Shown here: positions 1 to 64,000 of the stretch, in pieces | How positions within the stretch are numbered: the stretch's first letter is position 1 | Layout of the letters: each line of letters starts with the position of its first letter | Source: a virus | Lineage: Duplodnaviria; Caudoviricetes | Length of the DNA: 64,000 bases | IMG/VR virus record: IMGVR_UViG_3300012952_003952 | Location: 64,001-128,000 of that record | Reading direction: 5' to 3' (one strand) | The notes under the pieces: model-generated | Database searches by the model: none | Told to the model about the DNA's origin: nothing | What the model saw: only the letters and a program-made list of their open reading frames with translations | Position numbers and translations under genes: made by a program

Positions 1-180
1 TATAGAAAGTGTTTTTCTTTATCACACTACGTTGCAATATTCAAGTCTAAAGAATTATATTTGCTCGATACAAATCTATGGAACAGAGATACAATATTTC
101 TATCGATAGATTCTTGGGTTGACATAGACACAAGAGAAAATCTTGATGATTTTTTAGGCAACAATGAAGTTAGTAGATAA
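1..180 (+). CDS. 3' end of a probable acylneuraminate cytidylyltransferase (NeuA/CMP-Kdo synthetase family); 5'-truncated by the window edge and absent from the ORF track
   Basis: Frame 1 is open from base 1 to TAA at 178-180 and reads ...NLWNRDTIFLSIDSWVDIDTRENLDDF. The DIDT.E motif is typical of the C-terminus of CMP-sialic acid synthetases, and a NeuB gene lies 4 kb downstream. Confidence 0.55.
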   Translation, partial: YRKCFSLSHYVAIFKSKELYLLDTNLWNRDTIFLSIDSWVDIDTRENLDDFLGNNEVSR

Positions 181-880
181 AAATGCTCTCGTTACAGGAG
201 CCACTGGAGGCTTAGGCAAAGAAATAGCTTTGTCTCTTGCTGCATCTGGATGCAGAGTTTTTATCACTGGAAGAAATAAAAAAGATTTAGAAAGTTTAGC
301 TAATAATCTCGGACCATTATGTTTAGGCCACCTTGTTTCTGATTTAGAGCAAGAAAAAGAAATAGAGTTATTAGCTATAGCAGCCAATAGAGCGGCTAAT
401 TTTAAATCTGGGGTTATTGATATTCTAATCAATTGTGCTGGAGTTTTTCCAGTTGGAGAAGTTTTAAATACTTCTTTTGAAGATTTTAACTCTTGCTTTA
501 ATATTAATGTAAGAGCTCCATTTTTTCTTTCTAAATTACTTTATCCAAACATGAAGTCTTCCAAATGGGGAAGAATTGTTAACGTTGGTTCTTCTTCTGC
601 GTATGGTGGTTTTGCTGGAACTTCTGTTTACTGTGCTTCTAAACATGCGCTTTTAGGAGCTTCTAGAGCGATGTATAACGAATTTAAAGAAAGCGGAGTA
701 CGGGTGTTTTCTGTTTCTCCTGGTTCTATTCAGACACCAATGGGAAAGAAAGTACTAAACCAAGATTACTCTACTTTTATGAGCCCTGCTGAAATATCTA
801 AGTTTATTTGTGAATTAATTTCTTACGACTCAAACATGATAGCAGAAGAGATTAGGCTTAACAGGGTTATTATCAGATGA
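164..880 (+). CDS. Short-chain dehydrogenase/reductase (classical SDR)
   Basis: TGATGGLG cofactor motif, INCAG, catalytic YCASK. Confidence 0.92.
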   Translation: MKLVDKNALVTGATGGLGKEIALSLAASGCRVFITGRNKKDLESLANNLGPLCLGHLVSDLEQEKEIELLAIAANRAANFKSGVIDILINCAGVFPVGEVLNTSFEDFNSCFNINVRAPFFLSKLLYPNMKSSKWGRIVNVGSSSAYGGFAGTSVYCASKHALLGASRAMYNEFKESGVRVFSVSPGSIQTPMGKKVLNQDYSTFMSPAEISKFICELISYDSNMIAEEIRLNRVIIR

Positions 881-1653
881 GCTATTTAGAAAAAATGTTT
901 TCTCTAGACAATAAAGTCGCAATAGTTACTGGAGCAGCAAGAGGAAATGGCAAAGCGATAGCTGAAGGTTTATTAAAAGCAGGCGCTAAAGTTTATATAG
1001 TTGATATTTTAGAGCAGACACTAAAGACTTGTTCAGATTTCAAGAGCGCTGGTTTTACTAAAGTCGAATATGAAATTTTAGATTTGTCTGATTTTAAAAA
1101 ATTGGAATCTTTCATAGATAAAGTTTATTCTGAAAACAAAAGAATAGATATTCTAGTTAATAATGCAGGAGTATCTTACTCGAAAGATACGCTAAGCTAT
1201 CCAGAAGCAATGTGGGATTATACCCATGCCATTAATTTAAAAGCGCCTTATAAATTATCAAAACTAGTTTCTCGATATATGATTAAAGGCGGAGGTGGAT
1301 CTATTATTAATATCACTAGTTTAAATTCTGAGCTAGCTTTTCCAAACAATCCAGCATATGTTGCTTCGAAAGGAGCTTTAAAACAGCTTACTAAATCTTT
1401 TGCCTTAGACTTAGGAAAGTTTAATATAAGGTGTAACAACGTTGGTCCAGGTTACATGAAAACAGAAATGAATAAAGTAAGTTGGAAAGATTTAGAAAAG
1501 AGAAAAGCTAGATCAGATAAAACCGTTTTAGGTCGTTGGGGAGACCCAGAAGATTTATCCGGCTTAGTGGTGTTTTTAAGTTCGGATTCATCGAGCTACA
1601 TTACCGGACAAGACATATACGTGGACGGTGGATGGCTCATAAAAGGTATATAG
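877..1653 (+). CDS. Short-chain dehydrogenase/reductase (gluconate 5-dehydrogenase/FabG-like)
   Basis: TGAARGNG, NNAG, YVASK and C-terminal YITGQDIYVDGG. ATGA overlap with the preceding SDR. Confidence 0.93.
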   Translation: MSYLEKMFSLDNKVAIVTGAARGNGKAIAEGLLKAGAKVYIVDILEQTLKTCSDFKSAGFTKVEYEILDLSDFKKLESFIDKVYSENKRIDILVNNAGVSYSKDTLSYPEAMWDYTHAINLKAPYKLSKLVSRYMIKGGGGSIINITSLNSELAFPNNPAYVASKGALKQLTKSFALDLGKFNIRCNNVGPGYMKTEMNKVSWKDLEKRKARSDKTVLGRWGDPEDLSGLVVFLSSDSSSYITGQDIYVDGGWLIKGI

Positions 1654-1654
1654 A

Positions 1655-2116
1655 ATGAACGAAAAAGAATATAGCGAAGGCGAATATGGCAATCCAGATT
1701 TAATGTGGGCCGACAATTGTCATGACGCCGTAGAAATATCTGGTAAGAAAGTTGCTTTTTTCTGTGATTCTACTTGTATTGTGTGCACCATGTGTTCTAA
1801 TATAGCTCCAAACAATTTTAGGTTAAGCGATAATGCAGATCACGATATATGCTACAGCCAGCCAAAAGATGAAGAAGAGCTAGATAAATGCTATGAAGCT
1901 CTAACGAATTGTCCAGTTGGAGCTATCGGCCATAATGCTTTTGATAGAAAAGAAGAAATGACTAAAGCTTTCCCCATCGGCCATCGCTTTGCACCTACAA
2001 AATATGATGGAAATGGAAACCTTATAGATCCCACTATGAAATCTTCAGGTACTAGAGAGTATTTAGGATCTACAAAAAAGTCTTTTTGGACTAAGTTTAT
2101 GGGGTGGATTAAATGA
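1655..2116 (+). CDS. Single-cluster ferredoxin with N- and C-terminal extensions
   Basis: CDSTCIVCTMCSNIAP (CxxCxxC) plus distal CYEALTNCPVGAIG. Confidence 0.8.
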   Translation: MNEKEYSEGEYGNPDLMWADNCHDAVEISGKKVAFFCDSTCIVCTMCSNIAPNNFRLSDNADHDICYSQPKDEEELDKCYEALTNCPVGAIGHNAFDRKEEMTKAFPIGHRFAPTKYDGNGNLIDPTMKSSGTREYLGSTKKSFWTKFMGWIK

Positions 2117-2158
2117 TAGAGGTAATATTTATAGCTAACAGCAGAGTCGAGGGATTGT

Positions 2159-3898
2159 ATGACAAAAAAAGCTAAAGTAATGTTTGTTAACCCGATAGTG
2201 GGTGTAGATGAGGGTGTATTGCCTATGGGGCCTGGTATATTAGTTGCAGGCTTGAGACAGGAAGGCCACACAGTAAAAGTATTTGATACCACCCAGTGGA
2301 AGATAGTTTCCGGCCATAGATCATCCGACCACGGCCCGAAAGAAATTAACGAAAAGTACCTTAACTTTGTTCCTGTTACCGCCGGCCATAAAGTTCCTCC
2401 AAAAGTTGTTAAGACAGAAGATGAAGTACTAAATTTATTTCGTGATACAGTCAAAGAGTTTAATCCAGACGTAATTGCTTTTACGGTTCTCTGTAGCCAT
2501 AACTGGGGAATGACAAAACTTCTCATGGAGCGCGCTGGAAAAACTAACGCTAAAGTAATTTTAGGCGGAAAGCATATTATAACAATGGGCAAGGAGCTCA
2601 TACAGACTCCATGGGTTGACGCATGTTGTTTAGGAGATGGAGAGTTAGCTCTTCCTGAATTCGTAAATAATGTTATAAATGGAGAAGACTATAGCAAAAC
2701 TTTAAATCTATCAGTTAAAATAGACGGAAAAATAATTCAGAACCCTCTAGACAAGCTAAACAGAATGGAAGACATTCCGTTTCCAGATTGGACCGATTAC
2801 GATGACAGGCTATTTTATAAGCCTCTTCGTGGCAGAATGTACCGTTATGGATATGTAGAAATAAGCAGAGGTTGCCCATTTAGATGCCCATATTGTCACA
2901 ATGAAAAAGAGCACGATATTTTTGCGGGTCTTGGAAAATTCATGAGGAATAAGCCGATTCCGAAAGTTATTGAAGAGCTGCAATGGATGAAAGACACGTA
3001 TGGAATCGAGATAGTTAAATTTTTAGATGAAGAATTTTTAGCTAAGCCAAAAAAATATCTTAAAGAGTTTGCCAAAGAGTATAAAAAGTTAAACCTCCCG
3101 TTCTTGCTAATGTGTCGACCAGAAAGAATGACTAAAGAAAATGCTGAAATGTTAGCAGACATGGGCTGCGTGCAAGCTTCTATTGGAGTTGAGTCTGGAA
3201 ACGAGTATATCAGAAAAGAAATTTATAAGCGAGGAATGGACAACGAAGTCATGATTCAGGGCTTTAAGAATTTTAGAGATGCTGGAATTTGTACTACTTC
3301 GCTAAACATGATCGGTGGACCATACGAAGATGCAGAAATGATTTTTGATACCATCGAACTTAATAGACATTTGAAAGCTGATGATGTACTTTGTAGTGTT
3401 TTCCAACCATATCGTGGTACTTCTCTTAGAGACCTTTGTATTAAAGAAGGGTTTATGACCGATGATGAAGAGTGCGAAGAAACGACGTTGGAAAATTCAG
3501 TCCTTACAATGCCTCAAATTACGCATGAAGAAATTTGGGGGTTTAGAAGAACGTTTGCTCTTTATATAAGAGCGCCCAAGATTCTTTATCCATTAATTGG
3601 GCTTTACCGCAAGTGGGATAATAAATTTACTCGAATGATTTTCAATGTTCTTTCTAAGCGTTATGGAAAACGAAATGGAGTAACGTACGTCGGCCACGGT
3701 GGAAATGGCAGAGGCTGGACCGAGCGACCTTTTGCTGAAGAAACAGAAAAGCAAGCTCAACTTAGAAAAAAGAAAGAAATGTTTATAGACTATGAGCAGT
3801 CTACTGAATTTACAAAGGGCTATGGCGACCTGTCCCAGCAAGATTGGGAAAAGATTCAGCATTTGGCACAGAAAAAAGAAGAAGCTTCAGCAAAATAA
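2159..3898 (+). CDS. B12-binding radical SAM protein (class B methyltransferase-like)
   Basis: N-terminal cobalamin-binding-like region (PMGPGILVAGL, VILGGKH, GDGE), SRGCPFRCPYC (CxxxCxxC), FLDEEF and GVESG. Confidence 0.92.
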   Translation: MTKKAKVMFVNPIVGVDEGVLPMGPGILVAGLRQEGHTVKVFDTTQWKIVSGHRSSDHGPKEINEKYLNFVPVTAGHKVPPKVVKTEDEVLNLFRDTVKEFNPDVIAFTVLCSHNWGMTKLLMERAGKTNAKVILGGKHIITMGKELIQTPWVDACCLGDGELALPEFVNNVINGEDYSKTLNLSVKIDGKIIQNPLDKLNRMEDIPFPDWTDYDDRLFYKPLRGRMYRYGYVEISRGCPFRCPYCHNEKEHDIFAGLGKFMRNKPIPKVIEELQWMKDTYGIEIVKFLDEEFLAKPKKYLKEFAKEYKKLNLPFLLMCRPERMTKENAEMLADMGCVQASIGVESGNEYIRKEIYKRGMDNEVMIQGFKNFRDAGICTTSLNMIGGPYEDAEMIFDTIELNRHLKADDVLCSVFQPYRGTSLRDLCIKEGFMTDDEECEETTLENSVLTMPQITHEEIWGFRRTFALYIRAPKILYPLIGLYRKWDNKFTRMIFNVLSKRYGKRNGVTYVGHGGNGRGWTERPFAEETEKQAQLRKKKEMFIDYEQSTEFTKGYGDLSQQDWEKIQHLAQKKEEASAK

Positions 3899-3914
3899 TT
3901 TTCTGAAAAAATGA

Positions 3915-3963
3915 ACTACTGAGCAAAAGCTTGTATAATAACAATATGGCTTTTGCTCAGAGT
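3915..3963 (+). promoter_or_regulatory. Inverted repeat enclosing a TATAAT hexamer; operator/promoter or hairpin upstream of neuB
   Basis: CTGAGCAAAAGC (3919-3930) and GCTTTTGCTCAG (3949-3960) form a perfect 12-bp inverted repeat. TATAAT lies at 3934-3939. Confidence 0.5.
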
Positions 3964-3997
3964 CTTTATTTGAGCTTTAAACTAATTGGAGATTTGT

Positions 3998-4861
3998 ATG
4001 TTTAATCCTTATAGGTCTAATAGACCCAACCCATTCATTATTGCTGAAGTGGGAATTAATCATAATGGTGATATAGATTTAGCAAAAAAGCTTATTGATG
4101 TTGCTGTTGATTCTGGTTGCGACGCTGTAAAGTTTCAAAAGAGAGACGTAGAAACAGTGTACACAGAAAAATATTTAGACGGTCATCGAGAAAGCCCTTG
4201 GGGAACTACTCAAAGAGAACAAAAAGAAGGCTTAGAGTTTTCTAAAGAACAATATGAAGAAATAGACAGGTACTGTAAGTCTCAAGGAATTATGTGGACA
4301 GCTTCTGCTTGGGATGAAAAGAGTCAAGATTTTATAAATGAAATGAACGTACCTTTTAATAAGGTTGCTTCTGCGATGGTTACGAAAATAGACTTCTTAG
4401 AAAAAGTAGCCGCTGAAGGAAAGCATGCTTTTGTTTCTACTGGGATGTGCACGATGTCAGATATTGATAAGGCTGTAAAAGTCTTCAAGTCTGCCGGCTG
4501 TCCTTTTACTCTTTTCCACACAGTTTCGACATATCCTTGTAACGATGTTGATTGTAACGTAAAAATGATAGAAACACTTCAAGAAGTGTATGGTTGTCCA
4601 GTTGGATATAGCGGTCACGAACGAGGCTTGCTGCCTTCTATCTTGGCAGTTTCTCTTGGGGCTGTAGCTTTAGAAAGACACATCACGCTTGACCGTACAA
4701 TGTATGGATCAGATCAATCAGCTTCTCTAGAGCCAGAAGGTTTACGTAGACTAGTGAGAGATACGCGCCACGTAAGAGCAACTATGGGAACTGGAGAAAA
4801 GACATATTCTTCAGAAGAGAGGCAAGTTTCAGAAAAGTTGAGGTATTTTGAAAGTGAGTGA
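3998..4861 (+). CDS. neuB: N-acetylneuraminate synthase family (nonulosonic acid synthase), short form
   Basis: IIAEVGINHNGD, DAVKFQKR, STGM, HTVSTYP, GYSGHE and ERHITLDRTMYGSDQSASLEP. The start is moved from TTG 3986 to ATG 3998 because GGAG sits at 3988-3991. Confidence 0.93.
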   Translation: MFNPYRSNRPNPFIIAEVGINHNGDIDLAKKLIDVAVDSGCDAVKFQKRDVETVYTEKYLDGHRESPWGTTQREQKEGLEFSKEQYEEIDRYCKSQGIMWTASAWDEKSQDFINEMNVPFNKVASAMVTKIDFLEKVAAEGKHAFVSTGMCTMSDIDKAVKVFKSAGCPFTLFHTVSTYPCNDVDCNVKMIETLQEVYGCPVGYSGHERGLLPSILAVSLGAVALERHITLDRTMYGSDQSASLEPEGLRRLVRDTRHVRATMGTGEKTYSSEERQVSEKLRYFESE

Positions 4862-5243
4862 AAAGGAAGCTAGATTTCTTCCTAGAAAAACCAAGCTAGA
4901 CATGACTCATGTTGATAAAGGCTGGGGCTGGGAGAGGTGGATTTGTAATGGTCCAGAATATTGTGGAAAACTTTTATTTTTTAATGAAGGCAAACGTTGT
5001 TCTTGGCATGTGCATAGATTGAAAGATGAAGTCTTTTATCTTCAGTCTGGAAAGATGATGATATACTATTCAGAAGACGATGATCTAACCACCGCTAATC
5101 AACTAGTACTTCTTCCTGGCGAAAATTTTCATGTTTATCGAGGGCTAAGACATCAAATGGTCGCGCTAGAAGATAGCGAACTGTTCGAATTCTCAACTCA
5201 GCACTTTGATAGTGATAGCTACAGAATTATAAAGGGTGATTAA
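4848..5243 (+). CDS. Cupin-fold sugar isomerase-like protein
   Basis: KGWGWERW, CSWHVHRLKDEVFYLQSG, and a second cupin motif GLRHQMVALED. Confidence 0.8.
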   Translation: MKVSEKEARFLPRKTKLDMTHVDKGWGWERWICNGPEYCGKLLFFNEGKRCSWHVHRLKDEVFYLQSGKMMIYYSEDDDLTTANQLVLLPGENFHVYRGLRHQMVALEDSELFEFSTQHFDSDSYRIIKGD

Positions 5244-5548
5244 TGATTTATTACGTAGATATCGATGAGACAATATGCGAATACGAAGAGGGAAAGAGAG
5301 AATATCCTCTAGCAAATCCAGTCAAAAAAAATATTAAAAAGATAAACAGCCTTTATGATGCTGGTCATACCATTGTGTATTGGACAGCTAGAGGAGCGAC
5401 TACGGGTATTGATTGGACAGACTTAACTTTAACCCAACTAAAAGAATGGGGAGCTAAATATACGGAAGCTAAATTGGGAAAACCCAATTATGATGTCTTT
5501 ATATGCGATAAGGCTATAAACACTTTAGATTTTTTTAATGGTGAATAA
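5243..5548 (+). CDS. Minimal HAD-superfamily phosphatase (capsule-biosynthesis type)
   Basis: DIDETI motif I, YWTARG motif II, GKP..D..ICDKA motifs III/IV. Confidence 0.8.
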   Translation: MIYYVDIDETICEYEEGKREYPLANPVKKNIKKINSLYDAGHTIVYWTARGATTGIDWTDLTLTQLKEWGAKYTEAKLGKPNYDVFICDKAINTLDFFNGE

Positions 5549-6583
5549 ATGAGAGTTTTAGTTACGGGTTCTGGAGGATTGATAGGTAGTGAAGCAGCCG
5601 AATATTTTTTAGCAGATCCTCAAAATATTGTCATGGGCATGGATAATAACATGCGTATGGTTTTCTTCGGACCAGGTGGAGACGTAAGCTCCACTATTCT
5701 AAGACTTTCAGCTTATAAAAATTATAGGCATAGAAATATTGACATAACAAATAAAACCTCAGTAGATGAAGCTATTTCATTGTTTGAGCCTGACCTTTTA
5801 ATTCACTGTGCCGCACAACCAAGCCATGATAAAGCTGCTGATATTCCTCATTTAGATTTTTCTGTTAACGCTAATGGAACTTTAAATCTTTTAGAATCAT
5901 TCAGAAATCACTGCAGTCCATCTTCTGTTTTTATACAAGTCAGTACTAATAAAGTTTATGGTGACGGCCCTAATCACCTTAATTTAATAGAGGGTCAAAC
6001 AAGATATGATTTTGCCGATGAAAAATATAAGAATGGCATAGCTGAAGATTTTTCTATTGATAATTGTCTGCACTCTCTTTTTGGGGCCTCTAAGGTTGCT
6101 GGAGACATTCTAGCTCAAGAGTATGGTAGATATTTTGGTTTAAATGTCGGAATCTTCAGAGGAGGCTGTCTGACCGGTCCGCAACATGCTGGGGTAGAGC
6201 TTCACGGTTTCCTTTCTTACATTATAAAATGTGCAAAATCTGAAAAGCCATACACTATTTTTGGGTATAAGGGAAAACAAGTTCGAGACCAAATTCATTG
6301 TTATGATGTCGTTAGAGCTTTTGAAGAATTTGCAGCCAATCCACGTCAAGGAGAAGTCTATAACTTAGGTGGTGGAGTCAAAAATAGTGCTTCTGTTTTA
6401 GAGATAATAAATCTAATACAAGAGGTGTCAGGAGACGAATTAAACTATTCGCTTTCAGAAAAAGCTAGAATAGGCGACCATATTTGCTATTATACCGACA
6501 TGTCTAAATTTAAATCTCATTATCCTTCTTGGTCTATGAAATATGATTTGAATACGATAGTAGAGGAAATGGTAAATGGATAA
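5549..6583 (+). CDS. NAD-dependent epimerase/dehydratase (CDP-paratose 2-epimerase-like)
   Basis: TGSGGLIG, HCAAQPSHD, STNKVYG, FGASK, GGCLTGP and GKQVRD. Confidence 0.88.
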   Translation: MRVLVTGSGGLIGSEAAEYFLADPQNIVMGMDNNMRMVFFGPGGDVSSTILRLSAYKNYRHRNIDITNKTSVDEAISLFEPDLLIHCAAQPSHDKAADIPHLDFSVNANGTLNLLESFRNHCSPSSVFIQVSTNKVYGDGPNHLNLIEGQTRYDFADEKYKNGIAEDFSIDNCLHSLFGASKVAGDILAQEYGRYFGLNVGIFRGGCLTGPQHAGVELHGFLSYIIKCAKSEKPYTIFGYKGKQVRDQIHCYDVVRAFEEFAANPRQGEVYNLGGGVKNSASVLEIINLIQEVSGDELNYSLSEKARIGDHICYYTDMSKFKSHYPSWSMKYDLNTIVEEMVNG

Positions 6584-7673
6584 GTGCAAAACTTTAGAGT
6601 TTGATAAATTTAAAGGCTTATCTGAAATTTACGAAGAAATTTGGGGATCTCGAGAAAGTCGCTCTCTTTCCAGGAATAGAAAAATAGAGTTTTTAAAAGT
6701 AATCTATCCTAAAGTTACAATGATGGCACTCATGGAAAACCATGGTGGCTTCTGCCCACCTACGGGAAACTATTCAGAATCAGATTTAGATTTAATTTTA
6801 CAAAAGCTTGAATCATATCCATTTCGATTAGCTGAAAATTTAGATTACGTTATAGATTTTGGCTCTGGTTTAGGCGCTTATTCAACTGCAGCTATAGAGC
6901 TCGGGATAGCAAAAAATATTTTAATGCTAGATGGAAGCAAGAAAGCTTTAGATGCATATGAAGATAGGCTGATAAAAACTGAAAATTTATTACTTTCACC
7001 AGAAAAAATAATTTCTAAAGTTACTAAATGCCACGTAAATTTAAACTATTTGGATTCCCTGATAGAGTTTTCAGGTTATAATAAAGCGGATCTAGTTTTT
7101 TCTAGATACGTTTTAATGCACACTGCAAACCCATTTTTATCAATATACAACATGACTCGTTTGTGTAAGTTAGGTGGAACAATTGCGTTTAATATCTTTT
7201 TGCCACAAGCAGTTCCTCCAGTAGTTAGAGAAGAAAGAATTTTTACTAAGCAGATATTGATTGAAAAAAAGTTAGAAGTTTTAAATAGCTTAGGAAAATT
7301 ACACGATTCAGATAAAAAATGCACTATAGAAGATTTTTTATCGAAAAAAGCTCTACCAGATTCATCATTCGACAAAATAAGAGATTTCTATAACAAATAT
7401 TTGATTCCAAAATATGGAATTGATTTAGTAGAAACTAAGTGCTTTCATGCAGAAAACTCAACCACTCCGTATATCCACACACCTAGCAAAGATTGTTTAG
7501 AACATTTTTTGTATGAAACCATGAAACTTCTTCCCCGCGATTCCCCAATAAAGTCATCTTCAGAGCCTGGAGTTCCAGAAGCAGAATATTGGGGATCTTT
7601 TAAAGTTACTGAAGAAACTTTAAAAACAACAGAAGATCAAATTCCAACTATAGAAATTGGTGCACCATTTTAG
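6576..7673 (+). CDS. Class I SAM-dependent methyltransferase
   Basis: VIDFGSGLG motif I, LMLDGS motif II, DLVFSRYVLMH, LCKLGG. Confidence 0.8.
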   Translation: MDKCKTLEFDKFKGLSEIYEEIWGSRESRSLSRNRKIEFLKVIYPKVTMMALMENHGGFCPPTGNYSESDLDLILQKLESYPFRLAENLDYVIDFGSGLGAYSTAAIELGIAKNILMLDGSKKALDAYEDRLIKTENLLLSPEKIISKVTKCHVNLNYLDSLIEFSGYNKADLVFSRYVLMHTANPFLSIYNMTRLCKLGGTIAFNIFLPQAVPPVVREERIFTKQILIEKKLEVLNSLGKLHDSDKKCTIEDFLSKKALPDSSFDKIRDFYNKYLIPKYGIDLVETKCFHAENSTTPYIHTPSKDCLEHFLYETMKLLPRDSPIKSSSEPGVPEAEYWGSFKVTEETLKTTEDQIPTIEIGAPF

Positions 7674-7762
7674 CCACTCTTCGAACAAGAAGATAAAAAA
7701 AGTTTTAACTCGAGCACATTTATGAATAAGTTTTTTAATAAAATTATAGACCTGAGAGAAAC

Positions 7763-8788
7763 ATGACCGATTTACCAAAAGTATCTGTTGGCTTTGTTAA
7801 TTGCAATAGACTTCACTATCTTAAAAGTTGTGTAGAGTCTTTTTTATATTGCACGCAAGAATACAATAACAAAGAACTTATAATCATAGACAATAATTCA
7901 GTAGAAGAAGGCACAGAAGAGTATCTGGCAGAAAAAGAAAGCCAGGGATTTATGATAATACGAAAAGACTATCGAGATCCTTCTAATGAATTTGCCACCG
8001 CGCTAAATGAAATAGTTAAGGTTTCTACTGGAGACTATGTAGCAATACTTCAGGGAGATATGCAATTTATCCTAAAGGGAAAATGGCTTCAAGATTACGT
8101 GTCTTTAATGACAATGCATAGTCTTCAAATTGGATGCATCTCTTTCGATGCGCAAAGAAAAGTAACTCATAACGCAAATCAGCTTTCTACACCAATTACA
8201 ATAAACGAAAAATTTAATTTTGTCGCTGATTTAAGTCGTCCCCCGCTGGCAGGAGCTGCAGACGCTTTCTATTCTAGAGAAGTTTTAGAAAAGATATTTC
8301 CTTGGGAAACTAAAAACTCTAGCCACGAAGGTTCCGATGATTCAGAAACTAAAATGCTCCAAAAAGTAGCAGCGCTAGTTTATAGAAATAAACTTAAATG
8401 GAAAACGATACTCCCAGTTATGCCAGTCGCTGCAGCAATCTATACAGATCCTCGAGGAACTAATGCTAGAGTTAGAGGAAATCGTCGATATGGAGTCTAT
8501 TGGCCTCCAAAATCTGATTTTAGATATTACGAAATTTTAGACTACGATCAATTAGCAGGTGATCAAAAAATGCTCAGGGAAAATCCATGGAGTATTGAAG
8601 AAGTAATTAAGCCGATTGGTTTTCATGCGCCAATAGATCAAAATGGATCTTGGTTAAAGAATCCAATCCGACCAGAAACAGCTCAGCCTGGTGACTGGGT
8701 AGAACTAGACTATTTTGATTATTCTAAAACTGATCCTCTTACGACGAGCGAAGAAGATAAATTTTTAGAAGAATGGCTAAACAGTTAA
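7763..8788 (+). CDS. Glycosyltransferase family 2 (GT-A fold)
   Basis: KVSVGFVNCNR, LIIIDNNS.EEGT, and GDYVAILQGD. Confidence 0.82.
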   Translation: MTDLPKVSVGFVNCNRLHYLKSCVESFLYCTQEYNNKELIIIDNNSVEEGTEEYLAEKESQGFMIIRKDYRDPSNEFATALNEIVKVSTGDYVAILQGDMQFILKGKWLQDYVSLMTMHSLQIGCISFDAQRKVTHNANQLSTPITINEKFNFVADLSRPPLAGAADAFYSREVLEKIFPWETKNSSHEGSDDSETKMLQKVAALVYRNKLKWKTILPVMPVAAAIYTDPRGTNARVRGNRRYGVYWPPKSDFRYYEILDYDQLAGDQKMLRENPWSIEEVIKPIGFHAPIDQNGSWLKNPIRPETAQPGDWVELDYFDYSKTDPLTTSEEDKFLEEWLNS

Positions 8789-8802
8789 ATTTGGAGTTTT
8801 AA

Positions 8803-10440
8803 ATGAAGATAGCAGGACTTTGGTCAGGACACGACTGTTCTTTTTGCGTTTTAGAAGATGGAAAACCAGTAATTCACGCAGAATACGAAAGATACAATAG
8901 AGAGAAGTCACCACCGGGAGATTCAGCAAATTTTATGTTTGAGCGGTACCCTGAGTGGCCCTCAATAACTCATTATGCTTCTGTATATCCAAAAAAGAAG
9001 CTTGCCGAAAGAGAAGTATCTTTTTCAGTTCTAAAAAATCACGTTGAAGCCAACGGAGGAGAGCTTTATTTTTGCTCTCACCACAAAGCCCATGCCGCAA
9101 ACGCTTTTTATTCTAGTAACTTTGAAAAATCTATAATCGTTACTATGGATGGTGGTGGAGTAGAAGACGACCGAGGTGGAGAATCTGCATGCTCTATTTG
9201 GAGAGGAGATGGAACAGAATTAAAACACCTCAAAACTTTCCGGCCGCAAGAAATTAATATTGGCGGAGTTTGGACCCGAGTAACTAGATATGTTTTCAAA
9301 CTACAAAACGGCTGGCCTCGAGGAGGACAAGAAGGTTCCATTATGGCAATGGCTGCATTCGGAGATCCGGAACCCTGGAAAGAAGATTGTTGGAATTGGC
9401 TAACTAAAGACAAAATGTCAGCAGGTTTTAAGCCGCCGACCCAACCAATTGGAGCTACTTCTGACAAAGATCCAACTCACCCGTATTTAGAGCCGTGGGC
9501 AGCTCATGCTAGAATATCGGAGCAGAATCGATTTGATATAGCTGCAGGTTTACAAGATGCCACTGAAGCACTCATAAGACAGATTATTGAATATGCCTTA
9601 AGCTTCGATGCAGACATTGACTCTATTTGCTTAGCAGGTGGAGTAACATTAAACTCTGTTGCGATGGGTAAACTACTAAAATGGTTTCCAAAATTAAAAA
9701 GAGTTTATATACCTCCGGTGCCCTATGACGGTGGTCTTTGCATAGGCGCTGCTCAGGTATTGTGGCATGAAAAGTTAGGTAACCCAAGAATTACTTGGGA
9801 GCATAATTTTACTCCCTATCTAGGAGAAGCCTGGACAGAAGATCATTTTAAGCAAGTTCTAGAAGATCGAAAAGAAGAAATCGAAGTGTCAGATTCTAGC
9901 ACCGAAGATGTTGTTTCTAAACTAAAGGATGGAAACATTGTTTCAGTTTTCAATGGTGCTTCAGAATCAGGTCGCAGAGCTTTAGGAAATAGAAGTATTC
10001 TCGTAGATCCCAGGTCTTCAACCATGAAAGATACTATCAACGAAAAAGTAAAACACCGTCAATGGTATCGTCCATTTGCTCCATCCATACTAGAGTCCGA
10101 AGCTAGAGATTGGTTCGAAGATTACCAAGAAAGTCCATACATGCAGTTTGTTTTAAAGTTCAAAGAAGATAAAGTAGATTTAGTACCTGCAGTAGTCCAT
10201 TTAGACGGAACTGCGCGACTCCAAACAGTTAGAGAAACTGACAACAAGTGGTACTATGATTTTCTAAAAGCTTGGCAAAAAGATACTGGGATTCCAATTA
10301 TACTCAATACTAGTTTTAATGATAGGGAACCTATTTGCGAAAATGTAGAGCATGCTCTAAACTGCTTTTTAGGAACTAATATAGATTACCTCTATTTTCC
10401 AGAGTATAAAAAGATATTGAAGAGAAAGGAAACAGAATAA
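8803..10440 (+). CDS. O-carbamoyltransferase (NodU/CmcH family)
   Basis: GHDCS, ERYNREK, HHKAHAA, DGGG, LAGGVTLN, GRRALGNRSIL, RPFAP, VHLDGTARLQTV and NTSFN. Confidence 0.95.
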   Translation: MKIAGLWSGHDCSFCVLEDGKPVIHAEYERYNREKSPPGDSANFMFERYPEWPSITHYASVYPKKKLAEREVSFSVLKNHVEANGGELYFCSHHKAHAANAFYSSNFEKSIIVTMDGGGVEDDRGGESACSIWRGDGTELKHLKTFRPQEINIGGVWTRVTRYVFKLQNGWPRGGQEGSIMAMAAFGDPEPWKEDCWNWLTKDKMSAGFKPPTQPIGATSDKDPTHPYLEPWAAHARISEQNRFDIAAGLQDATEALIRQIIEYALSFDADIDSICLAGGVTLNSVAMGKLLKWFPKLKRVYIPPVPYDGGLCIGAAQVLWHEKLGNPRITWEHNFTPYLGEAWTEDHFKQVLEDRKEEIEVSDSSTEDVVSKLKDGNIVSVFNGASESGRRALGNRSILVDPRSSTMKDTINEKVKHRQWYRPFAPSILESEARDWFEDYQESPYMQFVLKFKEDKVDLVPAVVHLDGTARLQTVRETDNKWYYDFLKAWQKDTGIPIILNTSFNDREPICENVEHALNCFLGTNIDYLYFPEYKKILKRKETE

Positions 10441-11291
10441 TGCGAAAAACTATTGGCATCATCGGCCAAGGATTCGTAGGATCTTCTGTTAAAGAAGGGC
10501 TAAAAAATTCTTACGAAATAGAAACTTATGATTTAATTTCTGATAAATCAACTGTAGAGTCAGTTGGAGAATTAGTTTGGAAATCTGACGTCATTTTTGT
10601 TTGTTTGCCGACGCCAATGAGAAAAGATGGAAGCTGTGATACTAGAATTATCGAAGGCGCTCTAAGAGAAATAGATAACTGCTTATCAGAAATGGGAAAA
10701 AGCAAATTATTGATTACTAAGTCTACTGTCCCACCAAACACTCACAATGATTGGAGCAGTAAGTACGAAAATTTGAATCTTGTATTTAATCCTGAATTTC
10801 TCACCGAAGCAAATGCTGCAGAAGATTTTAAAAATCAAAATAGAATAGTTTTAGGCGGCCACCCATCTAATTGTAGCGAAGCTCAAGAGATGTTTTCCAA
10901 AGTTTTTCCGAACGTTGATTATTTCTGCACAACTTTTGTTACTTCTGAACTAATAAAATATTTCATCAACTGCTTTCTTGCGACTAAAGTATCCTTTGCA
11001 AATGAATTTTATCAAATATGCGATTCACTAAATGCTGATTATTCAAGAGTAGTAGATGGAGCCTTATTAGATAAAAGAATAGGGACATCTCATTTAAGCG
11101 TTCCTGGACCAGATGGAGATTTTGGATTTGGCGGCCACTGTTTTCCGAAAGATCTTAACGCAATGATATATACGGCTAGTACCCTTGACATCTTTCCAAC
11201 TGTTTTAAAAGCTGCTAAAGCTAAAAATTCAGAAGTTAGAAACAACAAAGACTGGGAATTGATGAAAGGACGAGCAGTAAGTGATGATTGA
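10440..11291 (+). CDS. ugd: UDP-glucose/GDP-mannose dehydrogenase family protein lacking the C-terminal domain
   Basis: GQGFVG, CLPTP, KSTVPP, FNPEFL, K..INCFLATKVSFANE and GFGGHCFPKD. Only 283 aa long. Confidence 0.85.
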   Translation: MRKTIGIIGQGFVGSSVKEGLKNSYEIETYDLISDKSTVESVGELVWKSDVIFVCLPTPMRKDGSCDTRIIEGALREIDNCLSEMGKSKLLITKSTVPPNTHNDWSSKYENLNLVFNPEFLTEANAAEDFKNQNRIVLGGHPSNCSEAQEMFSKVFPNVDYFCTTFVTSELIKYFINCFLATKVSFANEFYQICDSLNADYSRVVDGALLDKRIGTSHLSVPGPDGDFGFGGHCFPKDLNAMIYTASTLDIFPTVLKAAKAKNSEVRNNKDWELMKGRAVSDD

Positions 11292-12174
11292 TAAAGATAA
11301 GAAAATTTTAGTAACTGGCGGTCTTGGATTTGTAGGTTCTAATTTAGTAGATGAACTAATTTCTTTTGGCTGTAAAGATATTACTGTTATAGACGATCTT
11401 TCTTCTGAGTCTTCATCTTCGTCATACATGAGAAGTGGCGTAAAATATTTCGAAAGAGATATTGTTGATTTACCTATCATGGAAAAAGAATTAAAAAACT
11501 TTGACGTTGTTTTTCATCTTGCTGCTTTAGCCAGGTTGCAACCTTCATTTTCAGACCCGACAAGATATTTTCAAGTCAACTCATTAGCTACTTTTTATCT
11601 TTTAGATTATTTAAGAAGAAATAATCCTGAAGCCAAGGTTGTTTACGCGGGTTCTAGCACCGCGTTTGGTGGAACACTTTTAAACCCGTATGCTTTTGCA
11701 AAACACACGGGTGAAGATATCTGCAGGCTATTTTCTAAAAATTATGACATGAACACTGCTGTTGCTAGATTTTTTAATGTTTATGGCCCACGCCAGCCGA
11801 TTACTGGAGAGTGGGCTACTGTTATAGGAAAATTTGAGCAACAGTATCTCAACGGAGAACCTTTGACTGTCGTAGGAGATGGAACTCAAAAAAGAGACTT
11901 CACACATATTTCAGATATAATTTCCGGATTAATATGTTTAGCTAACGGAAATCACAAAGGAGAAATATTTTCTCTCGGAACCGGTCAGAATTACCCTCTA
12001 TTTGAAGTAGCGTTTGCGTTTAAGGATAATATTAAGTTTATTCCTCCAAGACCAGGAGAGGCCAAAGAGACCCTTGCAGATATATCAGCTATGACAAACG
12101 CTACAGACTGGAAGCCTGAATCTAATTTAATGGAATACATAGCTAAATTTAAAAAAGAGAATCTATACAATTAG
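11281..12174 (+). CDS. NAD-dependent epimerase/dehydratase (extended SDR, GalE-like)
   Basis: TGGLGFVG, HLAA, YAFAK, RFFNVYGP and GDGTQKRDFTHI. Confidence 0.9.
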   Translation: MMIDKDKKILVTGGLGFVGSNLVDELISFGCKDITVIDDLSSESSSSSYMRSGVKYFERDIVDLPIMEKELKNFDVVFHLAALARLQPSFSDPTRYFQVNSLATFYLLDYLRRNNPEAKVVYAGSSTAFGGTLLNPYAFAKHTGEDICRLFSKNYDMNTAVARFFNVYGPRQPITGEWATVIGKFEQQYLNGEPLTVVGDGTQKRDFTHISDIISGLICLANGNHKGEIFSLGTGQNYPLFEVAFAFKDNIKFIPPRPGEAKETLADISAMTNATDWKPESNLMEYIAKFKKENLYN

Positions 12175-12200
12175 CCACTCTGTATATAAGATTTTATATA

Positions 12201-13022
12201 ATGAGTTTTCCAACCGAAAAGCCGCATATTTCTTATTCAGAAGTCAAGAATTGGAAAGAATGCCCATACAGACATAAGCTAGCCTATATAGACAAGATTG
12301 ATTTAGGATCTCCTTCTCCTTATTTAGATTTTGGAACTAACGTCCACGAAGGATGTGAAAGTTTTTTAAATAGTGGGACCATCCCTAGAGAAAAACTTTT
12401 AACCAATATTAGAGACGCTTGGAAAAAGCACGGATTCGACAACCCAGAATGGTATGAAAAAATGCCAAAATGGTATAAGCACGTTCCAGTAGATGAATGG
12501 TGCGAATGGGCTTCTAATATGTGGGATGATGTTCCAAGCTTTTTAGATAAAGAATTTCCAGGTTGGGAGCGCGTTAGTGCTGAAGAAATGCTTTATGAAG
12601 AAATAGAAAATCATGACGTGAAATTCAAGGGTTTCATAGATGCTATTATTAAAGTGCCTAGAAAAAATGGGACATACAAATACTGGATTATTGATTGGAA
12701 AACTGCAAAATCTTATGGCTGGGATAAACGTAAAAGCCGTGATTTTATGATGCAAGCCCAACTTGTTTTGTATAAACATTATTGGGCAACTAAAAATAAT
12801 ATTCCATTCAAAGATGTTGGTTGCGCTTTTGTGCTTTTAAAACGAGGCGGAAAACCAGGAAATATGTGCGGAATACTAAAAGTTTCAGCCGGTCCAAAAG
12901 CGCTAGAACAAGCTAACAAGATGGTTAATAGCATGATAAAAAACGTGTACAGAGGATTTTTTGTTAAAAATAGAATGAGCTGTACTTTTTGCGATTACAA
13001 AGATACAGAGCATTGTACTTAA
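12201..13022 (+). CDS. PD-(D/E)XK nuclease, Cas4/AddB-like
   Basis: SYSEVKNWKECP, FGTNVH, KGFIDAII, IIDWKT, Q...Y, and C-terminal CTFCDYKDTEHC, a 4-Cys staple pattern. Confidence 0.85.
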   Translation: MSFPTEKPHISYSEVKNWKECPYRHKLAYIDKIDLGSPSPYLDFGTNVHEGCESFLNSGTIPREKLLTNIRDAWKKHGFDNPEWYEKMPKWYKHVPVDEWCEWASNMWDDVPSFLDKEFPGWERVSAEEMLYEEIENHDVKFKGFIDAIIKVPRKNGTYKYWIIDWKTAKSYGWDKRKSRDFMMQAQLVLYKHYWATKNNIPFKDVGCAFVLLKRGGKPGNMCGILKVSAGPKALEQANKMVNSMIKNVYRGFFVKNRMSCTFCDYKDTEHCT

Positions 13023-13043
13023 CAAATTACGATAAAGTTGCAT

Positions 13044-13072
13044 GGGCCATTTTTACCGAGTGGCCCTTTTTT
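13044..13072 (+). terminator. Rho-independent terminator
   Basis: GGGCCA (13044-49) pairs with TGGCCC (13061-66), followed by T6. It lies directly after the nuclease stop. Confidence 0.7.
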
Positions 13073-13110
13073 ATTAAAATAGATTAGTCTGGAAGAGGTT
13101 TTAACATCAG

Positions 13111-14367
13111 ATGAAAAAGAAAAAGAAAATATTACTATTATCTGACCACGCTCTAAGCACGTCAGGTGTAGGTACTCAAAGTAGACATTTAATAAATGGT
13201 TTGATGACTAAGTATCCGGGTGAGTGGAGCGTGAGGCAATTTGGAGCGGCTATAAAACATGAAAATTATGATGTAGTCCAAGTTACTGAAGACTTCATTA
13301 TAAAGCCAATAGACGGCTTCGGCAATCCAGATATGATCAGGTTAGCTTTAATTACAGAAAAGCCAGATATATTAATGTTGTTTACAGATCCTCGTTTTTT
13401 CGTGTGGCTCTGGGAAATGGAAGATGAAATTCATCAAATTTGCCCGATTGTTTACTGGCATGTGTGGGACAATTACCCATATCCAGATTTTAACACTCCG
13501 TTTTATGAATCAACAGATTTAATAAATTGCCACTCTCATCTAACTTATGAGATGGTAAGTGAAAAATTTCCGGAAAAAACTAATTTTGTTCCTCACGCAC
13601 TTCCGCCTGATTTGTTCTTCCCATTACCTAAAGAAGAAAAATTAAATCTAAAAGAACAAGCTCTTGGAAAAGATAAGAAAGACGACTTTGTCGTATTTTG
13701 GATGAATAGAAATGCTAGAAGAAAAAGAACAAATGATGTTTTAGAAGCTTGGAGCATTTTTGTTAAAAACCTTGAAGAAAAACATGGCAAACGCGACGTA
13801 ACTCTTTTAATGCATACAGACCCCAACGATAACGAAGGTCCAAACCTATACTCTACTGCTGATTTATTTGGAATACAAGACACCGTAATGTTTTCTACAC
13901 ATAGAGTTGGGTTTGAGCAAATAAACATGATGCATAACATATCGGATGCGTGCTTGAATATAAGTTACGCCGAAGGTTTTGGGTTGGCTACTTTAGAGGC
14001 CATGCAAGCTGGAACTCCTATCATAGCTCAAAAAACCGGTGGCTTAACTAGGCAAGTTGTTGATCACCGTGACGGTAGTGAAAATGGAGTTGCTCTAGAC
14101 GTAGATTTAAGAACTCTTGTAGGCTCTCAACAAGTTCCATACATTTACGAAGATTATTGTTCTAACGAAAACATTGCAGAGGCAATAATGAAATTGTATG
14201 AAAAAACACCAGAAGAAAAAGAAGAGCTATCTCAAAAAGTTTTAGATTATGTCAATTCAGAATTTTCTTTTGATAAAACGATAGAGCTTTGGCATGAAAC
14301 TTTAGTTGAAACTTTAGAAAATTGGGAAACAAGAAGAGACCGTAAATTCTTAGGAGAAATAAAGTGA
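13111..14367 (+). CDS. Glycosyltransferase family 4 (GT-B fold)
   Basis: ILLLSDH...SGVG, NRNARRKR, and SYAEGFGLATLEAMQAGTPII. Confidence 0.92.
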   Translation: MKKKKKILLLSDHALSTSGVGTQSRHLINGLMTKYPGEWSVRQFGAAIKHENYDVVQVTEDFIIKPIDGFGNPDMIRLALITEKPDILMLFTDPRFFVWLWEMEDEIHQICPIVYWHVWDNYPYPDFNTPFYESTDLINCHSHLTYEMVSEKFPEKTNFVPHALPPDLFFPLPKEEKLNLKEQALGKDKKDDFVVFWMNRNARRKRTNDVLEAWSIFVKNLEEKHGKRDVTLLMHTDPNDNEGPNLYSTADLFGIQDTVMFSTHRVGFEQINMMHNISDACLNISYAEGFGLATLEAMQAGTPIIAQKTGGLTRQVVDHRDGSENGVALDVDLRTLVGSQQVPYIYEDYCSNENIAEAIMKLYEKTPEEKEELSQKVLDYVNSEFSFDKTIELWHETLVETLENWETRRDRKFLGEIK

Positions 14368-15521
14368 AAAAACGCGTATTGTTTAGAGGGCCGTTGCTTA
14401 CACTTTCTGGATATGGAGTTCATAGCAGGCAAGTATTTCAATGGCTAGACTCTAGAGAAGATTTTGAAGTGAAGAGCCAAGTTCTCCCATGGGGAATTAC
14501 TCCTTGGATTCTTGACGGGAATAGGCAAAACGGCCTAATTGGAAAAATATTCGAATCTACTAACTTAGATAATTTATCTGGTTTCGACTACTCTTTTCAA
14601 GTGCAGCTTCCAAACGAGTGGGATCCTTCGCTAGCTAATTTTAATGTTGGAATAACTGCCGCAGTAGAAACAGATAGATGCAGCCCGCAGTGGATAGAAG
14701 CGTGTAATAAAATGGACCACATTGTAGTTCCTTCTGAACACACTAAAAAAGTTTTAGAAAACTCAGGCCCACTCTCGGTGCCAGTTACAGTAGTACCAGA
14801 GAGCTATCCGGACGGCTTAATTCCATCTGGAGAATCTTTAGGTCTCGATACTGATTTTAATTTTTTAATGTTTGGTCAGATTACTGGAAACAATCCTTGG
14901 AACGATAGAAAAAACACTTACTTTTGTCTTAAGTGGCTTTGCGAAATTTTTAAAGATGATCCTGACGTTGGGATAGTAATTAAGACAAATCACGGAAAAA
15001 ATACTAAAGTAGACAGAAAATTAACTCAGTCGATGTTAAAAAATCTCTTAAGCGAATGCAGGACAGGAGAGTATCCAAAAGTTTATTTGTTACACGGAGA
15101 ATTAACAGAAGAAGAAATAGCAGATGTTTATTCAGATGAATCTATAAAAGCTTTAGTGGCGCCTTCAAGAGGCGAAGGTTATGGTTTACCACTTTTAGAA
15201 GCAGCTGCATGTTCTCTGCCGGTAATAGCAACAAACTGGTCCGGACATCTAGACTTCTTAAATAAAGGAAAGTTTATAAAATTAAACTATGAACTAAAAC
15301 CAATCCATGAAAGTAGAGTAGATAACGCAATATTTTTAAACGGTTTTCGGTGGGCTGAAGTTTCAGAAGAAGATTTTAAAAAGAAGGTTTCTAAGTTTAG
15401 AAAAGCAAGCTCAATTCCTAAAGAATGGGCGAAAGATTTATCTTCTACTATCCGAGAAGAATATTCGCAAGATGCTATTTCTGAAAGATATAATTTGTTA
15501 TTGAGAGAATTAAATAAGTGA
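14364..15521 (+). CDS. Glycosyltransferase family 4 (GT-B fold)
   Basis: GPLLTLSGYG, DRKN, and PSRGEGYGLPLLEAAACSLPVIATNWSGH. Confidence 0.92.
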   Translation: MKKRVLFRGPLLTLSGYGVHSRQVFQWLDSREDFEVKSQVLPWGITPWILDGNRQNGLIGKIFESTNLDNLSGFDYSFQVQLPNEWDPSLANFNVGITAAVETDRCSPQWIEACNKMDHIVVPSEHTKKVLENSGPLSVPVTVVPESYPDGLIPSGESLGLDTDFNFLMFGQITGNNPWNDRKNTYFCLKWLCEIFKDDPDVGIVIKTNHGKNTKVDRKLTQSMLKNLLSECRTGEYPKVYLLHGELTEEEIADVYSDESIKALVAPSRGEGYGLPLLEAAACSLPVIATNWSGHLDFLNKGKFIKLNYELKPIHESRVDNAIFLNGFRWAEVSEEDFKKKVSKFRKASSIPKEWAKDLSSTIREEYSQDAISERYNLLLRELNK

Positions 15522-15820
15522 CTACTTTAACGACAGTGCTAATAATTGCAGCGTCAATAATGGCTCCTGTACTAGTGGTGTCGCTATATTACAATTTTAA
15601 ATTTGGAGTATTGATTTTAAAATATGTAGATCAACTAGAAGAAACACTTGACGTGTTTGATGAAAATTATTCTCGTATTTCAGAAGTTACAGAAATGCCA
15701 GTATTTTATGACAGTCCACAAATTAGGGCCGTTATACAAGATATTGGAAACTGTCGCGACAGTATTTTAAAAGCAGCTAATATTTTGGGTAAAGTTGAAG
15801 AAGAAGAAGAAGAAGTTTGA
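15518..15820 (+). CDS. Small membrane-anchored hypothetical protein
   Basis: Hydrophobic N-terminal segment and acidic EEEEEE tail. GTGA overlap with the preceding gene. Confidence 0.65.
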   Translation: MTTLTTVLIIAASIMAPVLVVSLYYNFKFGVLILKYVDQLEETLDVFDENYSRISEVTEMPVFYDSPQIRAVIQDIGNCRDSILKAANILGKVEEEEEEV

Positions 15821-15830
15821 TGGAGTTTCT

Positions 15831-16568
15831 GTGGAAAAGAAAAAAAGAAAAAAGAGAGTAATAAGAAGAAGAAAAAAAGGTTCAACAACGAAGCTTTATT
15901 TTGACGAAAACACTCAGAAAGCAATTTGCGAATTTCAGCAAACGGAATCTGCAGATGATCGTGGGGAAATATACAAAGATAGAATTTCACCAGCTTTTAA
16001 TAAATTGGCTGAAAATTTAATTTTAATTTATGGATTTGCTAAAAAGGGAGAGAACTTCGGAGTTTTAAAAAATGATTGTGTTACCTTCATGTATGAAACT
16101 TTATACAAGTTTGATAATTCTAGAGGAACAAAAGCATTTTCTTATTTTAATGTTGTCGCAAAAAATTGGCTTATATTAAACTCAAGAAGAAGAAAGAAGA
16201 TTACCGGTTCACACGTCAGTATGGAAGATGCTTCTAGCTTAAGTGCTAACGACAAAATAGCTATAGCAAGCTCTCAAATAGCGCCTAGTCCAGACGACTT
16301 AATGATAGATGAAGAATTTAAAGCAGAAATAATGATTATTCTTCGGCAAATACAAGATAAAGTAGATGGAAAAAATGAAGTAGCTTGTATAAACGCTATT
16401 ATAAAAATATTCGAAATGGTAGACCAGCTAGATTTCTTAAACAAGAGGGCTATCTTTGTTTATGTAAGAGATATTTCTGGACTGAATTCAAAACAGTTAT
16501 CTGCTTCAATGTCGTCTATTAGAAAGCTTTATAGAGAGCTAAAAGCAGAAGATCCATTTTTTATGTAG
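15831..16568 (+). CDS. Phage RNA polymerase sigma factor-like protein (sigma70 region 2-like, probable late sigma)
   Basis: YFDENTQKAI, then LKNDCVTFMYETLYKFDNSRGTKAFSYFNVVAKNWLI, resembling region 2 (kFD..rg.kaf.Yf). The likely start is GTG 15831 with GGAG at 15822-25. Confidence 0.65.
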   Translation: MEKKKRKKRVIRRRKKGSTTKLYFDENTQKAICEFQQTESADDRGEIYKDRISPAFNKLAENLILIYGFAKKGENFGVLKNDCVTFMYETLYKFDNSRGTKAFSYFNVVAKNWLILNSRRRKKITGSHVSMEDASSLSANDKIAIASSQIAPSPDDLMIDEEFKAEIMIILRQIQDKVDGKNEVACINAIIKIFEMVDQLDFLNKRAIFVYVRDISGLNSKQLSASMSSIRKLYRELKAEDPFFM

Positions 16569-16576
16569 GAAAAAAC

Positions 16577-16939
16577 ATGAACCCTCAAGAAGACGTTCTT
16601 AAGAGAATAAAAGAAAAAGAAAATAAGATAAAGCAGTTTGGAGATTTGCTTGATTCTCTTACTAGCACCGAAGATAAAAAGAAGATGCTCTGGAAAGAGA
16701 TCTACGAAAACGCAGTTACAGATAGGGAAAATGCATATATACTTTTTCATGAAGTATATTCTCTGATGTCTCAAACACCGTCAGAGCATATCTCTGTGGG
16801 CCCTATCATGAACAAATATTTAGAAAGAATGAATAAAGCTAATGACCAACTTCTTAAATTAGCTGAGCTTATTTCTAAAGCTGAAGAGCAAAGTTCTAAA
16901 ATAGATCCAGAAGACATATTTTCAAAAATAAGCGATTAG
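16577..16939 (+). CDS. Hypothetical helical protein
   Basis: 120-aa ORF with an AGGA RBS, tightly packed between neighbours. Confidence 0.75.
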   Translation: MNPQEDVLKRIKEKENKIKQFGDLLDSLTSTEDKKKMLWKEIYENAVTDRENAYILFHEVYSLMSQTPSEHISVGPIMNKYLERMNKANDQLLKLAELISKAEEQSSKIDPEDIFSKISD

Positions 16940-16948
16940 GAGAAAGAA

Positions 16949-18640
16949 ATGGGAGACTCAAGAGTCAGAATGCTCGGCCGAAATTCGGTCCAAGGGCAAA
17001 TGGAAGGTTCTGCACCTCCAGCATCTAGAGTCCTTTATAGAGGGGTAGTAGTTGATTGTATTCAAGATCCTCTATCTTACGACGAATTTAGAAGAGGGAT
17101 GGATGAAGTTATCGTTGCAAACCCTCAATTTATATCGACAGCGCCTAGAAACAGCATTATAGTGCAACCTATATCTGATGGAATGTCTAAATCTACTGGA
17201 AATCTTTTAGCTTATCCATTTTTTCCTCCTCACATTTGCATGCCTGTTAAACCAGGAGAACAAGTTTGGTTGATGGGTGAAAAAGCTGGTGATTTGGGTA
17301 GTTTGCCATATTGGATTGCAAGGTGCCCTGAGCCACTACAGGTTGATGATGTAAATTATACGCATGGAGATCGAAAGCTCGCCATGAACACCGCTTTGTC
17401 TACTAGCGAAGAATTAGCAGCAGTACAAGGTACAGCACCAATTAAGCTACCAGGCTTTAATAATGGAGATGGTACGCCCAACGGTTCTACTATACCAGAC
17501 ATAGCCGCAACTTTAGCTATAGACCCCGAAGATGGCTATGACTTCATTATGCGTACCTCGTTTTGGAATGAGTATCTCTCTCAAGAGCCCGTACCTAGAT
17601 TTAGTAAAAGACCACAAGATTTAGTACTTCAAGGTTCTAACAATACAGCAATTATCTTAGGAGAAGATCGAGGTTGGGGATTTGCTAATGATGCTCGCCC
17701 AGATAATGCTGAATTAAGAACTGCGCCAGTAGGTCTAGGCGGAGTAGTTCCGTCTGAAGAAGCTGGAAGCATGGCCCCATTTAATGGAACAATAGACATC
17801 GTCGCAGGAAGAGGGAGATTTTTACCGGCTAATCCTACCTTGACTGGTTCTATTGGAGACTCTCCAGATAAAACTTCTACAGCGCCTAGAACAATAGAAA
17901 ACCAGAGAGGGTTTCAAGAAGCAGACAAAGATCCAGTTTCCAATAATTTAAATCCGCAAGAGGCTGCAGATGAAGGAGATCCAGATTTCAAAGACGACTC
18001 TTCTAGAGTTTATGTCAGCATGCATACTGCAGGAGATAAAAATTTTGGAATTGATACAAAAGGAGGAAACTTAGCTTCGCCGTTTGAGGGGGAGTTTTCC
18101 GATATAGAAGAAGAGCCTTTTGTTATAATGTGCTCAGATAATGTTCGTATTGTAGCTAGAAAAAATGCAGACCATGACATTAACGGCAGTATTAGAATAG
18201 TAAAACAAGGAGCTTTAAACGACGATCATGCATGTATTGTTTTACAGCCAGATGGTACAATACAAATTAGCGGAAACAAGATATACATGGGCAGAGTAAA
18301 AGATAATGAAGATCGCCCAGGCGGCGAAGGTGCACTTCCAAGAGCGTTAGACGGCGGTCTTGGCTCGGGCCCAGATGGGTCTCAAACAGGAACCGGAAGG
18401 CTGGCAGCAACTAGCAGACTAGCAAACCCCATGGTTAGATATTACCAATTAGAGCACATGATTCATTTACTATGCGATGGAATACTCAGTTTTTCTGCAA
18501 TAGTGAAAACTCATTCTACTCCGGGCTTCGGTGCACCGTCACCTCAGTTGAATGCCGCCGCGGACGCGTTAGCAGGTACAGCTACCCAAGCTAAAGCTCT
18601 AGTGACCACGTTGGCTTCAGAAAGAATATTTGGCGAATAA
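16949..18640 (+). CDS. Baseplate hub/spike protein (gp5/VgrG-like OB-fold N-terminus), no lysozyme domain seen
   Basis: RGVVVD...AYPFFPPHICMPVKPGEQVWL resembles a gp5 OB-fold, followed by DLVLQGSNNTAIILG. It lies upstream of the gp25- and gp6-like genes. Confidence 0.55.
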   Translation: MGDSRVRMLGRNSVQGQMEGSAPPASRVLYRGVVVDCIQDPLSYDEFRRGMDEVIVANPQFISTAPRNSIIVQPISDGMSKSTGNLLAYPFFPPHICMPVKPGEQVWLMGEKAGDLGSLPYWIARCPEPLQVDDVNYTHGDRKLAMNTALSTSEELAAVQGTAPIKLPGFNNGDGTPNGSTIPDIAATLAIDPEDGYDFIMRTSFWNEYLSQEPVPRFSKRPQDLVLQGSNNTAIILGEDRGWGFANDARPDNAELRTAPVGLGGVVPSEEAGSMAPFNGTIDIVAGRGRFLPANPTLTGSIGDSPDKTSTAPRTIENQRGFQEADKDPVSNNLNPQEAADEGDPDFKDDSSRVYVSMHTAGDKNFGIDTKGGNLASPFEGEFSDIEEEPFVIMCSDNVRIVARKNADHDINGSIRIVKQGALNDDHACIVLQPDGTIQISGNKIYMGRVKDNEDRPGGEGALPRALDGGLGSGPDGSQTGTGRLAATSRLANPMVRYYQLEHMIHLLCDGILSFSAIVKTHSTPGFGAPSPQLNAAADALAGTATQAKALVTTLASERIFGE

Positions 18641-18662
18641 TTAATATAAAAGGAAGTGAAAA

Positions 18663-19196
18663 ATGGGAGAAACGTTAAATAAATTTATGGCGGCTGGCGA
18701 TGCTCTACACCAGGGTTCAAAAACACTCGTAGCCGGCGCCGGCGCGCTCGGAATGGGAGGAGCAGGAGCAATCGCAGAATGGGCTGGTGCTCCAGGCGCA
18801 ATAGAGGGTTTTACTGAAGACGCTCTATCGCGCGCTGATGAGGTCTCTTCTGCTCAACTTGCCGGGATGTTGGGCGAGGGCAATGAAGTTCCATCTGTTG
18901 CTCCTGGAGGACAGGTTGGCGCTAAAGTCCAGGGTGAATTTTGGGCCATCGACATGCCGAAGGAAGTAAAGCGCGTCATAACTGATGGTTCGAAGCCCAA
19001 TGGTGAAGGAGGCCCAAATTTAACTGCGTATACGCAGTTTATAATTTCAAATGTTTTGAAATGTATAACAAACAGTATGCTAACTGGCCCGGTATCATTT
19101 GCAGGAATGGGATTTTCGGTTGGTTCTCCAATGATGCATATTGTTATTATTCCGTTTGGAGATGCCCAGTTAAATCCGATGAATATCATTATTTAA
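18663..19196 (+). CDS. Hypothetical baseplate-associated protein, Gly/Ala-rich
   Basis: ORF between the spike and gp25-like genes with an AGGAAG RBS-like motif. The 5' half is GC-rich. Confidence 0.65.
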   Translation: MGETLNKFMAAGDALHQGSKTLVAGAGALGMGGAGAIAEWAGAPGAIEGFTEDALSRADEVSSAQLAGMLGEGNEVPSVAPGGQVGAKVQGEFWAIDMPKEVKRVITDGSKPNGEGGPNLTAYTQFIISNVLKCITNSMLTGPVSFAGMGFSVGSPMMHIVIIPFGDAQLNPMNIII

Positions 19197-19262
19197 ATTA
19201 TGCGCCTTTAAAACTACAGAGGGGAATAATTAATACAGAAGTAAAAAATAGAGGTGTTTTAT

Positions 19263-19748
19263 ATGTCTAACGCAAGGACCTATAGTTTTAAAGCAGTCGG
19301 AGAGACTCTAGAGGAATATGGTCAAACTAGAAGAACTGATGTGACTTCGAAGCCTCCCCTGGGAATAAAAACACCACTCCAGCTGGACTATGACTTTGGC
19401 CAGCTTTTTGAAATGCACTACAACGTTGGCGACATGATAAAAGATAATCTTAGAAATCTTATCTTGACAAATCATGGAGAAAGAGTGAACATGTATGATT
19501 TTGGAGCTAACTTGCAAGAATTGGTTATGGAACTTGGTAGTGAGTCAGCTGACAAAGAAGCTATGTCTAGAATTCTTAAAGCGGCAAATAAATACATGCC
19601 GTTTATACAGTTAACTGATTTTAATGCATTTTCTGAACCTCGTCAGGGCGGCGGCCCAGCTGTAAAAGGTATAAGAATAACATATTCTGTTCCAGTTGCC
19701 AAGATGGGCACACAGGCGATGGAAGTAATCCTGTATATGGGTGGATAA
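19263..19748 (+). CDS. Baseplate wedge protein, gp25-like
   Basis: IKDNLRNLILTNHGERVNMYDFGANLQELVME is the gp25 signature. ATG 19263 follows GAGGTG. Confidence 0.88.
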   Translation: MSNARTYSFKAVGETLEEYGQTRRTDVTSKPPLGIKTPLQLDYDFGQLFEMHYNVGDMIKDNLRNLILTNHGERVNMYDFGANLQELVMELGSESADKEAMSRILKAANKYMPFIQLTDFNAFSEPRQGGGPAVKGIRITYSVPVAKMGTQAMEVILYMGG

Positions 19749-19750
19749 AA

Positions 19751-21598
19751 ATGGCAGTAGACTCTTCAAAACTAATAGCAAAACAAGCTCAAAAATCTTA
19801 TCTAGCAAAAGACTTTGTTAATTTCCGAGCTGAATTAATTCAGTACGCGAAAACTTTCTTTCCTGACAAGATTCAAGATTTTTCTGAAGCTAGCTTAGGC
19901 GGGCTTTTAATGGAAATGGCAGCCTATGTTGGCGACACGATGTCGTTTTACTTAGATTACCAGTTTAATGAGCTTAATCCAATTACTGCTATTGAACCCT
20001 CTAATATAGTTTCTCATGCTAAAAATGCCGGTGTCCCAGTCACAGGCGCAGCACCATCAGTAGTCTTGTTAACAGTTTATATTGCAGTTCCAGCAACTCT
20101 TAAAGACAATGGAGACTATGTCCCGCAGAGCAATGCTCTTCCAATAATAAAAAAGGACACTCAAACAAAATCTAATACTGGAATTGTTTTTACTTTAGTA
20201 GAAGATTGTAACTTCGGAGAAGTTGATGATTATGGTAATCTAAAATGCACATATATTACTTCAGAAGTAGATGATGCCAATAATCCGATCACGTTTATTC
20301 TTACTAAAGAAGTGACTTGTATCTCTGGAAAAATTATAGTAGAAACATTCTCTATTCCCAACGTTTTAAAACCTTTTAGAAAACTTACGCTAAGCAATCA
20401 AGACGTAAGCAAAATAATTAGAGTAAAAGATACAGACAAACACATTTATTACGAAGTTGAATCTTTAGCTGAGGATAATATCTTTAGAGCAGTAAAAAAT
20501 TTAGATGATGAAAAAGAGTTAGTTACATCTAATTTAGAAGTAGTTCCAGCTCCATACCGATATACTAGAGCAACAGATTTTAGAACTCGATTAACTAGTA
20601 TCCAATTTGGTGGTGGTGATGCCGAAGCTCCAGATGACGATATTATTCCAGATCTTTCTGTTTTGGCATTACCTCTTTATGGAACCAAAACAATGCCTCG
20701 GTTTTCTATTGACCCCAACGCTTTATTAAGAACTTCTACTTTGGGAATAGCGCCAATTAACACCACTATAGAAGTTACGTATCGTTATGGAGGTGGAAAG
20801 ACACACAACGTACCTCCAGAAACAATTAGAACTATAAATTCTTTAAACATTATGTTTCCAGAAAATCCACCAAAATCTATTCAAGACAGTGTTATACAAT
20901 CGCTTGACGTTTCTAATACGGATTCTGCAGCTGGAGGAGCCGCACCACTAACCATAGAAAATCTTAAAGCCTTAATCCAGTCTTCAAGAAACCAGCAAGC
21001 TAGAATTGTAACTCAACAAGATCTTTTAGCTAGAATATATACACTTCCAACTGAGTTTGGAAGAGTGTATCGTGCGGGAATTCATCATAATCCGGATAAT
21101 CCACTTTCTTCTAATTTATACGTTATTTCTAGAGATATATCTGGAAATCTAGCTATCAGTCCAGACGCTTTAAAGATAAATATTTCTACTTATCTTAATG
21201 AATTTAGGCTCGTATCAGACGCAGTAGATATTTTAGACGCAACTGTAATAAATTATGGAGTTAACTTTTCTATAGTTTGTTCTCCAGATGCTAACAAAAG
21301 TACAGTGGTTCAAAATGTTATAAATGCGATCAAGGAAGTTTCAGAGATGAAATATTTTCAAATTGACCAACCAATTGTTGAAAGCGATGTAATAAATGCT
21401 GTTATAAATACAGAAGGTGTTTTATCTTTGGTAGAGCTTCAATTTAAAAATTACTCCGGCCAAGTCGGCCTAAACAAATTTAGCGATTATGATTTCGATT
21501 TAGAAGCAAACAAACATAAAGGCTTAATAGTTGGCCCAGAAGGAGCTATTTTCGAAATGAAATATCCAGATTCTGTAATATTAGGAACAGCTCAGTAG
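19751..21598 (+). CDS. Baseplate wedge protein, T4 gp6/baseplate J-like
   Basis: YLAKDFVNFRAELIQYAKTFFP..QDFSEASLGGLLMEMAAYVGD..SFYLD, plus QFGGG, AAGGA and RIVTQQD. Confidence 0.9.
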   Translation: MAVDSSKLIAKQAQKSYLAKDFVNFRAELIQYAKTFFPDKIQDFSEASLGGLLMEMAAYVGDTMSFYLDYQFNELNPITAIEPSNIVSHAKNAGVPVTGAAPSVVLLTVYIAVPATLKDNGDYVPQSNALPIIKKDTQTKSNTGIVFTLVEDCNFGEVDDYGNLKCTYITSEVDDANNPITFILTKEVTCISGKIIVETFSIPNVLKPFRKLTLSNQDVSKIIRVKDTDKHIYYEVESLAEDNIFRAVKNLDDEKELVTSNLEVVPAPYRYTRATDFRTRLTSIQFGGGDAEAPDDDIIPDLSVLALPLYGTKTMPRFSIDPNALLRTSTLGIAPINTTIEVTYRYGGGKTHNVPPETIRTINSLNIMFPENPPKSIQDSVIQSLDVSNTDSAAGGAAPLTIENLKALIQSSRNQQARIVTQQDLLARIYTLPTEFGRVYRAGIHHNPDNPLSSNLYVISRDISGNLAISPDALKINISTYLNEFRLVSDAVDILDATVINYGVNFSIVCSPDANKSTVVQNVINAIKEVSEMKYFQIDQPIVESDVINAVINTEGVLSLVELQFKNYSGQVGLNKFSDYDFDLEANKHKGLIVGPEGAIFEMKYPDSVILGTAQ

Positions 21599-21605
21599 GG
21601 TAAAA

Positions 21606-23141
21606 ATGTATTTAATTTTAACAGCTAGCAAAAGCACTTACATCACTAATAAGATCATTGACAACAAATTTAGAGCTACAGATGCGAATGTGGGAAAAGC
21701 TGGAACATTAGATCTTTTTAAACTTTACAATGAATCTACACTTACTGGATCAACAGATCCAATTGAGCTATCTAGAATTCTTTTAAAGTTCAATCTAGAT
21801 TCTCTTCAAAATTTAACTGCATCTAATATAGACATAGGCTCTAGCACTTTTAGAGCAAGATTAAAACTTTTCGATGTCTACGCAGGTCAAGGTGTTCCTA
21901 AAAATTTTAAAGCAGTAGTGTACCCGCTTTCAAGATCTTTCGATGAGGGTGTAGGTAGAGACGTATCAGCTTTTCAAGATATAGATGTTGCTAATTTTAT
22001 TACTTCTTCTTACTCAAACTCTACAGCAAATGCTTGGTTTGTTTCAGGAGCAAATCGAGGTGGTCTATTAAATTCGAATGACATAGACTATATTTCTTCT
22101 GGAAGCTTAGGCTCAGGCGTAGTAGATTTTGGAAAAGTTCAGCTTTTTAAAGAGGGAAATGAAGATTTAGATATTGATATAACAAGTATTATTTCTGGAA
22201 CTTTGGCAGGAAGTATTCCGAATCGAGGATTGCGTATATCTTTTAGTGGATCTCAAGAAACAGATACAAAGACGAGATTTGTCAAGCGGTTTGGCTCGAG
22301 GCATGTCTCCGATCCATTTAAAGCCCCACAGCTTCATATTAGCTATGACGATAGTATAATAGATCACCACGAAGATTTTATTTTTGACGTGAGTGGATCT
22401 CTATTTTTAAACAATTTCCATCGTGGAACTCCAGCAAACATTTTATCTGGTGCTGCAGCTTCAGAGTTATCTGGAAACAATTGCATTATGCTAAGATTAG
22501 AAAAGCAAGACTTGTCTCTTTATTTTACTGGATCTCAGCACACTGAAGGAACGGACTCTACCGGCGCAAAAGGCTTATATTCGGCTTCTTTTGCGGTTTC
22601 TTTAAACAATACTTCTAAAGTTAATAAAACTCAAAAACTTTTAGATTTAGCATATAAGAGCGGCTCAGTAACCTTTGATGAGTATTGGACGTCAGTAGAT
22701 GGTAACGTTGGCTACCATACAGGAAGCGTAGAAATAAAGCTTCCGTATAGGACTTCGTACAATTATTCACCTGCCGATCTGTATTTTCACTTTATGAATA
22801 TGGAGCCAAAGTACGACAAATTAGATGTTACTCGAATCAACGTTTTTGTTAGGAATTTTGAAACTAAAGATAAAGCTAGCAAACTTCCATATGAAAGAAA
22901 AAGTATAATTTTATCGAAAGTTTATTACAGAATAAGAAATTTAGACACTGGAACTATAGTTGTTCCTTTTGAATCGGCAACTGGAGGAACAAAGCTTTCG
23001 GCAAATAGTTCGGGATTAAGCTTTGAACTACGTTGTGAGTCACTTCCTCCCGGTCATATTTATACTATAGATTTATTAGTAAAAGATTTTGACCAACACA
23101 GAATATACGAATCTGCAAGTCCAAAATTTAAGGTTAGCTAA
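21606..23141 (+). CDS. Virion structural protein (baseplate region)
   Basis: 511-aa Ser/Thr/Gly-rich ORF directly after gp6-like, with a beta-rich pattern (RLKLFDV...VYPLSRSFDEGVG). Confidence 0.7.
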   Translation: MYLILTASKSTYITNKIIDNKFRATDANVGKAGTLDLFKLYNESTLTGSTDPIELSRILLKFNLDSLQNLTASNIDIGSSTFRARLKLFDVYAGQGVPKNFKAVVYPLSRSFDEGVGRDVSAFQDIDVANFITSSYSNSTANAWFVSGANRGGLLNSNDIDYISSGSLGSGVVDFGKVQLFKEGNEDLDIDITSIISGTLAGSIPNRGLRISFSGSQETDTKTRFVKRFGSRHVSDPFKAPQLHISYDDSIIDHHEDFIFDVSGSLFLNNFHRGTPANILSGAAASELSGNNCIMLRLEKQDLSLYFTGSQHTEGTDSTGAKGLYSASFAVSLNNTSKVNKTQKLLDLAYKSGSVTFDEYWTSVDGNVGYHTGSVEIKLPYRTSYNYSPADLYFHFMNMEPKYDKLDVTRINVFVRNFETKDKASKLPYERKSIILSKVYYRIRNLDTGTIVVPFESATGGTKLSANSSGLSFELRCESLPPGHIYTIDLLVKDFDQHRIYESASPKFKVS

Positions 23142-26100
23142 TGGCAAAACGCCCGACCAGCTTTTATACTAAAGGCGGATTATTTTCCCCGCGATTAGTA
23201 ACAAAAATCGCTCAAGAAGATCCTACGATTTTATCCCAAGATACAACTGCGCTTTCTGGATCTTTGATAGGCGGAAATTCTTGGAAGTTTGACGGCCCGG
23301 GCGCTCCATTTAAAAGCACGCAGCAAATACCAATTGACTGGTCTCAATTTTTAAACCATACTTTTTTTAATTCTGCAGAGTCTAAAGTAAACGTAACATT
23401 TGACACAATAATCAACTATTTTCCTTTTGATGGAAATACAGCTCAAACTGATAAATTCTTAGAAAATCTTACTGGATTTGAGAAGTGGGTATATGATAAA
23501 TGGCCAAAACACCTTGGCTGGTTATTTTTCTCGGGCTCTGCAGGTCACGCTTCTTCCGATGTGGGCAGCTATATTAAAGTCAAAGACGTTGCTGGCGTTT
23601 TATATCCATCGCTCTCTAAAAGAAAAGATGCAGCCACAGTTTTAGACCCTAAGTCAAAAAGTTTTTCTTTGGAATTTTATATTCATGTACCCAAAGAAGC
23701 CAATGGCCGTCAAGTAATCTTTCAAAAAAAGGGCGACTCAGGTGGCAATTGGGCTGGCGGGTTTACTATCGGACTTTTACCCGCGGGCGCAGTACAACGC
23801 CCAGCTATTAAGTTTTTAGTATCTAGTGGCACAACAGTTCAGAGCTGTATAATGCCTATAAGACGTGGCGGATTCCGACACATCGCATGTGTGTTTGATC
23901 GTCAAACAACTTCATTCCCGCAACTAAAAATGTATCTATCTGGAAAATTGATGGCTACTTCATCTATTATTGCTAGCATTGGTCCATTTGCGGGTGGGGC
24001 GCAAGATTTATTAATAGGTTCCGGTTCACACCATATCAATTTCCAGCCGGCAGAAACATTTTCAGGCTCTATAGACGAGTTTAAGTTTTATCACGGACTA
24101 AGGACAGAGTATACGATTATGACACAAATGTCGGCATCTGCTCAGCCTTCTCCAAAATTAAAACTTTATTTTAAATTCAATGAAGGCACTGGATCTTATC
24201 CTAATAATAATGTTTGCTTAGATTCTTCCGGCAACTCTCTTCATTCTAGAATAGAAAATTTTTCTAAATACGCCACAGCTACATCTAATTTAAGAGATTT
24301 ACGGAATTTAAAACACCCGATAATTTATGAAGATCGATCTTTGAGTCCAGTGTTATTTCCTGCTCAACCAGACGTTGTAGCTTTAAACACTGATCTAATG
24401 GGCTCAGCCAGTTTATACGACGCTAACAACCCCAACTTAATAACTAAGCTGATACCCCAGCATTATTTAGTAGAAGCTTCTGCCGCCGAGGGATATGATG
24501 ATGAGTATGCGGGAAGAGGAGATGCTTTTTCTTACGTTAAAGATTTCCCTGGCGGCGGTAAAATGGGGTCACCTCAAATTATAGCAAGTGTTCTTTTTTC
24601 TTGGGCTAAATTTTTTGATGAGATGAAAATTTATTTAGACCAATTCGGCGATCTCTTAAAAATGGATTATGATAGCGAGGGAACTGTTTCAGACCAAATG
24701 CTTATGTTTTTTGCCAATTACTATGGATTTGATTTGCCTACAAACTTTGCAAATTCTGATATAGCTCAATTTCATTTTGGTAAAAATTTAAACTATGAAC
24801 CATCTTTATCTTCTACTACTTTAAGAGTAATCCAAAACCAAGTATGGAGAAGGATCTTAGTAAATATACAGCACATTATTAGGTCTAAAGGAACCATTCA
24901 TGGAGTGAAAGCTCTGCTAAGAGCAGCTGGTATAAACCCAGAAAATAATTTTAGATTTAGAGAATTTGGAGGATCTAGAACTATAACAACGGCAGACTCT
25001 AGAAGAAAACTAACGCAAGTTTCTAAAATGATTAGTATGACTGGTTCTCTTTCTACTTTTCGATCTCCGTTCTTAAGTGGTTCTAGAGTAGAGGTCGGCT
25101 GGCCAACCCCTCAAGGCACATTTGTTCAAAAAGATAAATTTTCTCCTCACGGTATATCAAATGCAGCTTCAGATGGACTTTTTACTACAGCTTCTTGGAC
25201 TTATGAAGGAATATATTCTTTTGGAAACTTAGTGCAAGATACGCCACCAACTCAAAGCTTAGTAAGAATGTATGTGAGCGGAACTCATGCTTCTACGTCT
25301 AAAGGAGCGTGTATATTAAACGTTGTTGCTTGCGGTACAGGAAGCGGAATTTACGAATCTGGATCCGTTAATCTTTTTGTGAGATCTGGCATATCCGATA
25401 CCGCCTCTACTTTAGAATTAAAGATTAACGGCGCAAATATCTTTGATGGAGATAAGTGGCATCTAGCTGTAGGAAGAGATATTGGTACCTCTACTGGTTC
25501 ATATGCATCTGCTTCTTACTTTTTAAGAGTTGGAAAACAGAATGGTGGCAACATAACAGAATACCACACTACACAGTCTTACTTTGAAGCTGCCGTGCCA
25601 ACTCAAGATGTATTCAGTACTATATCAGACCATTATAACTTTTCTGGAAGTTACTTTGTAGTAGGGTCTTCTTCTTTTTATGGTACTTCTGGAAACAAAT
25701 TTTTAGATTCAACATCAAAAGTAACAAATGCCCTAGCCAGAATAGGAAAAACTGCTGGGCATGTTGCGCAAGTAAGATTTTGGACTTTAGCTTTGAGCCA
25801 CGAAGAAACCAAAGAACACATTAGAAACTTTAAATCTTTAGGCGTAAAAGACCCTCTAACTAATTTTAGTTTTACTAATGATGTAACAGGAGCATTTGAA
25901 AAACTTAGGATAAATGCTGCTCTAGATCAGCAAGTCACTAAGTCAGACGCTTTTGGGAAAATAGCACTCTTTGACTACAGCCAAAACAACCACCATCTTT
26001 CTGGAACTATGTTCCAAGCTTCGAAAAGAGTGATAAACCCAGAACACTTTAGTTATTCTATATTAGACCCTAAGTGGGATGAGAGATCAGCAGAAAATAA

Positions 26101-26629
26101 AATAAGAGTAGCTGGATTTTTAAAGGATTCAAATATACAAGAGTTTAATACTTTGAAAGCTCCAGTAAGAAAAGTTAATCCATCAATCGCGCAATACGAC
26201 GACACTAGATTTAGTATAGAGGTTTCTGCAGTGAGAGCCCTTAATGAAGATATTGTTTTGTTACTTTCTTCTTTAGATTGGTTTAATAACGCTATAGGAG
26301 CTCCAGAGCTCCAGTTTGCAGAAAGTTATCCCGAGCTAGAAAAATTAAGAAGAGTGTATTTTAATAGACTAGATGGAAAACTTAATTTTAAGCAGTTGTT
26401 TGAATTTTTTAAATGGTTTGATGATTCTCTTTCCCTATTGGTTGAAAGGCTTATTCCAAGGCACACTAATTTCTTAGGAATAAACTTTGTTATTGAACCT
26501 CATATGCTAGAAAGAGCAAAGCACAATTATGCTTCTCAAGCTTCTATTTATCTTGGTGAAAATGATAGAAGAGGTTTAGATACTGAACTGCTTCTTAGAC
26601 AAATAGTTATCACGTTGAGGAAATTCTAA
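23141..26629 (+). CDS. Baseplate wedge gp7/P2 gpI-like protein carrying two LamG/concanavalin-like domains
   Basis: IWRRILVNIQHIIRSKGTIHGVKALLRAAGINP is gp7/gpI-like. LamG patterns: FSLEFYI...RHIACVFD...FSGSIDEFKFY and DKWHLAVGR...VAQVRFW. Confidence 0.7.
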   Translation: MAKRPTSFYTKGGLFSPRLVTKIAQEDPTILSQDTTALSGSLIGGNSWKFDGPGAPFKSTQQIPIDWSQFLNHTFFNSAESKVNVTFDTIINYFPFDGNTAQTDKFLENLTGFEKWVYDKWPKHLGWLFFSGSAGHASSDVGSYIKVKDVAGVLYPSLSKRKDAATVLDPKSKSFSLEFYIHVPKEANGRQVIFQKKGDSGGNWAGGFTIGLLPAGAVQRPAIKFLVSSGTTVQSCIMPIRRGGFRHIACVFDRQTTSFPQLKMYLSGKLMATSSIIASIGPFAGGAQDLLIGSGSHHINFQPAETFSGSIDEFKFYHGLRTEYTIMTQMSASAQPSPKLKLYFKFNEGTGSYPNNNVCLDSSGNSLHSRIENFSKYATATSNLRDLRNLKHPIIYEDRSLSPVLFPAQPDVVALNTDLMGSASLYDANNPNLITKLIPQHYLVEASAAEGYDDEYAGRGDAFSYVKDFPGGGKMGSPQIIASVLFSWAKFFDEMKIYLDQFGDLLKMDYDSEGTVSDQMLMFFANYYGFDLPTNFANSDIAQFHFGKNLNYEPSLSSTTLRVIQNQVWRRILVNIQHIIRSKGTIHGVKALLRAAGINPENNFRFREFGGSRTITTADSRRKLTQVSKMISMTGSLSTFRSPFLSGSRVEVGWPTPQGTFVQKDKFSPHGISNAASDGLFTTASWTYEGIYSFGNLVQDTPPTQSLVRMYVSGTHASTSKGACILNVVACGTGSGIYESGSVNLFVRSGISDTASTLELKINGANIFDGDKWHLAVGRDIGTSTGSYASASYFLRVGKQNGGNITEYHTTQSYFEAAVPTQDVFSTISDHYNFSGSYFVVGSSSFYGTSGNKFLDSTSKVTNALARIGKTAGHVAQVRFWTLALSHEETKEHIRNFKSLGVKDPLTNFSFTNDVTGAFEKLRINAALDQQVTKSDAFGKIALFDYSQNNHHLSGTMFQASKRVINPEHFSYSILDPKWDERSAENKIRVAGFLKDSNIQEFNTLKAPVRKVNPSIAQYDDTRFSIEVSAVRALNEDIVLLLSSLDWFNNAIGAPELQFAESYPELEKLRRVYFNRLDGKLNFKQLFEFFKWFDDSLSLLVERLIPRHTNFLGINFVIEPHMLERAKHNYASQASIYLGENDRRGLDTELLLRQIVITLRKF

Positions 26630-29400
26630 TGCCAAGTTCTGTTTATCCTCCGATGTCAGCTTCATACAGCTACATACAGGGGCACAACGTTAAGAATTAC
26701 GAAATATTTTCTCAGCGCTTGATTGGAGTGTTAGGAAGAAGCGATAGATCTAAAATGGTGTCAATGACGTCTCACAAGTACGTTACTCCGTTCGGCACCG
26801 ATGTAACTGGTTCTAAAATAATAAACCAAACATCTGATTCTTATTTTGACGATTCTTTATATCAGCAAGGTGGAGTAACTGTATTCGAGGGCTTGGGCAC
26901 TCAACAGTTTGCAGTTGCGACGATAACAATCTTATCAGGTGCCGCTTGGCAATCTGATGGATATGTAGACATTAGATTATATGACACTAACGTGTCTGGC
27001 TCCTGGACAGAAGGTTATATAAGCGCTTACGGAACAGGGCCCCAAGACTTAACAGCGATGACCGGATCTACAGTTGATTGGGATACACAATTAATTGCAG
27101 ATTCTGATGGAGCTGGATTTGCCGGAGGAATGAGGTTTTGGGGACTTAGAGAAGTCAGTACGTCCATAGATTCAGACCCTAGATTTAATCCATATTTTTA
27201 CTTAACTGGAAGTGTACTTCGCCGAGAAGATTTAACTAGTGGAACAGAATATGAAAAAACCGCAGTAATAGCAGCGCACCAAAATATTACTGGCTCGAGA
27301 ATTATAGCGTTAAACTTATATCAAAAAATTAGCCGGTCTTTAAATGACCCCTTATCTCCATTTCATACGCTTCCTCTTCATGTTAGCCTAAGTGGAGTAA
27401 GTGCTTCTTCAGACCCTTCTACACAGTATCTAGGGAGCACTATTACGCTTTCGGTTTCTAAAGAAGGAAAAGAAACAGACCCATCTCTTAACTCCGGCCT
27501 TTCGCCATGGTTAACCGGCTCTATGATGCGGTTTAACATAGGCGTTACTTCCAGTTACGCTCCATATAATATCCAAGTTTCATCTGCTCCAGCTGGATAC
27601 AAGACATTAAGTTTTTCTTCTAATATCGGTTTACCATCTTGGTCTGAATCTAGCGGTTCTTTGAAGATGCTGCCACAATACAATTTAGAAAGAAACAATT
27701 TTGGCTATTCAGAATCTCAAACGTTCACACCTTTCGTCGACAAGACTACTCTTTTAGGGTTTGGAGCTAGCACAAGTGGAAAAGATAATCTTCATCTTGA
27801 CCTGCAAGAATATGTTCCATACTATCGTTCAGTAGTAGACCCAGTCACTGGAGAGACGACTACTGAACCTTGGACCATCACTGATCGATGGCGCGGCCTG
27901 GATGGAGATCCTCATATCTCCCACCGGCCTGTTTTAGCCCGCATGGCTGGTTTTGCATCTGCTCCGCCTAACCCCGGAGCCGCGGTGACAGGCTTCAGCC
28001 GCAGAACAAGGGTTATGACAGGGTCTGCAAATCCTTTTCACCTCGGATTATTTTATACAGTTAATCAATTTATTTCTGGGGCTGAAATAAATTATGGAAC
28101 TAAAGACAAGCCAAAATACAAATACACTGAGGGTTTAAGGTGGATCGATGGTGATTATGACATTGAAAATCTTGACGGAATAAGCTATGGACAGGCGACT
28201 CAGTTTGACATGAATGGAGTTATAGAGCCTTTAGATATTAGAAAAGAAATAACTGGAGACCATTTATGTATAGGCGATTTTTACGATCCAATACATAATA
28301 CACTCAAGGGGACTCTTAGTTCTACCGATAGAGTTTTAAATCATCTTGGAATAACGCAACCTATTGGCGAAACTTATAATATTGTAAAAGATACTAAAAT
28401 CACTCCATTTGAATACATTGATAATGGCGCAGACATATATGGTTTACATCTTACCGTACCTCCACTAGCAGTTCAAACTCCAAAAACTATAGAGTGGACT
28501 TTTAATCGCAAGTTTGATTTGAGGGAAGCTAGCGTCTCTGGTGATATTTCAGATGAAGATTTGGAAACTATTTCACGAGACTATGATTGGGTTGAAACGA
28601 TGACATCAAACCCGCCAAGATTTGTCTTGCAAGAAGGAAAACATAATACTCCGACCGGATATGAATATACCAATCTCGGCTACATGAGACCGCTTTCATT
28701 GGAAGACTTCAACGACTATGAAGATCCATATGCTTTCGGATTTTTTCCAGTGGGCACAAGCTACTCTTTCAAAGCCGATTCTGGACTAGTCGATCCAGAG
28801 GTTATAGCTTGGCACGCTAAACAAGCAATAAATAGTTCGAGCCTCGGCCAATATTTAACAGCTTCTCTTGGCTCGCAATATAGAAGTTCTAATACCGTTT
28901 ATATTACACCAGTCACAGCTTCTAGTGGTTGGAATGATAACATACACTTGAGGAACCCTGCAGATGATCTCTTTGGGTTTGATAAATGGGCTTTTACTGA
29001 AAAAGCAAGAAGTAAATCCATTGGAGGGTCTTTTCTAGACTATTCTCCATATCTAAACTTAGATGACCTTTCAGCTAATCCAGACCCCTTTTATGAAACA
29101 GAGTCTAATTCAGAGTATTTAGAAACGCTAACAAGATCTACTGATAAAGAGCTTCAATATGTTATAGCTGCAAAGCGTGAACTCTATAACTCTGTAAAAA
29201 TATTTCAAGCTTCCGGTTACGATAGTGCCACACCTTGGGATTGCACTTACTTCCTCGGCACAGTTTATTTTCGTAATGAACGTATTTTTGATGATCCAAA
29301 ACCATTTTCAAGTCATGAAAAATCAACTCCAAAAGGAATTGTTTATGAAAACACAATTTTTGGATATGATTCAGTAGTATATGGAGGTTACAAAAAATGA
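26629..29400 (+). CDS. Large virion structural protein, function unknown
   Basis: 923-aa ORF translationally coupled on both sides, rich in S/T-G-S. Confidence 0.7.
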   Translation: MPSSVYPPMSASYSYIQGHNVKNYEIFSQRLIGVLGRSDRSKMVSMTSHKYVTPFGTDVTGSKIINQTSDSYFDDSLYQQGGVTVFEGLGTQQFAVATITILSGAAWQSDGYVDIRLYDTNVSGSWTEGYISAYGTGPQDLTAMTGSTVDWDTQLIADSDGAGFAGGMRFWGLREVSTSIDSDPRFNPYFYLTGSVLRREDLTSGTEYEKTAVIAAHQNITGSRIIALNLYQKISRSLNDPLSPFHTLPLHVSLSGVSASSDPSTQYLGSTITLSVSKEGKETDPSLNSGLSPWLTGSMMRFNIGVTSSYAPYNIQVSSAPAGYKTLSFSSNIGLPSWSESSGSLKMLPQYNLERNNFGYSESQTFTPFVDKTTLLGFGASTSGKDNLHLDLQEYVPYYRSVVDPVTGETTTEPWTITDRWRGLDGDPHISHRPVLARMAGFASAPPNPGAAVTGFSRRTRVMTGSANPFHLGLFYTVNQFISGAEINYGTKDKPKYKYTEGLRWIDGDYDIENLDGISYGQATQFDMNGVIEPLDIRKEITGDHLCIGDFYDPIHNTLKGTLSSTDRVLNHLGITQPIGETYNIVKDTKITPFEYIDNGADIYGLHLTVPPLAVQTPKTIEWTFNRKFDLREASVSGDISDEDLETISRDYDWVETMTSNPPRFVLQEGKHNTPTGYEYTNLGYMRPLSLEDFNDYEDPYAFGFFPVGTSYSFKADSGLVDPEVIAWHAKQAINSSSLGQYLTASLGSQYRSSNTVYITPVTASSGWNDNIHLRNPADDLFGFDKWAFTEKARSKSIGGSFLDYSPYLNLDDLSANPDPFYETESNSEYLETLTRSTDKELQYVIAAKRELYNSVKIFQASGYDSATPWDCTYFLGTVYFRNERIFDDPKPFSSHEKSTPKGIVYENTIFGYDSVVYGGYKK

Positions 29401-32400
29401 AAAGAGATTTTAGAACCTCGGAAGTTCCAGACTTAAATGAAAACTTCAGAAACTACAATAGCGGAACTAGTCTTTTAGCTTATTATAAATTTTCTCAATA
29501 TGATACTACCACTAATCAAGTGGCAGACTTTTGCAAAGATACCAGCATAGATCCCCTAACATACGAATCGACTGTCTTGTCGCACGCAAAATTAGTAGAA
29601 TCTAATCCATACCAAGGCAGAGCTGACCTAAAGTCGGTATCTTTAAGAAAGGCTCAAAAGCAGTGTTTTAGACTTCCATACGTTACCCTTTCAGAAAGGA
29701 TTGCTTCTAACCAAATACCAATCACCATCGCGGGTTGGGCTCAAATGCCAGACATCTCTGGAGACGGCGACGCAAATCTCGGGATACTCACATCTATTGC
29801 TGCTGGCACAGTTTTTAATACTACTAATGGAAACTTTAAATTTGTGTATGCGCCAGCTACTAAAAAATTCGAATTTGGTCTAGTTTTAACTACTTCTTCT
29901 GCTGGCGTATCTACTATTATCGTTCCGACAGTGTCAATCTTTGATATATCTAAACCTGTTTCGTCTGGCGATTGGTTTCATTTCGCTATTAGGGTAAAAA
30001 GTACGATTGCTACTACTGACGCAACTGGTGCAGATATTGGCGACATTATTTCTATATTCATAAATGGAGAAAATGTTACAGATGCCCCTAGCTGTACCGG
30101 CGGAGATTCGGGAGGAGGCACTAAATTTGCTGGTGCAAATTCATTTATATTAAAATCTACCGATGTTATCGTAGGAAAAGGACCTTCAGACACGACTGCG
30201 GTTGCACAATTTTCTACAATAAACTTTCATGAACTGGCATTTTGGACCTCGGCTTTAGCAGAAGGTGAAATATTATCTCTATATGAAGCTGCAAAAATGT
30301 TTGCAGGTAGTGGTGTTTTAAGCTTACCACCAAAAGTTCAAATAGACAATAGAGAAAACAATACAGTAGTTAATCCAATAGTTTTAGCCAACGTAGACAA
30401 TCTTAATAATGTTACTACCGCTTCTTTTTTTGATGATACGACAGTAAGATTATTCGATTCAACTTCCATAAATTATTCTGCAGGTATACCAAGACACAGT
30501 CGGCTAATTACTGCTTCGGTAGCTTCTCCTAGCCAAGAACCAGATATTTATTTAAACTCAGGATTAAGAGTTCCGAACTCACCTTACGGATGCCCTTCTG
30601 GGTCTTATGTTTTTGGAAATGCTACTATAAATACAGCAGACAGCGAAGCGTTATCTGTCGATTCTACTTATCCTGGAGTTGGAACTCAATATACAGGCGA
30701 TCGCCCATTTACTCAGCAGAGGTACGGAAAAGGTTATAGTTGGGATATTAAAGAATCTCCAGCCCCCTTTCATCCGTTTAATGACACCGAAGTTTTGGAT
30801 GATAGATTTTCTATTTGGAAAGAAGATTCTCTTATTGGGCCCTCATTTGATGTAAACAGAGATAGCCAACACTACTTAGATTATAAATTAGATTTGCCTA
30901 CTACTTCTTCACGTCGAGGCCGGTCTATAATACCGATAACGCTTAAAAATAGTACTATTTTAGATGCTACTAGATACGACGTTTTAAATCAACAAGACCC
31001 CCAAGGGCCTACCGATGCTAGTAATACAGGATTCTATTATTGGAACTGGAAATCAAAACGCTGGAATCAAAAAGGTAATACTATCGAAGATGGTACGACT
31101 GGAGTCTATCACTTCAGGCTTCTCGCTGAAAGATATTATAGGTGGGACTGGAGCACCGGTTCAGCTAGTGTCTTCGGCTATGGTTTCTTCGATTGTCCTT
31201 CCACTCCAAGAAAGCTTGTAGTTTCTTATTCAGACGGAACATCATATTTAGCAGGCCAAACAGGAGGCCAGCAAAGCTATAGAAAATGTTCTCCTGCTTT
31301 TGCTGGATTTGAATCAATTCCCAGGCAGTTTTATCCAGGGCCAAAAGAAACAAATGGTCTTTTTAGAACTTCTTCTTTAATACTAACAGCCAGCTATCCA
31401 GCTTTCCTCACGTCTTCCTTATATGCTGGCCAGCCAATGATGCAATATGGGGCTCCGCAAAACACTACTTATTTTGCTAAAGAGGCGGAAAGACTTAAAC
31501 TCAGCAATTATATTCAAGCCCCCTTTATTTTAGAAAAAGCAATCCTAACTCTCACGGTTGAAGGTAGAAGAACTTATTCTAATAGAGACAGGTTTCCTGC
31601 CAATAGCTACCCTCAAGATGACTACGTATTTTTCCTATACCGACAAGCAACTGTTGGAAACGATATAAAGCAGCAATTGTCTTCTAGCGATCGTTATCTT
31701 ATATGCAGTGGAAATGTTGCAGTATACGCAGAAGATTGTTGGGATTCAGACTCCAGCGGAAGTATAGCGGGAGGAGGAATATTAGGAGTTAAATATAGCG
31801 ATAAATTTGGTCATCTATTTAAACCGGTAAACTCGCCCGCAGTTTCTTTAAAATTGCTTACCGAGGTGACAGGCGGGATCTTTGATCCTGGGAGTCTTAA
31901 AAATTCCAACAGGAACCGGCCATATCCAGCTAGTCACACGGAAGATCGAGCAGCCTTTGAAGTCACCACTGGACAAAAATCTGTAGAAGTTGTAATGACT
32001 CCTGCGCTATGCCCTAAGCGGAGATATGGACAATTCTGGGAGCACACACAAGTACAACATGTCGTTTCTGGAAACTGGTATTATTTATCTGCTTGGGGAG
32101 CTCTATCTTTAAGGCCACCCATCGCGGGTGTAGGCACAGGTGGAAACCTCAATATCATTGGATACGTTACACGTGAAGATGTAAGGTATCCTCCATACAC
32201 CAACCAGAAGAACGGCGCGGCCGTTATTGGGCTACCTACTCAGAATAAATCTTTCTGGTCTGATGACTGGGAATTCATGAATAGAGAGATACTCTATGCT
32301 TCAGCTTGCTTTAGTGCTCGTAATCCCGATATGGATATTATGACTCCTTCAACCGATATATCTGAATCTTTAAACTATGGATATTTTGGTAGCACTACGG

Positions 32401-34790
32401 AAGCTAGATCAACAGATGGAAAAGCGGCTATCATTAATATAGCCTCTGTCCCTCCAGACTACAACCGCGGAACCCCAGTGTTTTGTTCTTGGCTTGGAGG
32501 AACTACGTATGTTGCTTCGCCTCTAAATAAAGAAGCTATAAAACCTCAGTTTAGAGGCGGCTATAGAATTAGATCTAGCTCCAATGATAGAAGGCAGTGG
32601 TATGGACAGAGATTGCCTCCAAAACCAAAAAACTTTAATATTTCTCCAGAGCCAGAAACTTTTATGACGCCTTTAGGCGCAGTGTGGGAAACAGGATCTA
32701 TATGGGCCCAGCATCGCCAAAACTACGGTGGTGAACCATGGTCTTCTATGCCCCCTGTAACTCCGACCACTTTCTTGGAAATTAATCAAATAAACGAAGA
32801 AGCTACTAAAAACTTTTTAGCTGCAGAAAAACTAGATCCTCGAACTAGAAATATAGGAACTCGATATTCTAGCTATGTTCAACAGGGTTCTGCTTCTTAC
32901 TTTAATATAACATCTTCGGTCAACCAGATCACAGGCTCGAATCCAGGCTGGAGGCAACAATTAATATGGAACGGAACACGCAACGTATTTGATTCACCTA
33001 CTCAAGCAGGGCAGAGAAAGACAGGATATTTGCTTCTGCCTGGAGATGATCTAATATTAGGTTTAGATGCAGCGTTAGCGGCTCCAAAAGGGCAAGTTTC
33101 AGGAAGCGTTACATGCCTTACCGGTTCGTATTTAAGGCTCTCTCGAAGAGAGTTTAAATTAACTCTAGTTGGATCTTATGTAAAAGACAACAGGCGAATT
33201 GCGATAAGTTCTGACCAGCAGCTTCTCAATGCGAACGCTTCACTAGCTATAGGCACAGACAGAGTGACAGATCAGTTCTTGGTAGGAACCCGAACTGATT
33301 ACCAAGGGTCTTATCTATCAAAGCATATGACTGGCTCTATGATGCGGTGGATATCCAATAAGCCACTTAACCCTGACTTAGAATCAGACCCTCTGTGGAC
33401 AGGCAGAAATCTTGTTGATTACGTAGCTCCTACTGCAGGAGACTATAGACAATTTAGAAGAATTTTTTCTAGTGAATTAAGTAAATCTCTTGGAGACACC
33501 GCATCGTTCCAAAGGTTTACTAGCTGTTATGATTCAGGATCAGTCTATTATGACAGCTTAGTACCGCTCCCGCAAGAACTATATAAGCCTTTCGATCTTA
33601 CCGAATTTAATGAAAAGGGTAACTACGAAGGTGGCACTCTGCCAGGAAGTGGAGACTACGGTTATCGAGGCCCCGATGGTCGTATAGTGACAAAAAATGC
33701 CGTAGCTGGATTTGGGCTATCTTCCCGCCATGATTTAAAAAATCTTTGGAACCCAGATTCAGTGGGCCAACCAAACAATGCAGGCAATGTCGTCGATGCT
33801 TACAATGAAAATTGGTATCGTTCTTTTCCATATGAATCTAAATACACCAGAAAGAGAAAAGCAGCCGATGGATCTATAGTTGTAGTTCATCCGCTGAGGC
33901 AACCTACTCCAAACATGGAATCTAAGACGGCTGTGCTCTCCAGCGGGTCTTCTACCGACATCAATGTGCGCAGGTTACCTCTTGCAAAAGGAAGAATATT
34001 TTTAGCTGGAGATATTGGAAGTAGCATTGATGGTAACGTGGGTTATGCTGCAAATAATTGGCGTACATGGAGAAAAGCTGGATTGCTGGTAGCTGCTCCT
34101 AAGATTTTAGTAGGAAGCGTTGTGCCTTCGTGGTCTACTGGGGCGGGTGGTACCAATATCAACCCCTTCTTCACCGCATACGCTCCAGAAGCGCAGCATT
34201 CTTGGTTCCGTAGCACAGATGTTGGCATGCACTTAAGGTATCAATATGGATACGTTAACTGTAATGATTTCTTTGGCTTAACTACATATTCTACCTCGTC
34301 CGGAGTTCCGTTGAGAACGTCGCTCGAATACGCAACAGGCCTCTCTTATGATCGAATTGGAATGACTGGAGAAGTTGGTTTCTATCCGATGTTCGTGGCT
34401 AGTCGTAAACCATCCGGGTGGAAATATGGAGTAATGAACCCAGTCCCAATCGGTCCGTCAGCCAAGTTTCGACCTGATCGCTTCGGCCAATTTAGAGACA
34501 TGCTTGAACAAAGGTTAGACGCTGTTATTTATGATACGCAGACTGAAGTTTTAGTTGAAGACAGTTATCCTGTCGTTTCTGCTTTTAGAGACCCAGCATG
34601 GGCAAACCCAACAGATTGGGTACCTAGAGCCGCTGAGGCAACTCGCAGTTCTAATTTAAGCATATATTCTACAAGTTCTCTTCCTTACTTCGATGATCCG
34701 CAAGGGTCTGTATATCCAGACGGAAGAAACAGAAGCGGTCCAATCGATGATGAAGCTGAGGAATACGTTGTTGTTGTAGCAGACGAATAA
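29397..34790 (+). CDS. Very large virion protein with an N-terminal LamG-like domain (possible receptor-binding or baseplate appendage)
   Basis: 1797 aa. LLAYYKF...ITIAGWAQ...WFHFAIRV...IFINGE...FHELAFWTSAL is a LamG pattern. Confidence 0.7.
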   Translation: MKRDFRTSEVPDLNENFRNYNSGTSLLAYYKFSQYDTTTNQVADFCKDTSIDPLTYESTVLSHAKLVESNPYQGRADLKSVSLRKAQKQCFRLPYVTLSERIASNQIPITIAGWAQMPDISGDGDANLGILTSIAAGTVFNTTNGNFKFVYAPATKKFEFGLVLTTSSAGVSTIIVPTVSIFDISKPVSSGDWFHFAIRVKSTIATTDATGADIGDIISIFINGENVTDAPSCTGGDSGGGTKFAGANSFILKSTDVIVGKGPSDTTAVAQFSTINFHELAFWTSALAEGEILSLYEAAKMFAGSGVLSLPPKVQIDNRENNTVVNPIVLANVDNLNNVTTASFFDDTTVRLFDSTSINYSAGIPRHSRLITASVASPSQEPDIYLNSGLRVPNSPYGCPSGSYVFGNATINTADSEALSVDSTYPGVGTQYTGDRPFTQQRYGKGYSWDIKESPAPFHPFNDTEVLDDRFSIWKEDSLIGPSFDVNRDSQHYLDYKLDLPTTSSRRGRSIIPITLKNSTILDATRYDVLNQQDPQGPTDASNTGFYYWNWKSKRWNQKGNTIEDGTTGVYHFRLLAERYYRWDWSTGSASVFGYGFFDCPSTPRKLVVSYSDGTSYLAGQTGGQQSYRKCSPAFAGFESIPRQFYPGPKETNGLFRTSSLILTASYPAFLTSSLYAGQPMMQYGAPQNTTYFAKEAERLKLSNYIQAPFILEKAILTLTVEGRRTYSNRDRFPANSYPQDDYVFFLYRQATVGNDIKQQLSSSDRYLICSGNVAVYAEDCWDSDSSGSIAGGGILGVKYSDKFGHLFKPVNSPAVSLKLLTEVTGGIFDPGSLKNSNRNRPYPASHTEDRAAFEVTTGQKSVEVVMTPALCPKRRYGQFWEHTQVQHVVSGNWYYLSAWGALSLRPPIAGVGTGGNLNIIGYVTREDVRYPPYTNQKNGAAVIGLPTQNKSFWSDDWEFMNREILYASACFSARNPDMDIMTPSTDISESLNYGYFGSTTEARSTDGKAAIINIASVPPDYNRGTPVFCSWLGGTTYVASPLNKEAIKPQFRGGYRIRSSSNDRRQWYGQRLPPKPKNFNISPEPETFMTPLGAVWETGSIWAQHRQNYGGEPWSSMPPVTPTTFLEINQINEEATKNFLAAEKLDPRTRNIGTRYSSYVQQGSASYFNITSSVNQITGSNPGWRQQLIWNGTRNVFDSPTQAGQRKTGYLLLPGDDLILGLDAALAAPKGQVSGSVTCLTGSYLRLSRREFKLTLVGSYVKDNRRIAISSDQQLLNANASLAIGTDRVTDQFLVGTRTDYQGSYLSKHMTGSMMRWISNKPLNPDLESDPLWTGRNLVDYVAPTAGDYRQFRRIFSSELSKSLGDTASFQRFTSCYDSGSVYYDSLVPLPQELYKPFDLTEFNEKGNYEGGTLPGSGDYGYRGPDGRIVTKNAVAGFGLSSRHDLKNLWNPDSVGQPNNAGNVVDAYNENWYRSFPYESKYTRKRKAADGSIVVVHPLRQPTPNMESKTAVLSSGSSTDINVRRLPLAKGRIFLAGDIGSSIDGNVGYAANNWRTWRKAGLLVAAPKILVGSVVPSWSTGAGGTNINPFFTAYAPEAQHSWFRSTDVGMHLRYQYGYVNCNDFFGLTTYSTSSGVPLRTSLEYATGLSYDRIGMTGEVGFYPMFVASRKPSGWKYGVMNPVPIGPSAKFRPDRFGQFRDMLEQRLDAVIYDTQTEVLVEDSYPVVSAFRDPAWANPTDWVPRAAEATRSSNLSIYSTSSLPYFDDPQGSVYPDGRNRSGPIDDEAEEYVVVVADE

Positions 34791-34877
34791 ATAATATTTT
34801 TAAAATTTGGCTCTAATTTTTTAACCTATGGTATCAAAACACTTACAAAACAGCCTAATTAGTTCAAGAGTGAAAAG

Positions 34878-37800
34878 ATGGCCATAAAGAAATCTACAAA
34901 AAAATCTTCGCTTAAAACTACAGACTTTTTAAAAATAAAAGAGGGTAGGTCTGGTGCTATAAGTAAAATTGTTGCGCCGCATGATTTTCAAGTTGGAGTA
35001 GGTTCCGATTCATATAGGTCTTCTCTTACTTCTACCGGTATCATAGTAGCACAAAGAGGTTTCTCAGGCTCTCTCACTAGATTAGAAGATGGAAATCCAT
35101 ATCTACATGCTGGTTCTAATATTGCTTTGGCAACAGGTTCCGATGGATCTATTACAATTGCAGCTTCTGGATTTTCTAACAATCCCCTAACAGCTACAGT
35201 CGCCGGTGGTTTATTCTTTGACGCTGGAACCACTTACGATGGATCAGCATCAAAAACATTGGCTATAGATATATACCAAAACAGAGGCTTAAGTATTCAT
35301 CCTACTGCTGGTTTGAGGATCGATTTCACTTCAGCTTCTTCAGTGGCGCCTGCAACGTCTGATCGTGTTTTAATTGGCGACGCTGGATCTTCTTATAATG
35401 CGAAATATTGCACCATAAACGATATATTGAGTCTAGGTTCAGCTGGAACTCTAGCTAATGCAATAACTTTAGGCAACGGAATAGAAGATTCGGCTGGTGG
35501 AGTTAGCAGCTATAATAACACCGCAGCTATTACTTTAGCTGTGACTGTTTCTGCATCTTCTGGTTTGGGTGTTACATCAGATGGAGTGAGGATATCTCCA
35601 TCTACTTTACCCCTTGCTACAGTAGCCACAGGAGACAAAGTTTTAATTGGAGATGTCTCTGATAGCGATAATGTAAAGTATGTTACAGCTCAATCAATAG
35701 CAAACTTAGCTACTGTTGGAACACTTTCTAACGCTCTAACTGCCGGTAATGGCTTACAGCTAAACTCTGGCGCTACATTTGATGGCTCTGCAGCCAAGAC
35801 TATATCTGCAAAAGCAGCAGACGCAACAATTTCTGTCGGAGGTTCTGGAATAAGTGTTTTAAAAGTTCCAAACAACCTCACAAGTTCACGGGGAATTTCT
35901 AGCTTTACTTATGATGGATCATCATCTGGTGTCGGAATTCAAGTAGCCATAGATGCAAATGGAGGCCTCGGTTTCGATGCTGCTGACGCGCTGTCTTTAG
36001 AAATTTCAAATCTTCCAAGCGCAGATATAACCATCAACGACTATATTCCATTTTATGATGCGAGTGGAGGAACCACCGCAGTATCAAAAACTACTGCTAA
36101 CCAATTAAGAACTTTAATATCAGGAGATATTACTTCTGTTACTGCTGGAACTGGATTAACAGGTGGTGGATCAACTGGAGACTTGACGTTAGCTATAAAC
36201 AATAATGTAGTAGCCACTATTTCTGGATCCACTTTTACAGGTGGAGTCAAATTTGATACTGGCCTTACTGGTTCTCTTACTAAATTACCAGACGGTACAT
36301 CATTTTTAAGAGCCGGTTCTAACGTATCTTTAAATACCGGGTCTAAAGGTGAGATTACGATTAGCGCTGTAGCTGGCGGCGGCGGTGTCGCAGATGGAAA
36401 CGCTAAATATCTAGTCCTAGCAGCCACAAGCTCTCTTAGCGAAGAAAGAGTTTTCTCTATGGGTACCGGCCTATCGGCTTCTGATGGCGGAGCTGGAAAT
36501 AATTACACAGTTTCGGTAAGAGACTCAATTTTTGCTTCCCTGACAGGCTCTCAGTTCTCTGGCAATGTTGGAGTAACTGGATCTATAGGATCTACGTCTT
36601 TAGTGACCTCTCCAGCTTTCTCTGGGTCTTTAACGCACCTTCAAGATGGCACTTCTTTTATAAAGGCTGGAAACAATATTCAGGTAGCCACAAGTTCCAA
36701 CGGAGGCATAACCATCACCGGCACTGTTCCTGCAGCCACGACATTTTTCAGCAGTCCAGCAAATGGTTATATTGTGACTACTGGGTCTACTAGTTTTGCT
36801 GGATCTCACGGAGCATCTTACCCTACAACTAATGTAGGAACTGATGCATTTTTCTTTGTCAGCGGCACTATAGGTTCTGCTAATTCTTCTACTGCTGGAA
36901 CTGCAGTCTTTAGCGGAGATGTTGTAGTTTCCGGCACAATGTACGGTACTGGAACCATTGGTCCAGCAGAAGATGGAGTCTATACAGACGGGCTCTTTAC
37001 AGATTTTATTTCGTCAACGCCGATTGGAACTGCGATAGATAGAATAAATGAGGTGCTTTTAGGCGTTGCCCCATCTGCAGCTCCAGCTTTAGATGATATG
37101 GGGTGTGGAAACACTGGAACAACCGCAGTTCTTTCTTTTGGTTCATCTCAGTCTATTTCCGGCTATACGAACGTTCAACCTTCTACTCTCAGCAGTCCAA
37201 GCAACACCCTTTCTAACATAGATATTAATGGAACTTATAGCTCTACTACTTCTAATAACAATATTAGGGCAGCAGCTTTCGCAGGTTCGACAACCATAGA
37301 AGGAGTCTTAAACTTAGATGTTTCTGCTGATGGCACTAATTATCCAAATTACGCTTTTGGAAATGGCGACTCTGGAACCCTTTATCTCTACGTAAACAAT
37401 AATTCTACCGCTATTCACTCTACATCTTTAGGTTCTTTTGCGTCTGGAAATTCATTAAACACGAGTGGAAGCGGATTTATCAGTCTAGGCGCTGCAACTA
37501 CAGGCTCTTTTTCAGACGGTAGCGCTTTTACAATATTTCAACACCGTACTGGTTCTTTTAGAGTAAGTACAAACGATCAAAGAAATGGTTGGAATTATGC
37601 TAGAGTAACTCACGTTGTGGGGAGCACGACTAACACCTGCAACTATGTCAGCTGGGTCAATGACTCTGATTCTAACGCTCTAAGCTCAGACAACTCAGCT
37701 TTCGATAGTCTTTCAATGACTGGGCTAGCTAGTCTATCAGGCGTAAAATATAACACTGCAGGCTCAGCACAATATAGGCTTAGAGTTTTAAATGCTTATA

Positions 37801-38729
37801 GAAATGTTTATTCTAATTCTAATATTTCTTTTAATGGTACCAATTGTTCAGTTTCATCCCAGGCGTTTCCTTCTATAAATTATGCCGGTGGCGAAAATGA
37901 GACAAAAATTCTTCACCTAACTGGATCGGCGACGATTAATGCTAATTCTCTCCTAAATGAATCTATCACGGTAAGTTCTAACGTGCCTCATCCGCTTAAA
38001 TCGAATCTTTCTAGTGCGGGATCTCAATCTATTGCTGGCATTTTGATGTGGGCTTATTCTAATAATTCTACTACTACAGCTGAATATTTTAGAGCAGAAA
38101 ACTACAGGATTATATCTGGAAGCTATACAACACAAGCTTCAGTAACTGCTGGTGGAAACACTTGGGATTCTTCAAAGCATATGTCTGGTAGTAATGCTGG
38201 TTATGAAGATGGCTTAATGTTTTATAATAGACGACTTTATGCACCGGTTCAAGGTGGCGCTTCTGGAGATTTTAGAAATAGTACCGACGGAGGATCTATT
38301 GCTAACGGACCAGCAGACAATGTGAACTATAGCGGAATAACCAGTGGTACACGTACTTTCTATAGATATTTTCAAAATACCTCAGGCGGATCTCAAACTG
38401 GGTTTTCGTTAACTATTAATGGATCAGGAACTATAGTTTCTAATGGCACTTCTTTGGGAACTGGAAATATTTCTGTTTTAGTTAAGCTGCCAACAACATC
38501 CGCAGCTCAATCTACGGGGTGGATGGATTTGGCGCTAGCTTTTGCAACTGGGCAAATTAGTGACGGAGACGGATGCTTAGAGGGTAGTTTAGACTCTAGT
38601 TTAAATGCAACTAACACGGTTACTTTTGGTACAGTTTTCGTAGAAAGCAATGAATATGTAGTAGTTAAAATTTTAGCTGATGCATCTTTTACAGGCTACT
38701 CAAGCCAAATTTCAGTGAGCTGGAGCTAA
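34878..38729 (+). CDS. Tail fibre-like protein with internal repeats
   Basis: Repeats of N.LT.G.GL...tyDGSa.kT and SGSLT.L.DG.syl.AGSN. Gly/Ser/Thr-rich. Confidence 0.75.
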   Translation: MAIKKSTKKSSLKTTDFLKIKEGRSGAISKIVAPHDFQVGVGSDSYRSSLTSTGIIVAQRGFSGSLTRLEDGNPYLHAGSNIALATGSDGSITIAASGFSNNPLTATVAGGLFFDAGTTYDGSASKTLAIDIYQNRGLSIHPTAGLRIDFTSASSVAPATSDRVLIGDAGSSYNAKYCTINDILSLGSAGTLANAITLGNGIEDSAGGVSSYNNTAAITLAVTVSASSGLGVTSDGVRISPSTLPLATVATGDKVLIGDVSDSDNVKYVTAQSIANLATVGTLSNALTAGNGLQLNSGATFDGSAAKTISAKAADATISVGGSGISVLKVPNNLTSSRGISSFTYDGSSSGVGIQVAIDANGGLGFDAADALSLEISNLPSADITINDYIPFYDASGGTTAVSKTTANQLRTLISGDITSVTAGTGLTGGGSTGDLTLAINNNVVATISGSTFTGGVKFDTGLTGSLTKLPDGTSFLRAGSNVSLNTGSKGEITISAVAGGGGVADGNAKYLVLAATSSLSEERVFSMGTGLSASDGGAGNNYTVSVRDSIFASLTGSQFSGNVGVTGSIGSTSLVTSPAFSGSLTHLQDGTSFIKAGNNIQVATSSNGGITITGTVPAATTFFSSPANGYIVTTGSTSFAGSHGASYPTTNVGTDAFFFVSGTIGSANSSTAGTAVFSGDVVVSGTMYGTGTIGPAEDGVYTDGLFTDFISSTPIGTAIDRINEVLLGVAPSAAPALDDMGCGNTGTTAVLSFGSSQSISGYTNVQPSTLSSPSNTLSNIDINGTYSSTTSNNNIRAAAFAGSTTIEGVLNLDVSADGTNYPNYAFGNGDSGTLYLYVNNNSTAIHSTSLGSFASGNSLNTSGSGFISLGAATTGSFSDGSAFTIFQHRTGSFRVSTNDQRNGWNYARVTHVVGSTTNTCNYVSWVNDSDSNALSSDNSAFDSLSMTGLASLSGVKYNTAGSAQYRLRVLNAYRNVYSNSNISFNGTNCSVSSQAFPSINYAGGENETKILHLTGSATINANSLLNESITVSSNVPHPLKSNLSSAGSQSIAGILMWAYSNNSTTTAEYFRAENYRIISGSYTTQASVTAGGNTWDSSKHMSGSNAGYEDGLMFYNRRLYAPVQGGASGDFRNSTDGGSIANGPADNVNYSGITSGTRTFYRYFQNTSGGSQTGFSLTINGSGTIVSNGTSLGTGNISVLVKLPTTSAAQSTGWMDLALAFATGQISDGDGCLEGSLDSSLNATNTVTFGTVFVESNEYVVVKILADASFTGYSSQISVSWS
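36402..36590 (+). repeat. Copy 1 of a 189-nt (63-aa) coding module shared by two adjacent fibre genes
   Basis: AKYLVLAATSSLSEERVFSMGTGLSASDGGAGNNYTVSVRDSIFASLTGSQFSGNVGVTGSIG. Confidence 0.9.
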
Positions 38730-38738
38730 GGAGGGAAA

Positions 38739-40145
38739 ATGGGATTAAACGATACCACAGCAACTAAATTGTCTCTTAAGCGTCTCTCTGGAAAAGCCAT
38801 GACTTCAGACGAGAAGGGCGTTGCTAACGAAGCTTTACCTTCTAATGTAGTTATTTCTGCTCAGACTATATTTGGTAATGTTATACCTCCCAACCCTGTA
38901 GCTTCTTTTTATACAATAACTGATGGAAACGCTGAATACTTAAGACTTTCTGCTTCGTTTATTGCAGGTAGTGATACGTCAAGTGGTAGACACGCTTTTT
39001 CTCTCCAACTACCAGACGACTATGAAGCTAACAGCTCTAATCCGAAAAAGGGCACATACCCCTTTATAAATAAGCAGTCTATTCCGATCACCAGTGGATC
39101 TCTTCAGCTAATACCTACTTCCTTTGGCAATTCTTATGAGGCGCTGCCTTATCATACTGGATCTGGCCAAACACAAATACCAGTTTTAGATGCTAGAGAT
39201 TGGGTTCTAGATTATTTTTCTGGAATATTCTTTCAGCAAGACCCGCCTGGAACTGGAGACCAGTCTACAAACCCAAGATACGTAGATGCTTATCTTTACG
39301 TAGGAGATTTTTTAGTAGCTTCTACAGCATCTTCTGGCGGAGGCTCAGGAGATTCAGCAGCTGAATATCTTGTTTTAGCCGCAACAGGTTCTTTAAGCGC
39401 AGAAAGAGTTCTCGCGATGGGAACCGGTCTTTCATCGAGCGATGGAGGAGCAGGAGGAAATTATACGCTTAGTGTTAGAGATTCTATTTTTGCTTCTCTT
39501 ACAGGGTCTCAGTTTTCAGGTAATGTAGGAATCACCGGGTCTTTTGGAGCTACTTCTAACTCAATATTTGGAAATAACAGCAGTTTATCAGGAGTGGACA
39601 ATAACTTCTTCGTGTCTGGAGCTATTGACTCAAGAGGCACTTCAGCTAGAGGAACTTCAGTATTCGGCGGAGACATAGTAGCTTCTGGAGCTTTCGTAGC
39701 TCAAAATGGGCTTTCTGGATCCCTCACTCATTTAGTTGATGGATCATCCTATCTCATAGCTGGAAGTAACGTGACTATAACTACGGGTTCTTCTGGTGCT
39801 GTTACTATTGCGGCTTCTGGTGCCGGCAGCGGCGATATATCCGGCGTTATAGCTGGAGACGGTTTATCTGGCGGTGGATTAACTGGAACAGTTACCCTCA
39901 CAACTGCTCCAAGTTCTAGTATTTATTTTGTCACTTCATCTCACGGAGCTGGCAGCGAATTAATTGTTCCGAGTGCAAACTTTGCCAGGAATTCTTATGA
40001 TTTTGAAAAAACACAAATATTTGTTAACGGGAATTTAATGTTGTCAGGATCTAGTTTTGACTACAGTCTTTCGGGAACGAGTACTGGCATTAATTTTAAT
40101 TTTGCCTTGCGTAATGATGATATCGTAATAGTAAAATACCTTTGA
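38739..40145 (+). CDS. Tail fibre/appendage-like protein sharing modules with 34878..38729
   Basis: Contains a near-identical 63-aa block and the SGSLTHL.DG module. C-terminal FVNGNLMLSGSSFDY domain. Confidence 0.75.
   Translation: MGLNDTTATKLSLKRLSGKAMTSDEKGVANEALPSNVVISAQTIFGNVIPPNPVASFYTITDGNAEYLRLSASFIAGSDTSSGRHAFSLQLPDDYEANSSNPKKGTYPFINKQSIPITSGSLQLIPTSFGNSYEALPYHTGSGQTQIPVLDARDWVLDYFSGIFFQQDPPGTGDQSTNPRYVDAYLYVGDFLVASTASSGGGSGDSAAEYLVLAATGSLSAERVLAMGTGLSSSDGGAGGNYTLSVRDSIFASLTGSQFSGNVGITGSFGATSNSIFGNNSSLSGVDNNFFVSGAIDSRGTSARGTSVFGGDIVASGAFVAQNGLSGSLTHLVDGSSYLIAGSNVTITTGSSGAVTIAASGAGSGDISGVIAGDGLSGGGLTGTVTLTTAPSSSIYFVTSSHGAGSELIVPSANFARNSYDFEKTQIFVNGNLMLSGSSFDYSLSGTSTGINFNFALRNDDIVIVKYL
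39360..39548 (+). repeat. Copy 2 of the 189-nt (63-aa) coding module
   Basis: AEYLVLAATGSLSAERVLAMGTGLSSSDGGAGGNYTLSVRDSIFASLTGSQFSGNVGITGSFG. Confidence 0.9.
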
Positions 40146-40229
40146 AAATCAGTGATCTAGATCTTTTGATGATATATTTATTTTTGACGCGCACTACCCC
40201 CTACGCACTTTAAGTTTTAAGGTACTTTA

Positions 40230-40463
40230 ATGTTTGTAACAAATGATCTCGGACTTGCGGCTTATTTAATGATTAAAGGCCTGTGTCTGCTTGATGCTCG
40301 CATAGATTCATACGGAAGATATGTTTTCGAATTTAATGATTCTAAAAACGAAGCAAGAAAATTATCGATAGACTTTTTAAACTCTGATTGCGCTAAGTTT
40401 GATCAGCAGGTTAGAAATCTCAGAACGCTATTAAAAACTTCTGGAAATTCTAATTTACCGTAA
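40230..40463 (+). CDS. Small phage protein resembling DUF5659
   Basis: MFVTNDLGLAAYL...YVFEF matches the T.Dl.lAayL start I recall for this family. Confidence 0.55.
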   Translation: MFVTNDLGLAAYLMIKGLCLLDARIDSYGRYVFEFNDSKNEARKLSIDFLNSDCAKFDQQVRNLRTLLKTSGNSNLP

Positions 40464-40555
40464 TATTTACAAGTGTTAAGTTACTTTTAGTTTGTCCGTT
40501 TTTTTAAAGTTTAGTCCTTTTTACGTTTGCCTAATTACAAAAAAAGGAGTAAATA

Positions 40556-42733
40556 ATGGCGAATAGAACACAATTAAGAACCCAACAGGTGACTGCCTCA
40601 TTTGGTAATCCACTGTTAGGTCATATTAACGATAATCTTGCTGCTGCCGCTTCTGGTAGTATTGTTGCCGCAGATTTAACTGACGTTCTCAGTGTATCTC
40701 TTTCAGCAATCAAGAGAATCACGGGTGGTACTGACTTCTCAAGTGCTGCTGCTGGTGTATTCACACATGCACTTACCGACTTTTCTGGAGACATTAAAGT
40801 TACCGGTAACGACATCAAGGGAAGCACGGGTAATACTGCTCTAACCCTTTCTAACACTGACGTAACTGTTGCGGCAGGTTTGAAAATTATCAACAACGCA
40901 ATCACAGCTTCTGATAACGGTACCCCAATTGTTTGGGATGTTTCAGATAACGTAACTATTGGTGGAGATCTTCGAATCAACGGTAACGACATCAGCGACA
41001 GTGGTGGAAATACTCACATCACCTTTACTGCAGGTGCTGCTGGCCTTACAGCTGTAGCTGGAGACCTTAAAATAACCGGTAACTCCATCCAAGGCTCAGC
41101 CGGAAGTGATGCTATTGAGATAGACGGCACTGATGTCGAAGTACTTGGTGATCTTACAGTCACCGGTAACGATATTAAAGGTTCTGGCGGAACTGTTGTT
41201 ACATTCAACGGTGTTAACACTAGCTTAGCTGGTGACCTTACAGTTGTTGGTAACGACCTTGACTTCTCTGCTGGAAACGCTAATATTGGTGCGACAATCG
41301 GCGCAAACCAGCTTACGATTGGTGCTTCATCTACCACTACAGTGATTCCTGGTAGCTTAACTGTCCAGGGTACTACCACTACTATCGATACTACTAACTT
41401 AAACGTTAAAGATCCAGTTATCGCAATGGGTGTTGGTGCACAAGTTGCTAATAGCAACGGTGGTATCGCAATCATGTCCGGTTCTGCTGCTGGTACCGAT
41501 CTTGTCTTCGGACGTATCGCAAACGACACTTTTGGTGTTGGTATTCTTGATACTCAGAGCGGTTCTGTAACTTCGCTTGCAGCAATGGCAGTTACTAACT
41601 TACGTGCTGGAAGATATGAAGTAGATGGTGCTACTAACTACTTCGACATGGGTGGTGCTGATCTTAAAGTGGTCGCTGCTGCTGACGTTGCTATCGCCCC
41701 AGGTGGTGGACAGCTTATGGTAAGTGGTGGAATCCTCCCAGCGTCTAATGGTGCTGGAGCTCTAGGATCTAATGCGTTGCAGTGGTCAGATCTCTTCCTT
41801 CAAGAAGGTGCAGTAATTAACTTTGACAATGGTGATTTCACCATGACTCAAACTAACAATCTTCTCGCTCTCGCAGGTGGTAACACTCGTGTTGAAAGAT
41901 TAGAGATTGATACTGCTACTAACTACATTGATACGGTAGGTGCAGACCTTAACATTATTTCAGCTGGCGATCTTGTTATCAACCCAGGTGGTGGTGATGC
42001 ATATGTAGATGGAGACTTATTCCCATCTGCTTCTAACGGTGGAGCTCTCGGTAGTACGACGCTTCAGTGGTCAGATGCGTTCCTTGCTGCAGGTGCTGCT
42101 ATCAACTTTAGCAATGGTAACTTCGTAATGACTCACGGAGCTGCCGGTAGGTTAACCCTTAACGCTGGTAATAACCTCTGCTTTGGCGATCCTGGAGAAG
42201 CTATTTTCGGAGACGGTACCGACTTGTACGTATCTTCAAGTGGCGATCTAAACCTTATCGGAAGAGGTAATGACATCTCTTTCGTCGGTCAAGGAGCTGC
42301 CCCGGGAATGATGTTTAGTAGAGCTGCTGCCAATACTCAGTATCTTAACTTCTCAACCAATGATGCAGCTGCTATTACTGGCGGAACTACTGGCTTCGGT
42401 ATTCGTAATAATAACGGAACCATGCAGTTCAAGAATAATGGCGGTGATTGGGAGCCGTTTGGTGCAGGTGGATCTGCTGACAAGAAGACACTTCTAGTCA
42501 GTGGAGCTGGAGTACCAGCTAACGCTAGAGCGCACATCAGTGCATTTGATGTAAGTTCAATTCCAGTCGCAGATCGTCCAGATAGAATCGACGCATACGT
42601 TAATGGACAGCTTTTGCTCTCCGGAACGTCTGCCGATTATGTTCTCGATGAAGTTGCTGGAGCTAATGCATGCGATATCAGAGTTAAGTTCACCCTTGTT
42701 GATCAAGATGTTCTTACTGTTGTCGTTAGATAA
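40556..42733 (+). CDS. Repeat-rich fibre/appendage protein, probably abundant in the virion
   Basis: About six GD(L/I)x(V/I)xGN(D/S)I repeats at about 40787-41260, and two long repeats (ATNY...GALGS..LQWSD.FL..GA.INF.NG.F.MT). Strong AAGGAG RBS, own terminator, strongly biased codons. Confidence 0.8.
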   Translation: MANRTQLRTQQVTASFGNPLLGHINDNLAAAASGSIVAADLTDVLSVSLSAIKRITGGTDFSSAAAGVFTHALTDFSGDIKVTGNDIKGSTGNTALTLSNTDVTVAAGLKIINNAITASDNGTPIVWDVSDNVTIGGDLRINGNDISDSGGNTHITFTAGAAGLTAVAGDLKITGNSIQGSAGSDAIEIDGTDVEVLGDLTVTGNDIKGSGGTVVTFNGVNTSLAGDLTVVGNDLDFSAGNANIGATIGANQLTIGASSTTTVIPGSLTVQGTTTTIDTTNLNVKDPVIAMGVGAQVANSNGGIAIMSGSAAGTDLVFGRIANDTFGVGILDTQSGSVTSLAAMAVTNLRAGRYEVDGATNYFDMGGADLKVVAAADVAIAPGGGQLMVSGGILPASNGAGALGSNALQWSDLFLQEGAVINFDNGDFTMTQTNNLLALAGGNTRVERLEIDTATNYIDTVGADLNIISAGDLVINPGGGDAYVDGDLFPSASNGGALGSTTLQWSDAFLAAGAAINFSNGNFVMTHGAAGRLTLNAGNNLCFGDPGEAIFGDGTDLYVSSSGDLNLIGRGNDISFVGQGAAPGMMFSRAAANTQYLNFSTNDAAAITGGTTGFGIRNNNGTMQFKNNGGDWEPFGAGGSADKKTLLVSGAGVPANARAHISAFDVSSIPVADRPDRIDAYVNGQLLLSGTSADYVLDEVAGANACDIRVKFTLVDQDVLTVVVR

Positions 42734-42754
42734 TATTTATCTTAATTAATTCCT

Positions 42755-42788
42755 GTGGGGACCTCTTTTGGGGTCCCCACTTTTTTTT
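42755..42788 (+). terminator. Strong Rho-independent terminator
   Basis: GTGGGGACCTC-TTTT-GGGGTCCCCAC followed by T8. Confidence 0.92.
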
Positions 42789-42834
42789 ACTTTGGAGAGT
42801 AAAATAATATTTTTTATATGATTTTGGAGTAAAA

Positions 42835-43359
42835 ATGTCTAACGCTATTTCAAATAAAATTTTAGAGATTATTAAAAGTTCAGAGAAAGAAGTAGATCAA
42901 TGCGATTCTGATTTTTCTAAACTTTCAGATTCGTCTACACAAATTTCTGGCTTATGTAATTCTATAACTCAATTTTTAAAAAATTCTGTAGATGGAATAG
43001 TTCAAATAGAAGATGATCAAGAAAAGTTAGTTGTTCTTTTAAATGCTGTAAATCAACTGAATGATTTTGCTAGCAGATACCCTAGAGAAATGGAAAACAG
43101 CTTTATTTCGTTAAGAATTAAAAAAGAAGCGCACATAACAAATCTACAAAAACTAAAAATTCTTCATTCTGAGACACTGGCGTTAGAGAAAGAGCAAGAT
43201 AAGATAATGGAAGAGCTAGAATTAGGAAATTCCACTGCTAAAAAGTCTACTAAAGGTCGTCGAAAACCAGGAGAGAGACCGGTCAGTATAAAAAATAAGA
43301 GGAATTCCTTGCAAGATGTAAAAGATATTGATGGAGAAAGTAGTCTCGAAGATATTTAA
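42835..43359 (+). CDS. Hypothetical coiled-coil protein with a basic C-terminal patch
   Basis: 174-aa ORF with a GGAG RBS. Helical E/K/L pattern, then KKSTKGRRKPGERP. Confidence 0.7.
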   Translation: MSNAISNKILEIIKSSEKEVDQCDSDFSKLSDSSTQISGLCNSITQFLKNSVDGIVQIEDDQEKLVVLLNAVNQLNDFASRYPREMENSFISLRIKKEAHITNLQKLKILHSETLALEKEQDKIMEELELGNSTAKKSTKGRRKPGERPVSIKNKRNSLQDVKDIDGESSLEDI

Positions 43360-43376
43360 TCCAATAAGGGACCAAA

Positions 43377-44345
43377 ATGGCCGGAATATTAGACAACAAA
43401 AGCAGGGTGATGGATGTAATCATTACTCCCCTGGGAAGATCGCAGATGGCTTCTGGAAAGATGCGTATAGAATACGCTTCTTTTGCAGATAAATCTATAG
43501 TTTACACATCTAGTTCTTCTGGCGCTTTAGAAAATTTAGCGAATAGAGTTTATTTTGAAGCTGCTAGCAGCGAATACGACCAGATAATATACGAAATAGA
43601 TTCTGATGGAGACCTAGCACCATTCAGATCTGGAGAATATCAAATAAACTCCCAAGACGTTACGTATGTGAGCTCGTCTTCCGGTACTGCAATGCAGTTT
43701 ACCGGCAGCATAGATTTAATTGCGGAAGAGGTGTGTGCAAATGCTTTAAAACATTTTCAATCTCAGCAGATAATAGGAACTAGAGATTTATTTCGTGAAG
43801 ACCATGGATCTCTATTTAGCATTAGCCATACCACAGCATCTTTTAGAGCTACAAACACCTTTCCTCTTAATGTTTATGAAGAAATAACTGACGTCTATGT
43901 AGATGATATTCCAACGGTATTCCAGTCTTCTACATTTGGGCACCTTCCAAACTTTCAATATCTTCCTCCAATAACTAAACCATGGCAAGATCATCCAACT
44001 GGAAGCGAGCTTGGAAACTATAGTAGAATAAATAAACCTGCAGCAACTGAATGGTCTACTATGGAAAGTTATTTGTCAAAATTTGACAAACAAAGAGTAG
44101 AATTCACCGAAACATCTCAAGAAAACAATTTAATATGCCAGCTTTTTGAAGAGAGGTTTGTTAACACGACTGCTGAATCAAATTGCACTTTAGAAAAATT
44201 AGCTATTATAGATTATGGAACCTTTTCAATAGACACCGATAGTAATGCGCACATATTTTTTGCTGGAAAGATATTCAGAGACTCTGCAGGCTGTTTGTGT
44301 TTTGCGAATCTTTTAACTTTAGTTTTTAACGACGAGGAAGAATAA
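43377..44345 (+). CDS. Virion protein with a tail-collar-like (DUF3751-like) N-terminus
   Basis: MAGILDNKSRVMDVIITPLGRSQMASG...YASFAD parallels the N-terminus of 55798..56508. Confidence 0.6.
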   Translation: MAGILDNKSRVMDVIITPLGRSQMASGKMRIEYASFADKSIVYTSSSSGALENLANRVYFEAASSEYDQIIYEIDSDGDLAPFRSGEYQINSQDVTYVSSSSGTAMQFTGSIDLIAEEVCANALKHFQSQQIIGTRDLFREDHGSLFSISHTTASFRATNTFPLNVYEEITDVYVDDIPTVFQSSTFGHLPNFQYLPPITKPWQDHPTGSELGNYSRINKPAATEWSTMESYLSKFDKQRVEFTETSQENNLICQLFEERFVNTTAESNCTLEKLAIIDYGTFSIDTDSNAHIFFAGKIFRDSAGCLCFANLLTLVFNDEEE

Positions 44346-47300
44346 TGGGCGGTGGATTAGACGATCATCTTCTTGAAGAAGATCTCCGCGAATCTGGAGG
44401 GTCTTGTGTTATAGAGGGAACTTTAATCCAAACTATACGTGGATCGATTCCAGTAGAGTGGATTGAGATTGGAGACTTAGTTTATTCTTACGATTTTGAA
44501 AAGTCTGATTTCGGTTTTTTCAAAGTTTTAGGGTTAAATGTTCCAGTAGAGAAAAAAGTGTGGTCTACAGTAACTACTGAATTAGGTTACAAATTAAACT
44601 GTACTTTCGATCACCCTATCTTTAGCGACTCTATAGAAAGTGGAGAACTTCCAGTTAAAGATGCTGATATTGGATCTCCAGTATATGTTTTCGAAGATGG
44701 AAATCTGATAAAAGATTCTATAGCTTCTATAGAGGTTAAAAAATCTAAAGTTACAGTTTATAACTTTGAAGTTGACTGTGTCCACACGTATATTTCTGAT
44801 AATGTTTTATCTCATAACGCTTCTGCAAAAGGTGGTGGTTCTTCATTCTCAGCTTCTGGAGCTGCTGCAGGAGGTCCTTCCGGAGCTTCATACGGTATGT
44901 CCGGCGGATCTAGTGGCGCTTCTGCAGATTTAGCTGGAGTAGTTTTCATGGGAGATCTTGATCTTACTCCCGCTGAAGTGATCGGCCCCGCTTCACACGC
45001 TTTTGGAATGGGCGGAGGGGTGGTTTATATAGAAGATCCTGGTGACGCTTCATCAGTAGAATACGAGGGCGGTGGGTCATCACCGGACCCTGTAGAAGCT
45101 ATAATTACTGATTATGATCCGCGGCTCACATTTGATCCTAAGTATTTAACACATTATAACCAGACTCCTGTCGTCACCAATGTGGAGGTAATCCTTGTGG
45201 GCGAAGAAATAGCAGAGTCTAAGAACCATCAAATTACTATAGAGTGTACAGCATACATAGATGAACCTCGATGTTTTGGATTTGGAATAAGCCATATAGC
45301 GGCGCAATTGACGATTGGGGGTAGCGCTAGTCCAATTAGCTATTTTAAATCTACTAAAGCTTCTGCTGCATCAGCTATAATGTCTATTTCTTCTCCTACG
45401 CCTGGACCTAAAAAGCCAACTTATATGGAGATGCCAGAAACAGATACAGCAGTACACGTAGTTGGCCAAGACTATTGGAGCACAGTCAATTTTCCGGATT
45501 ATGGTTCATATGTATCCCACACAGACTACCCTCCAGACGAAGCATATCCAACTGCCGAATGGACGGAGGCAGATCATGGCAGCTCTGAATATAGTTACAG
45601 CACTTTCAATTTTTCCCGTTTTACTACTAGAGAAGGAATGGGCGCTTCATATTTAGCGTTTAGAAATATTGACCCCGCTCTTGTAAATGAATTATCTTCT
45701 CCAATAACAAATTGGTCAGCAATCACCGAAGGCACCATAACATCTCAGTTTAATGATAGCGTTTGGATGAATTTTTCTGAAGACACCCTTGCTTCAATTG
45801 ACGGCTGGTCTGCTCAAAATAAACAATCTCAGTCTTTACTTTACGAATATCAACGTGTAATGTCTGAATTCGACGCTGGCTCAGTGCCAGTAACTATTAA
45901 AAGATCTGCTCGACAAAGATTTACCCCAGTTAAATTTTATTTTTCAGCGATGATTAATGAACAACAATTGTATGATATTACTCATGAACAAGACATACGT
46001 TTAAAAATGCATATGATAAGTAAAGGCGAAAGCAAAGATTATGCTACTGATGATTACATGTTGACTTCATGCAACACGAGTTTGCAAGTCAACATTTGGA
46101 AAGCTGTAAAAGAGTGGAAAGCTGGAAAATTTTTTCCTGCTGAAATAAGCGTAAGTGGCGCTTCACAGTTTTCCAATAGTGATATTATCAATGTGATAAA
46201 CCCAAACTCTTTCTTTACAACTTATGTTTTACAAGAAAGTTATTACAATAGTGAATTATCAAAGTTTGAAAATAAAATTCATGGAGGCATTCTTGACCCT
46301 TATGCAGAGGTAGACATCACGTCTACTAACTCTTATAATCCAGGAGATTTAAGATTCTATAGAGTTACCTCTAGCACTACTCTTCACGAGCAAATAAAAA
46401 AAGTAAATGTCGCAGGTTTTAGTGAGCTCATAAGCGTGCCCGAGTATTTTTCAAGCATCATTATAAATATTGACGAAGCGGGCAATGCAGTTATTAATAA
46501 CATCCCTGAAAATTGTCTCTATATAGAATGGTATGCTTATAGGAAAGGGTGCCTTACACCAGCTTCGCCGCTATTTCCGGAAGGCGCAGCAGAGTATCAA
46601 GGTGTAATTGAAGGTAACCCAGAATTGTTAGAAGGAGAACCTCCCTCTGCCTTTGTAACTTCAGGTGGAACTGCAAAAAAATGGGAGGGTTCTCTCATGG
46701 AAGCCGAGCAAGACGGGTCTTGTTATTTGATTCAAATGATATTTAAAGATTTAATGGGGTCTGTTCTAGGTTGGTACGACGCAACATTTGAATCTAAATT
46801 AAATTTACCAGATCTCGGAGTAGAAACTATTGCTTTCACGGTACAAGAAGAATCAAGAAGTGAAGAGTTCGTAACATTTAAGATTTATGAAAGCAAATCT
46901 GGAAACCTTTCCACTGAAGCTATAGACACTATAATGGATTCATCTGCTTTGTCTGATTGGCAAAGTGAAGTAGACGAAATAAAGACACAAACAGGTACAG
47001 TTACTCAATATAAGGTAGTAAAAATCGACCCTGGGACAGGCTCAAGAACGACAATGCCCGACACATACTTTGCAGGCAGCACAGTTACTTGCGAGCTAAA
47101 TATGGCTACTGGCGAAAAAACACTTTTTGAGTTTAATTTAATGTACGCAAGCTTAGCCGAAAGTTCAAACAACACCGCAATAGAAACAGAGGCTGGTACC
47201 GGAACCGCTGCTACTGCAGATTATAGAGCAGGAGTGAGGTACCAATATAGTTACCTAGCCCAAGAAGTCAACTGGCCTCTCTTAAATTCAGACCACGCAT

Positions 47301-47773
47301 CTCCCGGGCAAACATTCGGTCTAAATGATTACTTTGCAAGGCTTATTTCTACGAAAAAAGTGACCAAAACCGTCACACACACTCCGTATATAGTAGAACC
47401 CTTTATAAGCTCGATATCAGCGGTAAGAAGTGAAATTGGACGATGCAACATTGTAACAGTTTTGGTTGGCGGAACTCAAGAAATGGTAAATCACTATGTT
47501 TTATACGCCCAATACGGTAAGGTAAAAACGCCAATTCAAATTCTACTTCCAGACGACGATGAAGAAATAGTGTTCGTAGATACTCAAAATTTCGATTTCT
47601 ATGGTACAGTAGTATATTCAGTTAAAATTATTTCTGCTAACATGGGAGTCATAACAGATATTACTTGGCCAAGCGCATCTGTAACTAGAAACAATTCAAT
47701 AAGCTTAATAAGTCCAGTTGACGGCCAATGGGGCGACAAGAGTATTTTAATAGACGGAGAATCAGCAGGTTAA
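44345..47773 (+). CDS. Large acidic protein with an N-terminal Hint (intein-like/BIL) domain and beta-sandwich-like C-terminal region
   Basis: CVIEGTLI...GDLVYSYD...TFDHPIF...VYNFEVDCVHTYISDNVLSHN is followed by Ala. Confidence 0.8.
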   Translation: MGGGLDDHLLEEDLRESGGSCVIEGTLIQTIRGSIPVEWIEIGDLVYSYDFEKSDFGFFKVLGLNVPVEKKVWSTVTTELGYKLNCTFDHPIFSDSIESGELPVKDADIGSPVYVFEDGNLIKDSIASIEVKKSKVTVYNFEVDCVHTYISDNVLSHNASAKGGGSSFSASGAAAGGPSGASYGMSGGSSGASADLAGVVFMGDLDLTPAEVIGPASHAFGMGGGVVYIEDPGDASSVEYEGGGSSPDPVEAIITDYDPRLTFDPKYLTHYNQTPVVTNVEVILVGEEIAESKNHQITIECTAYIDEPRCFGFGISHIAAQLTIGGSASPISYFKSTKASAASAIMSISSPTPGPKKPTYMEMPETDTAVHVVGQDYWSTVNFPDYGSYVSHTDYPPDEAYPTAEWTEADHGSSEYSYSTFNFSRFTTREGMGASYLAFRNIDPALVNELSSPITNWSAITEGTITSQFNDSVWMNFSEDTLASIDGWSAQNKQSQSLLYEYQRVMSEFDAGSVPVTIKRSARQRFTPVKFYFSAMINEQQLYDITHEQDIRLKMHMISKGESKDYATDDYMLTSCNTSLQVNIWKAVKEWKAGKFFPAEISVSGASQFSNSDIINVINPNSFFTTYVLQESYYNSELSKFENKIHGGILDPYAEVDITSTNSYNPGDLRFYRVTSSTTLHEQIKKVNVAGFSELISVPEYFSSIIINIDEAGNAVINNIPENCLYIEWYAYRKGCLTPASPLFPEGAAEYQGVIEGNPELLEGEPPSAFVTSGGTAKKWEGSLMEAEQDGSCYLIQMIFKDLMGSVLGWYDATFESKLNLPDLGVETIAFTVQEESRSEEFVTFKIYESKSGNLSTEAIDTIMDSSALSDWQSEVDEIKTQTGTVTQYKVVKIDPGTGSRTTMPDTYFAGSTVTCELNMATGEKTLFEFNLMYASLAESSNNTAIETEAGTGTAATADYRAGVRYQYSYLAQEVNWPLLNSDHASPGQTFGLNDYFARLISTKKVTKTVTHTPYIVEPFISSISAVRSEIGRCNIVTVLVGGTQEMVNHYVLYAQYGKVKTPIQILLPDDDEEIVFVDTQNFDFYGTVVYSVKIISANMGVITDITWPSASVTRNNSISLISPVDGQWGDKSILIDGESAG
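44405..44818 (+). other. Mini Hint domain (138 aa, Cys1 ... His-Asn), no endonuclease
   Basis: Cys codon TGT at 44405, block B TxDH, block F VYNFEV, and terminal CAT AAC at 44813-44818. The next codon is GCT (Ala). Confidence 0.85.
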
Positions 47774-47778
47774 AAAAA

Positions 47779-50700
47779 ATGGCAACTTCAACAGACGCAA
47801 CTACTAATTTTAATTTATATACGACAGAAACTTTAGGTGCTTCTGCAGAAGCTGGATCTATGGTTTCTCTTGAAGCTGCTTCTGCTGTATCAAGCACAGC
47901 TCTATCTTCACCTCAAATTGGTACAACAACAACAAAAATAGAGTATGATAATTCTAATAGAATGCTTTCTGAAGTACTTTTAAACCCTTTACGACCAGAA
48001 TTGCTAGCTATCATGGATTTAAGAACTCTCGTCAATGAAGATTTTACCTGGGAAGGTGATAACTACCTTCAGGGGTATACTAAATTTTACGATTACATGG
48101 TTTCTAGATCTTCGGTAAGAACATCAGACGCAGCCACTGTTTCTAGCCTCGTAACGGGGATGCAAAACAATTATTCAGAAGAATTTTCTGAAGCCTATGA
48201 GCAATATGAAACTTCTGTAGCTGCAGCAGTTTCTGAGCTAGAGCTTTTAAAACTTACTTATATGCTGAAAAATTATATGATTTTAGGCACAAATTTTAGA
48301 GATTTTTTAGAAGTGTATGATTGGCAAGGTGTCGTCGAGGCCGAATTACCGATGGAAGAGATCGAAGGCTATTATTTAGGTTCTTCTCCAACTGTTTGGC
48401 TCCCATATGTTCTTGGAGCTAATGCTAGCGGGACTCCGCCATCTTCGGGTTTGTTGCTAGCATCCACGATCCAACAATTAGCTTTCATTCATGCCTTTGG
48501 TTCTCCAGCTACAATTTTTAGTTTAGCGTTGCAGGGTTCTTACTCCGTTCCTGACTTTGACACTGACAATGTTGGTGCTTATAAATTTTTGTCTGAAATA
48601 GGTTCAGATGATCCAAGTATGCACATAAGAAAGTATAATATTGCTCAAAAAGGGCACCAGTCCGATATCGCCTTCGGCAATACTGCTGATGGTAATTTTT
48701 CATTTTTAAACGCTGATAGAGTTACTCGCATAGTCAATGGACAGAGTGATAATAATTCCAGATATGTTTCAGATCACCACCCTTATTACCAAGTGTTTTC
48801 TTCAATAATATCCAGCAATCTAAACCCCAGCTATGTTTTAAAACATTGCAATCTCTCAGCAGGAGCTTACGATACGGTTTTATGGGACATACTTCAGCGT
48901 AGAGCGGGCGCCACAAGCACAACTGCAATTTTGCCAGCTGATAAATCTTTATTTCTTGAATTAGCTGGTTGGGATCCATTTCTTCAAAGCGCGAAAGATG
49001 GTTCTTTTCTCTATGAAGACTGCATGTTACAGACGCAGTTTTTTCCAGATTTAACCATGTTTAAAGACGGGATTATGGCAGACGCTTTTGACGAAGAGCA
49101 AAGCTATGTCGATAAGCATGACGTGGAATATACCGGAAACACCGGAAACACTGTAAGCATTTCTGGTATTAAAAAGACAGTAAACGAAGCTTTCGGATCT
49201 GAATCTGGATTATTGAACTTTTCAGATTACACCGCGGTGGCTGAAAATCTAGAATCTTCATCTAAAGAGCTTGGAACAGCATTAGCAAGACTCCATAGGA
49301 CCGGAAATCATTCTAACTTTAACCCGACCGAAGCTAGTCACCACTCTAATGTGGCTCCTGACGGAGTGTTTCAAAATTATCCACAGGGAGCTTTTGATGC
49401 AGGCTCTATTTTAGTCGCGACTTGCAAAACTTTTAGAGAGAGATTTGCAAGCAGTTTTGAAAAATATTATCTTTGGTATGGATTCCAGCAATCTGATAAC
49501 ACTATTACGAACCCAAGATCTTATAGCGCTATTGATGAAGCAACGACGCATGCGCAGTTCTCGCAACCAGCAGCATCTCATATTAAAAAATTCGCTTCTT
49601 TGATGGCTTACGGAATGATAAATTCTGACAACACACAAGACACTGACGGCAGAGCAAGAGGATTAAACTTTGCTAAGAGAGTCGTCGGAGCATTTGTCAA
49701 AGATTACCACAGCGGTCATCTTACTTTCGTTGACGAACAAGAAGAAGTGGTAGACTTCGAAGCTGATGATACAGGTCAGTTCGTTGAAACTTCTTATTGG
49801 GTTCATAAAAATAAGTCTCCACTTTCTGGGACCCCAGTAAGTTTGAGAGGGGTAAAAACTAATCTTTGGAGCCTTTTAGCCACACCAAAAGGCGTACGCA
49901 CAACTGAAAAAGAGAGTGGTGCAGCATATTACGAAGTTTCAGACCTTTCAACGAACACTCCAAACCATGTAGTAACTACTGATATTTTAGATCTATATGG
50001 CGGACCTCTAGCATTCTATGCGGACAATAAAAACGACTCCTTTAGCTCACAGCCGATGGCTGGATGGCTACAGTGGGCTCCAGTGTATACGCCTGGTGAA
50101 TCTATGACTAATTCACCTAAGTTTTTTACTAAGAGTATTCTCAACACAAAAAGCGCAACAGTCCAAAACACCCGGGCCATGGAAGAAGTGGGAGAAGTTC
50201 CAGATGAACCTTTACATAAAGTATTAAATGCTCTTCAAAACACTGCAGCTATATTAGCGCAAGCCGGAACAGGCGCGCATACGATGAATTTCGGTTTAAG
50301 TCCAGAGGGCACCTGGGCAGAAGCATGTAACATGTGGAAATACTCTTGGCACTACGCAGACAATTCTATTAGAACAGGCTCTCCAGATGATTCTCAAGGC
50401 ATGGTTCCTCTCTTAGCTAATTTGTGGGCAGCAGAAATGATAGAGATGGTCATGCTTACGATGAGATATATTTTAGAAAAACGGGGCCACAAAATCTCGC
50501 CTGCGACTGCTAGTGACCTCTGTTTTCCTTTATATGCTTTTAACGCCCCTTATCACGACGACAAAGGGTGGTGCGATTATTTTGAAGATCAATTAGAACA
50601 GACAGGCTGCGTAGACAACGAGTTTCCATTCCACCAATGCTATTTAGACCGAGCAGCATCTGACACTGATAATCCAACCGGGATAGATTTCTCTAGGTGG

Positions 50701-53700
50701 GTCCCGACTATGAATGCTATCCAAAAGAATTTCTGCCGAGATGATGGAACTTTAATGTCTGGTATGAAACTTGAAAAATTAATGGGACACATTATTGACC
50801 AGATGGCAATATTGATGAAGACCCACTATCCATTTTTTCATATTGCGTACGTTCAACAGTGGACTACCGGTCACGGCAGATATTGGCCACTTTTAGGTAA
50901 TTATAGCGACATGCAAGAGGCCGATACTCTCAGAGCTCGCGTCGCTCATGACTCTACATCTGGTGACGAAAAGCCAGAATACACCCACCGCGGTGAACCA
51001 ATGAGACCAAGGGTTTTATTCCCTTATTATTGCGATAAATACAACATCGCCGACTCTGCTGTGCCTGGGTCCAGCATCATGGCAGCTCTCAATCGTATAA
51101 TATATACCCATGAAAAACGAAATTCGATATGCTCATCCGATGGTGGAGAAGCTTACAACGCGGGAGATATAAAGTACAACGAACAAACCATGATGGCTTG
51201 GGTTGGTGGATTTTCTGCTACGTTTGGAGGTAACGACATGACGCAGATTGTAAGCGATGGAACCCTAGTTGCCGATGGCGACAGCGATTATGTGACAACA
51301 GACGCGCTGTACGGCTACGGCGACGGTTATGATTCATGGGACACGGAAGCAGACAAAGCGTGGATTACAGATTATCCAGACTCATGGATTTCCTATGCGG
51401 CAGACCTTGTTAACTACTGGGGTTCTGGAGGCTACCTCGAAGGCAGTGGCACCTTTCCTAATATGGATTATGTGCTCCGGTATCTTATGCAGGACAATCG
51501 CGGCCTCGACCCCGCTAGCGATCCGGAGACTCCCACCACATACTCGTATAATCCACGAGTGTCGTTGATATACTACTCGATGTGGGCTGCAGTGAGTGGA
51601 AACCCCGACTTGTTTGGATTCGGCGATGACGATGGAGGACGCGGAGCCGCAATCAGCAATGGATCGTATGATTACTCCATCAAGCCAGGCCAAAAGTCTC
51701 CGAACAACATCACTACGACTACTTGTCCGCACGACTTCTGGGCAACTTGGTTCGTGGGAGCTACGCCTCATATTATAGATTATATGACAGGATGCAGCTA
51801 TGAAAAGTATTTGGGTACAGAGTTTAATGGAATAACTCTCTCAATAAATCAGGGCGCTGGAAACCATTTGTGGGCTATGGATTTTGATGATGACAGTGTC
51901 GCTCATCGACACAGCCCTTTAGCAGAAGTCATGTGCAACTATTACAGTAGTGAAGATCTTAAGGATGAAATATGGTCAGCCGGAGAATGTTATGTGGTCA
52001 GTGACCACGGAAATCTTTTGGGATATTCGCCGGGAATAAACCGACCAGACAATGGTTTTATTGATATGGACTACTGGGCACTTGGCGCTCGGACAGGTCA
52101 AACTACCAATGTTTTTGGAAGAGATTCAGGTGGAACCGACACTCAGCCTAGATTCAATGCGTCATTTCAAGGTTTTTTATACGAAATCAATGGTGCAATG
52201 ATTCCTTTGCTTGAGGGAATGATTATGTCGGCTCAAGATCGATATTTTAAAGCTCCGGCGTTCAATATTCTTGAAGAATATGGAGAAAGAATTAAAAATT
52301 ATTCTGGGACAGCGATCGAAGCTTTTGCAGGAAAAGGTTCTTCTAGAAATTTAGAGCCAGTGATAGACTATGTTAGAGATCTTGCAAGCGCTAATGTAGC
52401 AGGACAAGATGTCCTTCAAAACCTAACAGAGCAGCAAATAGCTTTAAAATACTTATCTTTTTATAATCAAAAAGGCGATCCCAAAAATGGTTTGATCCCA
52501 ATGAAAGATACTATAGACGATAATTTACAAAAAGCTATTACACTGATGTTTGACCAAAACGCCCTTAGGGATAGAAAGGGCTTAAAGACATTAGTTTTTG
52601 GAATTCCTGCCGGAGGAGTTGAAGAGTTCGATGCATCTTCAACTACGCTGTCATTAGGCAGTACTGACCAATTTATGGCATACCACCATGGCAGAACGCA
52701 AGCCCAAATGATGATGGTGTTGTTACAGGGCTATAATTTTGAATTTCCTCAAGTAGTCCTCGAACCGATGTTAATCCCTATAGTGCCGAATCTTTTTTTA
52801 ATAAGAGAATCTTTTGATGACTTAGATTGGGATGCAATAGGCACCGACCTTTCTACGCTAAGAAATCACCTTAAATTTCTAAGAGTAGAAATAAGCGTCC
52901 AAGAAGGCCAGGACCAATCCGCGCAAGTAACTGTAAACGATCAAATAGAATTAGACACTATAGCAAACCTCTATGGTGATGGTCTTACTAACCAGATTCA
53001 ACATGCCGCATTTAAAATCATGGAAAGCTATCTATTAGAACAATATTATAAGATCACAACTGGAGTAGTTATAAATGAAGATACTTTTCCAAGCACGTCT
53101 GAAGATATTGGTCTCGGTATTAACGCTTACGCCGCTAATCTTTCGGAGGCGCTATCAGCAGAATTTGCTTCTTACAATTCCACAGTTTCTTCTGCAGTTT
53201 CTCAAGTGATGAATTCTTTAGTGTCTTCTACGCAGAACTATAGTAATATAGCATCTGATTTTACTACTTCTTTAGAAACTACCGAGTACTCTGATTTAGC
53301 TGATGAAATATTAGATTCTGTAACCAATGCAGGAAGCTCGAGGATCTATAGTGCCGAAAAAATGAAAGAGACAATAATAAAAGCTAAAAGATTTGACCGT
53401 ATAATTTATGTGCATTTCCATCCAGACGATTTTGCAGTTAGATGGAAAACACCCGCTGGTGACTGTATGGGAGCAAGCTACACAGAGGCCTCTGCAGGCT
53501 TAGATTACCGCGGCCATGAGGGAGTTTATGGTGGAAAAACTGCGTCTTCATCGGCCGATGTTATAGGTTACACTGCTTATGAAGATTTAGAAATCTTATC
53601 AGGTGGCACAGTGTCAGATTTAATAACAGATGATACAGCTTGGATTCTTACTGCAGATGGGGCAGAAACTATTGAAGAATCGGTATCAATTCGTGATGGA

Positions 53701-53850
53701 CTAACAGCCGATTCGATAAACTACAGCTATTGGGGTGGTGTCACATCCACAGGTATAAAATTTAGAGAGAGATCTGGAGAAGAAAGTATAAATTTCTTTA
53801 GAGCCACTGTATCACTATTAGATTTAAGCCTTAGAAGGGGAGATACGTAA
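47779..53850 (+). CDS. Giant (about 2020 aa) acidic protein, function unknown (virion-region)
   Basis: Uninterrupted ORF. ATG 47779 (MATSTD), just after the previous stop, is more plausible than 47728, which adds a basic overlapping leader. Confidence 0.75.
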   Translation: MATSTDATTNFNLYTTETLGASAEAGSMVSLEAASAVSSTALSSPQIGTTTTKIEYDNSNRMLSEVLLNPLRPELLAIMDLRTLVNEDFTWEGDNYLQGYTKFYDYMVSRSSVRTSDAATVSSLVTGMQNNYSEEFSEAYEQYETSVAAAVSELELLKLTYMLKNYMILGTNFRDFLEVYDWQGVVEAELPMEEIEGYYLGSSPTVWLPYVLGANASGTPPSSGLLLASTIQQLAFIHAFGSPATIFSLALQGSYSVPDFDTDNVGAYKFLSEIGSDDPSMHIRKYNIAQKGHQSDIAFGNTADGNFSFLNADRVTRIVNGQSDNNSRYVSDHHPYYQVFSSIISSNLNPSYVLKHCNLSAGAYDTVLWDILQRRAGATSTTAILPADKSLFLELAGWDPFLQSAKDGSFLYEDCMLQTQFFPDLTMFKDGIMADAFDEEQSYVDKHDVEYTGNTGNTVSISGIKKTVNEAFGSESGLLNFSDYTAVAENLESSSKELGTALARLHRTGNHSNFNPTEASHHSNVAPDGVFQNYPQGAFDAGSILVATCKTFRERFASSFEKYYLWYGFQQSDNTITNPRSYSAIDEATTHAQFSQPAASHIKKFASLMAYGMINSDNTQDTDGRARGLNFAKRVVGAFVKDYHSGHLTFVDEQEEVVDFEADDTGQFVETSYWVHKNKSPLSGTPVSLRGVKTNLWSLLATPKGVRTTEKESGAAYYEVSDLSTNTPNHVVTTDILDLYGGPLAFYADNKNDSFSSQPMAGWLQWAPVYTPGESMTNSPKFFTKSILNTKSATVQNTRAMEEVGEVPDEPLHKVLNALQNTAAILAQAGTGAHTMNFGLSPEGTWAEACNMWKYSWHYADNSIRTGSPDDSQGMVPLLANLWAAEMIEMVMLTMRYILEKRGHKISPATASDLCFPLYAFNAPYHDDKGWCDYFEDQLEQTGCVDNEFPFHQCYLDRAASDTDNPTGIDFSRWVPTMNAIQKNFCRDDGTLMSGMKLEKLMGHIIDQMAILMKTHYPFFHIAYVQQWTTGHGRYWPLLGNYSDMQEADTLRARVAHDSTSGDEKPEYTHRGEPMRPRVLFPYYCDKYNIADSAVPGSSIMAALNRIIYTHEKRNSICSSDGGEAYNAGDIKYNEQTMMAWVGGFSATFGGNDMTQIVSDGTLVADGDSDYVTTDALYGYGDGYDSWDTEADKAWITDYPDSWISYAADLVNYWGSGGYLEGSGTFPNMDYVLRYLMQDNRGLDPASDPETPTTYSYNPRVSLIYYSMWAAVSGNPDLFGFGDDDGGRGAAISNGSYDYSIKPGQKSPNNITTTTCPHDFWATWFVGATPHIIDYMTGCSYEKYLGTEFNGITLSINQGAGNHLWAMDFDDDSVAHRHSPLAEVMCNYYSSEDLKDEIWSAGECYVVSDHGNLLGYSPGINRPDNGFIDMDYWALGARTGQTTNVFGRDSGGTDTQPRFNASFQGFLYEINGAMIPLLEGMIMSAQDRYFKAPAFNILEEYGERIKNYSGTAIEAFAGKGSSRNLEPVIDYVRDLASANVAGQDVLQNLTEQQIALKYLSFYNQKGDPKNGLIPMKDTIDDNLQKAITLMFDQNALRDRKGLKTLVFGIPAGGVEEFDASSTTLSLGSTDQFMAYHHGRTQAQMMMVLLQGYNFEFPQVVLEPMLIPIVPNLFLIRESFDDLDWDAIGTDLSTLRNHLKFLRVEISVQEGQDQSAQVTVNDQIELDTIANLYGDGLTNQIQHAAFKIMESYLLEQYYKITTGVVINEDTFPSTSEDIGLGINAYAANLSEALSAEFASYNSTVSSAVSQVMNSLVSSTQNYSNIASDFTTSLETTEYSDLADEILDSVTNAGSSRIYSAEKMKETIIKAKRFDRIIYVHFHPDDFAVRWKTPAGDCMGASYTEASAGLDYRGHEGVYGGKTASSSADVIGYTAYEDLEILSGGTVSDLITDDTAWILTADGAETIEESVSIRDGLTADSINYSYWGGVTSTGIKFRERSGEESINFFRATVSLLDLSLRRGDT

Positions 53851-55700
53851 TGTCTGATTCACAATCTATAAACGAAACCGATATAGGAGCTATTAGTTAC
53901 CCATCGATGGGAGGCTTTGTATTCGATGTTCCAGAACCAGGAGATTTTTCAGCTCAATTTATCTATAAAAGATATGTAGTTAACGAAAGATCTTCTACTA
54001 ATTCAGCTGTCTATGAAATGGTCGACGGCGTTCAAACATTTATAGAAGATGCTAGATATATTAACTTGATTATTAACCCGCCTTCTTCTACTAACCTCTT
54101 AGATAATGAAGAAACAATCGTTTTAACTGCTTCTCAAAAAGCTTCTTTAGTAGAAGCTTATATAAGCACAGTTAATTCTGAAGAAGATATTCAAGGATCG
54201 AAATTTTCAACTTTAACAATAGAAGATTCCGTAACAAGCGCAGATATTACAAACTCTATAATAGAAGCCGCAGCTACCCAAGCCGGCTTAACAACTTTAA
54301 GTATAAGTGATGCTTTAAGTTTAATGTCTACAAACAAAGAAACTTTAGACGTCGACGCACTGCTAAACGCAGCTGAAATTGGTTCAAGTGATCCATACAA
54401 ATTTTATGACCCCTCAGAAGGAACTCATGTTTCGTATTCTCAAGTAGAAAACCCATCATCATTTTCGATTAATTTTGCAATCAACAACAAGTTTTTAGCT
54501 GATATCTTAAAAACTTCGGAGTCAGCTAGTTTGAGCCCCCTTTTTGGAAAAATCAATGGAGATATTTCAACAGCAGAATCTCTTCAGATTACCGCTAGGT
54601 CATCTCAAAATTCGTCGATCTTGTCTATGGAAGATTATATGCCCACGATGCAAACTATTAGTGAGTCGACTACTTCAGATTCTTCTTCTGGTTTTTTGCC
54701 GGGTGTAGCATTTTTAGGATATATGATCCAAAAAAATGAAATCATTAATGGAGAAGAAGTTTTAGTAACTAATGCCTATCTTGACGGCGCATTTGAAGCT
54801 TCAGCAGAAGACACCACTACAGAGCTAAACGATTTTTTAGTCAAATATGGTTCAACTTACACATATAAAATCAAAACTTTATATCTTTTGAGATGGAATG
54901 AATATGCATCAACCGGAGAAACTACTCAAAAATACTCAATGGTGTCTTCGAGAAGCGCCCCCTTTGTTAAAGTGGAGTGCGTAGAAAAAATTCCACCTAC
55001 GCCTCCTAACGGAATAGAGTTTGTAAGACAGCAAAACGGTTCAATACAGCTTTTCTGGACTCCTGGATCAAATCCAACTGGCGATGTTGTAAAATACCAA
55101 GTTTTTAGAAGAAAGACAATTGATGAACCTTTTACGCTAATCAGGCAAATAGACTTTGACTACACAGAAGAGCAGGTGGAATCTCCAGAAACAGTACCGA
55201 GCCAGAGTATAATTAAGCAACCCTATGCCTGGTGCAATTTCTTTGATTATGAATTTGATAACTTTAGTGAATACATATATGCGGTATGTGCAGTAGATGC
55301 TCACCACTTAAGCTCTAATTATTCGCCGCAGTTTAAAGTCAAATACGACCAAACTGTAGGCAGACTAAAAGTCGATATGATTTCTCCTGAAGGCGCACCG
55401 AAACCGTACCCTAATTTTCTTTTACCAGAAATTCTCTTTGAAGATTCTGTTAAAGACAGCCTCCACAAGTATTTAGATATATATTTTACACCAAATTATT
55501 ATAAAATTAATGACGGAGACGGCGCCACAGCTAGCGATCCAATTGGAGATTATTCTTTTATTCCATTCGTAAATGACAGCGATGTTGGTGGAATTAGAAT
55601 GCAAATAATTAACTTAGATAGGCAAAATAGTAAAAATGTACATATAATCTTAAACAACGAGCTGGAAACAGACCCCGATGATGGCTCATACGTAACATAA
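53850..55700 (+). CDS. Acidic virion protein with a fibronectin type III-like domain
   Basis: PPTPPNGIEF...IQLFWTP...VVKYQVFRR...YIYAVCAVDAH..SSNYS. Confidence 0.72.
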   Translation: MSDSQSINETDIGAISYPSMGGFVFDVPEPGDFSAQFIYKRYVVNERSSTNSAVYEMVDGVQTFIEDARYINLIINPPSSTNLLDNEETIVLTASQKASLVEAYISTVNSEEDIQGSKFSTLTIEDSVTSADITNSIIEAAATQAGLTTLSISDALSLMSTNKETLDVDALLNAAEIGSSDPYKFYDPSEGTHVSYSQVENPSSFSINFAINNKFLADILKTSESASLSPLFGKINGDISTAESLQITARSSQNSSILSMEDYMPTMQTISESTTSDSSSGFLPGVAFLGYMIQKNEIINGEEVLVTNAYLDGAFEASAEDTTTELNDFLVKYGSTYTYKIKTLYLLRWNEYASTGETTQKYSMVSSRSAPFVKVECVEKIPPTPPNGIEFVRQQNGSIQLFWTPGSNPTGDVVKYQVFRRKTIDEPFTLIRQIDFDYTEEQVESPETVPSQSIIKQPYAWCNFFDYEFDNFSEYIYAVCAVDAHHLSSNYSPQFKVKYDQTVGRLKVDMISPEGAPKPYPNFLLPEILFEDSVKDSLHKYLDIYFTPNYYKINDGDGATASDPIGDYSFIPFVNDSDVGGIRMQIINLDRQNSKNVHIILNNELETDPDDGSYVT

Positions 55701-55797
55701 ACTTGACAAACTTTAAACGAAGTATTCTCTTGTTTATTGGGGACCAATATATTTATTTGATGATCATTATTACTATAATTAGAACAATGGAGAAAAA

Positions 55798-56508
55798 ATG
55801 GGATTTTTAGATCATTCTACTAACAACATTATCGTAGATGCAGTTTTAACTGACATTGGAAGAAAAAAATTAGCTGAAGGGACTTTTAGCATCGCAAAGT
55901 TTGCTTTAGGAGATGACGAAGTAGATTATAACATTATTAAACAGTTTGGCAGGACAGTTGGAAAAGAAAAAATAGAAAAAAATACTCCTGTGTTTGAAGC
56001 TCAAACGAACGCTGACTTAGGCCTCAAATATAAACTTCTTACCGTTTCTAATCCATATTTGACAAAATTGCCATATCTCACAGCTACTTCAGTGTCAAAT
56101 ACAGTTAATGCATTGCGCGGCCAAACGGCAACTATTACAGTAGAACAACTTCCAGATTCACTTTTTGCTAGTACTACTTCTACTGGAGCTTCAGATGTAA
56201 GAGACAGTGTATTTAACATAGAGTATGATGCTAGGTTTTTAGCCCTGGGTGGAACTGGCGCGTCGTCTATTGGTTCTAACAACATTGTTGTAGCAAAAAG
56301 GTCGACTGCAACCAGAAGATCAGCTTCTCAATGGGATGGTGCATCTTTAGTGTCTTCTCTAACTGTAGTCAGTTTTTCAGATTCTTATTTTGCATACTAC
56401 TCGTCAAATTCATCCAATGACGTCATAACAACTTACGTCGAATTCTCTGGCCAATTCAGTGGCCAAAGACTAGTTGTCCCAATTACTATTAAGAAATCTT
56501 CTACATGA
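55798..56508 (+). CDS. Tail-collar/fibre-attachment-like protein (DUF3751-like N-terminus)
   Basis: IVDAVLTDIGRKKLAEGTFSIAKFALGDDEVDY. GGAG RBS. Confidence 0.65.
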   Translation: MGFLDHSTNNIIVDAVLTDIGRKKLAEGTFSIAKFALGDDEVDYNIIKQFGRTVGKEKIEKNTPVFEAQTNADLGLKYKLLTVSNPYLTKLPYLTATSVSNTVNALRGQTATITVEQLPDSLFASTTSTGASDVRDSVFNIEYDARFLALGGTGASSIGSNNIVVAKRSTATRRSASQWDGASLVSSLTVVSFSDSYFAYYSSNSSNDVITTYVEFSGQFSGQRLVVPITIKKSST

Positions 56509-56565
56509 TGATTGCTTTTTGATATAAAGATGCTTTTTTAAAAGAGTTAACGGAGAAATTATTAA

Positions 56566-57960
56566 ATGCCAACTTTTACTACCTTAAGTACCACTGCTGG
56601 AGATGCTACTACTTCTACTAGCGATTTAACGCAACTTGTTGACGTAGTTCAAGAAGACATTTCTGGCTCAGGAACCAGAAGGTCTTACCAAGTTTTTGTC
56701 ACAGGAGGAATCGGGCCTGGAGTAACTTCTTCGCTGTTTCAAACCGTCTATGACCAAGATTTTTCATTACAAACTGCAAACGCTCTTTTGGATATGACAA
56801 TTGGGTTGTTTGGAGAATCTTCAGTAGTTACATCTGTCAGAACCGGCGTAGACTCTACTGGAAAAAGTCTTTTTCCATCTAGCTCTATAATGATGAGAGA
56901 AAAAGTATCCAATTATTCTCAGTACGCGCAAGTTCTCTTAGGAGACTCCACAGCTTCTTTTTACGCGCCTGGAATAACTAGACAATCAGATTTATCTACT
57001 AACTCTGCAACAGGTATAGAGGGAGATAGAATTGAACAAGCTCTTTTTGTAAACTTCCGCAGGCTATTTGCTAGAGACGAAATCAAAAAAGAGACTTTCG
57101 CTCTAAGACTATTCCAATCAGCTGCTTTTGATAATTTCGATTATTGGGAGTCTAATTCAAACAGGGCTTCTAAATCTGCAACAGCACTTCAGAAGGTGGG
57201 TTATTTTCTTACTGGAGCGGGTGGAGTCTTTAACGGTGTCGTAACCAGCAGCTGGAGAAGAAATATTGCCGTTAACTCAACCAGTGGGTCAACAATATAC
57301 GCTGATATCAACGCATCTACAAGACAACTTAAGTGCGATGGAGGAGACGTTGGATATCTAGTAAACACTAACAACACTAGTCAATATGCAGGTTTGATTT
57401 TTTACGATCAAGGAATAGCAGTTTTAGATATGGGTAAAGTGTTTATGCATAATCAACACATGTCTGGTGCAGTTTCTGCAATGAGAGCAGGAGCGGTTGT
57501 AGATGGCGCCGGAGCCTACGCTTTTACAGTAAAATCAGGTAAGACGCTGCTAGGTCCGACCATACCTAAATTTGCAGGTAATCCAAATGCAACGTTTATA
57601 CCAGATTTCATATGCTCTGGATCGATTGATGATATTGTGAATCATATATCCTCTACGAGATTTGGATCTGGAAGTTTAACTGCGGCAACATTTCAAAACG
57701 TAACAAAAATAAATTCAAATATTTATTTCTGTAGAGCTAAATCTACTGAGTACAATTATTCTTCTAATCCAACTTATACTGACACCAATGGTAATATTAA
57801 TGTAGTCAATGCAACTAGTAACGAGAGATCTTTTACTTATATTACCACGATTGGATTATATGATAGTTCGGGAGCTCTTCTTGCTGTCGCTAAGCTTTCT
57901 AGGCCAATTGAAAAGAATGACGAGAAAGATCTTACTTTGAGAGTACGCCTGGATTTCTAA
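56566..57960 (+). CDS. Virion protein with a tail-collar-like C-terminal motif
   Basis: YITTIGLYDSSGALLAVAKLSRPIEK...LRVRLDF. Confidence 0.7.
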   Translation: MPTFTTLSTTAGDATTSTSDLTQLVDVVQEDISGSGTRRSYQVFVTGGIGPGVTSSLFQTVYDQDFSLQTANALLDMTIGLFGESSVVTSVRTGVDSTGKSLFPSSSIMMREKVSNYSQYAQVLLGDSTASFYAPGITRQSDLSTNSATGIEGDRIEQALFVNFRRLFARDEIKKETFALRLFQSAAFDNFDYWESNSNRASKSATALQKVGYFLTGAGGVFNGVVTSSWRRNIAVNSTSGSTIYADINASTRQLKCDGGDVGYLVNTNNTSQYAGLIFYDQGIAVLDMGKVFMHNQHMSGAVSAMRAGAVVDGAGAYAFTVKSGKTLLGPTIPKFAGNPNATFIPDFICSGSIDDIVNHISSTRFGSGSLTAATFQNVTKINSNIYFCRAKSTEYNYSSNPTYTDTNGNINVVNATSNERSFTYITTIGLYDSSGALLAVAKLSRPIEKNDEKDLTLRVRLDF

Positions 57961-57973
57961 GCGATGGATTTAA

Positions 57974-60547
57974 ATGTCGATTATAGCATTAAACGAAAAA
58001 AACTTTGATGTCGTAACGCTACAGATGCACCCGAAGAGAACATTCTCTTCATCTTCTAGTGGCCTTACAGGCTCAGTGTTTGTGTATGCGCAAAGATCGA
58101 CTAGTATAAAAGACCAGGCTCTTCCTTCTGGATCTCTAACAGGATCAAATGGAGTTTTTTCAGACGAAAATATTACCACCCGCCAGATGAACACTTGGTA
58201 TGTTGCAGCCGAAGCGGAAAATAGAACCCAAGAAGGACTAAGGTATCCTAACGGAACCGATTTCACCCCGTCTACTGGAAACTCTAAACTTTTCCCATCT
58301 GCATCAGTACCATGGTCAGTATCAAGCGGATCTTTATCAGCAAGCTTTGTCACTTATTTAGACAGTGTATCTAATCTGGTAAAGTCGCCAAATTTAAAAA
58401 AGCAAGTAGAGATATTCCGGTTTCGCCCTGCTACAGTATTCAACTCTAACACAGTTAGAAAATCGATAGTGATAAACACGTTATCTGACTTTTATAGAAC
58501 CTCTATGCCAAATTCAGATTTTGGTTTTACGAACTATAATTCAATTAACTTTTTTACCGCATCTTCAGTTTCTCCAAATAGAGCGTTAATATATCCATCA
58601 CCAAGCCTTAGAGCAGTTCCCACTTCTGGAACTTTCGCTATCACCGGATCTTTTAACATAAGCTTTTATATAAATCCAAGATATACTACACCTAACCCTT
58701 ACGAAGACTTTAAAGCTGGTGTCATTGCGCATATGAGTTCATGCTACGCAGTATCTCTTCACACTGGGTCAGGAGTAAATCAGTATGGATATCCAAGCAC
58801 TTTTAGAATAGCGCTACAATTATCTCAATCTGCTGATACAAGACCTTCAGAGATCAATCTCAACATACTTAACAATAAGCGATCTTACCCGCAGGATATG
58901 ATTTTTGTGTCAGATGAACATTCTTTAACACATAAACATTGGCATCACGTATCTATAAATTTGGGCCTGGCTACTGTAGGAAAGGTTTCTAGGACTTGGG
59001 GAGGTACCGGCTCATTTTATATAGATGGAACAAAGCAGAAAAAATCTGATTTTATAGTCGCTTCAGAGTCAATAAACACACGCCACTTTCACGATTTTAA
59101 TCCCTTGTTTATAGGAAATTATTACGACGGGACAAATCAGGGAGCTTCATCTGTAAGAGCATTTTTTAATGCGACAGCTGCGAGTAAAGAAGGAGTAGAA
59201 AACTGGGGTCCAGGACACACTGAAGATCCTGCTTCTGCTCTTTTAAATCACCCGCTTAATGCAGAATTTCACGACTTTAGAATCTATGAAAGGCAACTTA
59301 CAACCAATGAGATAATAACTGCTTCTATTCAAGGTCCAACGCAAGAGCAATTTCAGAAAATTATTAAAATGTATTTGCCTCCCTTTTTCACCACAGGGAG
59401 CACAGCCCGGACCGTAATCAACACACCTTTCCAAGCTAAGAAACAATTTACGACTAAACCTTTTAATTCTTTTTTATCTTTTGATGTTGATGGAAGAGAC
59501 ATAAGTTTACAAAATTTCGTGAGAGAACATAGGCATAAAGTTTTTCCAAGGCTCTTTCACCTAACTAGTTCTGAAATATCTGACACAACTAAGAGTTGGC
59601 AAACTGCGAATAGGCTTCTTTATGAGTTTGGGGTCCAATCTTCATATGTCCGAGCGCGCAACTTAACTATTTTACCGTGCGACAACGGACTCTTTCGGCC
59701 AAACTTTAATTTATTGCTGACGCAGTCTGATCCATTCGGGCTTAAAGATATGACTCCAGAAACGAAAGCAGTTTCAGGAACTTTTGTATATCCTTATAGG
59801 AATGACCGTGGTATTATTGACCTCTCTTTAGTCACTTTAAGAGATATGCATGTGATGCCCACGTATATGACAGGAGTAATGCAAGAGTCTGGCCATGGAA
59901 CTACTTTTGCCGACGATGGCGAGCCAAGATATGTAGTGCAACTTACAGAGTCTAACGGCTGGACAAAAAACGCAACTCCCCAGATACTTCAACTGACTAG
60001 GGACAACACTTCAGACGAAATATGTTTTTTTGATGCTTCCAATTTGTTTTACGGGCAATCTATTAAAAAAGGTTCTTATAGTATACTTGATAAAGCAATT
60101 TCTGGCTCAAACACGAGAGTGTCTATAAGATTAAGAGACGATGGCAGGGGAAATATTTTCCGTTCTGACTGCTCAACTCCACCAGCAACTTGGAATTCAG
60201 TAGGAAATATTTACTACGACGAAGGAATAGTTTTGGTTAAAGCTCCAACCATTCCATTTTTTGGAAAAGATCAATTTGAAGTGGAGCTAGAAGGATTCCA
60301 AAACGTTCATATGCAAGAGATAAATGTTAATGCATATACAGGAAGAATTAACTCTTCTTCTAATTCGTCTTTCCGACCAATGCGACCAGACAATTATGCA
60401 AATTCAGTAGATGGAAACTTTGTGGCTATTAGTGAAATATTATTTCACGATGATAATCTTAATATTGTTGCTCGAGCTAAACTTGCACAACCGGTTGTAA
60501 AAAGATTAACAGATAAATACCTTTTTAGAGTAAAGATGGATTATTGA
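57974..60547 (+). CDS. Virion protein with a LamG-like domain and the same C-terminal motif as 56566..57960
   Basis: FNISFYINP...WHHVSINL...SFYIDG...FHDFRIYERQL is LamG-like. C-terminal ISEILFHDDNLNIVARAKLAQPVVK...FRVKMDY. Confidence 0.7.
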   Translation: MSIIALNEKNFDVVTLQMHPKRTFSSSSSGLTGSVFVYAQRSTSIKDQALPSGSLTGSNGVFSDENITTRQMNTWYVAAEAENRTQEGLRYPNGTDFTPSTGNSKLFPSASVPWSVSSGSLSASFVTYLDSVSNLVKSPNLKKQVEIFRFRPATVFNSNTVRKSIVINTLSDFYRTSMPNSDFGFTNYNSINFFTASSVSPNRALIYPSPSLRAVPTSGTFAITGSFNISFYINPRYTTPNPYEDFKAGVIAHMSSCYAVSLHTGSGVNQYGYPSTFRIALQLSQSADTRPSEINLNILNNKRSYPQDMIFVSDEHSLTHKHWHHVSINLGLATVGKVSRTWGGTGSFYIDGTKQKKSDFIVASESINTRHFHDFNPLFIGNYYDGTNQGASSVRAFFNATAASKEGVENWGPGHTEDPASALLNHPLNAEFHDFRIYERQLTTNEIITASIQGPTQEQFQKIIKMYLPPFFTTGSTARTVINTPFQAKKQFTTKPFNSFLSFDVDGRDISLQNFVREHRHKVFPRLFHLTSSEISDTTKSWQTANRLLYEFGVQSSYVRARNLTILPCDNGLFRPNFNLLLTQSDPFGLKDMTPETKAVSGTFVYPYRNDRGIIDLSLVTLRDMHVMPTYMTGVMQESGHGTTFADDGEPRYVVQLTESNGWTKNATPQILQLTRDNTSDEICFFDASNLFYGQSIKKGSYSILDKAISGSNTRVSIRLRDDGRGNIFRSDCSTPPATWNSVGNIYYDEGIVLVKAPTIPFFGKDQFEVELEGFQNVHMQEINVNAYTGRINSSSNSSFRPMRPDNYANSVDGNFVAISEILFHDDNLNIVARAKLAQPVVKRLTDKYLFRVKMDY

Positions 60548-61098
60548 TGATACTAGGGCTAGATGTTTCTACAAGCTGCACTGGATGGTGTTTGATAGAA
60601 GAAAAAAATTCTAAACTAGTAGATATTGGATTTATAAGTTTGGAAAAGCATAAGGGGGTATACTCTAAAGCTAAAATAGTGGAAAGAGTATTACAAGATA
60701 TTCTAGTGGGACACTTAGTTGAAAAAGTGTTTATAGAAGAGAACCTGCAAGCTTTTAGACCAGGGCTATCATCTGCAAAAACTCTTTCTACGCTGGCAAG
60801 ATTTAATGGAATAGTTTCTCTTTTGTGTTACCAAACTTTTGAACTCGAGCCAATCCACCTTAATGTTAATGCTGCTAGAAAATCATTGGGTATAAAAATA
60901 GAAAGACAATCTAAGTGTGGAAAGTCTACTAAAGAGCAAGTTGTTGAATGGGCTTCTGGAGAATTAAAAGATTTCCTTTGGCCAACTAAAGTCTTAAAAT
61001 CTGGCAAGCGTAAAGGCTTAGAGATATTAGACCCTGTAAGTTATGATATGGCAGATGCTTATGTTATCTCTAGAGCGGGAGTAGCACTTGAACAATAG
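60547..61098 (+). CDS. ruvC: RuvC-like Holliday junction resolvase
   Basis: ILGLDVSTSCTGW, VFIEE, and DMADAYVI. ATG 60547 overlaps the upstream TGA. Confidence 0.8.
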   Translation: MILGLDVSTSCTGWCLIEEKNSKLVDIGFISLEKHKGVYSKAKIVERVLQDILVGHLVEKVFIEENLQAFRPGLSSAKTLSTLARFNGIVSLLCYQTFELEPIHLNVNAARKSLGIKIERQSKCGKSTKEQVVEWASGELKDFLWPTKVLKSGKRKGLEILDPVSYDMADAYVISRAGVALEQ

Positions 61099-61111
61099 CT
61101 TATAAGCTATT
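61094..61111. promoter_or_regulatory. Perfect 18-bp palindrome between ruvC and primase
   Basis: AATAGCTTATAAGCTATT equals its own reverse complement. Confidence 0.4.
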
Positions 61112-61123
61112 ATTATTAAATTA

Positions 61124-62083
61124 ATGCGTGAAGATTTAACTATCAGAGCAAGCTTTTTACAAGAAGTGTTTGGTAGCGGCATAATCAACGGCGAAAGCAT
61201 CGCCCTTACATGCCCTCAGTGTTCTAAAGACAGACCAGACAAAAAGAAGCTAATAGTGAAACTTACAGATGGAATGCACCACTGTTGGGTTTGCGGCCTG
61301 AAAGGAAAAACTCTTAAGTACACTATTAAAAAATTTGCTCCTAATAAATTTTCGAAATACAAGTCTATATTTGAAGACAGTCATGTAGAGGTAGAAAGTA
61401 AGCCAGAAGAAAAAATAGAAATCTCAATTCCCAACGGTTTTTTGTTATTAGCAGAAAATTTAAAATCTATAGATCCTGATATTAGAGACACTATAAATTA
61501 CGCTTACTCAAGAGGTTTATCTATAAAAGATTTGTGGTTTTATAAATTTGGAACGTGCCAATCTGGAAGCTTTAGACGAAGATTGATTATGCCATCTTTT
61601 GATGCCAGTGGAAAATTAAACTACTACACCGGCAGAAGCATCGATTCAGAAATTAATAGAAAATACTTAAACGCTAAAGCAAAGAAGAAAGACTTAATAT
61701 TTAACGAATTAAACATTAAGTGGGACGAAGAGCTTACGATAGTAGAGGGCCCTCTAGATTTAGTAAAGTGCAATTATAATGCAACATCAATTTTAGGCTC
61801 TTTTTTAGGAGAAAACTATATGCTGTTTCAAAATATCGTAAAAAATCGAACTCCAACTCTTTTAGCTTTAGACCCAGACGCTAAGTTTAAACAACAAAAA
61901 ATATGCAAAGCTTTATATTCTTATGGCATCAAAGTAAGAATTTTAGAACTAGAAGATCACGAAGACGTTGGAGAAATGTCAAGAGAGCAATTTTTAAAGC
62001 TACGTGAATCTGCCAAAGTTTGGAATCCCAGAGATATTTTAAAACAAAAAATAAAATCTATTAAAAGCGGATCTTTAGTATGA
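61124..62083 (+). CDS. dnaG: DNA primase (DnaG/T4 gp61-like)
   Basis: Zn finger CPQC...HCWVC, RRLIMP...NYYTGR, KYLN, and TOPRIM IVEGPLD...LALDPD. Confidence 0.88.
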   Translation: MREDLTIRASFLQEVFGSGIINGESIALTCPQCSKDRPDKKKLIVKLTDGMHHCWVCGLKGKTLKYTIKKFAPNKFSKYKSIFEDSHVEVESKPEEKIEISIPNGFLLLAENLKSIDPDIRDTINYAYSRGLSIKDLWFYKFGTCQSGSFRRRLIMPSFDASGKLNYYTGRSIDSEINRKYLNAKAKKKDLIFNELNIKWDEELTIVEGPLDLVKCNYNATSILGSFLGENYMLFQNIVKNRTPTLLALDPDAKFKQQKICKALYSYGIKVRILELEDHEDVGEMSREQFLKLRESAKVWNPRDILKQKIKSIKSGSLV

Positions 62084-62092
62084 GGAGAATTA

Positions 62093-64000
62093 ATGTCTTT
62101 TAAATGTATACATCTGTCTGATGTCCATTTTCGTGGATTATCTAGACATGAAGAATATAGAGAGTCTTTTTTAGACTTTTTTGAAAAGGCTGAAAAAATA
62201 AAGCCAGACCTGATATATGTGGGTGGAGATATTGTACACTCAAAAACGCAAGGTATTTCTCCTGAGCTAATTGACATATTGTCTTGGTGGTTTGATAGTC
62301 TAGCTAAAATTGCACCTACCCATATCATCTTAGGGAACCATGATGGCTTGATATCGAATCCGCAGCGGCAAGATGCGATCTCTCCGATTATCAGCGCGCT
62401 CAACAATCCAAATTTACACCTCTATAAAGACTCAGGAGTTTATCCAACCGGAATTGAAGGATACAACTGGGCAGTTTTTTCGTGCTTCGACGAAGAGAAC
62501 TGGCCAAACGTTAAACCGATCAAGAAAGAAGTCAATATCGCTCTTTTCCACGGCGGCGTAATAGGATCTTTTACTGACATTAACTGGGAAATTGAAGGTG
62601 AAGTAGAGCACACCTTTTTTAAAGATTTTGAATTTGCTTTCCTTGGAGATATTCACAAGTTTCAGTTTTTGAATGAATCAAAAACTATAGCTTATCCAGG
62701 ATCGACAATCCAGCAAAACTATGGCGAAGATCCCGGAAAGGGATTCTTAGTCTGGGACATTCGATCACCCCAAGATTTCGATGTTGATTTTGTAGAAGTT
62801 TTTCATTCAAAACCATTTGTTACTATAAATTGGAAAGATACCGTTGTAGACACCGTCCAAGAAGCCAAGATCCACCCTAATGGGTCAAGGTTCAGAATCA
62901 AATCAGAATTTCAGATTCCTCAAGCAGAAATAAAGCATTTATATTCTGAACTAAAAGAAAAAAAGCAAGCTTCTGAAATTGTTTTTAAGTTTGACGATGT
63001 TAAATCGCAAGTAATAGAAGCATCTGACGATTCAAGTACTATAAATTTAAGAGACCCATCAGTTATCTTAGATCTTCTTAAGCAATACTATAAAGATGTT
63101 GAAGTTTCAGATGAAGAATGGGTAGAGATCTCTAATATGCTAAAGAAATATTGCTCTAATATAGCTACTCACGATTCTCCTAGAAATGTTAAATGGTCTT
63201 TAAAGAATATGAAGTTTGATAATATTTTTTCTTATGGAAAAAACAACAACATAAATTTTGATTCTCTTCATGGCGTTGTTGGTCTTTTTGGAAAAAATAG
63301 ATCTGGAAAATCTTCTATTCCAGCCGCTATAATGTATGGTCTTTATAACACAACAGATCGTGGATCAATTAAAAATCTGCATGTAATCAATACTCGAAAA
63401 GGCCACTGCAAAGTAGAGCTAGATTTCTCAGTAAATGGAATTTGCCATAGGCTAGAAAGGCAATCAGTTAAGCATCAAAATCGCCGCGGAGCCGTGAACG
63501 CAGTCACCCACCTAAACCTTTACCGTATAGAACCTAATGGAAACCTCACTGATTTAACTGGCGGTCAACGTAGGGAAACTGACACCGTTCTAAGATCACT
63601 CGTTGGCACCTACGAAGACTTTCTGCTTACTTCTTTTGCTTCACAAGGAGGGATAAACACTTTCATCAAACATAGAGCAACAAAAAGAAAAGAAATTCTT
63701 GCTAGCTTTTTAGAATTAGATATATTTGAAAAAATTCTAAACTCTTCTAAAGAAGATTCGATTCACATAAAAGCTCTTTTAGATAAATCTCCAGAAAGGG
63801 AATGGAACACACTTATATTAGAAAAAGGTCTAAAGCTAAAAGAGCTGAAAGATACAAGAACAGAAATCGATCAAAATTTGGCTGGGATGAACACGAGAAT
63901 ACAACAGCTAAAACTAGAGTCTGCAACGAGTTCTTCAGGGCTTATTACTGAAGCAGACATTAAAAAACTAAAAATAGAAATAGAAGAAAACAAAAAGAAG
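62093..64000 (+). CDS. Mre11/SbcD nuclease fused to Rad50/SbcC ATPase; 3'-truncated by the window edge and absent from the ORF track
   Basis: From ATG 62093 (GAGGAG RBS) the frame reads HLSDVH, GGDIVH, LGNHD, LFHGG, GDIHK and YPGS, then continues without a stop into LKNMKFDNIFSYG, Walker A GKNRSGKS (about 63290), SQG, and coiled coil. Confidence 0.92.
   Translation, partial: MSFKCIHLSDVHFRGLSRHEEYRESFLDFFEKAEKIKPDLIYVGGDIVHSKTQGISPELIDILSWWFDSLAKIAPTHIILGNHDGLISNPQRQDAISPIISALNNPNLHLYKDSGVYPTGIEGYNWAVFSCFDEENWPNVKPIKKEVNIALFHGGVIGSFTDINWEIEGEVEHTFFKDFEFAFLGDIHKFQFLNESKTIAYPGSTIQQNYGEDPGKGFLVWDIRSPQDFDVDFVEVFHSKPFVTINWKDTVVDTVQEAKIHPNGSRFRIKSEFQIPQAEIKHLYSELKEKKQASEIVFKFDDVKSQVIEASDDSSTINLRDPSVILDLLKQYYKDVEVSDEEWVEISNMLKKYCSNIATHDSPRNVKWSLKNMKFDNIFSYGKNNNINFDSLHGVVGLFGKNRSGKSSIPAAIMYGLYNTTDRGSIKNLHVINTRKGHCKVELDFSVNGICHRLERQSVKHQNRRGAVNAVTHLNLYRIEPNGNLTDLTGGQRRETDTVLRSLVGTYEDFLLTSFASQGGINTFIKHRATKRKEILASFLELDIFEKILNSSKEDSIHIKALLDKSPEREWNTLILEKGLKLKELKDTRTEIDQNLAGMNTRIQQLKLESATSSSGLITEADIKKLKIEIEENKKK

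What the first reader, a model, noticed from the sequence alone, without database searches (positions are those of the whole stretch)
1..15521. 15-kb phage cluster for making, tailoring and transferring an unusual sugar, directly upstream of the virion genes
About 15 sugar-related genes form an apparently complete pathway: precursor enzymes (Ugd, two epimerases, cupin), nonulosonic-acid synthesis and activation (NeuB, HAD, NeuA-like), redox tailoring (two SDRs), decoration (SAM methyltransferase, B12 radical SAM, carbamoyltransferase) and transfer (GT2, two GT4). Large phages are known to carry LPS-like clusters. This one is unusually complete and has no flippase, polymerase or export gene in the window, which favours a cytoplasmic acceptor (virion protein or DNA) over host-surface conversion.
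Basis: partly seen in the sequence, partly recalled or inferred. Interest (0 to 1): 0.7.

Follow-up and report, generated by a model that had tools for sequence, protein, structure and literature searches.

The report
Hypervariable sugar-building island in marine jumbo phage
The 15-kb sugar gene cluster is real, but it is only the right-hand part of a 36-kb, 40-gene island of soluble enzymes for several rare sugars; the island sits between glycosyltransferases that thousands of related marine phages conserve, its middle differs from phage to phage, and what the sugars are attached to is still unknown.

Summary
Observation confirmed and enlarged. The cluster continues 20.6 kb upstream: 40 co-directional ORFs with 12 glycosyltransferase domains. 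Upstream lie an ADP-heptose branch, a 3,6-dideoxyhexose cassette, a 3-amino-sugar branch and an animal-type (GT29) sialyltransferase for the nonulosonic acid. So there are several sugars, not one.

Five related phages share one architecture. A bifunctional GT is the left anchor. Then come 17-29 kb of mostly non-homologous sugar genes. The right anchor is a short dehydrogenase, nuclease, GT4 and GT4, followed by a sigma-like gene and the baseplate. Both anchor GTs are 62-87% identical across thousands of phage-sized contigs.

No polytopic membrane protein, flippase, polymerase or priming transferase occurs in this record. A complete 293-kb relative likewise has no flippase- or polymerase-like membrane protein.

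Interpretation partly supported. The missing export genes do not by themselves point to a cytoplasmic acceptor, because lipooligosaccharide-type assembly also needs none. DNA is disfavoured: cultured Flavobacterium phage immuto has the homologous module and no sugar on its DNA.

Best guess is a variable glycan on phage particle proteins (about 0.4). This scan has noted GT29-type cassettes in other phages before.

The parts
1..180 (+). 3' end of a CMP-nonulosonate synthetase-like gene (whole gene G000:C1:63533-64180, 215 aa)
   Evidence: PF02348 CTP_transf_3. NCBIfam PseF 60.2 bits, below the cut-off of 205.7.
164..880 (+). Short-chain dehydrogenase 1. Part of a cassette that is absent from close relative G001.
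   Evidence: adh_short E 4e-46. No G001 homologue.
877..1653 (+). Short-chain dehydrogenase 2 (KduD/gluconate-5-DH-like). Same cassette.
   Evidence: adh_short_C2 E 4e-59.
1655..2116 (+). 4Fe-4S ferredoxin, the likely electron donor for the radical SAM enzyme.
   Evidence: Fer4_13 E 1.7e-12. A ferredoxin also follows the NeuA-like gene in relative L075.
2159..3898 (+). Cobalamin-binding radical SAM enzyme, a candidate sugar C-methyltransferase or rearranging enzyme.
   Evidence: Radical_SAM E 1e-24 plus a B12-binding domain. Best NCBIfam hits are HpnJ and B12-rSAM methylases, all below cut-off. The candidate late-promoter motif ATATTTA lies at 2125.
3919..3960 (+). 12-bp-stem hairpin followed by a T-rich tail, closing the SDR-SDR-Fdx-rSAM cassette.
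   Evidence: Read from the sequence.
3986..4861 (+). NeuB-family nonulosonate synthase, without the C-terminal SAF domain.
   Evidence: PF03102 244.6 bits. TIGR03569 255.8 bits against a cut-off of 399.65, matching profile positions 1-273 of 329.
4848..5243 (+). Small cupin, a candidate sugar-phosphate isomerase.
   Evidence: Cupin_2 E 4e-5. Weak PDB hits to L-ribose isomerases. Fused to the HAD in G001 and adjacent to the heptose kinase in G003.
5243..5548 (+). Minimal HAD phosphatase (101 aa, DIDET motif).
   Evidence: PDB 9iqw E 6.5e-10. Homologues in 390 phage records, beside sugar isomerase, kinase and nucleotidyltransferase genes.
5549..6583 (+). NDP-sugar epimerase/dehydratase (extended SDR).
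   Evidence: Epimerase E 5e-35. 88% identical in G001.
6576..7673 (+). SAM-dependent methyltransferase. G001 has a different methyltransferase in this place.
   Evidence: Methyltransf_11/31/12. G001 has an unrelated 252-aa methyltransferase here.
7763..8788 (+). GT2 (GT-A) glycosyltransferase.
   Evidence: PF00535 E 2e-14.
8803..10440 (+). NodU/CmcH-type O-carbamoyltransferase.
   Evidence: Carbam_trans_C E 5.5e-61 and Carbam_trans_N. 89% identical in G001.
10440..11291 (+). Short NDP-sugar 6-dehydrogenase-like protein. First gene of the conserved right anchor.
   Evidence: TIGR03026 191.2 bits against a cut-off of 189.8. Catalytic Cys and Rossmann motif kept, C-terminal domain absent. Present in G001-G005.
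11281..12174 (+). NDP-sugar epimerase/decarboxylase-like SDR.
   Evidence: Epimerase E 5.5e-45. Found in 6 related loci.
12201..13022 (+). PD-(D/E)XK nuclease. It always precedes the GT4 pair and is not a sugar gene.
   Evidence: PDDEXK_1 E 1.3e-23. The same neighbourhood occurs in phages immuto and Mel-JY01.
13044..13066 (+). Intrinsic-terminator-like hairpin (9 bp, 5 GC) with a T-run, between the nuclease and the GT4 pair.
13111..14367 (+). GT4a: conserved, phage-specific GT-B glycosyltransferase with the EX7E motif at residue 288.
   Evidence: Glycos_transf_1. EX7E motif. N-terminal domain has 3973 clusters, the top 120 of them 69-84% identical, all on contigs of at most 322 kb.
14364..15521 (+). 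GT4b: second conserved GT-B glycosyltransferase with the EX7E motif at residue 271.
   Evidence: Present in every related locus that reaches far enough upstream.
15795..16568 (+). Sigma-factor-like protein (gp55-like), downstream of the GT4 pair with only a 100-aa ORF between them.
   Evidence: Atlas features. hhalign to T4 gp55 E 0.0016. Almost all Foldseek hits are sigma factors, but weak at E 0.03-0.8.
19254..21598 (+). First recognisable baseplate wedge genes (164 aa and 615 aa).
   Evidence: phrog_43 and phrog_219.

Best explanation
The finding is the right-hand part of a ~36-kb 'glycan island' (G000:C1:43397-79521, window -20603 to 15521) in an uncultured marine T4-related jumbo phage. 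The island has three layers.

1. Left anchor. A conserved bifunctional glycosyltransferase of 648 aa: a compact GT-B domain plus a GT-A domain.

2. Variable middle of 17-29 kb. In this phage it encodes:
- ADP-L-glycero-D-manno-heptose synthesis (HldA, HldC, HldD, with the cupin and small HAD as probable stand-ins for GmhA and GmhB) plus a GT9;
- an NDP-3,6-dideoxyhexose cassette (nucleotidyltransferase, 4,6-dehydratase, RfbH-like 3-dehydrase, reductase);
- a 3-amino-3,6-dideoxyhexose branch (RmlB, FdtA, aminotransferase);
- a CMP-nonulosonate branch (NeuB, NeuA-like, two conserved unknown proteins, GT29-type sialyltransferase);
- tailoring enzymes (two SDRs, ferredoxin with B12-radical SAM, methyltransferase, carbamoyltransferase, PhyH dioxygenase);
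- several GT2 and GT4 enzymes.

3. Right anchor. A conserved short NDP-sugar dehydrogenase, an epimerase, a nuclease, GT4a and GT4b.

Shown: gene content, island boundaries, conservation of the anchors, turnover of the middle, and absence of any membrane step.

Inferred: all enzymes are soluble, so the glycan is assembled in the cytoplasm of the infected cell. The conserved anchor GTs add the inner sugars to an acceptor that is the same across the phage lineage. The variable enzymes build an outer part that is under diversifying selection. The acceptor I think most likely is one or more phage particle proteins (fibre, tail or capsid). That would give each phage type its own sugar coat, as in mycobacteriophage and giant-virus particle glycosylation.
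For: Gene content:
- Pfam and NCBIfam.
- HldD passes its equivalog cut-off (303.8 > 274.6).
- RfbH-like scores 358.9 bits.
- The GT29-like protein carries sialylmotifs L and S and hits pig ST3Gal-I at E 1e-10.

No membrane step:
- None of the 40 ORFs has two or more hydrophobic segments.
- No Wzx, Wzy_C, Bac_transf or WecA family in this record.
- Complete relative G001 also has no flippase- or polymerase-like polytopic protein by hydrophobic-segment scan.
- Zero TM proteins in the islands of G002-G004 or in the partial island of G005.

Architecture:
- G000-G004 share the left anchor (E 1e-250 to 1e-285) and the right anchor.
- Island genes are mostly non-homologous between distant relatives: only 1-8 of 20-34 have any homologue.
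- The distant islands still contain GT2 and epimerase genes.
- Close relative G001 shows cassette swaps.

Anchors are conserved and phage-specific:
- Left anchor: more than 2253 clusters at 62-87% identity, all on contigs of at most 293 kb.
- GT4a N-terminal (acceptor-side) domain: 3973 clusters, the top 120 at 69-84% identity, all on contigs of at most 322 kb. Bacterial and PDB GT4s match only the donor half.
- The order Nuc-GT4a-GT4b-...-baseplate is kept in every locus that reaches far enough, about 17 loci.
- GT4a homologues, N-domain included, occur in phages of Bacteroidota, Cyanobacteria, Rhodothermus and an actinobacterium. This argues for a phage-intrinsic acceptor rather than one host envelope.

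Position:
- In four of the five genomes that reach the left anchor, the island lies between a Gly/Ser/Thr-rich repetitive fibre-like gene and the baseplate block.

Left anchor fold:
- pLDDT 90. GT-B at Z 19.4. The GT-A domain is closest to SunS, a cytoplasmic peptide glycosyltransferase, at Z 14.9.
Against: - No direct evidence for any acceptor.
- The GT4 pair is co-oriented with a sigma-like gene, as T4 a-gt is with gene 55. It may therefore be expressed before the late virion genes.
- The candidate late-promoter motif ATATTTA is found inside the island only before the radical SAM gene.
- Heptose, dideoxyhexose, nonulosonate and carbamoyl groups are classic LPS components. LOS-type assembly also needs no flippase.
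- In G004 the left anchor follows PhoH directly, with no fibre gene between.
- G000 is a fragment, aligning to about 39-277 kb of the 293-kb G001.
Confidence: 0.4

Rival explanations
1. Host-envelope remodelling of the lipooligosaccharide type. The soluble phage GTs act at the cytoplasmic face of the inner membrane, on the host's lipid A-core or on a host lipid-linked intermediate. Housekeeping MsbA/Lpt (or host Wzx/WaaL) exports the altered glycolipid. This changes the cell surface during infection, for example to block superinfection or to stop progeny sticking to debris. The variable middle would then mirror the surface types of different host strains.
For: - The content resembles LOS or LPS-core loci: a GT9 heptosyltransferase with a full ADP-heptose branch; NeuB, a CMP-synthetase and a sialyltransferase; a 3,6-dideoxyhexose cassette; a carbamoyltransferase.
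- LOS assembly needs no flippase, polymerase or priming transferase in the locus (own knowledge), so fit this reading equally well.
- The published reading of similar clusters in cyanomyoviruses P-SSM2, S-SCSM1 and S-SCSM2R is host-surface modification (PMC12801897).
Against: - The anchor GTs are phage-specific and 62-87% identical across thousands of contigs.
- GT4a relatives occur in phages of hosts with very different envelopes, including a Gram-positive actinobacterium.
- The GT9 shares only a weak donor-domain match with WaaC/WaaF (E 0.06-0.5) and no acceptor-domain match.
- The sialyltransferase is GT29, not a bacterial LOS type.
- No Kdo or lipid A genes are present.
- A strictly lytic jumbo phage has little time to re-export LPS.
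Confidence: 0.28
2. Two unrelated things lie side by side. The conserved GTs (left anchor, GT4a/b) have one fixed job. The variable middle is exchangeable host-derived cargo that feeds nucleotide-sugar pools, or that glycosylates some other target in the infected cell (host proteins such as pilins, flagellins or S-layer proteins, a small molecule, or a storage/osmolyte glycoside).
For: - A terminator separates the GT4 pair from the upstream genes.
- The middle turns over almost completely between relatives while the anchors do not.
- Hairpin-bounded cassettes such as SDR-SDR-Fdx-rSAM come and go.
- The best NCBIfam matches of GT4a are to small-molecule GTs (BshA, MshA), although only in the donor domain.
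Against: - The same bounded slot is used for sugar genes in all five genomes.
- The right anchor has its own sugar-nucleotide enzymes (short dehydrogenase plus epimerase).
- With 12 GT domains there are far more transferases than a pool-feeding role would need.
Confidence: 0.15
3. DNA hypermodification. Some or all of the transferases put sugars on the phage's modified cytosines, as T4 a-gt/b-gt and the RB69/HY126 arabinosylation systems do. The island would vary because of an arms race with glycan-sensing restriction enzymes.
For: - Positional parallel with T4: 47 (nuclease), a-gt, 55 (sigma) against Nuc, GT4a, GT4b, sigma-like.
- The small HAD belongs to the family found in the isomerase-kinase-phosphatase-nucleotidyltransferase modules of RB69-type phages, whose HY126 member prepares UDP-arabinose for DNA (PMC13326640).
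- Earlier notes of this scan infer hydroxymethylcytosine DNA in this genome (e1-5367055, unchecked here).
Against: - Flavobacterium phage immuto has the homologous nuclease-GT4-GT4 module plus a sugar island. Its DNA shows only dA, dC, dT and formyl-preQ1 by LC-UV-MS (PMC10516641).
- 12 GT domains and nine-carbon, heptose and dideoxy sugars go far beyond any known DNA glycan (own knowledge).
- A separate hmC-modifying module lies about 120 kb away in this genome, according to unchecked earlier notes of this scan.
- GT4a/b show no sequence relation to a-gt.
Confidence: 0.08

Closest known systems
LPS / 'cell wall synthesis and modification' gene clusters of large marine T4-like cyanomyoviruses (P-SSM2, S-SCSM1, S-SCSM2R; PMC12801897)
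   Same: - Marine T4-related myoviruses of about 200-250 kb with many soluble GTs (up to 13) and NDP-sugar epimerases.
- An octulosonate/nonulosonate-type branch (KdsA/KdsB there).
- No experimentally known acceptor.
   Different: - Here there are 40 genes in one block, bounded by conserved anchor GTs, with near-complete turnover of the middle.
- Here there is a GT29-type sialyltransferase, an ADP-heptose branch, a 3,6-dideoxyhexose branch and B12-radical SAM tailoring.
- No close sequence relationship to those clusters was found (megablast had no match in phages).
Flavobacterium phage vB_FspM_immuto (MW353176) nuclease-GT-GT plus sugar island, and the same trio in Microcystis phage Mel-JY01 and Rhodothermus phage RM378
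   Same: - A homologous GT4a (32-34% identity over 90-97% of its length) is preceded by a PD-(D/E)XK nuclease and followed by a second GT and further sugar genes.
- immuto is cultured, so the question can be tested there.
   Different: - The immuto island is about 11 kb and has different enzymes.
- About 20 kb of small genes separate it from the baseplate.
- No nonulosonate or heptose branch is annotated.
Mycobacteriophage virion O-glycosylation (Freeman et al. 2023, cited in PMC12619734 and PMC12801897)
   Same: Phage-encoded soluble GTs, acting in the cytoplasm, decorate particle proteins. This is the mechanism I favour.
   Different: - Those phages carry one to four GTs and use host sugar nucleotides.
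- There the glycans on the capsid and tail-tube C-termini were shown by MS. Here nothing has been shown, and the system has 12 GT domains and its own sugar pathways.
Giant-virus (Mimivirus/Megavirinae) fibril glycosylation clusters (own knowledge: Piacente, Notaro, De Castro, Abergel and colleagues)
   Same: - Virus-encoded synthesis of rare bacterial-type sugars plus GTs.
- No lipid carrier.
- Clade-specific cluster content.
- The glycan sits on surface fibrils.
   Different: - Those are eukaryotic viruses with clusters of about 6-12 genes.
- There is no sequence relationship.
- The acceptor and glycan structures are known there.
Lipooligosaccharide loci of Campylobacter, Neisseria and Haemophilus (own knowledge)
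   Same: - Heptosyltransferase, neuB/neuA, sialyltransferase and assorted GT2/GT4 genes.
- No flippase or polymerase.
- A hypervariable middle between conserved flanks.
   Different: - Those loci are bacterial, have lipid A-Kdo as acceptor, and use GT42/GT52/GT80 sialyltransferases.
- The phage GT9 acceptor domain shows no similarity to WaaC/WaaF.
T4 genes 47 / a-gt / 55 and the RB69/HY126 DNA arabinosylation pathway (PMC13326640)
   Same: - The gene order nuclease, GT-B transferase, late sigma factor.
- The same family of small HAD bisphosphate phosphatase.
   Different: - a-gt is GT72, a single enzyme, and acts on DNA.
- Here two GT4 enzymes are attached to a 30-kb sugar island, and the cultured homologue-bearing phage has unglycosylated DNA.

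Membership tests
GT29 sialyltransferases (CAZy GT29 / PF00777) | Profile match above the Pfam gathering score. | tested here: met
   L001:17326-17961 scores 69.1 bits against a cut-off of 23. The G001 orthologue scores 78 bits.
GT29 sialyltransferases (CAZy GT29 / PF00777) | Sialylmotif L (CMP-sugar binding) and sialylmotif S. | tested here: met
   Alignment to pig ST3Gal-I (2wml), E 1.2e-10. CVVGNSGNL...IDSCDVVIR aligns with motif L, PSSGIS... aligns with motif S, and HYYD aligns with motif III HYWE.
GT29 sialyltransferases (CAZy GT29 / PF00777) | Catalytic His of the VS motif; type II membrane anchor and stem; transfer from a CMP-nonulosonate. | tested here: inconclusive
   The protein is 211 aa with no anchor or stem. 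The alignment stops before the VS motif. Activity cannot be tested with these tools.
NeuB-type nonulosonate synthases | NeuB TIM-barrel domain. | tested here: met
   PF03102 244.6 bits, covering profile positions 1-241 of 241.
NeuB-type nonulosonate synthases | Equivalog-level identity (Neu5Ac, Pse or Leg synthase) and a C-terminal SAF domain. | tested here: not met
   TIGR03569 255.8 bits, below 399.65. PseI 191 bits, below 340.25. The match ends at profile position 273 of 329, and the next gene starts at 4848. No NeuC-type 2-epimerase is found in the record. The sugar made is therefore undetermined.
ADP-L-glycero-D-manno-heptose pathway with GT9 transferase | HldD epimerase, HldC adenylyltransferase, HldA kinase. 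| tested here: met
   HldD 303.8 bits, above its cut-off of 274.6. HldC 163.5 bits (cut-off 181.5). HldA 121 bits, a partial match.
ADP-L-glycero-D-manno-heptose pathway with GT9 transferase | GmhA (SIS) isomerase and GmhB phosphatase. | tested here: inconclusive
   No SIS_2 match in the record. The cupin plus small HAD are candidate replacements: they are fused in G001, the cupin is adjacent to HldA in G003, and the HAD family sits in isomerase/kinase/NTase modules in 390 phage records.
ADP-L-glycero-D-manno-heptose pathway with GT9 transferase | GT9 heptosyltransferase acting on lipid A-Kdo. | tested here: inconclusive
   PF01075 58 bits, above the cut-off of 22. Only the donor domain resembles WaaF/WaaC (E 0.06-0.5). 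The acceptor is unknown.
Wzx/Wzy- or ABC-dependent O-antigen/capsule locus | Priming phosphoglycosyl transferase, flippase, polymerase or export proteins. | tested here: not met
   No PF01943, PF04932, PF02397 or PF00953 match in six frames of G000. By hydrophobic-segment scan, no flippase-like polytopic ORF in G000 or in complete G001, and none in the islands of G002-G004 or the partial island of G005.
Phage virion glycosylation systems (mycobacteriophage type) | Soluble phage GTs encoded in or next to the structural genes. | tested here: met
   The island lies between a fibre-like gene and the baseplate block. However, a sigma-like gene lies between GT4b and the baseplate genes.
Phage virion glycosylation systems (mycobacteriophage type) | Glycan demonstrated on capsid or tail proteins. 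| not testable with these tools
   Needs virion glycoproteomics.
T-even type DNA glycosylation | Glycosylated nucleosides in virion DNA; a GT related to a-gt or b-gt. | tested here: inconclusive
   Only positional synteny with T4 47/a-gt/55. Cultured immuto, which has homologous GTs, has no sugar on its DNA. This phage's own DNA cannot be tested here.

The most novel reading that the evidence does not exclude
An abundant lineage of marine jumbo phages carries a true 'serotype locus' for its own particle. Conserved phage-specific glycosyltransferases prime virion proteins. A 17-29-kb exchangeable cassette set then builds a strain-specific outer glycan from heptose, dideoxy- and amino-sugars and a nonulosonic acid, the last added by an animal-type (GT29) sialyltransferase. 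This would be the most elaborate self-glycosylation system known in any bacteriophage and would imply strong, unrecognised selection on phage surface sugars in the sea.
Probability: 0.33. Interest if true: 0.85.

Novelty: new variant of a known kind. Interest (0 to 1): 0.62.

Why it matters
Sugar-gene clusters in large marine phages have been noted since P-SSM2, but their purpose has never been settled. Three results here make the question testable.

1. The cluster is organised like a bacterial O-antigen or capsule locus: conserved flanks with an exchangeable middle. That points to diversifying selection on the glycan itself.

2. The flanking transferases are phage-specific and among the most conserved genes of a very abundant lineage. 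They are therefore good handles for biochemistry and for surveying thousands of contigs.

3. A cultured phage (Flavobacterium phage immuto) carries the homologous core module. Its DNA is already known to be sugar-free, so virion against host-envelope glycosylation can be decided at the bench.

The island also holds enzymes of independent interest:
- a 200-aa soluble GT29 sialyltransferase, with only a dozen environmental relatives found by the word-indexed, length-limited search;
- a truncated NDP-sugar dehydrogenase;
- a ferredoxin with a B12-radical SAM sugar-tailoring pair;
- a possible cupin replacement for GmhA.

Tried and rejected
- Megablast of window 1-16000 against 50,697 phage records: no match.
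- The search for related loci with the radical SAM protein alone: no relatives.
- T4 late promoter TATAAATA: 6 sites against 6.3 expected, so not used.
- Sigma-70-type promoter scan: no excess (59 against 56.5).
- A candidate late motif, ATATTTA, is enriched about 10-fold in intergenic DNA and precedes many large virion genes. Inside the island it occurs only before the radical SAM gene, so the timing of island expression stays open.
- PHROGs gave nothing for the large neighbouring proteins or for the 1592-aa hydrophobic protein. Pfam also found no family in that protein, so it is not a hidden Wzy or ligase by these searches.
- The two conserved unknown proteins of the nonulosonate module stay unassigned. 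unk344 is a ParB_N-like N-domain plus a widespread unnamed C-domain. unk204 may have a nucleotidyltransferase-like fold.
- A GtfA/GtfB-like catalytic-plus-chaperone pair was considered for GT4a/GT4b and dropped, because both keep the EX7E motif. The complex-prediction job was therefore not used.
- The reading of the HAD as a nonulosonate-9-phosphate phosphatase (Kdn-type route) was considered and kept only as a minority reading. This HAD family occurs with sugar kinase/nucleotidyltransferase modules, and it occurs in G002 and G004, which lack NeuB.
- I could not verify whether the phage belongs to the published 'moraphages' (four core GT orthogroups, T4-like core, PhoH, Bacteroidota hosts; PMC12619734). 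No shared identifiers were found.

Full report
**Where the window lies.** The window is bases 64001-128000 of a single 241,978-bp virus record, G000. IMG/VR classes it as linear, and CheckV gives 57% completeness. Against its closest complete relative, G001 (IMGVR_UViG_3300007513_000001, 293,409 bp, direct terminal repeats), it aligns to about 39-277 kb. Earlier notes of this scan describe the genome as an uncultured marine T4-related jumbo phage with a hydroxymethylcytosine-modifying module far downstream (not re-tested here).

**The observation.** The list with coordinates is given under the observation check. Four points need correcting.

- The 'HAD' is the 101-aa ORF at 5243-5548. Pfam misses it, but it carries a DIDET motif and matches PDB 9iqw at E 6.5e-10.
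- The NeuA-like gene crosses the window start (C1:63533-64180).
- A ferredoxin (1655-2116) and a PD-(D/E)XK nuclease (12201-13022) lie inside the cluster.
- The 'Ugd' is a conserved short form. It keeps the Rossmann motif and the catalytic Cys but lacks the UDP-binding C-terminal domain.

Almost all NCBIfam matches fall below the curated cut-offs, so exact substrates are not given by homology.

**The cluster is much larger.** The upstream flank (L001, L002) continues with sugar genes for 20.6 kb. The first gene is a 648-aa GT, the left anchor. The genes that follow, grouped by likely role, are:

- glycosyltransferases: a GT2, a weak GT4, a GT4, a GT9 heptosyltransferase-like protein and two weak GT2s;
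- oxidoreductases: a GFO/IDH/MocA-type and an FAD/NAD-type enzyme;
- ADP-heptose branch: HldD (303.8 bits, above its equivalog cut-off of 274.6), HldC and HldA;
- 3-amino-3,6-dideoxyhexose branch: FdtA, an RmlB-like 4,6-dehydratase and a second aminotransferase;
- 3,6-dideoxyhexose cassette: an RmlA-like nucleotidyltransferase, a reductase-like SDR, an RfbH-like PMP-dependent 3-dehydrase (358.9 bits) and a second 4,6-dehydratase;
- a PhyH-type dioxygenase;
- nonulosonate module: a GT29 sialyltransferase-like protein, two unknown proteins (344 and 204 aa) and the NeuA-like gene.

In all there are 40 consecutive ORFs (C1:43397-79521, about 36 kb, 15% of the record). They include 11 GT genes and, counting the extra domain found by folding, 12 GT domains.

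**The sialyltransferase-like protein.** The GT29 match is solid. It scores 69 bits, and sialylmotifs L and S and motif III align with pig ST3Gal-I at E 1e-10. The protein is a bare 211-aa catalytic domain. A word-indexed, length-limited search of 5.8 billion proteins found only 12 environmental homologues of about 200 aa plus a fish ST3Gal1. Two of their contigs show the same module: GT29, unknown (~330 aa), unknown (~205 aa), CTP_transf_3, ferredoxin. The two unknown proteins therefore belong to the nonulosonate branch. One has a ParB_N-like N-domain and an unnamed, widespread C-domain.

**No membrane step.**
- A hydrophobicity scan finds no ORF with two or more transmembrane-like segments among the 40.
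- In the whole record, the only ORF with more than four such segments is a 1592-aa protein with no family match.
- Six-frame profile searches for Wzx, Wzy_C, Bac_transf and WecA-type families are negative in G000, while the control genomes ring.
- Because G000 is a fragment, I fetched all of the complete G001 and repeated the hydrophobicity scan. The only ORF with more than three segments there is the homologue of the same long protein.

**Comparative anatomy.** G001 has a syntenic cluster with 40-90% identity, but with cassette swaps.

- G000 alone has the dideoxyhexose cassette, the SDR-SDR-ferredoxin-radical SAM cassette (closed by a hairpin at 3919-3960) and its methyltransferase.
- G001 instead has a PseB-like dehydratase, two formyltransferases and another methyltransferase.
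- The cupin and HAD are one fused gene in G001 in the order HAD-cupin. In G000 they are two genes in the order cupin, HAD.

Four more distant relatives are 42-50% identical in the baseplate protein. G002-G004 show the full plan: PhoH, usually a fibre-like gene, the left anchor (E 1e-250 to 1e-285), then 17-26 kb of 20-30 soluble ORFs, then short dehydrogenase, (epimerase), nuclease, GT4a, GT4b, a 100-aa ORF, a 257-aa ORF and on to the baseplate. G005 shows the right half but does not reach the left anchor. Only 1-8 island genes have any homologue in a distant relative's island, yet these islands also contain GT2 and epimerase genes. Every related locus that reaches far enough upstream of the baseplate gene, about 17 in all, has Nuc-GT4a-GT4b in the same order.

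**The anchors.**
- The left anchor has more than 2253 clusters at 62-87% identity, on contigs of at most 293 kb.
- The N-terminal, acceptor-side domain of GT4a has 3973 clusters. The top 120 are 69-84% identical, on contigs of at most 322 kb.
- Both anchors are at least as conserved as the baseplate protein (42-86%).
- Both GT4s keep the EX7E motif.
- AlphaFold2 (pLDDT 90) shows that the left anchor is a compact GT-B domain (residues 20-310; Z 19.4 to sucrose-phosphate synthase, BshA, PglA and WaaG) joined to a GT-A domain (310-626; Z 14.9 to the cytoplasmic peptide S-glycosyltransferase SunS).

**Cultured relatives and the DNA question.** GT4a homologues, including the N-domain, occur in several phages:
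- Flavobacterium phage immuto, where a PD-(D/E)XK nuclease, GT and GT are followed by about 8 kb of further sugar genes;
- Microcystis phage Mel-JY01;
- Rhodothermus phage RM378;
- a 484-kb uncultured phage;
- Tetrasphaera phage TJE1.

The DNA of immuto has been analysed by LC-UV-MS. It contains dA, dC, dT and formyl-preQ1 in place of dG, with no sugar-bearing nucleoside (PMC10516641). That argues against DNA as the target of the homologous module.

Two facts keep DNA alive as a minority reading.
- The 257-aa ORF after the GT4 pair looks like a sigma factor: Atlas features, hhalign to T4 gp55 at E 0.0016 over gp55 residues 12-152, and a model whose Foldseek hits are nearly all sigma factors, though weak. 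T4 has the order 47 (nuclease), a-gt, 55.
- The small HAD belongs to a family present in 390 phage records, next to sugar isomerase, kinase and nucleotidyltransferase genes. Its HY126 member is reported to prepare UDP-arabinose for DNA (PMC13326640).

The same observation favours reading the cupin and HAD as the missing GmhA/GmhB-like steps of the heptose branch, rather than as a nonulosonate-9-phosphate phosphatase.

**What it most likely does.** Shown: a bounded, entirely soluble, hypervariable glycan-building island with conserved, phage-specific flanking transferases. Inferred: the glycan is built in the cytoplasm on an acceptor that is constant across the lineage, with a variable outer part under diversifying selection. 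I rank the acceptors as follows.

- Particle proteins (0.4). The anchors are phage-specific and conserved, GT4a relatives occur in phages of hosts with unrelated envelopes, the island lies between a fibre-like gene and the baseplate block, and there are precedents in mycobacteriophages and giant viruses.
- Host LOS/LPS-core-type remodelling (0.28). The sugar repertoire is LPS-like, and LOS assembly equally lacks flippase and polymerase genes.
- Anchors and cargo with separate roles (0.15).
- DNA (0.08).

Expression timing could not be settled. A terminator-like hairpin (13044-13066) separates the GT4 pair from the upstream genes. The pair runs without gaps into the sigma-like gene. The candidate late motif ATATTTA is nearly absent from the island. 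No RNA run holds the stretch.

**Relation to the literature and to this scan.**
- Large sugar-gene sets in marine cyanomyoviruses are published (22 genes and 13 GTs in S-SCSM2R, said to be perhaps the highest number in a marine phage) and are read as host-surface modification without experiments (PMC12801897).
- A 2025 paper on aquatic jumbo 'moraphages' lists four core GT orthogroups alongside a T4-like core and PhoH (PMC12619734). This lineage may be the same or close, but I could not verify that.
- This scan has already noted GT29-like and NeuA cassettes and variable virion glycan islands in other phage genomes (e1-3919489, e1-5376472, e1-4542570). The kind of system is therefore recurrent.
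- What is new here is the size (40 genes), the locus-like architecture with conserved anchors, and the particular enzyme set.

Noticed in passing
window 15795-16568: The 257-aa ORF after the GT4 pair looks like a gp55-type sigma factor. It is 95% identical in G001 and 39-54% identical in distant relatives. The order nuclease, GT, GT, sigma mirrors T4 genes 47, a-gt and 55.
   Followed up: partly
G000:C1:37775-43165 (L002:13775-19165), just upstream of the island: A 1796-aa Gly/Ser/Thr-rich protein with at least 7 copies of a ~150-aa repeat (FFVSGS...FGGD..SG). It has no Pfam or PHROG hit and is preceded by the ATATTTA motif. It is probably a long fibre. Its length varies from 663 to 1796 aa among relatives, and G004 lacks it.
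   Followed up: partly
whole genome, e.g. window 2125, 40174, 40463, 42733, 43352, 55749: ATATTTA is about 10-fold enriched in intergenic DNA and sits 20-100 nt upstream of many large virion genes. It is a candidate late promoter and differs from T4's TATAAATA, which shows no excess.
   Followed up: partly
G000:C1:155204-159982 (L006), outside the window: A 1592-aa protein with about 10 hydrophobic segments between residues 640 and 1130 and no family match. It is conserved in G001 (1585 aa). It may be a tape-measure or ejection/membrane-insertion protein.
   Followed up: no
window 4848-5548 versus G001:103022-103735: The cupin and the minimal HAD are separate genes in the order cupin, HAD in this phage, but one fused protein in the order HAD-cupin in the 293-kb relative. 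This is a domain-order permutation between close relatives.
   Followed up: yes
L001:17898-18932 and L001:18916-19530: Two conserved unknown proteins lie between the GT29-like and NeuA-like genes. The first has a ParB_N-like N-domain joined to a C-domain that recurs, often twice, in hundreds of unnamed ~500-aa proteins. The second may have a nucleotidyltransferase-like fold.
   Followed up: partly
L002:3461-5401, 10179-11354, 11713-13161: Upstream of the fibre-like gene the phage encodes a PrkA-type AAA serine kinase, a weak tubulin/FtsZ-like protein and a PIN-PhoH fusion.
   Followed up: no
window 10440-11291: An NDP-sugar 6-dehydrogenase that lacks its nucleotide-binding C-terminal domain is conserved at 283-327 aa in at least 8 relatives. 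This suggests an altered substrate or a partner protein.
   Followed up: partly

Follow-up and report, generated by a model that had tools for sequence, protein, structure and literature searches.

GtfA/GtfB and SdgA/SdgB are GT4 O-glycosyltransferases of Gram-positive adhesins, which glycosylate serine-rich repeat proteins and Ser-Asp repeats, respectively. The bacterial autotransporter heptosyltransferases TibC/Aah, which are of a GT9-like family, modify in the cytoplasm many serines of the beta-rich surface proteins TibA/AIDA-I by recognition of a short strand-loop-strand motif, each enzyme having one cognate substrate with 19-residue repeats. The general O-glycosylation sequon of the Bacteroidota, D-[S/T]-[A/I/L/V/M/T], is periplasmic and needs an Asp before the acceptor. 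Maf enzymes, for which no sequon is known, are responsible for O-glycosylation of flagellin with nonulosonic acids; the reaction is cytoplasmic and takes place at surface-exposed Ser/Thr residues of a polymerising structural protein, the acceptor being flanked by apolar residues in Aeromonas caviae (PMC11339370, PMC12645811). In mycobacteriophages, phage-encoded glycosyltransferases (GTs) have been shown chemically to glycosylate virion proteins (Freeman et al. 2023, via PMC12619734), and according to the summary in that source the glycans sit on C-terminal extensions of capsid and tail-tube subunits (PMC12619734).

The 64,000-nt stretch of DNA analysed here (the window) is part of the 242-kb genome of an uncultured marine jumbo phage. 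The outer tail proteins of this phage and its relatives include a five-residue motif, Φ-[ST]-[GA]-S-Φ, at 4-6 times the frequency expected by chance. The core, [ST][GA]S, is found between hydrophobic residues: position −1 is hydrophobic at 64% of the sites and position +3 at 55%, with a background of 31% in both cases. We found no published description of a linear motif that labels exterior tail proteins across an entire phage clade.

As is the case for the mycobacteriophages, this is a tailed phage with its own GT genes, and virion proteins would be the proposed targets, modified in the cytoplasm. It differs in that the motif is dispersed over outer tail proteins and known from sequence alone, that the capsid is not enriched (2 motifs in the major capsid protein, MCP, with 1.7 expected), and that the motif load among relatives does not follow GT gene content. 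The likeness to the Maf system consists of a nonulosonate pathway in the window and apolar residues flanking the motif Ser/Thr; however, Maf (PF01973) had no match in the 242-kb genome, and relatives without NeuB keep the motif. With GtfA/GtfB and SdgA/SdgB the phage has in common EX7E in a GT4 fold, a pair of neighbouring GT genes, and candidate serine acceptors in S-x-S-like contexts. On the other hand, the phage GT4s scored only 14.8 and 17.3 bits against the GtfA HMM TIGR02918 (cut-off 574.6), and a phage GT4 scored 20.6 bits against the SdgA HMM NF047880 (cut-off 800); both appear catalytically intact, unlike GtfB, and the phage sites are dispersed whereas the targets of those enzymes are long tandem repeats. 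Cytoplasmic modification of many serines on a beta-rich surface protein would be analogous to TibC/Aah, but no dependence of the motif on such an enzyme was seen; the motif-bearing relative G002 has no PF01075 match. Like the Bacteroidota sequon, the motif core has three residues with a Ser/Thr as possible acceptor followed by a small or apolar residue, and some hosts of the clade are Bacteroidota. Unlike that sequon, its position −1 is mostly hydrophobic, Asp is not among the common residues there, D[GA]S is depleted (0.37x), and the clade also infects cyanobacteria and Rhodothermus.

Table 1. Features of the window. Motif counts are [ST][GA]S observed vs expected, with z in parentheses.
Feature	Coordinates	Strand	Motifs	Remarks
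NeuB-family nonulosonate synthase	3986..4861	+		Inside sugar island 164-12174; not linked to motif
GT4a, GT4-family glycosyltransferase	13111..14367	+		PF00534; EX7E (EGFGLATLE); clade core gene; candidate writer
GT4b, second GT4	14364..15521	+		PF00534; EX7E (EGYGLPLLE); 4-bp overlap with GT4a; candidate writer
gp25-like and gp6-like inner baseplate wedge proteins	19254..21598	+	0	Motif-free internal controls
511-aa protein	21606..23141	+	11 vs 1.46 (8.1)	All-beta chain of CBM-like and Ig/FN3-like sandwiches; directly after gp6-like
1162-aa protein	23141..26629	+	16 vs 2.94 (8.0)	Laminin_G_3 domain (Pfam PF13385, E 6.8e-14)
923-aa protein	26629..29400	+	12 vs 2.72 (5.9)	No match in Pfam, PHROG or PDB
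1797-aa protein	29397..34790	+	16 vs 4.88 (5.1)	
1283-aa fibre	34878..38729	+	19 vs 12.0 (2.1)	Repeat modules (SGSLTxLxDGxSYL...TGS); composition rich in S, T and G; weak excess
468-aa fibre	38739..40145	+	10 vs 3.7 (3.4)	Repeat module as in 34878
857-aa protein	57974..60547	+	13 vs 2.13 (7.7)	LamG/pentraxin-like jelly roll; PF13385 weak by Pfam, AF2 model matches pentraxin/LamG domains (Foldseek probability 1.00)

The sequence-only reading had reported the recurrence of [ST][GA]S in a subset of virion proteins, and its counts for five of the motif-bearing ORFs of Table 1 were reproduced exactly; 29397 and 34878, in which it had called the motif frequent, have 16 and 19. It had proposed shuffled and permuted controls; shuffling gave z values of up to 8 in the window ORFs, and the permutations [GA][ST]S, S[ST][GA] and others occur at only 1.1-1.3x. 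Replacement of the last residue ([ST][GA]T) leaves an excess of only 1.5x. Pooled over eight proteins the count is 119 vs 29.4 expected (z 16.7), the first-order Markov expectation being 55.8. When all ORFs of at least 450 aa were taken, with no motif-based selection of proteins, TGS (p 1e-12) and SGS (p 1e-10) were the top two of the 8000 tripeptides, and in the enriched proteins TGS, SGS, SAS and TAS were the top four. Codons at the motif sites follow background usage and are synonymous-neutral, and the signal is therefore not a DNA motif. The motif is an order-specific feature under protein-level selection.

The enrichment is limited to proteins of the tail exterior, i.e. outer sheath domains, peripheral baseplate and fibres. 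Genome-wide, three further enriched proteins were found outside the window, a 1796-aa fibre and two tail-sheath paralogues, and 20 of the 22 motifs of the latter lie outside the conserved C-terminal core. Among the remaining 67 proteins of at least 300 aa, 60 motifs were counted vs 56.7 expected. The contrast with inner baseplate proteins and enzymes noted from the letters alone holds, with no motif in the gp25-like and gp6-like proteins, 3 vs 4.9 expected in a 2040-aa protein, and 0-2 in each enzyme. Orthologues behave in the same manner: gp6 (n=84) has a mean of 0.4 motifs vs 1.2 expected, 23141 (n=51) 15.9 vs 3.4, and 29397 (n=8) 13.1 vs 4.4.

In two protein families, with 54 homologues each at about 40-50% identity, 10 motifs vs 2 expected were found mostly at fixed columns. 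The alignment of the 21606 family has 9.7 motifs vs 1.6 expected and 9-10 fixed sites, and that of the 57974 family 10.5 vs 2.2. In these alignments Thr hardly ever takes the place of the Ser at +2 (S53/T1, S54/0 and S52/T2, for example), residue 0 is fixed as either S or T site by site, and the middle residue is G, A or S in decreasing order of frequency. The earlier statement that the motif-bearing proteins have unrelated folds stands in part. No profile homology exists between the 21606 and 57974 families (hhalign probability 0.3%), and in the relatives immuto, Mel-JY01, RM378 and G002 many of the enriched proteins lack a BLAST homologue in the other genomes. The motif is common to proteins without detectable common ancestry. 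However, a lectin-like beta-jelly-roll domain is present in each of 21606, 23141 and 57974 (Pfam, Foldseek), and the repeats of 34878 are common to 38739 and a fibre at genome position 37775.

The enrichment recurs in Flavobacterium phage vB_FspM_immuto, Microcystis phage Mel-JY01, Rhodothermus phage RM378 and 80 metagenomic sheaths. Genome totals, observed/expected, are 252/136 for this phage, 178/85 for immuto, 174/82 for Mel-JY01 and 376/116 for G002 (176 kb, CheckV completeness 92%), where the enrichment is strongest. RM378 is intermediate, with five enriched proteins that do not include the sheath. Totals for the non-enriched genomes are 62/65 for PTm1, 15/25.5 for T4 and 203/147 for LR756508, which has no enriched protein although it is about as related to this phage as immuto is. 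The LR756508 orthologues align but have other residues at the motif columns, and its sheath has 1 motif vs 1.07 expected where those of its relatives have 7-12. The pattern is thus all-or-none between genomes and involves many proteins at once. The contrast with LR756508 represents a single evolutionary event.

Our preferred reading, held tentatively and with somewhat less than even confidence, is that one shared trans-acting factor recognises the motif, a short linear tag that the folds themselves do not need. The alignment of the LR756508 orthologues without the motif indicates that the folds do not need it, and the loss of one shared factor would yield the all-or-none pattern, which is better explained by a trans-acting reader or writer than by a need of the folds. 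Protein-level selection keeps it on the tail exterior, and it occurs all through a broad clade of distant T4-like phages, among them those with Flavobacterium, Microcystis and Rhodothermus hosts and many uncultured aquatic members. We infer that such a factor exists and acts on a hydroxyl group; it would most likely be an enzyme that acts in the cytoplasm, ahead of tail assembly, and modifies newly synthesised proteins at the nearly invariant Ser or at the Ser/Thr two positions earlier. In a strand, hydrophobic residues at −1 and +3 together with a small middle residue would leave both hydroxyls facing away from the core. For the chemistry, the only concrete candidate, and a doubtful one, is O-glycosylation by the conserved GT4a/GT4b pair, which is a weak candidate for the writer of the tag. 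It is similarly improbable that GT4b/GT4a, or an unrecognised analogue in phages such as G002, O-modifies the invariant Ser at 10 or more sites per protein in every outward-facing tail protein; if it does, the modification would coat the tail but not the capsid, and in tailed phages no sequon for a virion modification would have been defined before this one.

The clade is large: its hosts belong to three bacterial phyla, and public metagenomes include more than 1700 homologues of one of the tagged proteins. Should the tag be a modification site, it could be used as a predictive sequon for virion modification, with consequences for how the phage adsorbs, how stable it is, how it sticks to marine polymers and how antibodies recognise it; a packing element would represent a new rule of tail architecture. 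The tag is directly testable because two cultured phages, immuto and Mel-JY01, carry the motif.

The likeliest of the alternatives, though itself rather unlikely, is an intrinsic role of the motif in structure or assembly, as a small-residue strand segment that permits close packing of strands or subunits in the outer tail lattice, with no modification. The persistence of the motif in G002, where it is strongest and no GT was detected, agrees with such a role, and so do the positional conservation of the sites, the jelly-roll fold class common to three of the proteins, and the location of the motif inside the repeat modules of the fibres. In AF2 models of 21606 (pLDDT 81.6) and 57974 (pLDDT 79), about half of the motif sites are predicted to be in or at the edge of beta-strands, which is also consistent with packing. 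The modelled contexts are mixed, however, and comprise mid-strand positions, strand starts and ends, loops, helix caps and low-confidence or disordered linkers, so that the models show no single structural context for the motif. Strand positions generally favour Thr, and a preference for Ser over Thr as strict as that at +2 is unusual there. Packing also has to be reconciled with LR756508, whose orthologues align at the fold level and yet have lost the motif in all proteins together, and with the tail proteins of T4, PTm1, S-PM2 and HTVC008M, which have no comparable enrichment. The hydrophobic flanks and small residues of the motif resemble a tightly packed beta-strand contact too, and this speaks against a tag.

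The sequence-only reading had gone further than a trans-acting factor and had linked the motif to the sugar genes of the window, which does encode a GT2 (7763), two GT4s and NeuB. This special case, in which the motif is the sequon of a system consisting of GT2, GT4a, GT4b and the nonulosonate pathway, now seems improbable. In its favor, all 33 related loci that have enough flank carry GT4a and GT4b ahead of the baseplate module, on its upstream side, and the two are among the fewer than 30 genes common to this phage, immuto and Mel-JY01, both keeping EX7E; G003 and G004 have enriched sheaths together with GT4 matches, and GT4 enzymes that O-glycosylate serine are known (GtfA, SdgA/B). GT4a homologues are present in immuto, Mel-JY01, RM378 and LR756508. 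The one fact that still favours a link to GTs is that LR756508 lacks both GT4b and the motif. Nevertheless, GT4b is also absent from the motif-bearing G002, and LR756508 carries PDEXK, GT4a and the NeuB island with no motif enrichment. No NeuB was found in the enriched immuto, Mel-JY01, RM378 and G002, and hence the nonulosonate island is not required for the motif. The sequence-only reading had named equal enrichment in relatives with no GTs as a result that would speak against the link, and G002 is such a relative, unless its GTs are located in the missing 8%. In G002 neither GT4a, GT4b nor any sugar-island gene has a homologue, and none of six GT Pfam families has a match; the PDEXK-GT4a-GT4b trio is gone, and the genes that flank it elsewhere adjoin inside the contig. 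The lack of enrichment in the capsid and of Maf in the genome are further points against this sequon, and the GT4s could act on DNA or another substrate. Of the proposed link, the joint absence of GT4b and motif in LR756508 stands, while motif load does not track the sugar genes; no gene of this phage has a phyletic pattern matching that of the motif. A literature search found no paper on virion glycans of immuto, Mel-JY01 or RM378. These relatives caution that co-located glycan islands should not be read as virion-glycosylation systems.

We consider it very unlikely that the tagged strands are bound by a shared partner without enzymatic activity, for which the motif would be the docking site; an assembly chaperone or a small beta-sandwich protein serving as decoration or adaptor would be examples. 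The all-or-none pattern would fit this possibility as well, and a 236-aa cohesin/CARDB-like protein encoded at 55798 has counterparts in immuto, Mel-JY01, G002 and RM378, while phmmer detected none in LR756508 or the outgroups. Its phyletic pattern is not clean, however, because a weak positional homologue exists in LR756508 (E 0.004), and it would be unusual for a partner, here purely putative, to bind at 10 or more sites in each protein and in contexts as varied as these.

An artefact of composition or low-complexity repeats is scarcely credible. 34878 has only a weak excess once composition is counted, true low-complexity runs occur in relatives (TASY/SASF in immuto gp169, SGT repeats in Mel-JY01), and LR756502 fibres are 2-3x enriched without any GT4, but the shuffle, permutation and Markov-1 controls speak against it and, for the non-fibre proteins, these controls and the dispersed single sites of the non-repetitive 21606, 23141, 26629, 29397 and 57974, which are conserved across families, already refute it.

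The phage genome is a single contig of 241,978 bp with a GC content of 0.39, and the window covers its bases 64001-128000. It encodes a set of proteins enriched in the tripeptide [ST][GA]S, and this enrichment is confirmed and extends to the whole clade. The per-ORF counts given by the sequence-only reading were all exact on recount, and comparison with expected counts from composition-shuffled controls showed that the enrichment is large, with z values of 5 to 8 in 21606, 23141, 26629, 29397 and 57974 (ORFs are named by their start in the window). The signal is weaker in 38739 and above all in 34878 because both have a high content of Ser, Thr and Gly. In the gp6- and gp25-like proteins, the 2040-aa protein and the enzymes the motif is at or under expectation. 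The whole genome has 252 motifs versus 136 expected, with the excess in about ten proteins; the enriched proteins outside the window are a 1796-aa fibre and two tandem tail-sheath paralogues. When eight proteins were pooled the figures were 119 and 29.4 (z 16.7), while 67 other proteins of at least 300 aa had 60 motifs versus 56.7 expected.

Composition or dipeptide bias as the cause was rejected by the shuffles, by permutations, in which five reorderings of the residue classes reached only 1.1-1.3x, and by a first-order Markov model, with an expectation of 55.8 for the eight pooled proteins. The variant [ST][GA]T reached only 1.5x, and Asn or Asp is depleted at either flank. The motif extends beyond the tripeptide: a hydrophobic residue is found at position -1 in 64% and at +3 in 55% of the sites, the background being 31%. 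In a non-circular test all 8000 tripeptides were scored in every ORF of at least 450 aa, and TGS (p 1e-12) and SGS (p 1e-10) ranked first and second. Codon usage at all three positions equals the background, and therefore selection acts on the protein; a DNA-level motif is ruled out by this result, the commonest 9-mer being seen just 4 times.

Genes, proteins and loci considered in the analysis, with observed and shuffle-expected motif counts and the observed/expected ratio in orthologues from 84 related IMG/VR loci (L001-L084)
Feature	Coordinates	Observed	Expected	Orthologue ratio	Remarks
Sugar-enzyme genes	window 164-15521				two SDRs, ferredoxin, B12-radical-SAM enzyme, NeuB, epimerase, methyltransferase, GT2, carbamoyltransferase, UDP-glucose dehydrogenase, second epimerase
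PD-(D/E)XK nuclease, then GT4a (13111), GT4b (14364)	window 12201-15521			about 1 (two GT4s)	
Same trio, immuto	47964-51883				
Same trio, Mel-JY01	PP395634 81375-86302				GT4a split into two ORFs (83441-84013, 84024-84932)
gp25-like gene	window 19254			0.2 (n=82)	
gp6-like gene	window 19751-21598			0.3 (n=84)	
21606		11	1.5	6.2	
23141		16	2.9	4.6	Laminin_G_3 domain
26629		12	2.7		
29397		16	4.9		
34878		19	12.0		
38739		10	3.7		
1142-aa virion-region protein	window 44345-47773				no motif enrichment; N-terminal pretoxin-HINT-like domain (PF07591, E 3e-5, below cut-off)
55798	window 55798-56508				236 aa
57974		13	2.1		
Two tandem tail-sheath paralogues	genome 146705-149887, 149929-153072 (window +82705, +85929; outside window)				~1050 aa, 34% identical
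immuto "tail spike" gp169	MW353176 97614-100775	53	12		runs of TASY/SASF/SGSF/TGSF units
immuto hypothetical gp214	135031-136152	13	1.8		373 aa; no homologue in the other genomes
Mel-JY01 GT4-domain region	635-8430				1227-aa protein with GT4 domain (4747-8430), directly after that phage's two motif-richest proteins (805 aa, 39 motifs; 508 aa, 14 motifs)
LR756502 fibre cluster	locus L152, 17561-30542				2-3x enriched; no GT4 match
G002 2188-aa protein	133017-139583	95			

The gp6-like gene is followed on its 3' side by a series of very large ORFs whose sole Pfam or PHROG match is Laminin_G_3, and searches of the enriched proteins against PHROGs and PDB sequences gave no match. In the AF2 model of 21606 (pLDDT 81.6, pTM 0.81) a CBM-like jelly roll and Ig/FN3-like domains form a string of beta-sandwiches, and that of 57974 (pLDDT 79) includes a LamG/pentraxin-like jelly roll. 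The earlier description of these proteins as having unrelated folds was thus too strong, since jelly-roll or LamG-type domains occur in 21606, 57974 and 23141. Profile comparison nevertheless shows no homology between the 21606 and 57974 families (hhalign probability 0.3%). The five non-fibre proteins have no BLAST similarity among one another, and common ancestry is not supported for either set. It does hold for the fibre repeats, part of the motif signal in the fibres being ordinary repeat structure, and for the two sheath paralogues. In the latter nearly all motifs lie within the long variable N-terminal and middle regions, 20 of the 22 being clear of the C-terminal third, which is conserved and can be aligned to the sheaths of other phages (p ~0.02, binomial estimate). 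In the two AF2 models the motif has no single structural setting: it is seen in the middle of strands and at both strand ends, in loops, at one helix cap, within a helix and in linkers modelled with low confidence. The alternation of hydrophobic, hydroxyl, small, hydroxyl and hydrophobic residues would, judging from the sequence, point both hydroxyls away from the core.

The sites are conserved in two protein families. The 21606 family is very large and of uncultured aquatic origin (>1700 matches); 54 homologues with 47-89% identity have a mean of 9.7 motifs versus 1.6 expected, with nine or ten sites at fixed columns. At these sites +2 is Ser and almost never Thr, position 0 is Ser or Thr, fixed per site, and between them stands Gly, Ala or sometimes Ser. 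The unrelated 57974 family (54 homologues, ~40% identity) has 10.5 motifs versus 2.2 expected, with four near-invariant TGS sites while the others turn over. The depletion in gp6- and gp25-like proteins could reflect avoidance in buried baseplate parts; it may also be a general effect, T4 virion proteins being below expectation as well.

Other genomes were surveyed whole, ORF calling and shuffle test being identical throughout; the named or cultured relatives have in common a gp6-like protein (~31% identity) and GT4a. Enrichment was found in Flavobacterium phage immuto (178 motifs versus 85 expected), Microcystis phage Mel-JY01 (174 versus 82, 11 enriched proteins), Rhodothermus phage RM378 (80 versus 35, 5 enriched proteins) and 80 diverse metagenomic sheaths (mean 6.9 versus 2.1). 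Motif-bearing proteins of immuto (vB_FspM_immuto, host Flavobacterium sp. LMO8) include gp159, gp161, gp168, gp169, gp214 and the sheath gp229. Many of the proteins enriched in a given genome lack a BLAST homologue in the rest. T4 (15 versus 25.5 in 28 proteins), Tenacibaculum phage PTm1 (62 versus 65) and Tetrasphaera phage TJE1 (27 versus 19.9) are not enriched, and HTVC008M and S-PM2 reach 1.4x overall with one marginal protein in each. The results for T4, PTm1, S-PM2 and HTVC008M reject the motif as a general trait of T4-like tails. Moreover, no tripeptide of any kind is strongly over-represented in T4 or PTm1, and therefore private tail motifs are not universal. In its ORFs of at least 450 aa the pelagiphage HTVC008M (NC_020484) has over-represented tripeptides of its own, TLT, ITL, FEG and SFE (p ~1e-11), which are probably derived from fibre repeat modules and unrelated to [ST][GA]S. 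The fibre cluster of LR756502, an unrelated 642-kb huge phage, has in common with 38739 the N-terminal domain of that protein.

The motif is all-or-none by genome, being present on all outer tail proteins or on none. LR756508 (484 kb), about as close to this phage as immuto (MCP 50% identity), has no motif-enriched protein; the count in its sheath is 1 motif versus 1.07 expected, and in its orthologue of the protein next to gp6 the columns aligned with the motif hold different residues. Since these orthologues show that the motif is dispensable for the folds, and since it comes and goes by genome, we tentatively favor the motif as a tag that a shared factor recognizes or uses as its acceptor site. 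One trans-acting reader or writer would act on it, and the loss of this factor would strip the motif from all outer tail proteins together. The main rival, an intrinsic packing motif, appears somewhat less likely: a motif with a purely cis structural role would not be expected to vanish from sheath, baseplate and fibre proteins at the same time.

Glycosylation by GT4a and GT4b, a sub-case of the tag reading, draws on several observations. Both genes are located upstream of the baseplate genes in all of the 33 related loci whose flank is long enough. The gene order PDEXK-GT4a-GT4b is the same in this phage, immuto and Mel-JY01, both GT4 enzymes keep EX7E, and both are among the fewer than 30 genes common to these three phages at the BLAST level. 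The trio may act on protein, DNA or another substrate. LR756508, which combines PDEXK, GT4a and a NeuB island with the absence of both GT4b and the motif, is in favor of a role for the pair, and at the same time speaks against the window's glycan genes as a whole being the motif system. The GT4 pair is contradicted by G002 (IMGVR_UViG_3300027782_003601; 176 kb, CheckV 92%, GC 0.31), whose bilin reductase suggests a cyanophage. This genome has the strongest enrichment of all (376 versus 116 expected; 15 proteins at z >3.5, with the same flanks) and motif columns in common with Mel-JY01 and immuto. Nevertheless, phmmer and tblastn searches of the 92%-complete contig detected neither a homologue of any of the trio's three genes nor one of any gene of the sugar island; there was no match to PF00534, PF00535, PF13692, PF13641, PF01501 or PF01075, and when the 25 best Pfam families were taken for 52 mid-size ORFs none was a glycosyltransferase. 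The other clade-core genes, 23 in number, were all found, and the genes that elsewhere flank the trio (an immuto-46506-like gene and p15795) are ~2 kb apart inside the contig, so that the trio is probably truly absent. The sequence-only reading had named equal enrichment in relatives devoid of glycosyltransferases as an observation that would refute a sequon, and G002 is probably such a relative. The interpretation is supported in part: a functional tag is the favored reading, while the link to the window's glycan genes is not supported by G002, LR756508 or the NeuB distribution, and modification by the GT4 pair is improbable. TJE1 encodes a distant GT4a-like enzyme, but the motif is not alongside and the case is uninformative.

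Apart from the LR756508 island, NeuB, the nonulosonate synthase, was found only in this phage and one close relative; it is missing from the enriched immuto, Mel-JY01 and RM378, and as G002 has no sugar-island homologue either, the nonulosonate island is irrelevant to the motif. Maf-type modification is rejected, no Maf-type transferase having been found in this phage genome. A phyletic-profile search for an enzyme matching the motif distribution found no clean match among this phage's genes. The profile of 55798 fits: homologues were detected in each of the motif-bearing genomes examined for it (immuto, Mel-JY01, G002 and RM378) and not in outgroups; however, it was rejected as a cohesin/CARDB-like beta-sandwich with a weak 172-aa positional homologue in LR756508 (E 0.004).

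No paper was found on the motif, nor on modified virion proteins of immuto, Mel-JY01 or RM378. Three systems are the closest analogues in function. Mycobacteriophage virion glycosylation has different targets and was shown chemically. Maf flagellin glycosylation has similar apolar flanks but no sequon (PMC11339370, PMC12645811). The HMM scores of the phage GT4s are far under the cut-off for the GT4 serine O-glycosyltransferases of Gram-positive adhesins. The Bacteroidota sequon D-[ST]-[AILVMT] is unlike the motif, which mostly has a hydrophobic residue at -1 and is depleted of Asp at the flanks. Besides the bilin reductase, which is ferredoxin-dependent, G002 (loci L258-L266) encodes two Mom-family proteins, a RimK-like ATP-grasp enzyme and a radical-SAM/SPASM protein.
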